Assembly: GCA_027490875.1 (NCBI GenBank)
Contig: JAIXXE010000176.1
Location: 1 to 35,026 of the forward strand
Reading direction: 5' to 3'
Origin: Alphaproteobacteria bacterium
GTDB lineage: Bacteria; Pseudomonadota; Alphaproteobacteria; UBA2136; UBA6156
Length of the DNA stretch: 35,026 nucleotides
Shown here: one piece after another, positions 1-35,026 of the stretch
How positions within the stretch are numbered: position 1 is the first letter of the stretch
Layout: every line of letters begins with the position of its first letter
Made by a program: the position numbers and the translations under genes
Notes under the pieces: model-generated
Database searches by the model: none
Seen by the model: the letters and a program-made list of their open reading frames with translations, nothing else
What the model was told of the DNA's origin: nothing

Positions 1-316
1 ACGGGGTGACGCTGCCGGGTTCAACCCCCAAGAGCGTGTAAAGCTGTGCGGCGTTGGCAAAGCTAAAACGCCCCTTGGCCCCAAGCTGCTTGGCCAATTG
101 ATTGAGATTGATGGTTTGAGTATCCAGGGCCGTCACGAGGGTATAGGCCCCATTTTTATCTTTCAGAAACAGGTTTTTAATGTGCGCGCCCGGCAGGAGA
201 TGGGTGAGGGCCTGCGCCTCTGCCACCGTAAAGACTGCCGCATGGCTGTGCAGCTGAAAGCCGATGCCAAGCCCTTGTAACGCTTGCTGCAACTGAAGAG
301 AGGTATGGTGAGCCAT
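1..316 (-). CDS. YbaK/ProX-type aminoacyl-tRNA editing domain protein (N-terminal part; gene runs off the left edge)
   Basis: Hand translation of the reverse strand from ATG at 316-314 stays open to position 1: MAHHTSLQLQQALQGLGIGFQLHSHAAVFTVAEAQALTHLLPGAHIKNLFLKDKNGAYTLVTALDTQTINLNQLAKQLGAKGRFSFANAAQLYTLLGVEPGSVTP. The pattern H-x-AVFTV-EA ... KNLFLKDK-G ... GVEPGSVTP is typical of prolyl-tRNA-synthetase-associated (ProX/YbaK) proteins. It is absent from the ORF track because it has no stop in the window. Confidence 0.65.
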   Translation of the reverse strand, partial: MAHHTSLQLQQALQGLGIGFQLHSHAAVFTVAEAQALTHLLPGAHIKNLFLKDKNGAYTLVTALDTQTINLNQLAKQLGAKGRFSFANAAQLYTLLGVEPGSVTP

Positions 317-382
317 ACGCCACCGTAAACGAATGCTGTAGGTTTAGGCAAGGATTGGGCGAAGGCGCTACAATTTGCTAGA

Positions 383-952
383 GTGAGCCAGACAACAAAA
401 AGCAAGAGACCTATGGCCGACGATAAAACCACCAACCCCGCACCCGCCGAGGCCTCTGCTGACGAGGCTACCGTAGCGGCAGCGGCTGCAAAGGCTTCGG
501 GCGACAAGAAAAAGAAGCTGCTGCTGCTTGGTTCGGGCGCCTTGGCGGTGGTTGGGATTTTGGTGGCGGTGGGGTTTTTATTTGTGTTTGGCAAAGAAAA
601 GCCTGAAGAGAAGGCGGAGGATGCCGCTGCCAAGGTTCCTCAGTTGGCGATTTACGATGTGCCGACCATCACGGTGAATCTGCTCACCGATGAGGCAACC
701 AGCGGCCCGCGCTACCTTAAGGTGACACTGGCGCTGGAGCTTGAAAATGCCACCGACAGTGAAGCGGCAGCAGCGTTGCTGCCTCGGCTGCAAGATGATT
801 GGGGGAGCTACCTGCGTCAGCTGCGCCCCGCCGACTTGCAGGGGAGTGGAGCCATGCAAAGCCTGCGGGAAGGCTTGCTGCGTCGTGCCATTCAAACCAT
901 GCAGCCAGTTCAGGTTAAGGCCGTGCTGTTACGGGATATTCTGGTGCAATAA
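383..952 (+). CDS. fliL: flagellar basal-body-associated protein FliL
   Basis: 189 aa with a single TM helix (LLLLGSGALAVVGILVAVGFLFVF) followed by a FliL-type C-terminal domain (PRYLKVTLALEL ... LRRAIQTM ... VKAVLLRDILVQ). It overlaps fliM by TAATG. The track start is GTG at 383; an in-frame ATG at 413 is an alternative. Confidence 0.8.
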   Translation: MSQTTKSKRPMADDKTTNPAPAEASADEATVAAAAAKASGDKKKKLLLLGSGALAVVGILVAVGFLFVFGKEKPEEKAEDAAAKVPQLAIYDVPTITVNLLTDEATSGPRYLKVTLALELENATDSEAAAALLPRLQDDWGSYLRQLRPADLQGSGAMQSLREGLLRRAIQTMQPVQVKAVLLRDILVQ

Positions 953-2049
953 TGGCCGATAACCCAGAAAATCAGGCTAACCTCTCGGAAGAGGAGATTC
1001 TCCGCCAGTGGCAGAACATGGCCGCTGGCGACGGTGCTGGCGGTGGTGCCGATGACATGGCAGCAGCCATGGGGGTTGAGGGCCAGAAGATTCTTGATCA
1101 AAACGAGATCGATAGCCTGCTTGGCATCGATAAATCGGCTGATGGCGGCAGGGGCCGTGGGATTAAGGCACTGCTCGACCAATCGGTGGTGAACTACGAA
1201 AAACTGCCGATGCTTGAGGTTATCTACGATAAGTTTGAGCGGATTCTTTCCACCAGTCTGCGCCAGTATACCGCCGATAACGTTGACGTGACGATTATGA
1301 ACATGACCAGCGTGCGGTTTGGCGACTACCTCAATCAAATTCCATTGCCGGCGGGGATTGTGGTGGTCAATGCCATTGGCCTTGATGACTACGTGTTGCT
1401 GGTTTATGAAAGCAACCTCATCTATGCGGTGGTGGATGTGATGCTTGGTGGCCGCAAAAGCAGGCCGCTGCCGGTTTCGGGGCGTAACTTTACCGCCATT
1501 GAGCGTAAAATCCTCGACACCCTGACCGAGATTGTGCTGCGTGACCTGAGCGAGAGCTTTGGCCCGGTTGCCCCCATTCAGTTTAAAGCTGAACGGATGG
1601 AAGTGAACCCGCGTTTTACGGTCATCTCGCAAGAGGCCAACGTCGCAATTTTGGTAACAGTGAAGGTCAACTTGGAAGGGCGGGAGGGCAAAATGCAGTT
1701 TTGCTTGCCCTACGCCACCCTTGAACCAGTCCGTGAACAACTGCTGCAGCAGTTTATGGGTGAAAAGTTTGGCCAGGATAACATCTGGGAAAACCACCTG
1801 AGCCAAGAACTTTACCACACCACTGTGCCGGTTGATGCTGTCTTGGATCAGCTGACATTCTCCCTCAATGAGGTACTGGAGTGGAAAATTGGTGACACCA
1901 TTATGCTGAATGCGCGCGACTTTACCCCTGTGAAGCTGGAATGTGGTGGGGTGCTTAAAATGATGGGAACCATGGGCCGTGCCCTTGATTTTAAAGCCGT
2001 AAGGGTGACCCACAACATTACCGACCTTAACAACCTGAAGCAGGGCTAG
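952..2049 (+). CDS. fliM: flagellar motor switch protein FliM
   Basis: 365 aa with the N-terminal LDQNEIDSLLG motif (the CheY-P-binding-type FliM N-terminus). Middle FliM domain and C-terminal FliN-like segment (IGDTIMLN ... VKLECGGVLKMMGTMG). Positioned after fliL. Confidence 0.9.
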   Translation: MADNPENQANLSEEEILRQWQNMAAGDGAGGGADDMAAAMGVEGQKILDQNEIDSLLGIDKSADGGRGRGIKALLDQSVVNYEKLPMLEVIYDKFERILSTSLRQYTADNVDVTIMNMTSVRFGDYLNQIPLPAGIVVVNAIGLDDYVLLVYESNLIYAVVDVMLGGRKSRPLPVSGRNFTAIERKILDTLTEIVLRDLSESFGPVAPIQFKAERMEVNPRFTVISQEANVAILVTVKVNLEGREGKMQFCLPYATLEPVREQLLQQFMGEKFGQDNIWENHLSQELYHTTVPVDAVLDQLTFSLNEVLEWKIGDTIMLNARDFTPVKLECGGVLKMMGTMGRALDFKAVRVTHNITDLNNLKQG

Positions 2050-2061
2050 GCCAATGGCCAG

Positions 2062-2634
2062 TTGCCAGCAGCCGTAGTTTTTGCGTACATTGGCCCCATG
2101 ATGCTGCTCTTGAATATCCTGACTGTCACGCTCCTTGCACTGGTGGCTGGCCTGTTGTTGGCCGTAGGGCAACAGGTGCGCCTCTGGCGGCAGGCGGTGG
2201 GGCAGTCGCCGCTGTTGGCCGAACAGATGGCCACCCAGTTGTTGGCAGCGCGGCAAGGGCTTGAAACCCTGCGGCAAGGTGTGCTTGCGCAAGGCCCAGA
2301 GTTAAGCCGGTTGTTAAGCGAAGGCAGCAAGGTGCGCACAGAGCTTCAGTTTTTGCTGGAGAAGGCCGAGCAGCGGGCATCTCGGCTTGATATGCACCTC
2401 AGCAAGGCTACCGCATTGGCCGATAATGCGACAGTTAAGCCAGCGAAAAATCAGGTAAGGGCCGCCTTGATGGAGCAGGTCGCAGGGGCCAACGGCCATG
2501 CCATTCAACCGAGTATTCCAAGCCACGACCCCCTTGAAGACCTATTGGCGGGTTTGCAAGAGCCTACGCTCAATCGCCGCGGCCCCGTAACGGCGGCCGA
2601 GCTTAAACTTCAGCAGCGGGTGAAGGGGGCGTAG
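2062..2634 (+). CDS. hypothetical membrane-anchored coiled-coil protein in the flagellar cluster (possibly DUF6468-like)
   Basis: One N-terminal TM helix (MMLLLNILTVTLLALVAGLLLAV) followed by a helical, Gln/Leu-rich region. The stop abuts the next gene's ATG. The track start is TTG at 2062; an in-frame ATG at 2098 is more likely. The family name is from memory and weak. Confidence 0.5.
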   Translation: MPAAVVFAYIGPMMLLLNILTVTLLALVAGLLLAVGQQVRLWRQAVGQSPLLAEQMATQLLAARQGLETLRQGVLAQGPELSRLLSEGSKVRTELQFLLEKAEQRASRLDMHLSKATALADNATVKPAKNQVRAALMEQVAGANGHAIQPSIPSHDPLEDLLAGLQEPTLNRRGPVTAAELKLQQRVKGA

Positions 2635-3057
2635 ATGACCTTTCCGTTTTCTCACGTCACGATTGGTGTAAACAATCTGGAGCAGGCCCAACAGTTCTAT
2701 GACGCTGTGTTGGTCACGTTAGGATTGGTGAGACGTCATACCTACCCAGAAAGCTTAGGGTACGGTAGGCCGAATGAGGCTGGAGGGCGCAGTCAGCTCT
2801 GGGTGATGAAGCCTTGGAATGAGAAACCTGCCGACCACGGCAACGGCTGGCATTTTGCGTTTGAAGCCCAATCGCAGGACCAAGTACAAGATTTCTATCG
2901 GGTAGCTTTGGCTGCTGGTGGAAGCGATGAAGGACCTCCAGGATTACGGCCGCATTACCATGACCACTACTTTTCTGCCTATGTTCGTGACCCAGAAGGC
3001 AACAAACTCCAAGCAGTCCATCACGGGGCCTATGGTGATACATGCGTTGCACAGTAA
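2635..3057 (+). CDS. VOC (glyoxalase/bleomycin-resistance/dioxygenase) family protein
   Basis: 140 aa. N-terminus FSHVTIGVNNLEQAQQFYDAVL and C-terminal region YVRDPEGNKLQAV are classic VOC-fold signatures. Confidence 0.8.
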   Translation: MTFPFSHVTIGVNNLEQAQQFYDAVLVTLGLVRRHTYPESLGYGRPNEAGGRSQLWVMKPWNEKPADHGNGWHFAFEAQSQDQVQDFYRVALAAGGSDEGPPGLRPHYHDHYFSAYVRDPEGNKLQAVHHGAYGDTCVAQ

Positions 3058-3614
3058 GCCTTTTCATTTCACTTCTCATTATTCCCAACGCTTGGGCGGC
3101 GGGCGGCGGCGGCCATGGCGGTGATGAAGAAAAACCCAAAGAAAAACCAGAAACTGTTGCCCCGATTCGGGAAAGCAACGAGCGGGTGTTTACCCCGACC
3201 GAAACCCAGCTGTTGATGGAGCTTGACCAGCGCCGCATTGAACTTGACCGCCGGGAACAGGCCCTGGAATTGCGCGAGCGCTTGATTGACTTGATGGAGC
3301 AAAAGTTAAATGGCCGCGTGACAGAACTTACCGCTCTGAAGGCAGAGCTTGAAGGGTTGCTTGGGAATCTTTCGGGCAAGGATGATAAGGAGTTACAGCA
3401 GTTGGCGACGATGTACGGCGCCATGAAGCCAACCATTGCAGCCAGTGTGATGAACCGGCTGGATAACATGATTGTGCTGGATATTTTAAAACTGATGCCC
3501 GCCAAACGCAGCGGTAAAATTATGGAAAGCCTCGACCCAAGCAAGGCCCGCTTTATCTCCGAACTGATGGCAGACCGTACCGCGCCACCGAGCGTAAGCC
3601 CGACCACACCTTAA
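3042..3614 (+). CDS. motE: MotE/FlbB-like flagellar protein (MgtE_N-type domain)
   Basis: Signal-peptide-like N-terminus (LFISLLIIPNAWA), a coiled-coil middle, and a C-terminal segment LQQLATMYGAMKPTIAASVMNRLDNMIVLDILKLMPAKRSGKIMESLDP typical of MotE-type proteins. Overlaps the VOC gene by 16 nt. Confidence 0.7.
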   Translation: MRCTVSLFISLLIIPNAWAAGGGGHGGDEEKPKEKPETVAPIRESNERVFTPTETQLLMELDQRRIELDRREQALELRERLIDLMEQKLNGRVTELTALKAELEGLLGNLSGKDDKELQQLATMYGAMKPTIAASVMNRLDNMIVLDILKLMPAKRSGKIMESLDPSKARFISELMADRTAPPSVSPTTP

Positions 3615-3636
3615 AAAAAGGTTAACGGGTCGTTAA

Positions 3637-3799
3637 TATAGCGAAGCCTCTCGATACTTGTTACAAGTGTACAAGCCCCTTCATAGCGGCTCCCGCCTCC
3701 GCGAGGGTAAACTCCGGCCGCCATCCACGCTTTTTTGTTTCGTGGATCACGGCCTGCGCCGTGATGAGGGTGTACTAAATATTTATAAGCTTCGCTATA
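3637..3799. repeat. MITE-like element bounded by inverted repeats TATAGCGAAGC / GCTTCGCTATA
   Basis: An 11-bp perfect terminal inverted repeat lies at 3637-3647 and 3789-3799. Both ends continue to a GTACA / TGTAC motif about 30-40 nt inward. The interior is non-coding with two 7-bp hairpins (ATCCACG-N11-CGTGGAT and ATCACGG-N6-CCGTGAT). The same TATAGCGAAGCC terminus recurs at 34940. Confidence 0.5.
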
Positions 3800-3810
3800 A
3801 CACTTTGTTG

Positions 3811-4557
3811 TTAGGCAACCCGTCGTAAGCGCGGGAGCAGACTTATCACATTGCCGCCCACCGAAGCCGAGCTATGCGCCGGCGGCATGGTGGGCAGTGG
3901 GTCGAGCAGCAGGGCGGCGCCGCGCTCGCCCGCCACGCCATTGCGAGTGGGGTGGTAGCCCGCCCGAATTTCAAGCCCGTAATGGGTGGGCCCCAGCCGT
4001 TCGGTCAACATCGCTGCCAGCTGCATCACCAAGGCTTCTTCCACGCGGCCATCGATGTCGCTCACGCGCTTGAGGCTCCACCCCAACGATATAATGGCAC
4101 GGGGTAACCGTGTCGCCACCATCCGCACAAACTGTTCGGGCTCAAGGGCATCGCTGGCTTTTTTAGGCGCCAACAGGGCAAAGACGTCGGCATGCAGAAT
4201 GGGCGGAAGTTCGGGCCGCAGCAAGGCCAACAAGGCCACCGCAGGTTCCACCGCATTGGGGGAATGGAAATCGAGCTTGATCGCCTTATTGGCCAGCGAG
4301 GCCTGCGTTATAAAGCTGGCCAAATCAAGTTCGGCAGGCCCTCCCCGAAAGCCTTTAAGCAGGGGAACGGCGTCAGACTCTTCAAAAAAAACATTGGCTT
4401 CCAGGACATGCAGGGCAGGGTCGGCACAGGCGTTGGCCAAGGTAGCCTCGGTAACAATGCTGTGCACCCACTGCAGGTCGGCGCTGTGCGCGAGCCCAAA
4501 TGCGGTTGCCAGAGATTGCATGCGCTGATACTGCCTGAAGCAACCCGCAAAGGGCAA
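3811..4557 (-). CDS. FAM151/DUF2181 (menorin-like, GDPD-related fold) family protein, tentative
   Basis: 248 aa. The segments LQWVHSIVTEATLANACADPALHVLEANVFF, NKAIKLDFHSPNAVEPAVALL, ILHADVF and AIISLGWS parallel my memory of the FAM151 motifs WYHAAN..AL...MIEADVLL, GIKLDFKS..AVEP, INADIL and SLGW. Start could be Met13. Confidence 0.5.
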   Translation of the reverse strand: MPFAGCFRQYQRMQSLATAFGLAHSADLQWVHSIVTEATLANACADPALHVLEANVFFEESDAVPLLKGFRGGPAELDLASFITQASLANKAIKLDFHSPNAVEPAVALLALLRPELPPILHADVFALLAPKKASDALEPEQFVRMVATRLPRAIISLGWSLKRVSDIDGRVEEALVMQLAAMLTERLGPTHYGLEIRAGYHPTRNGVAGERGAALLLDPLPTMPPAHSSASVGGNVISLLPRLRRVA

Positions 4558-4638
4558 GACTTAGGCCATAAAGCAGGGCAGGCCTGATGCAGACTTACCA
4601 TGCTTAACGAAGGCCATAATTATGATGGCTGAGGACGC

Positions 4639-5055
4639 CTAATCTTTGGAAAGGTTAGGGGCAGGCAGGGCCGTATTGTTCATTTCGCGCACCATCGCCA
4701 GCACATGTTTGCGCAGAGGGTCGGGCAGGGCATAGTAGGCCTTCAGCAAATCCAGCGTTTCTTTTTTATGCAGCACGCTGTCATCGAGCGTGGCTTTGGG
4801 TTGGGCCAAGCTAAGCTCGGGGGTGAGGGGAGTAAACCCTTCAAAAAACCACGCGACTGGCACTTCCAGCACCTTGGCAATCTTCATCAGCCGGCTGGCC
4901 CCAACCCGGCTGGCCCCGTGCTCGTACTTCTGAATCATCTGGAAGCTGACACCAATCGCTTGCCCGAGCCTGTCTTGGGTATAGCCGGCCAGCTCACGCC
5001 GCAACCGCAACCGCTGGGCGACGTGGGTATCGATAGGGTCGGTAAGGCGAGCCAT
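4639..5055 (-). CDS. XRE-family helix-turn-helix transcriptional regulator
   Basis: 138 aa with an HTH_3-type N-terminus: HVAQRLRLRRELAGYTQDRLGQAIGVSFQMIQKYEHGASRVGASRLMKIAKVLEVPVAWFFEG. Confidence 0.85.
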   Translation of the reverse strand: MARLTDPIDTHVAQRLRLRRELAGYTQDRLGQAIGVSFQMIQKYEHGASRVGASRLMKIAKVLEVPVAWFFEGFTPLTPELSLAQPKATLDDSVLHKKETLDLLKAYYALPDPLRKHVLAMVREMNNTALPAPNLSKD

Positions 5056-5097
5056 AAGAGTGTTAAAACAAAATTAAGCGATGAATACAACCAAAAG

Positions 5098-6624
5098 TTA
5101 CAACGGCGCTGGTGTAATCTTCGGCTCAGTGGCCGGTGCAATGAAAAAAGATATCAACCGTCGCCAAGGGGTGGAAGCCAGTGCCGCTGGCAACGGGACC
5201 ACCAGCCCCCCCGCTGTATTGGGTTCGATGCGGGCCACCTCGCGGCCATAGGCATCAACCACCAAGCTAATCCCCGTATTGGCGCTGCGCACCAGCGGCA
5301 GCCCCAGTTCAATCGCGCGCAGGCGTTGGAGGCTGGCGTGTTGATACAGCGCACTGGTGCCGGTAAACCAGGCATCGTTGGTAACATTGGCCAACCAACG
5401 CGCACCGGTACTGTGGCGCGCCACAAAGAGCGGGAAGATGCCCTCGTAGCAAATCAGGCCAACCACGGGCCCAGCCCGCGTGGCCAGCAAGGGGGTGGTT
5501 TGGCCGTGGGTGAAATCCAATCGGCTTTGCGAGAGCGTGCGCAGCGGGGCTGGCAACGGCAGGCGATTAAGCCAGGCACGGGCAGGGAGGTATTCGCCAA
5601 ACGGCACCAGCAGGTGTTTGTCGTAAGTACCATTAACATTTCCATTTTCAATGACCTGAAGGCTGTTATAAAAGTTGTTAATGAGGCCGGAATCAGTACG
5701 GCGCACTGTGCCAGTCAGCACTTGCAACGGGCCCGGAAGCGCGGCCGCCAACGCCTGTTGGGCACTCGGTGTTTGGGCCAAAAAGAATGGCACGGCTGTT
5801 TCGGGTAACACCACCACGCTGGCCGCAGGTTGGGTGGCCGTTGGTGATAGGGCCACCGCGTGACTGAGTGTCAGCACTTCATCGAGGTAGCGCCAGCGGA
5901 GGGTGGCATCCCATTTATGTTGCGTCCCTTGGTTTGGCTGAACCAGAGCAATTGTTTCGGGGCCAGCAGCGGGCAAGGGTTGATGAACCCGCCACAGCCC
6001 AAACCCAGCCACAGCGGCCAGCAGCAGGGCTGCCGCTAACCATGCGGTACGCTGAAGCTGCGCAATCAGGATTGCCATCACCACCACCAAAGCTGAAAGC
6101 AGCTGGACACTGCCAACACTGGCCAACTGCGCCAGAAGAGGAGGGGTAACATCGTTACCAGACCAAACTGCACCAAGGGGTAACCACGGAAAGCCAAACG
6201 GAGAAAGATTGCGCAGGGTTTCTATGACCACCACCCCAACCACCAGCAGCGTGCCAAACCGCCAAGGCTGATTTCGCCACGGCCATACCACCAATGCCAG
6301 CAGCCCGTAGCCCAACGCCACCCAAAGCGCCAACCCCAAGGTGGCAGGGATACCCCCACCCAAGGCAAACAGCCAGCTGTTGCTGTCGTGCCAGAACGCC
6401 CAAGGTAGCCAATAGAGTGCCGTTACCCCATGGGCCATGCCCCACAGCAGGCTGCCGCGCATGGCCTGCCTTGCAGATTTGGCCTGCATGATGCCAAGAT
6501 ACCAAAGGGCAAGGCCCATCAAGGCCAAAGGCCAAAGGCCAACAGGGGCAAAGCCAAGGGTAACCAACAGGCCGCCCAGCGGCCACCAGCGCAACACCGT
6601 GGGATTAGCCATGGGCTTTGGCAT
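5098..6624 (-). CDS. lnt: apolipoprotein N-acyltransferase
   Basis: 508 aa. Multi-TM N-terminal half and a C-N hydrolase domain with the LICYEGIFP catalytic-Cys motif. Positioned downstream of corC/ybeY as in many Proteobacteria. Confidence 0.9.
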   Translation of the reverse strand: MPKPMANPTVLRWWPLGGLLVTLGFAPVGLWPLALMGLALWYLGIMQAKSARQAMRGSLLWGMAHGVTALYWLPWAFWHDSNSWLFALGGGIPATLGLALWVALGYGLLALVVWPWRNQPWRFGTLLVVGVVVIETLRNLSPFGFPWLPLGAVWSGNDVTPPLLAQLASVGSVQLLSALVVVMAILIAQLQRTAWLAAALLLAAVAGFGLWRVHQPLPAAGPETIALVQPNQGTQHKWDATLRWRYLDEVLTLSHAVALSPTATQPAASVVVLPETAVPFFLAQTPSAQQALAAALPGPLQVLTGTVRRTDSGLINNFYNSLQVIENGNVNGTYDKHLLVPFGEYLPARAWLNRLPLPAPLRTLSQSRLDFTHGQTTPLLATRAGPVVGLICYEGIFPLFVARHSTGARWLANVTNDAWFTGTSALYQHASLQRLRAIELGLPLVRSANTGISLVVDAYGREVARIEPNTAGGLVVPLPAALASTPWRRLISFFIAPATEPKITPAPL

Positions 6625-7468
6625 ATAAACTTAAAACCACCAGCAGCACGCGGCGGCCATCGGTCTCGGTAATCTCGGCCTGTATCCCCGGTGCCAAGGT
6701 AATGGCTTCGCCCTTCATGGGGATATGCTGCGCGGCCAGCAAAATCAAACCAGCCAAAGTTGTAACATCATCGGCACTTTGGCTGGCCAGCGTGGTGCCA
6801 AGCAGGCTATCGAGTGCCTCCAGCGCGACATCGCCCCGTACACGGTAACGGTGGCCCCCCAACGACACCACGGCTTCGGCCTGCGCGGCGTGCTCATCGG
6901 CCATGCTGCCCACCAGTTGTTCGAGAATATCCTTGAGGGAAATCAGGCCACTGGTACCCCCAAACTCATCCGTCACCACCACCAGCGGCACCTTGGCCCG
7001 CTTCATCTGTTGCAGCACGCGCGGCAGCGGCATGGTTTCGGGCACGACCGTTAACGGCCGCAGCAAGTCATCGAGCTTAAAGGTCTGAGGCGCGTCCAGG
7101 TGCAGCACCACATCCTTAAGCAGCAAAAAGCCTTTCAGGTCATCAAGGCTTTGGCCCATAACAGGCAGCCGACTGTGCTGACTACGACCAAACAGGGCCA
7201 GCACTTCATGAAAGGAGGCGGTATCGGGAATTGCAATAATCGCAGCGCGGGGAACGGCCACATCGTCGGCCACCAACGCACTGAAGGTTAGGGCGTTATC
7301 CATAAGGTCACGTTCGTGGTGAGTGAGCGGTACTGCGGTGCGTTCAGACAATGCGGCATAAAGCTGGGGCAGGTGAGGGCGCAGCACCTTGGCCCGATGC
7401 CAAAACTGACGCTCGTCATCCAAGCGTTGCCGGAAACGGTGCAGGGTAAGGAGCAAAAAGCGTTTCAT
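6605..7468 (-). CDS. corC: CBS-domain hemolysin/CorC family protein (YbeX-type)
   Basis: 287 aa with a CBS pair (RLPVMGQSLDDLKGFLLLKDV ... VPLVVVTDEFGGTSGLISLKDILEQLVG) and a CorC_HlyC-type C-terminus. Lies between ybeY and lnt and overlaps lnt by 20 nt. Confidence 0.85.
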   Translation of the reverse strand: MKRFLLLTLHRFRQRLDDERQFWHRAKVLRPHLPQLYAALSERTAVPLTHHERDLMDNALTFSALVADDVAVPRAAIIAIPDTASFHEVLALFGRSQHSRLPVMGQSLDDLKGFLLLKDVVLHLDAPQTFKLDDLLRPLTVVPETMPLPRVLQQMKRAKVPLVVVTDEFGGTSGLISLKDILEQLVGSMADEHAAQAEAVVSLGGHRYRVRGDVALEALDSLLGTTLASQSADDVTTLAGLILLAAQHIPMKGEAITLAPGIQAEITETDGRRVLLVVLSLYAKAHG

Positions 7469-7480
7469 GAGGCTGGCATA

Positions 7481-7978
7481 CTAGTCGGGAAGGTAGGGGT
7501 TTGGCCACCCCAAAGTGCTGAGAACGGCCACTTCTTTGGCCTCCATAATGCCAGCTTGCTTTTGCGTGGTGTGGTCGTGCCCTGCCAAGTGCAGCATGGC
7601 ATGAACCACCAAATGCTGAAAGTGCGCCTTCAGGGGTTTGCCCTGCTGCAAGGCTGCTGCCTTCAGGGCAGGCCAACAGAGCAGCACATCGCCAGCATGA
7701 CCAGCCTCCCAGAGGGGGAACGAGAGCACATCGGGGGTGTAATCTTTCCCACGAAATTGCTGGTTGGCCGCGCGCGCTGCCGCCGCTTGGGTAAGGTTAA
7801 ACGCTACCGACCAAGGCGCCGCCTTAAACGCTGGCAGTGTAATATACGTTGCCGCCACCGCCGCCCGCAACCAAGCCGCCGTTGCCGGAGGTATGACTGC
7901 GTGAGTTTGCAAGTGCACCACCCCCCATCGGCGGCCCTGAGCCAACAGATGAAAGGTATAATGTTGCGGCATTTGCAA
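7481..7978 (-). CDS. ybeY: rRNA maturation endoribonuclease YbeY
   Basis: 165 aa with the zinc motif HLVVHAMLHLAGHDH (H-x3-H-x5-H) and preceding DVLSFP. Confidence 0.9.
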   Translation of the reverse strand: MQMPQHYTFHLLAQGRRWGVVHLQTHAVIPPATAAWLRAAVAATYITLPAFKAAPWSVAFNLTQAAAARAANQQFRGKDYTPDVLSFPLWEAGHAGDVLLCWPALKAAALQQGKPLKAHFQHLVVHAMLHLAGHDHTTQKQAGIMEAKEVAVLSTLGWPNPYLPD

Positions 7979-8038
7979 TCAGATTTACGCGAGTGTTGGG
8001 CTTGCGTCAAATACCTTCCGCACGTACACACTTGGGCT

Positions 8039-9199
8039 ATGGATACATACCTCTTTACCAGCGAAGCTGTAAGCTGTGGGCACCCCGATAAGGTAGCAGA
8101 CCAAATCAGCGATGCCATTTTGGACGCCTACCTGGCGGCCGACCTCCACGCCCGTGTGGCCAGCGAAGTGTTGGTAACCACCGACTTTGTTTGCATGGCC
8201 GGCGAAACCCGCAGCCATGCCACCCCCAACCTAGAACCCGTGGTACGCGATGTCATCGCCCGTATTGGCTATGTGGGTGGGGTTAACCAAGGTTTTGATG
8301 CTGCAACTGTTAAAATTATCAACGTGATGGGGCAGCAGTCGGCCGAAATTGCACAGGGCGTGGATGCCGGTGACCGTACCAGCGAAGGGGCTGGCGACCA
8401 AGGGCACATGTTTGGGTATGCCTGCAACGAAACCCCAACCCTGATGCCCGCGGCCCTCTATTATGCCCATGCAGTCTTGCAGCGCCTTGAAGCCTTACGT
8501 CGGCAAGGGCCCTTGGCCAACAACCACGGGCTATTGCCCGATGCCAAAAGCCAGGTAACTTTGGAATACAGCGCAGCAGGCGTACCGCTGCGGGCGCACA
8601 CGCTGCTCATTAGTCATCAGCATAGTGCAAGCCTGCACCACGACGACTTGGAAGCGTTAATCCGTCAAGCATGGGCCGCCGTGCTGCCCGCGGGCTGGAT
8701 TGATGCCAAGACCAGATTTTTGGTTAACCCCACTGGCAGCTTTACTTTGGGCGGCCCCGCGGGCGATACGGGCCTGACTGGACGCAAGATTATTGTGGAT
8801 AGCTACGGCGGAGCCGCCCGCCACGGTGGCGGCGCCTTTAGCGGCAAAGACCCAACCAAGGTCGACCGCAGCGCCGCCTATGCCGCCCGCTACTTGGCTA
8901 AAAATGTGGTGGCAGCCGGGTTGGCCCAGCGTTGTGAAGTTCAGCTGGCCTATGCCATTGGTGTAGCAGAGCCCTTGGCGCTGTATGTAGAAACCTTTGG
9001 TACGGGCACTCTTTCCAACCAAAACTTGGCCGAACAACTAAAACGCCAACTGGATTTAACCCCGCGTGGCCTGCAAACCAAACTTTGCTTGGCTGCACCA
9101 ATTTACCTGCCTACCGCCAGTGGCGGGCACTTTGGCCGCCTGCCAAACAGTGCAGGACCTGGGACTTTTTCGTGGGAGCAGGTTGACCTACGCTGGTAG
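8039..9199 (+). CDS. metK: S-adenosylmethionine synthetase
   Basis: The track ORF starts at 7316, but homology begins at ATG 8039: MDTYLFTSEAVSCGHPDKVADQISDAILD. Also GAGDQGHMFGYA, DAKSQVT and GGGAFSGKDPTKVDRSAAYAARY. 386 aa. Confidence 0.95.
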   Translation: MDTYLFTSEAVSCGHPDKVADQISDAILDAYLAADLHARVASEVLVTTDFVCMAGETRSHATPNLEPVVRDVIARIGYVGGVNQGFDAATVKIINVMGQQSAEIAQGVDAGDRTSEGAGDQGHMFGYACNETPTLMPAALYYAHAVLQRLEALRRQGPLANNHGLLPDAKSQVTLEYSAAGVPLRAHTLLISHQHSASLHHDDLEALIRQAWAAVLPAGWIDAKTRFLVNPTGSFTLGGPAGDTGLTGRKIIVDSYGGAARHGGGAFSGKDPTKVDRSAAYAARYLAKNVVAAGLAQRCEVQLAYAIGVAEPLALYVETFGTGTLSNQNLAEQLKRQLDLTPRGLQTKLCLAAPIYLPTASGGHFGRLPNSAGPGTFSWEQVDLRW

Positions 9200-9224
9200 G
9201 CACGCGTAAACGGCTATAGTTAGG

Positions 9225-11180
9225 CTATGAACGCTGCGAAAGGTTAATCAGCAGCACGCCGGCCAAGCCCACCAACGCCAAGGAAATGCCAATCGCCTGA
9301 CTGACATTGCCGCTCAGCATAAAGGCTGCAAAAATAGCCCCAAGCAGGCCCAAGGGTAACAGGCCGCGCATCACGCCGCTGCCAGCAAAGGAACGTTCGC
9401 CATTAAAACGACGGCCAGCGAATTTAGCTGGATTTTGTTTTTGGGCCAACATCAAGGCGCGTCTTTGGGCGGCCTCCAGCCCATAGGTACGGTCGTCCAG
9501 CAGCCGTAGGGCGCCGCCCAGCGCCGTCAGCGCTTCCTCAAGGCTCGCAAAGCCGCCACGTCGTGCCGTTTCGGTAATCAAGTCACTGGTTAAGTACGAA
9601 TGAATCACGGGTTCCTGCCAGCGGCGGTAAAGGGTTTTGAACATACTCAGATTAGGAGCAAAGCGGTTGCGTGGTTGGTTGCTCCCGGTTGCCACGGCCA
9701 AGAGGTGGTCGGTTTGCCAACGCGTGAGCCACGGCTTGATATCATCCCATAAATCGGATTGCATGGCCTGGCGCTCGAGACCTCTCAGCAGTTCAAGTGC
9801 AGCTTCAAGGTCGGGAATGAGCTCGGCCTCTTGCAAGGTATCTTCGGCCGGAAACATGCTGAGCTTGAGATGGTCCTTGTTGGCTGTCAGGCTCTGGCCC
9901 CAGAGTCGCCAAAAAGAGAGAGTATAGTCCTCCAGCATCGCCTGAAACTCGCGCTGCGGGTAGGCGTGCTCGTGCCAGCTCTGGCCATCGAGCGAGACGT
10001 GGCAGAGAATCATATCGAACGACTGTTGGGGCAGAACCTGCACCAAGGTATTAAGATAGCGCAATTTAATCAGCCAAGGTTGCGCATACTGAACCTGCGG
10101 AAACTGGGCGAGTGAGCGCTGCACTTGCTCGAAGGAACGCCAACTGGCGGTCACAGACTCTTCAAAGGCCATAATGCGCTCTTCGGGCACTTTGCTAAGG
10201 CTTAACCGCTGTTGCAGCAAGGGCCGCAACCAGTGGAGATACAGGGCTCCGCCGCCGACGACCTGATGCAGCAGGTTCTGGCAATGGTCCAGCTCATGGT
10301 CACCCCATGTGGTAACGGGAAGGGTTGTCAAAAGCCCCCAAGCACGCAGGGGAATGCTTTGCATTCCCATCAAACCACCATGGCCTTGTAACAGGGCAGG
10401 GTTAAGCAGGTTGGTGGTTCTAAGCCACTCGAGGGTACGGTCTTCGCTAAAAGCACGTTCTGTAATGAGCGCCAGATACTGATAGAGCTCGAGCCTTGCA
10501 GGGCGTTGCTGTTCGCTCGCAATCATACTGCGTTGGGCATAATCGCGGGCTTCGGGCAAGGCTGTTGCGTTACCAAGGTTTGCCAAACCATACAGAATTT
10601 GACTTAAACACGCTAAAATACTTTGGTTATGCGGGTCACCGTTCAAGGCATTCTTGAGCAAGGTGATGGAGTCGGAAACCCGGCCTTCGCTGTAGGCCGA
10701 TGTGGCCTGCCGCAGCTTCATGAGCAAGGGGGCAGGGGTTGGCGGGCGCGCTTGGGTTGTATCGCTGAGGTAGGTAAACTCGTCTTGCAAAAAAGCCAAC
10801 ACCGCCCCGTGAACCTGAGGCGGCAGGACCAGCGCGCGGTCGGCCCGTGGCAGCAAGGGTACCGAGGCCTGAAAAGCGTCGGCCAGTTCCTGCAAGGCTG
10901 GAGGAATGGGTAAGACTGGTGCGGGTGGTAGCGCGGGGGTTTCTTCGCCCGGTGCTGGAGGAGGGAGGAGCCTTACGCGGTCTTCCTGCAGGCTTTTGTG
11001 GATCAGGGCCAACAGTCCCGACACGCCGGGTGTGAGCGTCACGGGAATATGTTCGGGGAGAACAGAGCCGTTGCGTGGTTCGAGCCGTTGTTGGCGTTTG
11101 GCCAATAGGCGCCGGTCAAGTTTTTCGCGCACCGCAGTTAAACGGGCGTTCATTGTTTTTGATGTGACGGATTGATTCAT
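9225..11180 (-). CDS. hypothetical 651-aa protein with C-terminal double TM anchor
   Basis: A long uninterrupted ORF with coding-like composition. Pro-rich N-terminal region, helical repeat-like middle, and C-terminal hydrophobic helices (GLLPLGLLGAIFAAFML ... AIGISLALVGLAGVLLINL). It lies 10 nt downstream of the DsbA-like gene on the same strand. No family recognised. Confidence 0.6.
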   Translation of the reverse strand: MNQSVTSKTMNARLTAVREKLDRRLLAKRQQRLEPRNGSVLPEHIPVTLTPGVSGLLALIHKSLQEDRVRLLPPPAPGEETPALPPAPVLPIPPALQELADAFQASVPLLPRADRALVLPPQVHGAVLAFLQDEFTYLSDTTQARPPTPAPLLMKLRQATSAYSEGRVSDSITLLKNALNGDPHNQSILACLSQILYGLANLGNATALPEARDYAQRSMIASEQQRPARLELYQYLALITERAFSEDRTLEWLRTTNLLNPALLQGHGGLMGMQSIPLRAWGLLTTLPVTTWGDHELDHCQNLLHQVVGGGALYLHWLRPLLQQRLSLSKVPEERIMAFEESVTASWRSFEQVQRSLAQFPQVQYAQPWLIKLRYLNTLVQVLPQQSFDMILCHVSLDGQSWHEHAYPQREFQAMLEDYTLSFWRLWGQSLTANKDHLKLSMFPAEDTLQEAELIPDLEAALELLRGLERQAMQSDLWDDIKPWLTRWQTDHLLAVATGSNQPRNRFAPNLSMFKTLYRRWQEPVIHSYLTSDLITETARRGGFASLEEALTALGGALRLLDDRTYGLEAAQRRALMLAQKQNPAKFAGRRFNGERSFAGSGVMRGLLPLGLLGAIFAAFMLSGNVSQAIGISLALVGLAGVLLINLSQRS

Positions 11181-11190
11181 GCCAATAAAC

Positions 11191-12264
11191 CTAAAGCGGG
11201 GGTTCCGTTAAGCCTGCCTGAAGCCGGTTGTTCACGTAGGTAAGCACATCGGGCAGTAAGTTAAGCGGCAAGCCTAGGTCGCCGAGGCGTATCCCGTTCA
11301 CCAGGACCGTGGGTGTTCCAGTGATGACCAGGTTACGGCTTTGTGTGGTGTCGGCATCCAATTCGCGGTAAAAGCGGCGTGCTTCGGAAAGTGCACTTTG
11401 GCGAATATGGCGCGGCTCGATACCAAGCGAACTTAACACGCCAAAGGCGGCTTCGTTCTCACGATCGGGGTTGGCCAGAATCGCACTACGATAATCCCAA
11501 AACCGATGCTGGCGCGCCGCAACCTTGCTGTAAAAGGCATTAAGGTTGGTGCCCTGCCAGCGGCTTGAAGGCGCATGGGCCCAAACAATCTGCATGGTCG
11601 GCACAGTGGGGGAGGCTGTTGATTGCAACGACGTGATAAGCGGCGCAAGTGTTTGCTCGAGAATATCTTGGTCGGGCTTGCAGGGCGCGCACCCAAGGTC
11701 TTCGAAAATCACCACCGTAATGCTGCTTTGGGTGGGGCCAAGCCGGGGTTGGTGAACGAAGGGTGTAAAAACGATGCGGTTACGCAACTTCATGGAATAG
11801 CTGCTGTCGCGTAGCGCAGGCGGCAGGGTTGCGTCTTCGTTGGCCAGTGCTTCATCGACGGCACGGCGAACCGTGCGGCCACCAATCTGGACTGCCGGCA
11901 GCGGTGGTGGGCCAGCCTGCTTTTTCGGTTTGGGCTTATCGGCACTACCGTGCCCAGAACCATGGGCAGAGCCATGGGCAGAGCCATGGGCGCTTGGGGC
12001 TTCGGCGGCTGCCTCGCCGGTAGCCCCTGTCTCGGCTTCGGTAGCGGCGGGTGCGTTGGCTGCTTCGTGGGCAGAGTCGCTGGCCGGGCCTGCTGCGGGT
12101 TCAAGCCAGTTTAAGGGGAATGTGACGGTCGTGCGAACCTGCTCTGGACTCACGTCGTAGGCTTCGCGGCCAGCCCACGTCACCTGGGCAAACAGCAACG
12201 CCAGCAAGGCTGTAAGGCTTATTTTTATGAGCATTGATGGCAGCTTAGCACATACAAAAGCCAA
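11191..12264 (-). CDS. DsbA/thioredoxin-fold oxidoreductase with His-rich N-terminal extension
   Basis: Signal peptide (MLIKISLTALLALLFAQVTWA; Met at 12234 is the likely start). CxxC active site in VVIFEDLGCAPCK. DsbA-like C-terminus (GTPTVLVNG). Contains an (HGSA)n stretch. Confidence 0.75.
   Translation of the reverse strand: MAFVCAKLPSMLIKISLTALLALLFAQVTWAGREAYDVSPEQVRTTVTFPLNWLEPAAGPASDSAHEAANAPAATEAETGATGEAAAEAPSAHGSAHGSAHGSGHGSADKPKPKKQAGPPPLPAVQIGGRTVRRAVDEALANEDATLPPALRDSSYSMKLRNRIVFTPFVHQPRLGPTQSSITVVIFEDLGCAPCKPDQDILEQTLAPLITSLQSTASPTVPTMQIVWAHAPSSRWQGTNLNAFYSKVAARQHRFWDYRSAILANPDRENEAAFGVLSSLGIEPRHIRQSALSEARRFYRELDADTTQSRNLVITGTPTVLVNGIRLGDLGLPLNLLPDVLTYVNNRLQAGLTEPPL
11948..11995. 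repeat. 12-bp tandem repeat (about 4 units) encoding SAHGSAHGSAHGSGHGS
   Basis: CCATGGGCAGAG occurs twice, with diverged units on both sides, inside the DsbA-like CDS (reverse strand reads HGSA repeats). Confidence 0.8.
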
Positions 12265-12377
12265 TCGGCCATGCCTTGGCGGGCACTAGATTGACCTTGG
12301 CTTAACTTAACCCGGTGCGGTGTTGCCAACGGGCAGCGCCAGCCTTATACCAGAAATATAACGAAAAGGGTTAAACT

Positions 12378-12719
12378 ATGCCATTTGTAGTGACGGGGAA
12401 ATGCATTAACTGCCGCTATACCGACTGTGTTGAGGTGTGCCCAGTCAACTGTTTTTACCAAGGCGAAAACATGTTGGTGATTAACCCCGATGAATGCATC
12501 GATTGCGGCGTGTGTGAGCCCGAGTGCCCGATTGAAGCCATCAAAAGCGACGAAGAACTGGCACCCAACGAATTGGCCTGGGCGGTGCTTAACCGTAAGT
12601 ACAGCGCCAGTTGGCCCAACATTCAGGCCAGCATCGGCCCCATGGAGAATGCCAAAGAGGCTGCCGAGGAAAGCGCCGAGGATAAACGAGCATTGTTTTC
12701 TGAGCGGGCAGGGGGCTAA
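12378..12719 (+). CDS. fdxA: 7Fe ferredoxin (FdxA type)
   Basis: 113 aa. [18 protein letters not shown] plus [12 protein letters not shown] cluster motifs, the Azotobacter-type 3Fe-4S/4Fe-4S ferredoxin layout. Confidence 0.9.
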
Positions 12720-12761
12720 AAACCCCTTACACTGGGGCATATTCTAGGCTATAAGCAGCCT

Positions 12762-14363
12762 ATGGGCGAGCTTACAAAAACGGATTACGTGGTACTGGCG
12801 CGCAAGTACCGCAGCCGTACCTTTGCCGAACTGATTGGCCAGCCTGCCTTGGTGCGAACACTCACCAACGCTCTGCAAAGTGGCAAGCTTCACCACGCCT
12901 ATGTGCTGACGGGGATTCGGGGCACCGGCAAAACCAGCACCGCCCGGCTGTTGGCGATGGCCCTGAATTGCGAGAATGGCCCCAGCGCAACTTGGGCTGA
13001 AAACGACCCGCAGGCCGAGAATATTCGGCTTGGCCGCCACCCCGATGTGCTGGAGTTCGACGCCGCCAGCAACCGCAGTGTGGAAGATATTGCCAAGCTG
13101 TTTGAAGGCGTAGCCTACGCCCCGCTGGCTGGTCGCTTTAAGGTTTATATCATCGATGAAGTGCATATGCTGAGCAACACGGCCTTCAATGCCTTGCTTA
13201 AAACATTGGAAGAACCGCCGCCCCAGATTAAGTTCATCTTTGCCACCACCGATGTGCAGAAGGTGCCCTTAACAGTGTTAAGCCGTTGCCAGCGCTTCGA
13301 TCTGCAACGGGTGCCCGCCACCACCCTGACCGAACATTTCACCGAAATCCTGGGTAAGGAAGGCTTGGCAGCCGACACTGCTGCCGTTCAGCTCATTGCC
13401 CGCGCGGCCGACGGCAGCGTGCGCGACGGGTTAAGCCTGCTCGATCAGGCCATCGCCCTTGCCAGCGGGGTACCCGTAACCTTGGCGTTGGTTGAAGGGA
13501 TGCTCGGCGTTGCCGACCGCGTTCAGGTATGGCAGCTGCTTGAAGACCTGTTGGGGCAGCGCTTGGCAGCCGCCTTGGCGCGTGCCGACGCCCTGTACGA
13601 TGCGGGCACCGATGCCCTGAGTTTAACGCAGGCGATGTTAGAAGCACTGCATTTGCTCACGCGCCTGAAGGTGGTAGCGGGGCTGGCCGAGAGCAGCCGC
13701 CTGAGCGAAATGGAACGCCGTCACGCGGTGCCCTTGGCCCAAGGGCTCTCCGTGCCCCAGTTGGCCCGCGCGTACAGCGTGTTGGTACAGGCCCTTACTG
13801 AAATCAAAACCGCCGAGCGCCCCTTCGAAGCCTTAAGTATGGCCTTGGTACGGGTTGGTTATCTCAGCCAATTACCGCCCTTACAGACTTTACTCAAGCA
13901 AGCAGAGAATCAAACCTGGGCCCCAACACCTTCAGCGGAAGGCCCGCAGGCAGCGCCACCGAGCTTACAACCCGACCCCACCGACTGGGCCGCAGTGGTC
14001 ACCTTGGTGCGCGCACAGAAGCCTGGCTTGGCGGCCATTCTGGAACAACAGGTGCGCTGCGAAAGTGTGGGCGACCGCGTGCTGGATGTGCATGTGCAGC
14101 AAGGGCTGCATAAGCCGGAAGTGATTGTGCAAATGCTGCGTGAGTTACTGAGCCTCGCCACGGGGCACCCTTGGCAAGTGGTGCTGCTGGCCGACAATGC
14201 CGAACGTAGTACGCCACTGCCAGCAACTCTGGCCGAGCAGGCCAAGGCCGCCGAAGTCTCACGCCTGCAAGAAGCCTCGGCCGACCCCCAGGTGGCCGCT
14301 GCCTTGGCCATGTTTGCTGGGGCCACCGTGGTGGCCGTTGACGCAGAAAACCCCACCCAATAA
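12762..14363 (+). CDS. dnaX: DNA polymerase III subunit gamma/tau
   Basis: 533 aa. Walker A GIRGTGKTSTARLLA, Walker B YIIDEVHMLS, and FIFATTDVQKVPLTVLSRCQRFDL. Followed by ybaB-recR as usual. Confidence 0.9.
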   Translation: MGELTKTDYVVLARKYRSRTFAELIGQPALVRTLTNALQSGKLHHAYVLTGIRGTGKTSTARLLAMALNCENGPSATWAENDPQAENIRLGRHPDVLEFDAASNRSVEDIAKLFEGVAYAPLAGRFKVYIIDEVHMLSNTAFNALLKTLEEPPPQIKFIFATTDVQKVPLTVLSRCQRFDLQRVPATTLTEHFTEILGKEGLAADTAAVQLIARAADGSVRDGLSLLDQAIALASGVPVTLALVEGMLGVADRVQVWQLLEDLLGQRLAAALARADALYDAGTDALSLTQAMLEALHLLTRLKVVAGLAESSRLSEMERRHAVPLAQGLSVPQLARAYSVLVQALTEIKTAERPFEALSMALVRVGYLSQLPPLQTLLKQAENQTWAPTPSAEGPQAAPPSLQPDPTDWAAVVTLVRAQKPGLAAILEQQVRCESVGDRVLDVHVQQGLHKPEVIVQMLRELLSLATGHPWQVVLLADNAERSTPLPATLAEQAKAAEVSRLQEASADPQVAAALAMFAGATVVAVDAENPTQ

Positions 14364-14398
14364 AAAATCATAGAGTTTAAGCAAAGGAACCCACCCCC

Positions 14399-14710
14399 AT
14401 GAACATGATGGCGATGCTGAAAAAAGCGCAGGATATGCAAAAAGGCCTGCAACAGGTTCAGGCCGAGTTGGCCAAAACCACCGTAGAAGGCAGCAGCGGC
14501 GGCGGTGCCGTGAGCATTGTGATGGCGGGCGACCATTCGGTGCAACAGGTTAAACTGCAAGCTGCAGTGGTCGACCCTGCCGAACTTGAAACCTTGGAAG
14601 ACCTGCTTAAGGTGGCCTATGCCGACGCCTTGGCCAAAACCAATGCGCTGGCCAAGCAAAAGATGAGCGCCGTGACCGGTGGCCTTGGCATACCCGGTTT
14701 AAATCTGTAA
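14399..14710 (+). CDS. ybaB: YbaB/EbfC family nucleoid-associated protein
   Basis: 103 aa. MLKKAQDMQKGLQQVQAELAK ... GGGAVSIVMAGDHSVQQVKL. Canonical dnaX-ybaB-recR position. Confidence 0.9.
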   Translation: MNMMAMLKKAQDMQKGLQQVQAELAKTTVEGSSGGGAVSIVMAGDHSVQQVKLQAAVVDPAELETLEDLLKVAYADALAKTNALAKQKMSAVTGGLGIPGLNL

Positions 14711-14726
14711 GCAGGCCAACACATCG

Positions 14727-15347
14727 ATGGCTCAGCCGCTGGCCTTGCAAGGGTTGCTTAAGCAGCTCGCGCGGTTGCCGGGGCTTGGCCCACGCAGTGC
14801 CCAAAGGGTGGCGTTGGCGCTGTTTGCTGCCCCAACACGATTGAACGACCTGACGGAAGCCCTGCAGCGCGCCGCCCAACAGTTAGGTACTTGCACCGTT
14901 TGCGGCAACTTGGCCGAGTTTAACGCCGATGGCGGCTGCGTGTGCCCGATTTGCCTGAGCACCACGCGCGACGCGACCACCCTGTGTGTGGTGGAATCGG
15001 TGGCCGATATCTGGGCGCTGGAGCGCGGCGGCGACTACCGTGGCCGCTACCATGTATTGGGCGGCGTGGTCAGTGCGCTGCAGGGGGTTTCGCCCGATGA
15101 CCTTTCACTGGGCCAGCTGGAGCATCGGTTGCGTACCGCCATTCCAGCCGTGCAGGAGGTGATTTTGGCCCTCGGCGCCAGTTTGGAAGGCCAGACCACC
15201 AGCCATTTGGTGGCCAGCTTGGTTCAGCGCGCCGCGCCGCAAGCCATCCTTTCCACACTGGCCAAGGGTATGCCTGTTGGCGCCAGCGTAGATTACCTCG
15301 ATGAAGGCACGCTCGGGCTAGCCTTGGCCCACCGGCAACGGCTTTAG
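14727..15347 (+). CDS. recR: recombination protein RecR
   Basis: 206 aa. LPGLGPRSAQR helix-hairpin-helix, a C4 zinc finger (CTVCGNLAEF...CVCPIC), and a Toprim segment (LCVVESVADIWALE). Confidence 0.9.
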   Translation: MAQPLALQGLLKQLARLPGLGPRSAQRVALALFAAPTRLNDLTEALQRAAQQLGTCTVCGNLAEFNADGGCVCPICLSTTRDATTLCVVESVADIWALERGGDYRGRYHVLGGVVSALQGVSPDDLSLGQLEHRLRTAIPAVQEVILALGASLEGQTTSHLVASLVQRAAPQAILSTLAKGMPVGASVDYLDEGTLGLALAHRQRL

Positions 15348-16118
15348 GCTTAAGCCTTTAAAGTCTGTCAATTCAATCCCTAACTCTTGCCATAATGCCA
15401 TGGTGTTAGGCCCATCAAGTATCTGCCGCTCCAGCTCGCGGCGGTCGTTAAGGCGGGTAATCGCCCGCAGGTGGTCATCGGTGTAGGCGGGGTGGCAAAC
15501 CAGCTCCCATACCCCACCGAGTTTGGCAGTGTTGGCTTGCTCTAAAACTTTGCGCAGCTTTGCAAAGCCATCTTCCACGGTATCCCACCCCGTGTTGCTC
15601 CATGCCTCCAGCACGCTGCTTTCGGCAATGCCATACCTACTGGCGGGCGCCTCGTCACCTCCATCGCCTCCACGCATAGGAAGCCCGTAGTCTTGGGCCA
15701 GTTGCAAAAGCCCTGTGCGATAGCGGTTATCGCGGTGAAAGCCGTGGTGGGTGTCAATGTGGCTGGGTTGGCCAAACTCTTGCCGAAATAGCTCCACTTG
15801 GGCGCGGCATTCCTCCATCGCCAAATCGGCAGGGTAAGAAATCTCAGTGCGTAGGCGTGGAAACTGCCCACTCCAACGGCTGGCGCAATACTGCTGCATG
15901 CCTTTGCTGATAGGGGCGCCATAGGTCAGGTGCAGGTGCACGCCGCAGGGGATGGTCAGCCTATCCCAGTAGCGGTGCATGCGCGGCAAAGCCTCAGGCA
16001 CGCCCAGCATCGCGGTGGTGCTGCTGAGGCCGCCAGCTTGCCCCAACTCTACAATGGCTTGGCATACGCCATCGGTGAGGCCAAAATCGTCGGCGTTGAT
16101 GATGCAGGGCTGGTACAT
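15318..16118 (-). CDS. ChbG/HpnK (YdjC) family carbohydrate deacetylase
   Basis: 266 aa. N-terminal IINADDFGLTDGV motif and IDTHHGFH metal-binding region typical of the YdjC family. Its 3' end overlaps recR convergently by 30 nt. Confidence 0.8.
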   Translation of the reverse strand: MYQPCIINADDFGLTDGVCQAIVELGQAGGLSSTTAMLGVPEALPRMHRYWDRLTIPCGVHLHLTYGAPISKGMQQYCASRWSGQFPRLRTEISYPADLAMEECRAQVELFRQEFGQPSHIDTHHGFHRDNRYRTGLLQLAQDYGLPMRGGDGGDEAPASRYGIAESSVLEAWSNTGWDTVEDGFAKLRKVLEQANTAKLGGVWELVCHPAYTDDHLRAITRLNDRRELERQILDGPNTMALWQELGIELTDFKGLSLKPLPVGQG

Positions 16119-16120
16119 GG

Positions 16121-16486
16121 CTAAAAATAGTTATTGGCGACAACGCCATCTTTCATCTCAAAATAATCCCGCATTTGCTGGGGAGTGAAGAGCTTAACAA
16201 CCTTATATGTCCCAGAGGTCGTATTATTTTCAAAGTTTAGGGTGGTTTCCAGAATATTAATCATCCCCCAGTAAACCCACTTGCCATTCACATCCTCCAC
16301 CCAACTCACACGGATTGGCGTTGGCTGATAGAGGCGTAAATCAGGCTTATTAAATGAGAAGATTTTGCCTTCAACATCGTGCAAGGAATACGGCGCTTGT
16401 AAGTGCTTTTCTAATGATAGAAAGTCAGGAAAGCCCTGTGCTTTAGAAATGCGTAGGGTGTCATTGCAAATAAACTTACCGCCCAT
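16121..16486 (-). CDS. hypothetical protein (AT-rich orphan)
   Basis: A 121-aa ORF ending 2 nt upstream of the chbG-like ATG. I counted about 35-43% GC in lines 16141-16260, against about 60% in the neighbours. No family recognised. Confidence 0.5.
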   Translation of the reverse strand: MGGKFICNDTLRISKAQGFPDFLSLEKHLQAPYSLHDVEGKIFSFNKPDLRLYQPTPIRVSWVEDVNGKWVYWGMINILETTLNFENNTTSGTYKVVKLFTPQQMRDYFEMKDGVVANNYF

Positions 16487-16730
16487 GTTTATGCTCCTTG
16501 CTTAAAATCAAACCCCACGGATGCGGGTAGCCCGCCATGAGGGCTTGATAAGAGGTAAGCGGGGTAAAATCCATTGGTAAGGATTGTAGCGCAGCGTTCA
16601 TTGCTTGGGAATACTGAACATGTTGGGGCTGCTCTGAAGGAGCGGTGGCGGGGTCAGTCTTCCAAGCACCTTTTTTCACGCCTTTTGTGCGCTGGTGCGC
16701 ACTGGCTGCTGCCAGTATATCGAACCGCTT

Positions 16731-16791
16731 GCGGGGGCTATGCCCCCTGCACACCCCTTTGGGTAAATTTTCCTTCGGAAAAATGGTGGGC
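16731..16791. repeat. att-scar repeat unit 1 (flank repeat plus 8 nt of the tRNA 3' end)
   Basis: GGGGGCTATGCCCCC hairpin, then AATTTTCCTTCGGAAAAATGGTGGGC (16766-16791), identical to 16907-16932. It ends in TGGTGGGC, the reverse complement of the tRNA 3' terminus GCCCACCA. Confidence 0.6.
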
Positions 16792-16872
16792 GGCACAGTG
16801 CTGGCAGCACATCTCTACACGCCTCCTGTGCGCTTACGCGCACCGGCTAACTTCTCGCAACTCCTGACATCT

Positions 16873-16961
16873 GCAGGGGGTAAACCCCCTGTACCCCCCT
16901 CTGGTGAATTTTCCTTCGGAAAAATGGTGGGCCAAGTAAGACTCGAACTTACGACCCCTGC
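16873..16961. repeat. att-scar repeat unit 2 (flank repeat plus 37-nt exact copy of the tRNA-Ile 3' part)
   Basis: 16925-16961 (TGGTGGGCCAAGTAAGACTCGAACTTACGACCCCTGC) is identical to 17017-17053 of the intact tRNA gene. It is preceded by the same flank as unit 1: a CAGGGGGTAAACCCCCTG hairpin, then AATTTTCCTTCGGAAAAA. Confidence 0.8.
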
Positions 16962-17016
16962 CTTGCACCAAAGGTGCAGAACTGAAAGCAATAACGCAGA
17001 GGGCCTTAAACTGGAA

Positions 17017-17093
17017 TGGTGGGCCAAGTAAGACTCGAACTTACGACCCCTGCGTTATCAACACAGTGCTCTAACCAACTGAGCTATTAGCCC
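17017..17093 (-). tRNA. tRNA-Ile (anticodon GAT)
   Basis: Folded by hand from the reverse strand. Acceptor GGGCTAA/TTGGCCC, D arm GCTC-AGTTGGTTA-GAGC, anticodon arm CTGTG-TTGATAA-CGCAG (GAT at 34-36). Variable loop GGGTC, T arm GTAAG-TTCGAGT-CTTAC, discriminator A, encoded CCA. 77 nt. Confidence 0.85.
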
Positions 17094-17130
17094 CACCAAG
17101 CCTGCCTATAGGGGGCAAGCAAGGGCGTTG

Positions 17131-17703
17131 TCAACCCATAGCCTCGCCAAAAGTTGCCCGTGCGACGTTGGCGGCCAACAGCGCCTCCAGCAAGTCCTGC
17201 CAGGCATCGAGCGGCGCGCTCCCCATATCCAGCGTAAAGTGGGCGTTGTCGTGCCAAATCAGGCTATGGGCCACCTCGCGGTAGGGGCTATCTTCGGCAA
17301 TCAGGTCGGGTTCGGGTTCTGCGCCCCATTGCTCCAGCCATTGGGCCAGGGGGGTTGGGTCGATACTTGCCCCCGCCATGGGTGCCAACTTTACGGGCAT
17401 GGCATCCCATGCAAAGGGCTGAATGGTGACCTGCAGCGGTTCAGGTTGACCGGGCAGGGCATCGCCCCAGCCAAACTGAATGGCGGTGGGGAACTGAAAC
17501 ACCCCTTCGCTGGCCACCTGAACGGGCCTGCCCGCCACGGTCAAGTCGTGCCACAGCGTTACGCCCACCTTGGGGGTACCTTGGTGGTGGGCGGTTTCGG
17601 TTTCTACGGCCCCACCGGCGCTGGCATCGGCGGCAGTGGCGGAAAGGGTGTCGAGGTAATCTTGCCGAATCATGCCCAACAGGTCGCCAAAGTTCATGGT
17701 CAT
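17131..17703 (-). CDS. hypothetical acidic protein translationally coupled to lpxC
   Basis: 190 aa. Its ATG (17703-17701) overlaps the lpxC TGA (17702-17700) as ATGA. Trp- and Asp/Glu-rich, with no TM segment. No family recognised. Confidence 0.6.
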   Translation of the reverse strand: MTMNFGDLLGMIRQDYLDTLSATAADASAGGAVETETAHHQGTPKVGVTLWHDLTVAGRPVQVASEGVFQFPTAIQFGWGDALPGQPEPLQVTIQPFAWDAMPVKLAPMAGASIDPTPLAQWLEQWGAEPEPDLIAEDSPYREVAHSLIWHDNAHFTLDMGSAPLDAWQDLLEALLAANVARATFGEAMG

Positions 17704-18542
17704 GGGGTAGCTTTGCTTTGGTTTAAAACGCGTTGAAGCAGCGCATTATTCGCGGTATGGCCGGGGGCGGTAAGGTTAAAATTACCCTCCAGCGGCTGGC
17801 CAGCCAAGTAGGCATCGCCCAGAAAATCCAGCACCTTATGGCGCACGGGTTCGTCAGGAAAGCGCAGGCCTTCGGGGTTGGCAATTTTGTTCTCGCGCGT
17901 CATCAGTACCCCGCTGGCCAAGCTGGCACCCTTCAGCAACCCAGCTGCCATGGCGGCCTCTACATCGGCCTGCAAGGCAAAGCTGCGGGCAGGGGCCAAG
18001 GCGTGGCGAAAGGTGGCCTCGGTGATAACCCCCCGCCATTGTTGGCGGCCTATAGTTGGTGTGGAAAACGTCACATCGCAGGCGACCTCTAGCCCCTCTT
18101 CTGGGCGTGGGGTGGCAACCAGCAAGCGGTCATCATCGGCATACTGCACGGCCTGACTCACCACCAGTGGCGCAGGCGGGGTTGCCAAGGGGGTACGGCC
18201 CGCTGCGTCAATCGCGTGCACCCAAGGCAGGGCGCTGCCATCGAGAATCGGCACTTCGGGGTAGCCATCAATTTCAATCGCAACGCCAAAAACCCCCAGC
18301 CCGTAAAGGGCCGCAAACAGATGTTCGGGCGTAGCCAAGCTGATGGCACCATCGGTAAGGGTGGTGCGCAGCGGGGTAGGCGTGACATGCGTAGCCGCCA
18401 CACGCAGGGCAGAACCATTAACCGTAAGCGCAATGCTGGGCTCGGGCAGGGGGCGCAAGTGCACGGCGGTGTGCTCGCCACTATGTAAACCAATACCTTG
18501 CAGGGTAAGGCTATGCGCAAGGGTGTAGCAGAGTGAGGCCAT
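17700..18542 (-). CDS. lpxC: UDP-3-O-acyl-N-acetylglucosamine deacetylase
   Basis: 280 aa. LQGIGLHSGEHTAVHLRP N-terminus, HKVLDFLGDAYLAG, and the PGHTANNALL C-terminal motif. Confidence 0.9.
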   Translation of the reverse strand: MASLCYTLAHSLTLQGIGLHSGEHTAVHLRPLPEPSIALTVNGSALRVAATHVTPTPLRTTLTDGAISLATPEHLFAALYGLGVFGVAIEIDGYPEVPILDGSALPWVHAIDAAGRTPLATPPAPLVVSQAVQYADDDRLLVATPRPEEGLEVACDVTFSTPTIGRQQWRGVITEATFRHALAPARSFALQADVEAAMAAGLLKGASLASGVLMTRENKIANPEGLRFPDEPVRHKVLDFLGDAYLAGQPLEGNFNLTAPGHTANNALLQRVLNQSKATP

Positions 18543-18581
18543 GGTTATTAAGTGTAAGAAAAAAATTCTCTCCTTACAAAC

Positions 18582-18609
18582 AATAAAAACGGGGGCCTTA
18601 GCCCCCGTT
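18582..18609 (-). terminator. rho-independent terminator after dnaN
   Basis: A 9-bp stem AACGGGGGC / GCCCCCGTT (18588-18596 / 18601-18609) with loop CTTA. On the minus strand it is followed by TTTTATTG. Confidence 0.6.
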
Positions 18610-18626
18610 AAGGATTCTCCTACGTT

Positions 18627-19742
18627 TTAGACGCGCATCGGCATGATGACAAAGGTCGTGGTAGGGTCGTTTGGGTCGGTCACCAGCACGGGGGCAGTGC
18701 CATCCTTGAAACTAAAGACCACATCGTCGCCGGCAATCTGACCGCCGATATCGGCCAGATATTTGGCATTAAAGCCAACCTCAAGCGGGGTTCCGGCAAA
18801 GTCGGCCTTAACCTCTTCGCTGGCGTTTTCTTGGTCGGGGTTATTGGCGGAAAGGGCCAAGGCATTTTCAATCGCGTTAAAGCGCACGCTGCGGGTTTTC
18901 TCATGGCTGAGAATGCTGACCCGGTCGACCGCCTGCAACAGCGAACGACGTGCAACCGTAAGGCTGTTGGGGTTATTTTTAGGGATGACGCGGTCGTAGT
19001 CGGGGTAGGTGGCGTCAATCACCTTGCTGGTAAGGGTAAGGTCGGTAGATTCGGCCTGTATCTTTTTCTCGCCAACCGTTAAGCGAACTTCTGCGGTTTC
19101 TTCGCAGAGACGGCGTAGCTCGGTCACGCATTTACGGGGCAGGATCACGCTAGGGATATCCTCGGCACCAGCCGGGCAGGGCACATCGGCTTGGGCCAAA
19201 CGGTGGCCATCGGTTGCCACGCAGCGCAGGGTTTGCTGGTCGTTGACCATAATGCTGTGCAGGTAAACCCCGGTAAGGTAGGCCCGGGTTTCATCGGTAC
19301 TGGCAGCAAAGCTGGTTTTTTCCAGCAGTTTTTTTAAAACAGGAGCAGAGATGGTAAAGGTAATTCCACCATCGACCCGGCTCATATCCGGAAAGGCTTC
19401 CGCCCCGAGTGTGGCCAAGCTGAACTTGGCTTTACCCGCCTGAATTGCCAGACGACTGCCGCCGCTTTCCAGCTCCATCGACACCATCACGCCCTCAGGA
19501 ATTTTACCAACAATCTCGAACAGTTTCAAAGCTTGAACGGTGGTCACGCCGGGGGTGTCGACAAAGGCCTCGGCGCTGCCTTGCACGCAAAGGTCGTTGT
19601 CGGTGGCTGTGGTTTCTAGGCGGTTATTTTCAGCCTTGAGGCGGACGTTCCCCAAAATAGCAATGCTGGAGCGCTTTTCGACCACGCTGCTCATGTGGCG
19701 CAAGGCACGATAGAAGGTTTCGCGAGAGATACTGAGTTTCAT
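18627..19742 (-). CDS. dnaN: DNA polymerase III beta subunit (sliding clamp)
   Basis: MKLSISRETFYRALRHMSSVVEKRSSIAILGNVRL ... ends FVIMPMRV. 371 aa from ATG 19742; the track ORF begins 6 codons earlier at 19760. Confidence 0.9.
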   Translation of the reverse strand: MKLSISRETFYRALRHMSSVVEKRSSIAILGNVRLKAENNRLETTATDNDLCVQGSAEAFVDTPGVTTVQALKLFEIVGKIPEGVMVSMELESGGSRLAIQAGKAKFSLATLGAEAFPDMSRVDGGITFTISAPVLKKLLEKTSFAASTDETRAYLTGVYLHSIMVNDQQTLRCVATDGHRLAQADVPCPAGAEDIPSVILPRKCVTELRRLCEETAEVRLTVGEKKIQAESTDLTLTSKVIDATYPDYDRVIPKNNPNSLTVARRSLLQAVDRVSILSHEKTRSVRFNAIENALALSANNPDQENASEEVKADFAGTPLEVGFNAKYLADIGGQIAGDDVVFSFKDGTAPVLVTDPNDPTTTFVIMPMRV

Positions 19743-19821
19743 AGAAGGCACTTTAGGCAAGTGTTGCTCTTTTGCAAGCAGGATGGGTGCAGGAGACGCC
19801 TAAGGCTTAGGCATTAAGCCT

Positions 19822-19845
19822 AAAAAAAGCCCCCAGACGGGGGCT
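19822..19845 (-). terminator. rho-independent terminator after rpsU
   Basis: The minus strand reads AGCCCCC-GTCT-GGGGGCT followed by TTTTTTT (plus-strand A-run 19822-19828). A second hairpin AGGCTTA-GGCAT-TAAGCCT lies just downstream at about 19803-19821. Confidence 0.8.
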
Positions 19846-19868
19846 TAGGTAAGTTGTAACCAGAAACT

Positions 19869-20069
19869 TTAGAGTTCCCACTGACGCTTGTTGTCGGCTT
19901 TTTTGGTACGGCGGACGCCTTCACGCATTTCGCGGGCACGCTTTTCGAAAGGTTTCTCGTTGTAACGACGTTGGCGCAACTCGCGGAACAGACCCTCGCG
20001 GTTCATCAGCTTTTTCAGGCGACGCAAGGCCTGCTCTACATCGTTGCTGAAAACATCTACGCGAATCAT
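19869..20069 (-). CDS. rpsU: 30S ribosomal protein S21
   Basis: 66 aa. VEQALRRLKKLMNREGLFRELRQRRYNEKPFEKRAREMREGVRR matches the alphaproteobacterial S21 pattern. Confidence 0.9.
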   Translation of the reverse strand: MIRVDVFSNDVEQALRRLKKLMNREGLFRELRQRRYNEKPFEKRAREMREGVRRTKKADNKRQWEL

Positions 20070-20166
20070 CGGTATGGCACTTTTTCTGTCATCGTTGACC
20101 TGGCTGCACCATGCAGCAAAGCCTATAGGGGCGCTTTAGCCCGAAGAACGGGGGTAAGTCAAGCCC

Positions 20167-20688
20167 TTAAAGCGTTAACAGCTGCAACCCTAGCGGGGTG
20201 AGCTCGAGGCGGGGCGGCAGGTTAGCCGCAGCAGCGGCCGTGACCACCACAAAATCGGCCGCCAGTGGTACCAGCAGCGTTTTGGGATTGGCTTCGGTCT
20301 TTATCACCAAAGCAGGGCCTGCCGGCAGTTCGGTGATGGCCTCAACCAGCCCCTGAACCTTGCCGGTATGGTCGACCACGGGCTGGCCAATCAGGTCGGC
20401 CAGAAGTACTTCATCTTCTGCCACATCAAAGGCAGATTTTTCAGCAAAAACAGGCCCTTTAAGCGCTGCGGCGGCTTCTGGGGTCGCAATCCCAGCCAAC
20501 TGGATGGCCACGAGGCCCTGCCCAACTGGTTTGGAATTGACTAAACCGTACCCTGTACCATCGGCTAAAAACACAGTTTTAATGCTGCGCAGCAGGGCAG
20601 GGTCGGCCAGCAGCAGCTTAACCTTCACATAGCCCTGCAAGCCATGGGGGCCTTTAAGGCCCCCAATCTGGATGCGGTCGGCCGCCAT
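20167..20688 (-). CDS. rimM: 16S rRNA processing protein RimM
   Basis: 173 aa. IQIGGLKGPHGLQGYVKVK N-terminal motif and a PRC-barrel-like C-terminus. Directly downstream of rpsP. Confidence 0.85.
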   Translation of the reverse strand: MAADRIQIGGLKGPHGLQGYVKVKLLLADPALLRSIKTVFLADGTGYGLVNSKPVGQGLVAIQLAGIATPEAAAALKGPVFAEKSAFDVAEDEVLLADLIGQPVVDHTGKVQGLVEAITELPAGPALVIKTEANPKTLLVPLAADFVVVTAAAAANLPPRLELTPLGLQLLTL

Positions 20689-20711
20689 GGGCTGACGAGA
20701 CCTGCTCAGGG

Positions 20712-21239
20712 TTAAGCCTGTGGCTGTTCGGCTGGGGCTTCCGGTGTTGCGGCAGCAGCAGTGTCGGCTTCGGCCTTGGCAGCAGCTTCAGCGGCAGCCT
20801 TGGCTTCAGCAGCGGCGGCAGCTTTGGCTTCGGCCTCGGCAACGGCCTTGGCTTCGGCGGCGGCCTTGGCTTCGGCTTCAGCGGCGGCGGCGGCCTTCAG
20901 GGCTTCGCCATGGGCTTTGCCAGCAGCAACCACACCTGCGGTTTTAATACGGCGGGTTTTTACTTTAATGAAGGCATTCCGCACGGCTTCGGGGCCAACG
21001 TTATGCTTTACCAGCAGGCGGGCCACCACATCGGTAACCTGCGCGCCCACGCCAACCCAGTAGGTGAGGCGTTCTTCGTTCAGGTTAAAGGGTACTTCGG
21101 CCCCACGGGCCTTGGGGGCATAAAAGCCCAAGCGTTCAATAAACTTTTTATCGCGGCTGGCGCGGCTGTCGGCAGCAACGATGCTATAGATAGGGAGGCT
21201 CTTGCGACCACCACGGGCCAGACGAATTTTAACGGCCAT
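20712..21239 (-). CDS. rpsP: 30S ribosomal protein S16 with Ala/Glu/Lys-rich C-terminal extension
   Basis: MAVKIRLARGGRKSLPIYSIVAADSRASRDKKFIERLGFYAP ... then about 70 aa of AAEAKAAAEA low complexity. Confidence 0.9.
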   Translation of the reverse strand: MAVKIRLARGGRKSLPIYSIVAADSRASRDKKFIERLGFYAPKARGAEVPFNLNEERLTYWVGVGAQVTDVVARLLVKHNVGPEAVRNAFIKVKTRRIKTAGVVAAGKAHGEALKAAAAAEAEAKAAAEAKAVAEAEAKAAAAAEAKAAAEAAAKAEADTAAAATPEAPAEQPQA

Positions 21240-21483
21240 TGTTTTGGCTTTCTCTTTAATCTATTACGCCACTTTATTAAAGTGACTTCCCCAAGGAACG
21301 GGGCCATCCCAAGGTTTGGAATGGAGGCACGGGGCTGGGGAATTCCAGCGCAGTGCAAGGCCCATGTAGCAAGCCACGCCAGCCTTGGCAAGGGTTTTAG
21401 CGCATCATGGGGGAATTGAACGGTATGGATAGAAGTACTTTTTGGGTGTTTATATATAAAAAGAATAACTTAAACGAATTTTC

Positions 21484-21512
21484 TTGACAGCCTGAAACAA
21501 GCAGGCTAGGGT
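21484..21512 (+). promoter_or_regulatory. sigma70-type promoter candidate with operator-like palindrome in the spacer
   Basis: TTGACA (21484-21489), a 17-bp spacer, then TAGGGT (21507-21512). An AT-rich tract lies upstream (21443-21483). The spacer is filled by the inverted repeat AGCCTG-N7-CAGGCT (21489-21507). Confidence 0.45.
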
Positions 21513-21535
21513 TCTTTCATCCTTGCAGAACTGTG

Positions 21536-21561
21536 CCGCCCCTTGAGGCGGATTTTTTATT
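21536..21561 (+). terminator. terminator-like hairpin plus T-tract between the promoter and the first cluster gene
   Basis: CCGCC (21536-21540), loop CCTTGA, GGCGG (21547-21551), then ATTTTTTATT. The stem is only 5 bp, so it is weak on its own. Confidence 0.4.
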
Positions 21562-21579
21562 CTAGGAAAGCCCCCCACC

Positions 21580-21852
21580 ATGGATGACCCTGGTTCCACC
21601 ACGCAGTTGGCGCGGCGCTTGGCCGACATCGATGACGCCATGTGGTTACGCGCCAGAGAAGGCGACGTGGCCGCTGCCAAGCTGGTGTATGCCCGCTTGG
21701 CCGAAGCCTTACCGCCACCAACACCCCCCTTGCCGCCAAGTTGGGATGCCCTGCTGACGCTGCTGCGGCAGGTTGAACATCATCATAAGGAGATAGAACG
21801 CCATGGCCTTTTGGTTAACGCTGCTAACGTGGGTGCTGGCCCGACTGGATGA
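21580..21852 (+). CDS. hypothetical small protein in the small-terminase position
   Basis: 90 aa. Its stop overlaps the TerL ATG (ATGA at 21849-21852). Helical N-terminus with a Pro-rich middle. The assignment is by position only. Confidence 0.5.
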   Translation: MDDPGSTTQLARRLADIDDAMWLRAREGDVAAAKLVYARLAEALPPPTPPLPPSWDALLTLLRQVEHHHKEIERHGLLVNAANVGAGPTG

Positions 21853-23297
21853 ATGGCGGCTGCGCGCGCCAGCCCCTAAAAATCCTCGGGCCCCGAACCG
21901 GAACTGCCGGGGTGACTAACCAACCAGCCACCACGGCACTGCTCCACCTTTGGGAAGCCCTTCAACTCTGGCAGGCTAGTCTGGGGGGCTGGTATTGCCC
22001 GCACAGTCGTCAGCAGGCCTTTCATGCCGCCGGCAGTGTGGCGCACGAGCGGCTCTTTCTTGCGGGCAACCGGGTGGGGAAGACTTTGGCCGGTGCCGCC
22101 GAGGTGGCCTTTCACCTCAGCGGGGCCTACCCCCCGTGGTGGCAAGGGGTACGGTTTAGTCAACCCGTTCAGGCTTGGGCGGCTTCGGTCACGCGGGAAG
22201 TGACGCGCGATATCTTGCAAGCCACCTACCTTGGGGGCCCAGCGGGCAACCCACGCGGCGTGATTGAGCCCGTGCGGCTGGTCGCGCAGCGGCACAAGGG
22301 CGGGGGGGCAGTGGATGTGGTGAGTGTGCGGCACCATTCGGGCGGGCTTTCGGTGCTTGGCTTTAAAAGCTTCGACCAAGGCCGGGCCAGCTTTCAGGGC
22401 ACCGCGCGGCACGTGATTCATCTGGATGAAGAACCCCCGTTGGAGGTGTATCAAGAAGCCTTGCTGCGGACTCTCACCCTGCAAGGGCACCTGCTGCTAA
22501 CGATGACGCCGCTGATGGGCCTAACCCCGTTGCTAACCCATTACCTTGGCAATGCTGGCGCTACCACGCGGGCGGGGAAGGCGGTGATTCGTGCAGGGTG
22601 GGCCGATACCTTTCACCTTAACAGCGCAGCCCAAGCAAGGTTGCGTGCCAGCTTACCACCCCACGAACTGGCGGCCCGCGAACACGGGGAAATTCGGGCA
22701 GCGCAGGGTTTGGTCTACCCGTTAGCCGAAGCCGACGTGGCGGTGCCACGGTTCGCAATTCCGGCTGGTTGGCGCCGTATCGTGGGCGTGGATTTTGGCT
22801 ACGTTGCCCCCACAGCAGCCGTATGGTTGGCCCACGATACCGCCACCGATACCGTGTATGTGACCGATACCTACGCCGTGGCCGAGCAAACCCCCGCCAC
22901 GCATGCGGCCGCAATTCTGGCGCACGGGGGTTGGCCCGCGGTATGCGACCCGGCCGGGCAAGCGGCCAGCCAACGCGACGGACTTAGCCTGATTGAACTG
23001 TACGCCGAGGCCGGGCTGCATTTTACCCTGGCCAACAACACGGTTGAATACGGCCTGATGGTGATGCTGGAGCGGTTGCGCGCGGGGACTTTAAAAGTCT
23101 TTGCCGATCTGCCCGATTGGTGGGCCGAATACCGGCTTTATCGGCGCGACAGCAAAGGCCGCGTGGTGAAGCAAGATGACCACCTGATGGATGCCACCCG
23201 CTACGCCTTGGTAAGCCTGTCGCTGGCCCGTGCTGAGAAGGAAGCCCGCAGCCTGCCAAGGCCGCGCGGCCACGCGGGCGACTGGCGCACGGTTTAG
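21849..23297 (+). CDS. phage terminase large subunit
   Basis: 482 aa. Walker A-like LAGNRVGKTLAGA, Walker B-like VIHLDEEP, and a C-terminal nuclease-like region (VGVDFGY ... DDHLMDATRYAL) typical of TerL. Confidence 0.85.
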   Translation: MNGGCARQPLKILGPRTGTAGVTNQPATTALLHLWEALQLWQASLGGWYCPHSRQQAFHAAGSVAHERLFLAGNRVGKTLAGAAEVAFHLSGAYPPWWQGVRFSQPVQAWAASVTREVTRDILQATYLGGPAGNPRGVIEPVRLVAQRHKGGGAVDVVSVRHHSGGLSVLGFKSFDQGRASFQGTARHVIHLDEEPPLEVYQEALLRTLTLQGHLLLTMTPLMGLTPLLTHYLGNAGATTRAGKAVIRAGWADTFHLNSAAQARLRASLPPHELAAREHGEIRAAQGLVYPLAEADVAVPRFAIPAGWRRIVGVDFGYVAPTAAVWLAHDTATDTVYVTDTYAVAEQTPATHAAAILAHGGWPAVCDPAGQAASQRDGLSLIELYAEAGLHFTLANNTVEYGLMVMLERLRAGTLKVFADLPDWWAEYRLYRRDSKGRVVKQDDHLMDATRYALVSLSLARAEKEARSLPRPRGHAGDWRTV

Positions 23298-23342
23298 CTC
23301 TTCTGCATCCCCACCCTGAAACATTTAAGAAAGTAAGCCCGC

Positions 23343-23666
23343 ATGAGCACGTTGACACAGACCCATATCTATACCAGCGCCGGTCGGCAGCGCCCGGTCA
23401 TCCTGCCCAGCAGCGGCACCGCGCGCTTTGTCTTGCAACTTCTGCCCGGCGATAGCGGGGTGATGCAGACCACGTGTGACCCCCCGGAACAATTAAAGCG
23501 GGGCACCGCCATCTGGGAGGACTATCAGGGTGGCATTGAAGGGGCCGTTGGCGACGTAACGGCGGTGAGGGCTGTGCTGGGTCACAACAGCGGCTGGGCC
23601 AAATTGGTGGTCCAGCATCAGGGGGATAAAGGGTTGGTACCGATGAATCAAGCAGGAGCACAATAG
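23343..23666 (+). CDS. hypothetical protein (between terminase and portal)
   Basis: A 107-aa ORF that is co-directional and tightly packed; its stop lies 2 nt before the portal ATG. No family recognised. Confidence 0.5.
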   Translation: MSTLTQTHIYTSAGRQRPVILPSSGTARFVLQLLPGDSGVMQTTCDPPEQLKRGTAIWEDYQGGIEGAVGDVTAVRAVLGHNSGWAKLVVQHQGDKGLVPMNQAGAQ

Positions 23667-23668
23667 CC

Positions 23669-25219
23669 ATGGACCCAACCGAACTGTTAACCCGTGCCCG
23701 CAGCCTGTACGAGGCAGCTGTGCAATCCCAAGCCTATACCCATTGGCAAGAGGAAGCCCGACTGGCGTGGGATTTTTACGACGGCCAGCAATGGGCACCC
23801 GAAGAAGTGGCGCGTTTGGCGGAGCTAGGGCAGCCCGCGATCGTGATTAACAAGATTGCCGCAAAAATTGATAATGTGGCCGGTACCGAAGTGGCAGGCC
23901 GGACGCGACTGGCCTACCGCAGCCGCAGCGGGGTAAAGCAAGAAGAACAGGCCGCCCGTGTCTTAACCGAGCTGTTAAGCTACACCGCCGAGCGCACCGA
24001 CCTGCCGCAGGAAATCAGTTACGCCTTTCGGGCAGGGTTGGTCAGCGGCATCGGCTGGTTGGAAATGGGGCAAGACCAAGCCGTGTTTGTGAAGGCCGAA
24101 GATGACCTGGCCGTGGTGTGGGACCCATGGGCCCGCGCGCCCGATTTAAGCGACGCCCGCTTTGTGGCGCGTACGCGGTGGCTGGACGGCGACGCGGTGG
24201 GCGTACTGTTCCCCGACCACGCCGCCAAGGTGTTAAGCGCCCTGCGCACGCAGGGCCTTAAGGGCCCCTACAGTCAACGCGGGGAAGGGCTGCTAGGCAG
24301 CCAAGGAGTACGCTACTACGACGAACGCAACGAACTGTATCGGGTAGTAGAGGTGCAGTTAAAACGGGCCGTTAAGCAGTGGCAAGTTCAGTTGCTGAGT
24401 GGCCAGATTCGGGGCTTTACCAGCCGTACCGAAGCCCGTGCCATGGCCCAAACCCCGGGCGCGCAGCTGTTGCCTCAGCAGTATATGACACAGGTGCAGG
24501 TGGTGTACTATGCGGGCGAAGTCTTGCTCCATCAGCAAACCCTGCCGAGCGAGGAGTTTACGCTGCTGCCCTACGTGTACAAACGCCACAAAGCCGATGG
24601 CCGCCCTTATGGGCTGGTGCGTGCGGCCATCGACCCCCAACGGGAGCTTAACAAACGCCGCAGCAAAGCCATGCACCTGCTCAACACCGTGCAGGTAATT
24701 GCCGACATCGACGCGGTGGACGACCCAGCCCTGTTGGCGCGGGAAGCCGCGCGCCCCGATGGGTTAATTCTGAAACGTGCGGGCAAGGATTTACGCATCA
24801 TCCGCAACGCCGATTTGGCGGCCAGCCAAGTGGCGGTGATGGAACAGGCTGGTCGGGATATTCAGGATGTTTTGGGTGTGTTCGATGAAGCCATGGGCAA
24901 GGAAAGCAACGCCCAAAGTGGGCGGGCCATTCAGCAGCGCCAGCTGGCGGGCACCTTAAATCAAATGTTTGCCTTCGATGCGCTGCGGCGGATGAAGAAG
25001 CGCCTCGGCGTTCAGTTGCTTACGTTGCTACGCCAAAGCCTTACGCCGACACAGGTGCTGCGTATTACCGACGACCTGACTGCCGCACGGCTCTTTGCGC
25101 AAGGCGCTAATAACCTTCAAGCCAGCTTTGACGTGGTGGTGGAAGAGGTACGCGACGCCCTTTCGGCCCGCGATGCAGCCATTATTGAAGCCCAACGGCC
25201 TGACTTGCTGGGGGCTTAA
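23669..25219 (+). CDS. phage portal protein (P22-like type)
   Basis: 516 aa. N-terminal WQEEARLAWDFYDGQQW motif, comparable to P22 gp1 [21 protein letters not shown]. AGGAG RBS upstream. Sits between TerL and the scaffold. Confidence 0.8.
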   Translation: MDPTELLTRARSLYEAAVQSQAYTHWQEEARLAWDFYDGQQWAPEEVARLAELGQPAIVINKIAAKIDNVAGTEVAGRTRLAYRSRSGVKQEEQAARVLTELLSYTAERTDLPQEISYAFRAGLVSGIGWLEMGQDQAVFVKAEDDLAVVWDPWARAPDLSDARFVARTRWLDGDAVGVLFPDHAAKVLSALRTQGLKGPYSQRGEGLLGSQGVRYYDERNELYRVVEVQLKRAVKQWQVQLLSGQIRGFTSRTEARAMAQTPGAQLLPQQYMTQVQVVYYAGEVLLHQQTLPSEEFTLLPYVYKRHKADGRPYGLVRAAIDPQRELNKRRSKAMHLLNTVQVIADIDAVDDPALLAREAARPDGLILKRAGKDLRIIRNADLAASQVAVMEQAGRDIQDVLGVFDEAMGKESNAQSGRAIQQRQLAGTLNQMFAFDALRRMKKRLGVQLLTLLRQSLTPTQVLRITDDLTAARLFAQGANNLQASFDVVVEEVRDALSARDAAIIEAQRPDLLGA

Positions 25220-25265
25220 GCCTTCACCCGTTAACAACGATTCTTAAAAAAGGAAGCAAACAGAT

Positions 25266-25844
25266 ATGTTCCCCTTCAAAAAGCATGCCGTACAGCCAGC
25301 CCAAACGCCGCTGAACGAAAAGCTACAGGAAATTCGCACCCAGCTAACCCAGCTGAACGACGGTGCAAAAAAAGTTGGTGGCGAGCAGGCGACGTTGAGT
25401 GACGATGCCCCGCTCCCGGCTGACAAACGCGCAGCGATTGCGCGCGACGAAACCCTCATCCGCACGGCCTTGCAAACTGTGGGCATCGATTACGACGCCC
25501 TGATTGCAACGCCTTCGCAAGAAGGTACACCTTCGCCCTATGCCTTGGCGGTGCAGGCCAACCCGGCACTGCTGCAAGATGTTCTGGGTGCTCCAACGCC
25601 CGCGTTAAAGGCCTTGGAAGTGGCGGTAAACTTTAAACCCTACGCCGAGTTCTCGGCCAAATATGGCCACGAACCAGCCGCGATTAAGGCTGCAATTCGG
25701 GCCGAAGTGCTGGCCGAAAACCCAGCCGCACCCGAAGCCCCAGAAGCGGCAACGCCCACGCTGCCCTTCAGCCGCATCCGTGGTGGCAGCAAGGCTGCAC
25801 CGGCTAAGCCCAAGGGCACCTTGAACGAGGTGTTTCGTTCCTAG
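25266..25844 (+). CDS. scaffolding protein candidate
   Basis: 192 aa, helical and Ala/Glu/Pro-rich, lying between portal and major capsid genes. Called from position and composition only. Confidence 0.55.
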   Translation: MFPFKKHAVQPAQTPLNEKLQEIRTQLTQLNDGAKKVGGEQATLSDDAPLPADKRAAIARDETLIRTALQTVGIDYDALIATPSQEGTPSPYALAVQANPALLQDVLGAPTPALKALEVAVNFKPYAEFSAKYGHEPAAIKAAIRAEVLAENPAAPEAPEAATPTLPFSRIRGGSKAAPAKPKGTLNEVFRS

Positions 25845-25889
25845 ACGCACGCGCTGCGTCCCCAAGCAACCAACCGAAAGGGTCAGGCT

Positions 25890-26927
25890 ATGCCAGCAGG
25901 CGTACCAACCATCGAAACCACCCACGGCGTAACGGCCGAAGCGTGGAGTAACGAGGTCTTCAGCGAGTACCTCAGTCAAAACCCGTTCTTCAACTTTATG
26001 GGGACGAGTTCGCATAATATCATCCAGGTGAAGGAAGAACTGACCAAACAACCCGGCGATGCCATTACCGTTCAACTGCGTGGCCGCCTAACCGGCAACG
26101 GGGTGAGTGGCATCACCAAACTAAAAGGCAGCGAAGAAGACCTGGTGTTCTACGACCAGCGCCTGCTGGTCGATACCATCCGCCACGGCGTAATGCTGCG
26201 CGGCGAAATGAGCCTGCAGCGCGTGGCGTTCGATCTGCGCAACCAAGCCCGTGAAGCCTTGGTGGATTGGGCGACCGAAAAGCTGCGGCGCGACCTCATC
26301 ACGGCGCTGACCAACACGGCCATTGGCCGCGTGCGGGCGCGTTACCTGTATGGCATCAGCGATGCCAACTGGCATGCCACCCATGCCACTGCCTTGGCGA
26401 ACGTGGATAACACCAACGACCGCCTGACCACCGCCCAAATCAGCCGCGCCAAACGCAAGGCACTGCTGGAAGGCGACCGCAAGGTGCGGCCGTTTGTGGT
26501 GAAGCAGGGCAACAAGGTGGAAGAGGTGTTTGTGCTCTTTGCGCACCCATTGGCGGTGCGGGACTTGTTGGCCGACGCCGACTTTAAGGCGCTTAACACC
26601 TACATCCCCACCACGCTGGGCGACAGCGTACTGGTGCACGGCCAACGCTACAAGGGCATGTGGGATGGCGTGATGATCTACGAAACCGAAATGCCGTTGC
26701 TGCCAACCGCCGGTGCGGGTGGCATTCAGGTGGCGCATGGCCTGCTTTGTGGGGCGCAAGCCGCCGCAGTGGCCTGGGGCAAGCGCACCAACTACAAGGA
26801 AGACCTGGATGACTACGGCCACGAAAATGGCTTCGCCATCGATGAAATCCGCGGCGTCAACAAACTGGTGTTCAACAATGCCGACCACGGCGTGGTGAAC
26901 ATCTTCAGTGCTGCGGTTGCCGACTAA
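25890..26927 (+). CDS. major capsid protein (N4-gp56 family type)
   Basis: 345 aa. AEAWSNEVFSEYLSQNPFFNFMGTSSHNIIQVKEELTKQPGDAITVQLRGRLTGNGVSG ... LVFYDQRLLVDTIRHGV matches my recollection of the N4-gp56 capsid family N-terminal pattern. Confidence 0.8.
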   Translation: MPAGVPTIETTHGVTAEAWSNEVFSEYLSQNPFFNFMGTSSHNIIQVKEELTKQPGDAITVQLRGRLTGNGVSGITKLKGSEEDLVFYDQRLLVDTIRHGVMLRGEMSLQRVAFDLRNQAREALVDWATEKLRRDLITALTNTAIGRVRARYLYGISDANWHATHATALANVDNTNDRLTTAQISRAKRKALLEGDRKVRPFVVKQGNKVEEVFVLFAHPLAVRDLLADADFKALNTYIPTTLGDSVLVHGQRYKGMWDGVMIYETEMPLLPTAGAGGIQVAHGLLCGAQAAAVAWGKRTNYKEDLDDYGHENGFAIDEIRGVNKLVFNNADHGVVNIFSAAVAD

Positions 26928-26965
26928 AACCCCGCTGAACACTGACTTAAGACCGGTTACATATC

Positions 26966-26998
26966 CCAGGGGGGCCAAATGGCCCCCCTGGCAATTTT
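26966..26998 (+). terminator. strong hairpin terminator immediately after the capsid gene
   Basis: An 11-bp perfect stem CCAGGGGGGCC / GGCCCCCCTGG (26966-26976 / 26981-26991), loop AAAT, then CAATTTT. Confidence 0.7.
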
Positions 26999-27015
26999 AA
27001 GAAAGGCAGCTACCG

Positions 27016-27642
27016 ATGCAAGTAAACACGATTCGCGACCGGATTGTTGAACTTTCGCACCAAAGCAGTACCGATGGCGACGTACGCAGCAAGGCTCTCA
27101 ACTGGCTGAATGCGGCGTATCTGGAAGCCCTGAATGAACTGCTGCTGTTGGCACCCCAAAGCCTGCAACGACGGGAAAGCGTGAACACCGACAGCACCGG
27201 CCAAGCCACCCTCAGCACGCCCCCACACGCCCTTGTTAAAGTGCTGTGGGGAGAGGTGCCCCTGCCGGTGGTAACCCCCTTGGCTCTGCTGGAGGCCGAC
27301 CCCCTTGGCACCTTGCAAGGCAACCCTGCCATGGCCTGCCCAACCGCCACAGGCGTTCAAGTGCAGCCCCGCAAGGCAGGGGCAGCCTTGGTGGTCTACA
27401 CCCCACGCCCGGTGCCCCTGGCTGAAGATGGGCCGGAGAGCAGCATTCTCATTCCACCCGCCTTTCACGACGCCCTGATTTGGGGTGGGTTGGTCTGGAG
27501 CGCGCTGTTTGAGCGGGGCCTCGGCAGTGCGGCGGAGTTACAGCTTTTTAGCCGCCAATGGGCCGAAGCCAAAACCCGCCTTAAGCTGAACCTTTTGGGG
27601 CAGGCAGGTGTACCCTTACGCGTACAAGCAGGAGACTACTAA
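27016..27642 (+). CDS. head-tail adaptor / tail-proximal protein candidate
   Basis: 208 aa. First gene after the capsid, in the position and size range of P22 gp4 or T7 gp11. No motif recognised. Confidence 0.45.
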   Translation: MQVNTIRDRIVELSHQSSTDGDVRSKALNWLNAAYLEALNELLLLAPQSLQRRESVNTDSTGQATLSTPPHALVKVLWGEVPLPVVTPLALLEADPLGTLQGNPAMACPTATGVQVQPRKAGAALVVYTPRPVPLAEDGPESSILIPPAFHDALIWGGLVWSALFERGLGSAAELQLFSRQWAEAKTRLKLNLLGQAGVPLRVQAGDY

Positions 27643-27644
27643 CC

Positions 27645-29390
27645 ATGCGCGATGACTTGCAAGAGCGTTTCTATCCCTTTCCGACCAACCTGATGGCGAC
27701 CGCCCAAAGTGCCTTGGCGCTGCCCGCGACCTACGCGCGCGAACTTACCAACATGCTGCTCGGCCCCGATGGCAGCGGCACCAAACGCCACGGCGTTACG
27801 CCGTTGGGGAGCCCAATCGATACCGAGACCATCACCGCACTGATGACCTTTGTTCACTTGGGCACCACCCAACTGCTGGCGGGCACCGATGCCGGCAAGG
27901 TGTATCGGCAAAACGGCAGCAGCTGGGTGATGCTCTGGAGCGGCCTTAACCCGCTGGCCCCGCTGCAGTGGGTGTTGTTCGGCGGGCGTTTGGTGCTGGC
28001 CAATGGGGTTGACCCTTTGCTGCAGTACGACGGCGTAAGCCTCAGTGTTGTTGAACGCCTGGTGCGCGACAGCGGCGCCAACTTAACCCTGCTGGCGGCC
28101 AACCAATTACGGCTTGAAAGCCAAGCCACACTTTACGCTGTGGGCAGTACGGTAAGGGTGCGGGTCAACGGTAACGACCTACTCGCGACCGTGCAAAGCA
28201 GCACGCAAGCTGGCGCGCAAACCACGGTCACACTTACGGCCAATGTGTTGGTAACGCCCCTAAGTGACGTATGGTTTACCGTGCGCCCCCCGACATTTGC
28301 GCAGTTGGCCGTGGCGCACGACCGACTGTGGGGTTTTGGGGCAGGGGGCTTAGGCCCTACCTTGGGCAGCAGCCCAGACCGGTTACGGGTGTATTACACT
28401 CACGGCGTGAACGACCCGACCGCGTGGCCCGACCCAGCCACCGGTATCATCCCAAGCCTCAACCTTGCCGATAAGGCTGGCGTGGCCGACGAACTGCTGG
28501 CAATGCGGGTGAAGGATGGCTTAACCGTGTTTTTAGGGCGTACCCAATTGCAGCTGTGGGAAGGCCGCACCCCCGGCACCGCGGGTGGGTTAAGTACCGA
28601 CTTTGCCTGGGTAAAAACGCTGCCTGTTGGGTTGGTGCACCCCAACGCAGTGCTGGATTTACCCAACGACCTGTTGCTGCTAACCCCTTTGGGGGCGCGC
28701 ACGCTTGCTCGCACGGTGCAAACCGAGCAGCTGGATCTGGCCGATGTAGGGCGGGCACTGGACCCAACCTTGCAAGCCCGTATAACGCAGCTGCAGGCCA
28801 ACCCCGCCGCTTATCGGCGAATGCAGGCCTTTCATTACCCGGCGCAACAATGGTTTGCGTGGGGGTTTGAAACGGAGACCCTCATTTGGCAACTGGCGGC
28901 CAGCGGCGGTGGTTGGGCCCGCTTTACCGGCGCCTTTGGCGGCTTGACCGCCGCCCATACCACGGCAGCCGGCGTGGTCTTTATCGCCAAAGGTAACCAG
29001 GTGATGCAGTACAACCCCACGGTGGCCGACGACAGCGGCGACCCCATCTCCACCCGCTGGTGGCTGCCGTGGTTAAGCCCAGGGGGTACGCGCCGCTGGG
29101 CCAACAAGTACGTGGAAGTTTTGGCAGTTGCGCAGGCCGTGCAACCGATTACGCTGGAACGCACCACCGACCTTGACGACGGTAACCCGCGCCTGATTGC
29201 GCTGGAGCTACCAGCCCCGCCCGACTACTGGGATACCGCCAGCTGGGATAGCGCCCTGTTCGACAACGCCAGCGCCCCGCCCGCCCGCGTGCGCGACCAT
29301 TGCGTCGCCCACCATCTGGCGCTGGCGGTGGTGAGCAATCACACGCAGCCGCTGCGTCTGCTGGGCCTAAAACTTCACGGCATCACGTAA
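27645..29390 (+). CDS. tail hub/nozzle-type structural protein candidate
   Basis: 581 aa. AGGAG RBS, with the start 2 nt after the previous stop. Beta-rich composition. In the position of P22 gp10 or T7 gp12. Called by position only. Confidence 0.45.
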   Translation: MRDDLQERFYPFPTNLMATAQSALALPATYARELTNMLLGPDGSGTKRHGVTPLGSPIDTETITALMTFVHLGTTQLLAGTDAGKVYRQNGSSWVMLWSGLNPLAPLQWVLFGGRLVLANGVDPLLQYDGVSLSVVERLVRDSGANLTLLAANQLRLESQATLYAVGSTVRVRVNGNDLLATVQSSTQAGAQTTVTLTANVLVTPLSDVWFTVRPPTFAQLAVAHDRLWGFGAGGLGPTLGSSPDRLRVYYTHGVNDPTAWPDPATGIIPSLNLADKAGVADELLAMRVKDGLTVFLGRTQLQLWEGRTPGTAGGLSTDFAWVKTLPVGLVHPNAVLDLPNDLLLLTPLGARTLARTVQTEQLDLADVGRALDPTLQARITQLQANPAAYRRMQAFHYPAQQWFAWGFETETLIWQLAASGGGWARFTGAFGGLTAAHTTAAGVVFIAKGNQVMQYNPTVADDSGDPISTRWWLPWLSPGGTRRWANKYVEVLAVAQAVQPITLERTTDLDDGNPRLIALELPAPPDYWDTASWDSALFDNASAPPARVRDHCVAHHLALAVVSNHTQPLRLLGLKLHGIT

Positions 29391-29411
29391 CATCAACAGA
29401 AAGAAACCCTC

Positions 29412-30713
29412 ATGGGCACCAAATATCAACGCCCCAGCGGCGCCTATGCTGGTCAGGCAGCCTTGGGCAACCGCACCAAGTATAGCGATGACAGCACCGC
29501 CACCCCTCGGCGTGCCATTTCCAGCCAGAAGATGGACGGCGACCTTAACTACCTGATTGACGCCGTGAACGGGCTGGATGATGCCAGCGGCAGCCGCACC
29601 AGTATTGCCGAGCGGCTGGATGTAAGCCTGAATGCCGACGGCACCCTTAAAGTCAGCGTGGCTGGCGCACTGGATGAGTTTGTGGTGCATCAAAGCCCTG
29701 GTAGCATTGCACGTAGCGATAACTCTACGTTCACCATGGCGGGCGGCGACTTCCGCAACCTTTACTCCGTCAATCGCCGTGTTCGCGTGGTGGTAGCGGG
29801 GCAGCCTTTGGTGGGCGATGTGGCTAGCTGCAGCTTTGGCAGCGGCCTGACTACGGTCTCGTTGGTTGACCTGACCGATACCAGCGGCAATTTGGGCATC
29901 ATAGCCGCAGCACCTACCCAGGTGGCCTATGGGCCGTTAACGCCAGGCAGCCGGGGGAACATGCCGCGCCGTACCGATGGGCTTACCTTTACTGTCGGCA
30001 GCAATACGGTAGCGTGCAATAACGAATCAGGCAGCTTGGCCTTTCGGCATAATGGCTCCCTGGTGGCCACGATAGGGTCAGGAGGGCTCAGTGGGTTGGC
30101 TGCCGGGAGCGTGAGCCCCGCCGCCCTGCAAGCCGCGGTGGCCGAGGCCCTTAACCCCGTAGGCGTGATACAAACCTATGCGGGTAATAATGCTCCTGCG
30201 GGCTGGCAGCTGTGTGCAGGGCAGGCACTCTCGCGCACCACCTTTGCGGCCCTGTTCACCGTACTTGGCACCACCTACGGGGCAGGCGATGGCAGCACGA
30301 CCTTTAACCTGCCCGACCTGCGCGGCCGCACCACCTTTGGGCTCGATAACATGGGCGGCACCGACGCCGGTCGCCTTAACACCACCAACACACTGGGGTT
30401 AGCAGGGGGGGCGCAGCTTAAAACCCTGACCAGCGATACCGTAACCTTAAGCGTGGCCAACCTGCCCAGCCACAACCACGCCACCACCATCGACAGCAAT
30501 CTGACCAGTGGCCACGGGACCGATACGGGCGGCTTGGCCCAGAGTATCCAGAACGGCACCTTCGGTTCGGACTACAACCTTGGTGGCACCAGCGGCACGC
30601 CCACACTCTTCCCCACCGCCAACAGTGGCAGCGGCACCGCCTTTACCGTGACCGATACCAACGTCGACTTCATGCCACCCTTCCTGCACCTTAACTACAT
30701 TATTAAGGTTTAG
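29412..30713 (+). CDS. tail fibre protein with phage tail-collar domain
   Basis: 433 aa. The collar-domain signature GVIQTYAGNNAPAGWQLCAGQALSRTTFAALFTVLGTTYGAGDGSTTFNLPDLRGRT and a Gly/Thr-rich C-terminus. Confidence 0.8.
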   Translation: MGTKYQRPSGAYAGQAALGNRTKYSDDSTATPRRAISSQKMDGDLNYLIDAVNGLDDASGSRTSIAERLDVSLNADGTLKVSVAGALDEFVVHQSPGSIARSDNSTFTMAGGDFRNLYSVNRRVRVVVAGQPLVGDVASCSFGSGLTTVSLVDLTDTSGNLGIIAAAPTQVAYGPLTPGSRGNMPRRTDGLTFTVGSNTVACNNESGSLAFRHNGSLVATIGSGGLSGLAAGSVSPAALQAAVAEALNPVGVIQTYAGNNAPAGWQLCAGQALSRTTFAALFTVLGTTYGAGDGSTTFNLPDLRGRTTFGLDNMGGTDAGRLNTTNTLGLAGGAQLKTLTSDTVTLSVANLPSHNHATTIDSNLTSGHGTDTGGLAQSIQNGTFGSDYNLGGTSGTPTLFPTANSGSGTAFTVTDTNVDFMPPFLHLNYIIKV

Positions 30714-30717
30714 GGGC

Positions 30718-31206
30718 ATGAACGAACCCAGCTCTCAACGTACGCCAAACCTCATCCCGCTCGCCGAAGCCGACTGGCCCGCGCTGCATCAGCTCATGTG
30801 CACGCGGCGCTTTCCGCATGTACCTGCCAGCTACCTTAAAGCAAGGCCGCAGTTTCGCAGCGCCACCTTGCTGGGGCTAAAACAGCGCCAGCAGCTGGTG
30901 GCGGCCTTTGTGTTTGGGCCGCCCGAAAATGGCGTGGCGTTTTTCGATGCCATCTGCCGCCAAGGTATGGCAGGGCGTTGGGCCACGCGCCCGTTACTTA
31001 GGCGGCTGTTTGGGGTGGCGTTTCAGCCTGCGCCCGTGGGCCTTGGCCTGCGGGCAGTGTGGGTGCAGCCGCATGGCCCTACCGCCTTAAAAGCCTGCCT
31101 GCAAGCGGGGTTTCAGGCCGTCACGCCGCTGCGTGGCAGCCGCGAGGCCCCGGTGTTGGTGCTAACACCCCATACTGTGTCGTCAATCATGCAAGGAAAG
31201 TTCTAG
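30718..31206 (+). CDS. hypothetical protein (weak GNAT-like C-terminal pattern, or fibre accessory)
   Basis: 162 aa, starting 4 nt after the fibre stop. ...RQGMAGRWATRPLLRRLFGVAF...GLRAVWVQPHGPTALKACLQAGFQAV loosely resembles GNAT motifs A/B, but the Q/R-x-x-G-x-G/A loop is not intact. Confidence 0.4.
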   Translation: MNEPSSQRTPNLIPLAEADWPALHQLMCTRRFPHVPASYLKARPQFRSATLLGLKQRQQLVAAFVFGPPENGVAFFDAICRQGMAGRWATRPLLRRLFGVAFQPAPVGLGLRAVWVQPHGPTALKACLQAGFQAVTPLRGSREAPVLVLTPHTVSSIMQGKF

Positions 31207-31209
31207 CCT

Positions 31210-31986
31210 ATGGGAAGCCTCTTTAAACCAAAGCAACCAGCCCCGCCGCCACCCGCACCGCCCGTTTTGGTGCGCGACGAAGTGAACGGCGTGGAGCAAG
31301 TGCCCATCACCGATGCCAACGGTGCGACCACCTATGTTACGCGCCCAATTGCCCTCACGCCCCAGCAGCAGGCCGAGCGCGACGAGATTAACCGCATCGT
31401 CAGCGACAGCCTGACCGAAATTAACCGCCTTTCCCGAACCGACTACGCCCCCGATACCACCACCCAAAAGGTGCTGGATGATTGGCAGGCCCGCCAAGAG
31501 CAGCTGTTGGCCGAAGGCAACCAACGGCGCAGCCAGCAGGAAGAAGAACGGCTGGCCCAACGCGGGCTGGCCGACAGCACCGCCGCGCAAGGCGTACGTC
31601 GGCAGCGGGCGCTGGATGAACAGGATTCGCGCAGCACTGTGGGGCTGGCCCGCACCGAGCTGGCCAACCAAATCCGTGGCGAACGGCTGGCCCTGCAACA
31701 GAACCTGTTCAACACCGCCAGCGGGCTGAAGGATGCCAGCCAAGCCCGCACCGCCCGTGCGGCTACAGCAGGGCTTGGCGATGCCGTGGCGCTCAATGCC
31801 CAACGCCAGGCCAGCCTGCTGGATTACTACAATTCCGCCAATCGCAGCAACGGCAGCGTGTTTGCCGATGCCTTGGGCCGCAGCGCAGGCAACACAGTCG
31901 GCCGCACCGTTGGTGGTGCCATCGGCGGCCCGTTGGGCAGCGGCGTTGGCAGCCTGTTGGGCAGTTGGCTGTTTGGTCGGCGTTAA
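31210..31986 (+). CDS. virion internal/ejection protein candidate with C-terminal glycine zipper
   Basis: 258 aa. MGSLFKPKQPAPPPPAPP N-terminus, a Gln/Arg-rich coiled-coil middle, and the C-terminus GRTVGGAIGGPLGSGVGSLLGSWLFGRR. Confidence 0.45.
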   Translation: MGSLFKPKQPAPPPPAPPVLVRDEVNGVEQVPITDANGATTYVTRPIALTPQQQAERDEINRIVSDSLTEINRLSRTDYAPDTTTQKVLDDWQARQEQLLAEGNQRRSQQEEERLAQRGLADSTAAQGVRRQRALDEQDSRSTVGLARTELANQIRGERLALQQNLFNTASGLKDASQARTARAATAGLGDAVALNAQRQASLLDYYNSANRSNGSVFADALGRSAGNTVGRTVGGAIGGPLGSGVGSLLGSWLFGRR

Positions 31987-32014
31987 TGCTCATTGAAATA
32001 GGAAAGCGAACCGG

Positions 32015-32383
32015 ATGAATCACCAAGCAGTACAAAACTGGCTCGACCAAGAATTTCTCCCTTGGCAGGCCAAAGCACGCAGTTACGCCGCCGAAAAGCA
32101 AGCCCTGCAGCAACGGTTGCGGCAACAGCTCCCCGCCCTCCAAACTCTGGTTGGGCTGTTGCTGGAAGGCCAAACCAAACGGGCCGTCATGGCCTGGAAC
32201 AGCCTGGGGCTTGAACCCCTGCTGGCCGAAATTGTGCTGAACCGTACCGGCACCGAAGTTATGCTGAGGGCCAAAGGCGGCAGGACCGAAGTGGTGAACC
32301 TCGATGAGGTCATCGCCACGTTACAGCAGTTAAGCCGCGACCCTGTGGCTACTCCTTTGCCTGAGCCAGCAACCGCGCCTTAA
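32015..32383 (+). CDS. hypothetical protein
   Basis: A 122-aa ORF with a GGAAAG RBS. It is the last + strand gene before the lysis cassette, and its 3' end overlaps the convergent minus-strand gene by 35 nt. Confidence 0.5.
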   Translation: MNHQAVQNWLDQEFLPWQAKARSYAAEKQALQQRLRQQLPALQTLVGLLLEGQTKRAVMAWNSLGLEPLLAEIVLNRTGTEVMLRAKGGRTEVVNLDEVIATLQQLSRDPVATPLPEPATAP

Positions 32384-32912
32384 TATCTTCGGCCAACTTA
32401 CGGTCAGATTCAGGATTGTGCCGTTCTTCCACAATCATGGTGCTCAGCAACGCCTGCCAGTCCTCTTCTTGCGCCTGCGGAAAGATGCGTTGATCGAGGT
32501 ACACTTCCCAAAACAGCGCAACTTCGTTGGCGAGGCGTGGGTCGATGATGCTCTGGCGTTGGTAGCCCAAAATAGCGGTATCGTGCAGCGAGACAATCAC
32601 CTGCTTGCGGGTATGGTAAGCCAGGTTACCGCGGTAGCCACGGCCAAGCACGGGCCCAAGCAATGTGTAGACTTCGTCCTCAGCCTGTATCAGCCCCGGG
32701 GCGCAGCGGGTGTCGTTTGGCACCAGATAGCCAAAGCGGGTAATCAGGTCGGCGGTGGCGGGGGGGAAGTCAAAATCAATCTCATCGCCTTGGCGGGTCA
32801 GCACAATGTTATAGCGCTGGGGCGTTAGAGGGCCGGTGGCCACAGGTTTATCGGTAGGGGTGGTCAGTTCTTTAAGTTCCTTGACCGAAGTTTTGCCAGA
32901 CATACCGTTCAT
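32349..32912 (-). CDS. hypothetical protein, the only reverse-strand gene in the cluster
   Basis: The track ORF begins at 32990, but its first 26 codons are Cys/Phe-rich and overlap the lysis promoter region. Met at 32912 (MNGMSGKTS...) or 32903 is more plausible, giving about 184-187 aa. No family recognised. Confidence 0.5.
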   Translation of the reverse strand: MNGMSGKTSVKELKELTTPTDKPVATGPLTPQRYNIVLTRQGDEIDFDFPPATADLITRFGYLVPNDTRCAPGLIQAEDEVYTLLGPVLGRGYRGNLAYHTRKQVIVSLHDTAILGYQRQSIIDPRLANEVALFWEVYLDQRIFPQAQEEDWQALLSTMIVEERHNPESDRKLAEDIKARLLAQAKE

Positions 32913-32942
32913 CTTAAGGAAATCACACCCGCAAGGCAACCC

Positions 32943-32971
32943 TTGACACCGCGCAAAGTGGTAAAATAAGC
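32943..32971 (+). promoter_or_regulatory. promoter candidate for the lysis cassette (extended -10)
   Basis: TGGTAAAAT at 32959-32967 fits the extended -10 pattern TGnTATAAT. TTGACA at 32943-32948 is only 13 bp upstream of TAAAAT. Alternatively, TTGACA-17 bp-ATAAGC (32966-32971) could serve. Confidence 0.45.
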
Positions 32972-32988
32972 ACAGAAAGGAAGCACGC

Positions 32989-33159
32989 ATGGAACTCGAC
33001 GTGATCGTGTCAGAACTCCGCGCCCTGCGCGAAGACTTACAGGGTATCCGTAACGATATACAACACTACCAAGGCTTTGTGGGCGGCGTGGCTTGGGTGG
33101 TTGGCGGCGTGGCCGCCGTTGCCAGCTTTGCCTTCAGCTGGCTGCAGGAGGTCATCTAA
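32989..33159 (+). CDS. small single-TM protein (holin/antiholin/spanin-like), not in the ORF track
   Basis: Hand translation gives MELDVIVSELRALREDLQGIRNDIQHYQGFVGGVAWVVGGVAAVASFAFSWLQEVI (56 aa). AAGGAAG RBS 5 nt upstream. Its stop overlaps the amidase ATG as TAATG (33157-33161). Confidence 0.6.
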   Translation: MELDVIVSELRALREDLQGIRNDIQHYQGFVGGVAWVVGGVAAVASFAFSWLQEVI

Positions 33160-33572
33160 TGCCCCCCCCAATTGCGTCCTCAATTGCCCCACCCATGCGC
33201 CGTATCACCCGGCATATCATTCATTGCAGCGCCTCTACCTTTGGCGATGTGGCCGAAATCCGCCGTTGGCATCTGGCCCGCGGCTGGCGGGATATTGGCT
33301 ACCACTTTGTCATTCGGCGTGATGGTGAGGTTGAAGTAGGCCGGATGCTGCCAGAAATTGGCGCCCATTGCGAAGGCTTCAACCGCGACAGTATCGGCAC
33401 CTGCCTGATTGGCGACCAAACCTTCACCGAGGCGCAGTTTACCACCTTGCGCCGCGTGCACGCGTTGCTCTGCCAGCAGTTCCCCGGGCTTACGGCCCAT
33501 GGTCACCGGGACTTCAACCCCCACAAAACCTGCCCCAACTTTCAGGTTTCAACTGTTCTAGGAAAGGCTTAA
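33159..33572 (+). CDS. N-acetylmuramoyl-L-alanine amidase endolysin (T7-lysozyme/PGRP type)
   Basis: ITRHIIHCSAS...WHLARGWRDIGYHFVIRRDGEVEVGR...GAHCEGFNRDSIGTCLIGD...AHGHRDFNPHKTCPNF is the Amidase_2 pattern. I place the start at ATG 33159 (AGGAGG RBS at 33146-33151) rather than the track start at 33093. Confidence 0.85.
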   Translation: MPPPIASSIAPPMRRITRHIIHCSASTFGDVAEIRRWHLARGWRDIGYHFVIRRDGEVEVGRMLPEIGAHCEGFNRDSIGTCLIGDQTFTEAQFTTLRRVHALLCQQFPGLTAHGHRDFNPHKTCPNFQVSTVLGKA

Positions 33573-33575
33573 CAC

Positions 33576-33989
33576 ATGCTGAACTTGGCAAAACCCATGC
33601 TCGGGGCGCTGGCCGATGTGCTGCTTTCCCGCAAGGCCGAGCTGGCCCAACAGACGGGCCTGCCGGAAGACGCAGTCGGGAAGGTCAGCGCCGCGGTCAG
33701 CGAGTTCCTGACCCGCGACGAACGTGCGGCCAGCGCCGTCATGGCGGAAGTTGAAAAGGCCCGCAGCCACGATGTGGCGTTGGCCGATAACGCCCCACCG
33801 CTGGTACAACTGCTGCGGGGGCTGGTACGGCCGATTATAACCCTCGCAGCATGTTTTTGGTATATCGGGGCACGGCTCTATGGTATCCCGCTGGGCCCAG
33901 AAGATTATGCCATCATAGGGGGTATCATGGCGTTCTGGTTCGGCTTTCGGCCTTTTGAAAAGGGGTTGGAGTCGCGCCTGCGCCCCTAG
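33576..33989 (+). CDS. 3-TM holin of the GTA-release type (DUF3154-like)
   Basis: 137 aa. Soluble helical N-terminal half, then hydrophobic segments (LVRPIITLAACFWYIGARLYG, YAIIGGIMAFWFGF). It starts 3 nt after the amidase stop. The family assignment is from memory of the layout. Confidence 0.6.
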   Translation: MLNLAKPMLGALADVLLSRKAELAQQTGLPEDAVGKVSAAVSEFLTRDERAASAVMAEVEKARSHDVALADNAPPLVQLLRGLVRPIITLAACFWYIGARLYGIPLGPEDYAIIGGIMAFWFGFRPFEKGLESRLRP

Positions 33990-34132
33990 GCATGTTTCAC
34001 AGATTCACGCAAGGTTGCCACAGCGGTGATGAAAGAGTGCAACAACCCCGAAAAAGTGCTGGCAGCTTAAACAGGTTGCGCTATGATTCTTAGACGTAAA
34101 CCAAAAAAGAACCAGAGACGCTTCACCGTTCC

Positions 34133-34807
34133 ATGACTGCTTCAAACCCACCCAGCCCCACCTCCGGTCAGGAGATCGATGATATTTTAACATCGATTCG
34201 TGAATCAGTCGCACAGGAAAGTACCAAGGTAGGGCAGGGGACCAACGATCTCCCCGACTCCGACCCCGACGATGACATACTGGAACTGACCGCTGCCGAA
34301 ATGGCCGCCCCAACGCCTGAGCAGGCCGCTACGCCCGCAGCCGCTGCCAGCGAGGATACCGCCGATGTGCTCGGTATCCCAGCCCTGCCACCCAGCGAAG
34401 CCGCCGACGAGTTCGACCGCCTTCTGGCCGAAATTGGTCAGGAAAAGCAACAACGCGCCGCCGTGATTGAAGCCCAGAAAGAAGCCCTGCTGGCCGACAT
34501 TGAGCCACTCGGCGCCGAATCCGCCCAGCCGGAAGCCACCCCCCCTGCGCCCGCCGACTTCCAATCCGCCACAGACCTGGCCTCACCACTGCCCAGCACG
34601 GCACCCGGATCATTCAATCCTGCCGGGGCCACGGTGGTGAATACGTTGGAAACCGCCGCAGGGATGCAGCTGGTCTTGCCCGCCGAAGTTCTGGCGGTGG
34701 CCTTGCGGCCCATGGTGCAAGGCTGGCTGGATGCCAACCTGCCGGCCGTGGTGGAGCGCCTGGTGCAGGCCGAAATCGCCAAACTTAACAACAACGATGA
34801 TGCTTAG
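34133..34807 (+). CDS. popZ: PopZ-like pole-organizing protein (DUF2497)
   Basis: 224 aa. N-terminal IDDILTSIRESVAQE, an acidic Pro/Ala-rich linker, and C-terminal LRPMVQGWLDANLPAVVERLVQAEIAKL, the DUF2497 signature. Confidence 0.75.
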   Translation: MTASNPPSPTSGQEIDDILTSIRESVAQESTKVGQGTNDLPDSDPDDDILELTAAEMAAPTPEQAATPAAAASEDTADVLGIPALPPSEAADEFDRLLAEIGQEKQQRAAVIEAQKEALLADIEPLGAESAQPEATPPAPADFQSATDLASPLPSTAPGSFNPAGATVVNTLETAAGMQLVLPAEVLAVALRPMVQGWLDANLPAVVERLVQAEIAKLNNNDDA

Positions 34808-34939
34808 TCAGCTTTATAGCCAAGCCCATAACCACTTGCACAACCTCCTCCGTCATTCCAGAACGCGGTTGGGGAGAACAATGGTTCATTGTTCGGGCCC
34901 CCAACCCGTATCTGGAATAACAACAATTCTTTTTTTCTC

Positions 34940-35026
34940 TTATAGCGAAGCCTTTATTCATTGAGTACAGCCTGTAGGATTGTCATTCAGAGGCTTTAGC
35001 CGAAGAATCCAGGTCTTTACAACGCT
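34940..35026. repeat. second (truncated by window edge) copy of the TATAGCGAAGCC-terminated element
   Basis: TATAGCGAAGCCT at 34940-34952 is identical to 3637-3649. About 18 nt further in it has ATTGAGTACA, comparable to ATTTAGTACA in the reverse complement of the right end of the 3637-3799 element. Confidence 0.4.

Follow-up and report, generated by a model that had tools for sequence, protein, structure and literature searches.

A vertically inherited late-gene cluster of short-tailed-phage type in uncultured alphaproteobacteria: a candidate domesticated particle locus

Gene content of the locus

This study focused on a window of 35,026 nt, the whole stretch of DNA analysed, from an alphaproteobacterium of UBA6156 (Alphaproteobacteria bacterium, contig JAIXXE010000176.1, assembly GCA_027490875.1). 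Sixteen intact ORFs are tiled over positions 21580-33989 with intergenic gaps of 1-88 nt, in the order short TerS, TerL, g03, portal, scaffold, capsid, adaptor, nozzle, collar fibre, g10-g12, the reverse-strand g13 and a lysis set. An earlier, sequence-only reading had described tightly packed ORFs between ordinary host genes, and both descriptions hold: both overlaps, ATGA (21849) and TAATG (33157-33161), were verified, and the flanks consist of housekeeping genes, with rpsP, rimM, rpsU, dnaN and lpxC to the left of the cluster and popZ (DUF2497) to its right. The features are as follows.

21484-21512, + strand: predicted sigma-70-type promoter, from sequence; -35 TTGACA (21484-21489), 17-nt spacer, -10 TAGGGT (21507-21512)
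21536-21558, + strand: predicted leader intrinsic terminator, from sequence and fold; hairpin CCGCC-CCTTGA-GGCGG (21536-21551) and U6 run (21553-21558)
21580-21852, + strand: g01, short small-terminase-like protein, 90 aa, without N-terminal HTH; overlaps the TerL start
21849-23297, + strand: g02, large terminase (TerL); PF03237 and PF17289, phrog_2/5653
23343-23666, + strand: g03, conserved protein of 107 aa between TerL and portal; same-position orthologues in relatives
23669-25219, + strand: g04, P22-type portal; PF16510 (P22_portal) E 7e-96, phrog_156 E 3.6e-97
25266-25844, + strand: g05, probable scaffolding protein, by position between portal and capsid; conserved in all loci
25890-26927, + strand: g06, major capsid protein (N4-gp56 / PF13252 family); PF13252 E 1.3e-42, phrog_334 E 4e-63
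27016-27642, + strand: g07, head-to-tail adaptor (SU10 adaptor; T7 gp11 counterpart by position); PF24175 E 3.1e-9
27645-29390, + strand: g08, tail tube / nozzle (T7 gp12-like); tblastn match to OP381185 gp12, phrog_5107
29412-30713, + strand: g09, tail fibre with collar domain; PF07484 E 4.3e-24, many tail-fibre PHROGs
30718-31206, + strand: g10, conserved, candidate internal or ejection protein; order kept in all loci
31210-31986, + strand: g11, coiled-coil region and glycine-zipper C-terminus, candidate internal or ejection protein; order conserved
32015-32383, + strand: g12, conserved protein; order conserved
32349-32903, - strand: g13, reverse-strand orphan specific to the cluster; 61-84% identity in relatives
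32989-33159, + strand: g14, 56 aa, one C-terminal transmembrane segment (hydrophobic segment in sequence), lysis accessory or holin-like
33159-33572, + strand: g15, N-acetylmuramoyl-L-alanine amidase (endolysin), 137 aa; PF01510 (Amidase_2) E 2.5e-15, phrog_822 E 1.3e-42
33576-33989, + strand: g16, membrane protein with two C-terminal hydrophobic helices, probable holin; sequence, weak phrog_6637 match

The gene assignments proposed earlier were confirmed by profile matches for TerL, portal, N4-gp56-type capsid, collar fibre and amidase. Walker A (GNRVGKT) and Walker B (HLDEE) motifs can be read in the TerL sequence, as can the nuclease Asp residues. TerL shares 44% identity with that of EBPR podovirus 1 and has many P22-like relatives. 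The small ORF that had been noted before TerL is present and can now be identified as an N-terminally shortened TerS: g01 aligns with the C-terminal part of homologues of 133-159 aa, the N-terminus of which carries an HTH, and a full-length homologue matches DUF5681 and HTH_31 weakly. In the Megaira phage MAnkyphage_25.80 (OP381185), a DUF5681 gene is followed first by a resolvase gene and then by the terminase gene. Between the window and the related locus L095 the dN/dS of g01 is 0.41, and, judging from the alignments, the TerS of the window's subclade has lost its N-terminal HTH, yet its constraint persists, as in RcGTA. The RcGTA TerS lacks a DNA-binding domain, which its authors propose as a GTA-type trait (PMC6854486).

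The capsid is the most conserved gene of the cluster (65-92% identity across the clade). Its homologues carry the JGI name 'N4-gp56 family', and among solved structures its profile matches the podophage capsids 9vye (1.9e-62), 7eel and 8h89. The closest solved capsids were deposited with seven chains, from which a T=7 head with a capacity of about 40 kb can be inferred; since this would leave room for the whole 12.5 kb locus, inability of the particle to take up its own genes, the classical criterion, cannot be taken for granted here. Behind the capsid, g08 matches the 'tail tubular protein gp12' of OP381185 by tblastn at 27% identity (E 2e-14 against the database, 2e-33 pairwise). The same phage has a gp11-annotated gene at the position equivalent to g07, but tblastn found no similarity between these two. 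Only the N-terminal 28-48% of the fibre g09 is alignable in L009, L012, L014, L017, L018, L022 and L024, and its C-terminal half is, on these alignments, swapped in distant relatives.

Family profile searches gave no match for g03, g05, g10 or g12, and the sole family match of g11 is a faint Gly-zipper; for the ten ORFs without a Pfam match, NCBIfam was likewise empty. The reverse-strand gene g13 is the second most conserved of the cluster. It is present as previously described, except that its length is most likely 184 aa (32349-32903) and not 213 aa. Relatives outside its family of 123 proteins were not found, and its AF2 model (pLDDT 88) has no fold match in PDB or BFVD. Among the lysis genes, g14 directly precedes the amidase gene and is conserved in relatives, while g16 has an invariant, W/F/G-rich C-terminus. 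The suggestion that the last gene is a three-TM holin of GTA release stands less well: of 13 orthologues, three reached PF11351 (GTA_holin_3TM), faintly and not significantly (best E 0.07), and the copy in the window has no match to it.

None of the 16 ORFs matched integrase, repressor, replication or recombination families in Pfam or PHROGs, in agreement with the early functions having been judged absent, and no att-like direct repeat of at least 11 nt joins the two cluster borders in the window, as had also been reported. Composition is less uniform than first thought. Codon preference matches that of the host genes (RSCU r = 0.95), but GC and GC3 of the cluster are higher, significantly so for GC3 (0.69 versus 0.64, P = 0.002).

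Distribution, genomic site and divergence with the host

The search for capsid homologues returned 429 proteins, 98 of them at 65-92% identity, after which identity drops to 56% or less. Several are on chromosomal contigs of 0.36-1.36 Mb, and the capsid is present in 23 GTDB species-representative alphaproteobacterial MAGs. One UBA6156 MAG, 88% complete, comprises 1.47 Mb. The order of the genes, with g13 in reverse, is identical in every locus long enough to show it, and the 16-gene order recurring in 23 species-level genomes bears out the expectation that the cluster is not strain-specific.

Housekeeping genes flank every locus examined, and no integrase or replication gene was found in any flank examined. 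On the left, GGDEF-ybjQ-u215 recurs in nine loci (all three genes together in four); on the right, popZ recurs in 10 loci, followed by valS where the sequence reaches. Both flanks of the window are common to L095. From these neighbours, the ancestral site is ybjQ / cluster / popZ-valS, and the rpsP junction is a derived rearrangement, common only to the closest relative examined at that border. A conserved rpsP-popZ locus had been proposed; the popZ side of it is conserved, but the rpsP side is derived and the ancestral left neighbour is ybjQ.

In nine locus pairs, every measurable gene has a dN/dS of 0.03-0.47, below 1 as had been anticipated for a maintained locus. Between the window and L095, cluster genes give 0.09-0.45 at dS 0.65-2.0 and flanking host genes 0.01-0.31 at dS 1.07-2.7, values that are approximate because dS is near saturation. 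The capsid identity of this pair (89.9%) is close to that of DnaN (90.6%) and RpsP (88%), and, since the two already share the rpsP junction and the short TerS, the constraint on the cluster postdates the rearrangement. An active phage would show purifying selection as well. The cluster proteins diverge along with host proteins: ValS and cluster identities rank four genomes in the same way, and YbjQ distances correlate with those of five cluster proteins (Mantel r = 0.61-0.92, p <= 0.0013). A recently truncated prophage is ruled out by the low dN/dS at dS of about 1, like that of the flanking host genes, together with the co-divergence with YbjQ and ValS.

Leader, possible working and alternatives

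The promoter and terminator before the first gene belong to all subclades. In 12 loci from all of them, TTGAC and the -10 TA are invariant and the spacing is 17-18 nt. A hairpin with U6-8 lies between promoter and first gene in 16 loci (dG -8.4 to -19.3), its stems differing in sequence with compensatory changes. The window's hairpin, which ends with its U run 22 nt before the g01 ATG, is among the weaker copies (5-bp stem, dG -9.3), and its fold energy is no better than that of shuffled sequence. As a predicted cassette, this looks like antitermination control of the lambdoid or CcGTA type. The CcGTA precedent combines a GafZ binding element between -35 and -10 with terminator bypass (PMC11150451). 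A candidate regulator is u215, the gene adjoining the cluster upstream in the ancestral arrangement, which is absent from the window and its subclade. Its protein has a sigma-70 region-4-like HTH, with no significant sequence similarity to Q or AlpA and no significant structural match to these or other solved proteins. Searches near the cluster found no CtrA box, nor were homologues of GafA, GafY or GafZ identified.

Gene content, conservation, synteny, purifying selection, host co-divergence and the promoter-terminator cassette are established here. As to what they amount to, it is on balance probable that the block represents the entire late module of a short-tailed phage (packaging, head, tail and lysis), captured by an ancestor of an uncultured alphaproteobacterial lineage, inherited vertically and kept functional as a domesticated GTA-like (viriform) locus; vertical inheritance and retained function without replication, integration or immunity genes point to domestication. 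The source phage would have combined a P22-type portal and an N4-gp56-type capsid with a T7 gp12-like nozzle behind an SU10-type adaptor. The near-consensus sigma-70 promoter may be constantly active, transcripts ending at the intrinsic terminator about 25 nt downstream until a regulator (u215 being the candidate in the ancestral arrangement) enables RNA polymerase to read through into g01-g12 and the lysis genes. Procapsids would then be built from portal, scaffold and capsid and filled by headful packaging through TerS and TerL. Since the TerS of the window's subclade has no HTH DNA-recognition domain, packaging would be expected to start independently of sequence and to take up host DNA. 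A podovirus-like particle would be finished by the addition of adaptor, nozzle, fibre and internal proteins, and g14, the amidase g15 and g16 would lyse the producer cell.

A domesticated particle could also serve a purpose other than transfer, either as a PBSX-type defective phage or killer particle, which packages host DNA but acts mainly by killing or lysing competitors, or in programmed lysis releasing cell contents. Synteny, purifying selection and the missing early genes support this equally, the lysis genes lie inside the cluster, the swapping of the fibre C-terminus between lineages is what is expected of a targeting device, and the opposite-strand orphan g13 could be an immunity or regulatory factor. 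Sequence does not separate it from the GTA reading. Against it, TerS, TerL and portal are constrained although a pure killing device would not obviously need packaging, and the loss of the TerS HTH parallels RcGTA; we consider it rather unlikely.

It is very unlikely that the cluster is a slowly decaying defective prophage, persisting by chance or by hitch-hiking with a useful gene such as g13. Decay would fit the copies in L089, which lacks the stretch running from the C-terminus of TerL to the end of the scaffold, in L015/L090, with a truncated portal and no scaffold or fibre genes, and in the rearranged L088/L020 clade, which has neither TerL nor g13 nearby. It would also fit the loss of the amidase in the L005/L006/L021/L089 subclade, and the rearranged left end and shortened TerS of the window itself. 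However, all 15-16 genes remain intact, with dN/dS like that of housekeeping neighbours after dS of about 1 or more, their order is kept in 23 species with host co-divergence, and conservation extends to the promoter and terminator, which are non-coding. No neutral remnant of 12.5 kb would outlast such divergence, least of all in small genomes such as the 1.47 Mb UBA6156 MAG.

Also very unlikely is an element that is still mobile, whether a helper-dependent satellite or a minimal element packaging itself with its flanks and entering hosts by homologous recombination: the inferred T=7-type head could hold the locus and flanks, many assemblies have 9-15 kb contigs ending near the cluster borders, and two cluster fragments are classed as viral in IMG/VR, but no integrase, replication gene, primase or att site was found, those contigs are non-circular and several have host flanks, one of the IMG/VR fragments (L061) includes the host gene ybjQ, cluster and host-gene distances are correlated, and the satellites known to us borrow virion genes and do not encode the full set. 

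The earlier proposal of a podovirus-type domesticated structural-plus-lysis locus, distinct from RcGTA, is supported by synteny, a site without att, low dN/dS and co-divergence with YbjQ, and the cluster is a strong candidate for a gene-transfer-agent-like particle that is new and was domesticated independently.

Comparison with known phages and particle systems

Among free phages, the structural layout of the cluster is found in the Megaira phage, EBPR podovirus 1, Rhizobium RHph podophages and IMG/VR contigs. Like the cluster, complete podophages have, in this order, DUF5681 (TerS-like), TerL, portal, capsid, gp11, gp12 and collar fibre, their TerL being 38-44% identical to that of the cluster in the database search. 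What sets them apart is a genome of 34-48 kb that also encodes a replication initiator, exonuclease/Bet, regulators and a resolvase; the early genes missing from the cluster are present in a related complete phage. Capsid and portal are common to all of them and the cluster, TerL and nozzle to the Megaira phage as well, but none has g13 or the cluster's g10-g12. The free viral relatives in IMG/VR are genomes of 36-48 kb with only capsid (41-55%) and portal (27-33%) in common with it, and capsid identity to cultured phages is 35% at most.

The RcGTA type is HK97/siphovirus-like. Like the cluster, RcGTA and CcGTA (Rhodogtaviriformidae) are chromosomal head-tail loci of about 12-15 kb without replication or integration genes, vertically inherited, under purifying selection and raised in GC over the host. 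RcGTA also shares with the window's subclade a TerS without the N-terminal DNA-binding domain (PMC6854486). The predicted sigma-70 promoter combined with a terminator recalls CcGTA GafYZ (PMC11150451); the terminator of the cluster stands before the first gene, that of CcGTA after it. No structural gene families are held in common: the cluster has a P22-type portal, a PF13252 capsid, an SU10-type adaptor and a gp12-like nozzle, and it lacks both tape measure and tail tube. It also differs in carrying its lysis genes internally, in having no identified GafA/GafY/GafZ homologue or nearby CtrA box, and in that its GTA function is putative.

PBSX-type defective phages, likened here by description only, are similarly conserved, chromosomally fixed and non-replicating, with their own lysis genes and a dedicated late-gene regulator, but they are myovirus-like and belong to Firmicutes. 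Lambdoid PR'-tR' with Q, and Pseudomonas AlpA, have the same succession of promoter, close terminator and late genes, with a conserved element between -35 and -10, and in the ancestral arrangement of the cluster the gene of a small candidate regulator (about 160-230 aa) directly precedes it, at the place taken by Q. In contrast, u215 is not significantly similar to Q or AlpA in sequence or fold, with a sigma-70 region-4-like HTH instead, and the window's leader is only about 45 nt long, its read-through being putative.

The FpGTA of Faecalibacterium prausnitzii is a podovirus-like GTA-like element, called the first such by its authors (PMC12946183), and the cluster would therefore not be the first of podovirus-like morphology. 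Compared by description only, FpGTA is likewise compact, with packaging, structural and lysis genes only, but it comes from a different phylum, is arranged in two operons, and its packaging of host DNA has been measured (PMC12946183). If GTA-like, the cluster would be a second, independent podovirus-like case beside FpGTA.

Gene content and chromosomal site

The 16-gene cluster is, judged from its sequence, a domesticated podovirus-derived particle locus and a candidate gene transfer agent (GTA), with an inferred antitermination switch. It is GTA-like in all respects that sequence can address: its gene content, with early genes missing, its vertical descent, the constraint on it, its raised GC, a TerS-like protein lacking its HTH, and terminator-based control; these do not separate a PBSX-type killer particle from a GTA. 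That the locus is vertically inherited and selectively maintained is very probable, and we lean, with less assurance, towards the view that it works as sketched below, making a gene-transfer-type particle under read-through control.

The compact block of intact genes described in the sequence-only reading stands: 16 ORFs lie end to end at 21580-33989 with gaps of 1-88 nt, and both described overlaps, ATGA at 21849 and TAATG at 33157-33161, were seen again. By profiles and tblastn, the host genome encodes the parts of the virion head and tail and of the packaging machinery (TerL, portal, capsid, adaptor, nozzle and fibre), and the N4-gp56-type assignment of the capsid was upheld.

Gene order in the window and assignments within the cluster
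Host genes, left to right on this piece of alphaproteobacterial chromosome: fliL, fliM, lnt, corC, metK, dnaX, ybaB, recR, ydjC, tRNA-Ile, lpxC, dnaN, rpsU, rimM, rpsP, then the cluster, then the DUF2497/PopZ gene
g02: TerL, profile matches to PF03237 and PF17289
g04: portal, P22 type (PF16510, E 7e-96)
g06: capsid, PF13252 / phrog_334, homologues named 'N4-gp56 family' in databases
g07: adaptor, SU10 type by profile
g08: T7 gp12-type tail tubular (nozzle) protein, on the basis of its match to Megaira phage
g09: fibre, collar domain by profile
g13: 32349-32903, reverse strand, second most conserved gene of the cluster
g15: endolysin, Amidase_2 by profile

As had been claimed, no integrase, repressor, replication or recombination family was matched among the cluster ORFs in Pfam or PHROGs, and the ten ORFs without a Pfam match gave nothing in NCBIfam either. 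The two borders share no direct repeat of at least 11 nt, so the reported lack of an att-type repeat also holds. A PDB sequence search with g08, as a single sequence and as a profile, gave no match, and in Rfam the tRNA-Ile gene was the one match in the window, the cluster leader belonging to no known RNA family. Host-like composition, another early claim, was found in codon preference (RSCU r = 0.95) and not in GC, the cluster being richer than the host genes (GC3 0.69 vs 0.64, P = 0.002). Elsewhere in the window, GC falls to 0.51-0.53 at 15500-17100, across ydjC, two small unknown ORFs and tRNA-Ile(GAT), and three successive reverse-strand ORFs of 651, 357 and 131 aa without a Pfam match lie between metK and dnaX (9225-12740).

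The last gene, g16, had been likened to the GTA holin family, an assignment that did not reach significance: the window copy gave no match to PF11351 (GTA_holin_3TM) at E <= 1, and the family was faintly detected in three of 13 orthologues (best E 0.07). The orphan g13 separates the structural genes from the lysis genes and is read in the direction opposite to the operon; its family of 123 proteins (51-100% identical) has been seen in this cluster only. Its AF2 model is confident (pLDDT 88), with no PDB sequence match and no fold match in PDB or BFVD.

Of 429 capsid homologues, 98 form an unbroken series at 65-92% identity, the rest being at most 56% identical, and some members of the series, being on contigs 0.36-1.36 Mb in length, are chromosomal. 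When one genome per GTDB species was scanned, 23 alphaproteobacterial MAGs proved to carry the capsid; they come from ponds, lakes, groundwater, wastewater and the ocean, and one of them defines the GTDB genus UBA6156. The cluster is thus not strain-specific, as it would have been under one of the refuting outcomes named in the sequence-only reading. Searches by tblastn with all window proteins gave an identical 16-gene order, including the reverse-strand g13, in all loci long enough to judge.

Flanks were surveyed in eight further contigs by calling the genes near the capsid and labelling them with Pfam. Housekeeping genes only lie beside the cluster in the window and in more than ten relatives, in keeping with the ordinary flanks first described. 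On the right, the neighbour is popZ, then valS where the sequence reaches that far, in the window and ten relatives (L003, L005, L006, L008, L012, L021, L089, L092, L093, L095), and on the left GGDEF-u83-ybjQ-u215 is found whole or in part in L008, L009, L014, L017, L022, L023, L061, L089 and L093. Both ybjQ and popZ flank the cluster in L089 and L093, and L014 has ybjQ on the left and another gene on the right. These overlapping flank pairs across subclades point to ybjQ / cluster / popZ-valS as the ancestral site, with the left flank replaced in three later rearrangements by recO (L021 group), asmA (L015) and rpsP (the window). Of the rpsP-popZ location proposed at the outset, the popZ side therefore holds in ten relatives, and the rpsP side is derived and common to the window and L095. 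The latter is 1.11 Mb long and comes from a different metagenome; its order is h190-lpxC-dnaN-rpsU-rimM-rpsP / cluster / popZ, and since this contig repeats both flanks exactly, the rpsP junction of the window is no assembly accident.

Several other features of this junction were observed. The order rpsP-rimM-rpsU-dnaN-lpxC, without trmD/rplS and ffh, is unusual and is common to the window and L095. The reverse-strand rpsP of the window (20712-21239) has a C-terminal tail of ~90 aa rich in Ala, Glu and Lys, with 12-nt periodic repeats. Between rpsP and the cluster promoter, L095 carries a 190-aa ORF with its own terminator (5055-5627) and no homologue in any other locus, and the window has 95 bp at that place.

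No circular or excised form was seen, cluster-bearing contigs of 5-15 kb being without terminal overlap. Many independent assemblies contain non-circular contigs of 9-15 kb that end near the cluster borders (L001, L002, L024, L094), which could reflect strain-level flank differences or a difference in read depth over the cluster.

Constraint, co-divergence and altered copies

The ratio dN/dS, a check suggested in the sequence-only reading, is below 1 for all measurable genes, at 0.03-0.47 in ten locus pairs (Nei-Gojobori, NG86), although these ratios are rough because dS, ~0.6-3.6 where estimable in nine locus pairs, is near saturation. The comparison of the window with L095 allows cluster and flanking genes to be set side by side.

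Divergence between the window and L095
Flanking host genes: dS 1.07-2.7, dN/dS 0.01-0.31
Cluster genes: dS 0.65-2.0, dN/dS 0.09-0.45
Identity of host proteins: DnaN 90.6%, RpsP 88%, LpxC 63.4%, RimM 56.5%
Identity of cluster proteins: capsid 89.9%, TerL 76.8%, portal 74.4%

On these values the divergence of the cluster is as old as that of the genes beside it, and the constraint on it is similar. In the four genomes with valS beside popZ, ValS and cluster identities rank in the same order, and across eight loci pairwise YbjQ identity tracks that of capsid, TerL, portal, nozzle and adaptor (Mantel r = 0.61-0.92, p <= 0.0013). The shared flanks and the co-variation with ValS and YbjQ argue that the cluster is passed down vertically with the host and keeps a conserved place in the chromosome. 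The main alternative offered earlier, a recently truncated (or neutrally decaying) prophage, was not sustained: rough as the ratios are, purifying selection at dN/dS 0.03-0.47 and divergence matching that of the neighbours are incompatible with it.

Variant and damaged copies do occur. In L089 everything from the C-terminus of TerL through the scaffold is missing, and in L015/L090 the portal is truncated and the scaffold and fibre genes are absent. The subclade of L005, L006, L021 and L089 is without the amidase and retains the flanking membrane-protein genes g14 and g16 (seen at L026 17318-17950 and L089 16831-17524, and in L005 and L006); its endolysin may be encoded elsewhere, as in RcGTA. 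Two extra genes, encoding a 126-aa protein and a 200-aa Phage_Mu_F-domain protein, lie between the amidase and g16 in L091 (11411-12342), L002 and L092, and L010 and L011 have insertions of 1-2 kb between portal and scaffold.

A deeper clade (L088 9100-18000, L020, L019, L096, L099), with capsids 65-67% identical, occupies a different conserved site, map-radC, and lacks TerL, g03, the fibre and g13 nearby while keeping the promoter-terminator cassette. Gene order in L088, L020 and L096, likewise with no TerL or g13 nearby, is scaffold, capsid, adaptor, nozzle, g10, portal, g11 and onward. The idea that these are split, co-regulated loci was rejected, since a metagenome scan with the promoter pattern of this clade returned four contigs, none with TerL; three carry the same map-radC / scaffold-capsid locus, and the fourth has no detectable cluster or flank gene.

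Promoter-terminator cassette and TerS

In front of the cluster, a promoter leads directly into a hairpin.

Leader of the cluster in the window
21484-21489: -35 element TTGACA, followed by a 17-nt spacer
21507-21512: -10 element TAGGGT
21536-21551: leader hairpin CCGCC/GGCGG, followed by a U6 run
21580: ATG of g01 (TerS-like), downstream of the hairpin and U6 run

This hairpin is not the rpsP terminator, because rpsP is transcribed away from that point, and it is among the weaker ones, taken alone being no better than shuffled sequence. The same succession of promoter, GC-rich hairpin with U6-8, and first gene 15-40 nt further on is present whatever lies upstream, and in the rearranged L088 clade the cassette stands in front of the scaffold gene. 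The terminator hairpin occurs in 16 loci, with fold energies of -8.4 to -19.3 kcal/mol; the stems are unrelated in sequence, and compensatory changes separate the hairpins of closely related loci. In 12 loci TTGAC and the TA of the -10 element are invariant at a fixed spacing, and several of these have a CACAACTT/CCAAACT-like element in the spacer. Transcription would thus run from the promoter into the terminator, and entry into the cluster would depend on processive antitermination, or at least on regulated read-through.

The logic is that of the lambdoid PR'-tR'/Q arrangement, in which a promoter leads straight into a terminator ahead of the late genes. In CcGTA, polymerase is taken beyond a terminator by GafZ, whose loading element lies between -35 and -10 (PMC11150451), and the cluster is alike in that its promoter runs straight into a terminator and, in several loci, has a spacer element between -35 and -10. 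Although the promoter-then-terminator order matches a Q-type cassette, no protein of the Q, AlpA or GafZ families was found in the window.

A candidate regulator is u215, a lineage-specific family of 36 proteins (~160-230 aa) encoded between ybjQ and the cluster promoter in the ancestral arrangement, that is, just upstream of the cluster in the position of Q (e.g., L093 3649-4353; L089 7365-7910; L014 4892-5422; and others). It has a sigma-70 region-4-like HTH (Sigma70_r4_2, 5.2e-6 in one member; PF08281 precomputed for several) and a confident predicted model (pLDDT 84). Its identification as a Q/AlpA-type antiterminator was not sustained, as there was no PDB sequence match and no significant Foldseek match (best E 0.34). 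The gene is absent from the window and is not beside the cluster in three subclades, including that of the window, and for both reasons it is a candidate only; since rearrangements have repeatedly split it from the cluster, it is perhaps a ybjQ-side gene. It could be a late-gene regulator or a plain host neighbour.

Control by CtrA was considered and rejected. The window has three full CtrA-type boxes (TTAA-N7-TTAA; 3611-3636 and 5063-5077), against 0.18 expected by chance, all in the flagellar/lnt region in or beside intergenic DNA, and none lies within, upstream of or near the cluster. The g13-g14 intergenic DNA (32904-32988) contains TTGACA (32943-32948) and CGCAA(C/G) motifs that recur in relatives; the lysis genes may thus have a promoter or operator of their own.

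The protein encoded before TerL is 133-159 aa in seven subclade representatives, with an N-terminal HTH segment (G.TQKEIAE.VGVS.RTV.NYLTPEVWEEI); that of L093 has weak DUF5681 and HTH_31 matches. Both g01 of the window (90 aa) and its L095 counterpart (92 aa) begin after this segment, so that the C-terminal part alone aligns. As the short form is intact in both, with dN/dS 0.41, it has been kept since the rpsP rearrangement. The TerS of RcGTA is also without a DNA-binding domain at its N-terminus, a loss proposed by its authors to be the cause of non-specific packaging (PMC6854486), and the parallel is suggestive.

Relation to phages and gene transfer agents

A DNA-level search with the whole block found no match among phages, and capsids of cultured phages are at most 35% identical. 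Many IMG/VR contigs of 36-48 kb encode capsids 41-55% and portals 27-33% identical, with nothing else of the cluster within 10 kb of these genes. The two IMG/VR entries that exceed 70% identity are pieces cut from the chromosomal locus itself, one including ybjQ; virus-prediction tools already class parts of it as viral contigs, which matters for metagenomics. TerL is 38-44% identical to podophage terminases in database searches and has many P22-like relatives, which suggests headful packaging.

The layout of the late genes in Megaira phage, complete at 38.4 kb, is that of the cluster: DUF5681 protein, terminase, portal, capsid, gp11, gp12, collar protein. The modules that the cluster lacks are present in this phage, namely a replication initiator, exonuclease/Bet, regulators and a resolvase. 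An integrated temperate podophage of P22/T7 type was rejected, since integrase, att, immunity and replication modules are absent from the window and all relatives examined. A phage satellite (PICI or capsid-forming PICI) was dismissed, as there is no integrase, replication/primase module or helper-responsive regulator and a full virion set is encoded.

The most closely related capsids of solved structure have seven chains in their deposited entries, read here as T=7, so that the head may hold perhaps ~40 kb, more than the 12.5 kb locus. If so, particles would move ~40 kb of host DNA, enough for the whole locus, and the distinction between a GTA and a self-transducing element would be blurred. 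The locus offers testable parts: the compact promoter-terminator switch, the series of TerS proteins with and without a DNA-recognition domain, and g13, with a confidently predicted fold and no known relative.

The systems in which gene transfer agents have been characterised are few, and the alphaproteobacterial ones studied (RcGTA with its relatives, and BaGTA) resemble siphoviruses or have another origin. The head-tail genes of RcGTA specify an HK97-type portal and capsid, a tape measure and a siphovirus tail, whereas the cluster has a PF16510 portal, a PF13252 capsid, a podovirus adaptor and nozzle, and no tape measure or tail-tube family, which agrees with the early suggestion of a different, podovirus-type lineage. 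Having no structural gene family in common with RcGTA/CcGTA, it falls outside the Rhodogtaviriformidae. No description of a GTA with a P22 portal and N4-gp56 capsid came up in the literature searches. FpGTA of Faecalibacterium was reported in 2026 as the first podovirus-like GTA-like element (PMC12946183), so the cluster would be the second, independent case and the first in Alphaproteobacteria. The full scenario, put forward tentatively, is an ancient and independent podovirus-to-GTA-like domestication in an uncultured, apparently small-genome lineage, with its own antitermination switch, the orphan g13, and a subclade whose TerS converged on that of RcGTA. So far the sole podovirus-like candidate on record belongs to a gut Firmicute; here, a second alphaproteobacterial lineage, with genomes perhaps as small as ~1.5 Mb, would have retained a particle locus of podovirus origin under host-like constraint while diverging to at least family level. 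Domestication of phage particles would then be recurrent and not limited to one virion architecture.

Follow-up and report, generated by a model that had tools for sequence, protein, structure and literature searches.

Late transcription in lambdoid phages is organized around gene Q, the PR' promoter with its Q-binding element, the tR' terminator (6S RNA) and the late genes that follow. In Pseudomonas aeruginosa, AlpA is an antiterminator of lysis and pyocin genes. Promoters that are gated by a terminator and served by processive antiterminators are known in lambdoid phages and, recently, in two unrelated gene transfer agents (GTAs). For lambda Q, AlpA and GafZ alike, the binding element has been placed between the -35 and the -10 hexamers (PMC11150451). 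In Bartonella, BaGTA is controlled by a Q21-like antiterminator; besides a promoter and a terminator, its system includes a -10-like element (bioRxiv 10.1101/2024.11.20.624540).

The locus presented here is located in a stretch of 35,026 nt of alphaproteobacterial DNA, which was analysed as a whole and is called the window below. Like the lambdoid late region, it has a strong-looking promoter and an intrinsic terminator in front of late genes for packaging, head, tail and lysis. With AlpA it shares the scheme of one small DNA-binding factor (here a candidate), several promoters, a spacer element and a downstream intrinsic terminator controlling phage-derived killing or particle genes, although lineage and particle type differ. 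With the CcGTA of Caulobacter crescentus (GafY/GafZ) it has in common a domesticated alphaproteobacterial phage-like cluster with accessory loci that appear to be under the same factor (PMC11150451), a putative binding element between the -35 and the -10, and a whole cluster that would need terminator read-through. As in BaGTA, the promoter overlaps the binding site of the factor (here a candidate site), a leader terminator would keep the capsid operon off, and the proposed factor is encoded at another locus (bioRxiv 10.1101/2024.11.20.624540).

The control region and the cluster downstream

The gap between rpsP and the cluster is 340 bp long and holds every element listed by the initial annotation of this DNA. 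The promoter, the spacer palindrome, the hairpin with its U-run and the ATG at 21580 were all found in place. The features of the region and of the genes downstream are the following:

20712-21239, minus strand: rpsP (Ribosomal_S16 match), divergent from the cluster
21443-21483, plus strand: AT-rich tract ending in GAATTTTC, read from the sequence
21484-21489, plus strand: -35 hexamer TTGACA, exact consensus
21489-21507, plus strand: inverted repeat AGCCTG-N7-CAGGCT filling the spacer, from scan and folding
21493-21498, plus strand: TGAAAC, conserved spacer element and candidate regulator-binding site, from the cassette alignment
21507-21512, plus strand: -10 hexamer TAGGGT, weak (3/6 against TATAAT, with A2 and T6 kept)
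21519-21558, plus strand: predicted leader of about 40 nt, the would-be short terminated transcript, with its start placed 7 nt past the -10
21536-21561, plus strand: intrinsic-terminator-like hairpin CCGCC-CCTTGA-GGCGG, then ATTTTTTATT, from scan and folding
21564-21570, plus strand: ribosome-binding site AGGAAAG, read from the sequence
21580, plus strand: ATG of the first gene, read from the sequence
21580-21852, plus strand: first gene, encoding a 90-aa small-terminase-like protein, from alignment to relatives
21849-33989, plus strand: downstream operon with large terminase, portal, scaffold-like, capsid, adaptor, tail, collar-domain fibre and lysis genes
26966-26998, plus strand: internal 11-bp GC hairpin past the capsid gene, then CAATTTTA, read from the sequence

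In the window, TGAAAC happens to fall inside the palindrome. The AT-rich tract may function as an UP-element, and the bases directly 5' of TTGACA, '(c)gAaTTTTC', are kept in 7 of 9 same-genus cassettes in the alignment. The -35/-10 spacer of the window is 17 nt. A generic promoter scan of the region did not list this promoter, because TAGGGT matches TATAAT at only three of the six positions. The consensus -35 is a difference from CcGTA, whose -35 is degenerate and needs GafY and IHF. Concerning Rfam, the only match at gathering score in the whole window was one tRNA, and the region 21200-21620 gave no match at E <= 1.

The leader of roughly 40 nt proposed earlier is reasonable, as it would extend over 21519-21558 with a start 7 nt past the -10. 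Its hairpin is located about 20 bases past the promoter and about 18 nt past the likely start, and consists of the arms CCGCC (21536-40) and GGCGG (21547-51) with the loop CCTTGA between them, followed by A-T6-A-TT up to 21561. The generic scan lists it as terminator-like, with five pairs, all of them G-C, and a loop of 6. The initial annotation had asked whether a 5-bp stem folds strongly enough to terminate; the computed energy is -9.3 kcal/mol (z = -2.1 for a 33-nt piece, with 6 of 200 shuffles folding equally well), and a stem of this length may be leaky. No weaker hairpin is found among the cassettes described below, so some leakage through the gate of the main cluster may occur in this species. 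The hairpin as the terminator of an upstream gene is ruled out by the divergent orientation of rpsP; in G003, a genome of the same genus, there is an extra upstream gene, which has its own terminator 5' of the promoter. The distance between the hairpin and the ATG is just 28 nt, which leaves no space for a further promoter 3' of the terminator. With rpsP divergent and nothing able to start between hairpin and ATG, every transcript of the operon must cross the terminator. In CcGTA the terminator is found after the first gene, whereas here it precedes it.

The 90-aa product of the first gene aligns with the C-terminal half of proteins of 121-158 aa that are encoded, in other genera, ahead of TerL, the large-terminase gene. 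The genus of the window thus has a small-terminase homolog without the N-terminal helix-turn-helix domain of its full-length relatives. One of these full-length relatives matches phrog_24579, small terminase (E-value = 9.5e-12). Pfam matches in the operon include Terminase_6N/6C, P22_portal, Phage_capsid_3, SU10_adaptor and Collar, and a 581-aa protein matches phrog_5107, an amidase in the PHROGs annotation. This is a different structural type from the HK97-like, siphovirus-type CcGTA, given the P22-type portal and the SU10-type adaptor. The internal hairpin at 26966-26998 may stop part of the transcription and yet be passed by a terminator-resistant polymerase. In related clusters, the large-terminase, scaffold and capsid genes are followed by intrinsic terminators. 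Such internal terminators, in the relatives and after the capsid gene in the window, fit processive read-through and are a further likeness to the lambdoid late operon.

Of the 29 genomes of the order, 19 have TerL. Its sequence identity tracks taxonomy, with 80% among members of the genus, 57-66% at family level and 50-59% to other families. Neither replication nor integration genes were seen in the cluster, which, together with the agreement with host taxonomy, sets it apart from lambdoid phages. The best explanation of the stretch, from its gene content and comparative sequence, is the control region of a domesticated, short-tailed-phage-like cluster.

Conservation of the cassette in the order and within the genome

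A promoter followed by a terminator occurs directly 5' of the small-terminase gene (TerS) in 12 of the 15 related genomes with sequence at that place, a count of loci that are not independent, as the genomes of one order are mutually related. The 12 are G000 (the genome of the window), G002 and G003 (both of the same genus, g1), G005, G009, G013, G014, G018, G022, G024, G027 and G028. In the common order, TTGAC[AT] is followed after 17 nt by a -10-like hexamer, and a short leader then runs into a GC hairpin with a T6-8 run just 5' of the ribosome-binding site. The -35 is TTGAC[AT] at 11 of these 12 sites; G018 has TTGCGC, and there the terminator is present and the promoter match is weaker. 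In G008 and G010 the cassette is located directly 3' of the candidate regulator gene described in the next section, with the small-terminase gene further downstream, and in G020 it lies upstream of the regulator-TerS pair, not after the regulator. A promoter-like site with a terminator in G004 is found 3' of the large-terminase gene and was not counted as a TerS-upstream cassette.

Hairpin stems differ between the relatives, for instance CUGCCG/CGGCGG in G013, CGCUG/CAGCG in G009, AGCUCGCC/GGCGGGCU in G022 and CCGCCUU/AAGGUGG in G028, which means that structure and position are kept, not sequence. A strict perfect-stem detector found terminators on the sense strand of 8 of 13 upstream regions and on the antisense strand of none, with 0.34 expected from dinucleotide shuffles. 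Four of the five regions that it missed have bulged hairpins followed by T7-8, and the fifth is that of G020, without a cassette there. G005 bears tandem double terminators. A promoter with a leader terminator, as predicted from these sequences, is conserved across an order.

The source genome is a 1.4 Mb assembly of 181 contigs. The pattern TTGACA-N2-3-TGAAAC occurs five times in it, against about 0.15 expected from hexamer counts (348 TTGACA and 605 TGAAAC in 2.83 Mb, both strands), and the reversed control pattern gave 0 occurrences in the same genome. The copies are located at C79:2550, at C90:3547, at C91:21484 (the window) and, as two paralogous copies, on C105. All five are followed by a GC hairpin and a U-run, 7-25 nt past the -10-like hexamer. 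The C79 cassette and its G002 ortholog each carry two tandem terminators, with sequences that differ between the two genomes. G002 has three sites, including the C79 ortholog, and G003 has one. TTGACA is identical in 9/9 cassettes of these three genomes, and TGAAAC is likewise present in 9/9. The -10 hexamers are TATGTT and CAAATT in the orthologs of the window cassette, and TATGGT, TAAATT, CATAAT and TAATCT in the other cassettes outside C105.

The genes behind the dispersed copies are also phage-related. Specifically, the C79 cassette precedes a gene for a 423-aa tail protein (phrog_5939, E-value = 1e-63). C90 is followed by genes for 183-aa and 92-aa proteins, whose homologs in G006 and G020 are encoded between TerS and TerL. 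The C105 copies have DUF6973 proteins downstream in the same orientation, not directly adjoining, with homologs within the G005 cluster and just 3' of TerL in G006. One promoter type stands before both the main cluster and the dispersed loci (five loci in G000, three in G002), and predicted control over five chromosomal loci is a difference from lambdoid Q. Copying of the cassettes as mobile repeats was rejected, as they are unrelated outside TTGACA, TGAAAC and the layout, with the exception of the paralogous C105 pair. Matches of TTGACA-N2-3-TGAAAC outside genus g1 are in coding sequence or without a terminator and were taken as chance. For genus g7, the strict motif TTGACA-N-GTG-N-C-N-CAAC was found once per genome, giving no dispersed g7 regulon with that pattern; a match of the g7-type motif in G001 is inside a coding region.

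The leaders of the nine cassettes measure 23-66 nt to the end of the U-run, against about 190 nt in the lambdoid system and about 860 bp in BaGTA, where a -10-like element is demonstrated. Several cassettes have, by eye, -10-like matches at 4-5 of 6 positions near the start (TATAGT, TACATT, CATGAT). In the initially transcribed region of the window leader, reading by eye gave no clear -10-like pause element and none with A2 and T6. In this respect as well the lambdoid system differs, since no sigma-dependent pause element was identified here in the leader read by eye.

In the alignment of the nine genus cassettes, the -35/-10 spacing of 17 nt is constant in the seven outside contig C105, and the offset of TGAAAC from TTGACA is 2 or 3 nt, with a distance to the -10 of correspondingly 9 or 8 nt. 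Since the spacing is fixed while TGAAAC shifts, we read the region, from this alignment, as a promoter of the housekeeping sigma-70 type whose spacer holds a distinct protein-binding element. In most other genera an AAC-containing element occupies this position (CACAAC, CGCAAC, AGCAAC, TCCAAC, GAACAAC, CGAAAC). The conserved hexamers flanking TGAAAC are TTGACA upstream and TAnnnT 8-11 nt downstream, and the nine-cassette alignment holds no conserved -10 element 16-17 nt past TGAAAC. TGAAAC as the -35 of an ECF-type promoter was rejected, because a conserved -10 at the right distance is missing and it is the spacing from TTGACA to the -10 that persists. A conserved element between -35 and -10, here the candidate site TGAAAC, is another feature shared with the Q-dependent promoter.

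A candidate releasing factor

The initial annotation had guessed that a factor releasing the operon would be encoded outside the window, and the comparative data lend support to this. The candidate regulator gene of G000 is located at C43:7162-7800, between glyA-like and msrA-like genes, and encodes a 213-aa protein. It lies on another contig, unlinked to the cluster and away from the promoter. Members of the family occur in 23 of the order's 29 genomes, among them every one of the 19 that have TerL. Neither the family nor TerL is present in the three f4 genomes, the one f6 genome, G012 or G016, and G017 has no TerL and a weak regulator match that is interrupted by stop codons. In G005, G008, G020, G022, G024 and G028 the regulator adjoins the cluster, directly upstream and in the same orientation; in G022, G024 and G028 the regulator gene encodes about 190 aa and stops a few bases short of the promoter. 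These six relatives, with the candidate immediately upstream, present the order known from Q, PR' and tR'.

Searches of the regulator sequence against Pfam, NCBIfam and PDB gave no match, and PHROG gave none to an antiterminator. The sequence shows only weak hints of sigma70-ECF (E-value of about 0.03); a homolog carries the label 'sigma24 family' in one source. An AlphaFold model was obtained with a mean pLDDT of 74.8, for which Foldseek against PDB found no match at E <= 0.001. The best PDB structural matches are to sigma region 4 of ECF sigma factors (probability 1.0, at an E-value of 0.1), Q structures are not among the 50 best PDB matches listed, and the matches in BFVD are small sigma-like phage proteins. 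The chain 7xyb_G of the AlpA-loaded complex matched with an E-value of 0.38 and a probability of 0.18. No significant similarity to Q-lambda, Q21 or AlpA was found, either by sequence to PDB entries or by fold. The regulator therefore differs from lambdoid Q in matching no Q family by sequence or fold, from AlpA in the lack of significant similarity, and from BrrG of BaGTA, which resembles Q21 structurally, in having no Q21 match. The description of GafA/GafZ-type proteins as sigma-region-4-like (bioRxiv 10.1101/2024.11.20.624540) is a likeness in fold to the CcGTA system.

A profile search of 1.84 billion representative proteins returned 67 cluster representatives of the regulator family. It was not found in GenBank phages and IMG/VR, nor in 199 sampled Alphaproteobacteria outside the order. 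The modelled fold would fit a small sigma-like activator equally well. The 213-aa protein, with its predicted sigma-region-4-like DNA-binding domain, is the best candidate for the releasing factor.

Proposed mechanism, alternatives and significance

In this arrangement a terminator in the leader probably gates a sigma-70 promoter, and processive antitermination by a protein of the C43 type would lift the block. Promoter activity, termination, binding and antitermination are what we infer here from sequence comparison. The promoter would be of a constitutive sigma-70 type (consensus -35, fixed 17-nt spacing, weak -10), and the GC hairpin and U-run would form in the RNA about 18 nt past the likely start. 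Most unmodified RNA polymerase would terminate after about 40 nt, short of the terminase gene, so that expression of the operon would require a polymerase turned terminator-resistant. The same need would exist at the four other G000 loci with TTGACA-N2-3-TGAAAC and one or two terminators. The C43 protein may recognise TGAAAC between the -35 and the -10 and load onto the polymerase there, in the manner of lambda Q, AlpA and GafZ. The consensus -35, the terminators at every cassette, the internal terminators, the spacer element and the gene order match the design of Q-PR'-tR' and of CcGTA/BaGTA. The idea of termination and antitermination put forward in the initial annotation thus gains comparative support from the order-wide layout, from the four other phage-derived loci and from a candidate factor that co-occurs with the cluster.

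The same layout could also work without antitermination. The terminator would then be a leaky attenuator that lowers the basal output of an activator-dependent promoter, and the sigma-4-like protein would act as an activator of late genes or as an alternative sigma factor of small size. A regulator like RinA/ArpU, or GafA as first described, would raise initiation until enough polymerases leak through. We regard this as unlikely, even if several observations agree with it, namely the weak -10 hexamers (TAGGGT, CAAATT), the 5-bp hairpin of the window, the fold matches of the regulator to sigma region 4 and to small phage sigma-like or activator proteins, and the 'sigma24 family' label of a homolog. 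AAC-type motifs, moreover, are typical of ECF -35 elements. However, a perfect TTGACA at a fixed 17-nt spacing usually needs no activator, and the GTA promoter reportedly became constitutive when provided with a consensus -35 (PMC11150451). The missing conserved -10 at 16-17 nt past TGAAAC also speaks against an ECF-like use of that element, and leakage by itself would hardly carry polymerase through the tandem terminators (C79, G002, G005) and the internal terminators of the operon.

A repressor bound to the spacer palindrome, as suggested by the initial annotation, would control the promoter directly and make the hairpin a minor feature. The 6-bp inverted repeat does span the spacer exactly, and it folds at -8.6 kcal/mol (z = -2.8), with 1 of 200 shuffles equal. 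However, when conservation upstream of homologous clusters was checked, the palindrome was not conserved: AGCCTG/CAGGCT keeps 3 of 6 positions in the G002 ortholog and 0 in that of G003, both of the same genus, and alignment found it in none of the other genus cassettes, whereas TGAAAC and the terminator are kept in all. The palindrome was rejected as an operator on these grounds, and a repressor acting through it is very unlikely. Equally improbable is that the short transcripts are themselves the product, as small RNAs of 23-66 nt (seed plus terminator hairpin), with the downstream genes read from elsewhere. A promoter with a terminator is the anatomy of a small-RNA gene, but the leaders are unrelated between cassettes and those of C90 and C105 are almost only hairpin, there is no space for another promoter 5' of the downstream genes, all cassettes precede phage-derived genes in the same orientation, and no Rfam family matches. 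Finally, promoter-like and terminator-like motifs might have met by chance in an AT-rich intergenic region, where the generic scan lists 6 terminator-like sites against 4.3 expected in shuffled sequence; a layout conserved across an order and five copies in one genome with a shared 12-base motif refute this and leave it a negligible likelihood.

Antitermination at the leader terminator remains the reading that we prefer. Beyond it, the 213-aa protein could, as a tentative proposal that we hold possible without leaning towards it, represent a new family of processive antiterminators, unrelated in sequence to Q-lambda, Q21 and AlpA. Members of this family would load at an AAC-type spacer element and switch on a dispersed regulon for an undescribed, podovirus-derived and vertically inherited particle of small-genome Alphaproteobacteria, possibly a new type of GTA.

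With this case, the domesticated particle systems under antiterminator control would number three, the new one being independent and of another structural type, with a P22-type portal, an SU10-type adaptor and a short tail. Its gate is very compact and, in this genus, belongs to a dispersed regulon of several loci. The comparison of genomes yields directly testable components: TGAAAC as the conserved element of the spacer, target loci that form a defined set, and a named candidate factor. If confirmed, the locus would offer a minimal module of promoter, terminator and factor, about 80 bp in size, and would support antitermination as a general way of silencing lethal phage-derived particle genes in bacteria.

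Placement of the regulator gene

In most of the genomes compared, the gene of the candidate antiterminator (the regulator, a sigma-region-4-like protein) is preceded by a YbjQ-family gene and the terminator of that gene (L054-L058, L064, L066, L069, L081), and the phage-like cluster is attached at this YbjQ-side site in G005, G008, G022 and G028. The position after the YbjQ-family gene looks like the ancestral regulator site, and in the genus of the window both the regulator and the cluster appear to have moved away from it. Genome G020 (L061, G020:C32) bears a cassette, i.e., a promoter followed by a terminator, upstream of the regulator gene, with the small-terminase gene 17 nt after the latter. 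The regulator gene would thus be subject to its own gate, potentially a positive-feedback arrangement.

Promoters and terminators inside the clusters

Intrinsic terminators were detected at recurring intergenic sites of related clusters (L077 of G009, L078 of G022 and L079 of G005), namely downstream of the large-terminase, scaffold-like and capsid genes. Only the last of these sites is represented in the window. The G004 cluster harbors a second, internal cassette consisting of TTGACA-17-TATGTT and the terminator GGCGC-TAGA-GCGCT-T7:

Window 26966-26998: hairpin after the capsid gene, with a weak T-run
L022 ~1520-1620 (G004:C99): second cassette, just 3' of the large-terminase gene
Window 32944-32990: promoter-like site ahead of the lysis genes (TTGACA and TAAAAT separated by 13 nt, preceded by TGG)

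The last site contains neither TGAAAC nor a terminator. Should the lysis genes have a promoter of their own, its type differs from that of the five cassettes of the window's genome.

Non-coding regions next to the cassettes

Two further elements lie close to cassettes of the same genome:

Window 21242-21420, minus strand: conserved block directly upstream of rpsP, kept in the congeneric G002 and G003
G000 contig C105, 3600-3880 and 6640-6925 on the reverse complement: repeated non-coding unit of ~300 nt, one copy before each of the contig's cassettes

The former presents 75% identity to G003 over ~120 nt, has a high GC content with several possible hairpins and may be an rpsP leader; an Rfam search with it gave no match at E ≤ 1. 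The C105 unit terminates in its own hairpin and T-run (cacccgccgttagcgggtttttt) and may represent a structured leader RNA. In G003, rpsP is separated from the cassette by an extra 199-aa gene (L007 2182-2781, G003:C113) with its own strong terminator and no family match, which is absent from G000 (the window's genome) and G002.

The small-terminase gene

The first gene of the cluster has lost a domain:

Window 21580-21852: small-terminase homolog, without the N-terminal helix-turn-helix domain

It encodes 90 aa, compared with 121-158 aa in other genera. The small terminase of RcGTA has been described as having lost its DNA-recognition part and, by analogy, the loss of the helix-turn-helix may have a bearing on whether the particles package random host DNA.
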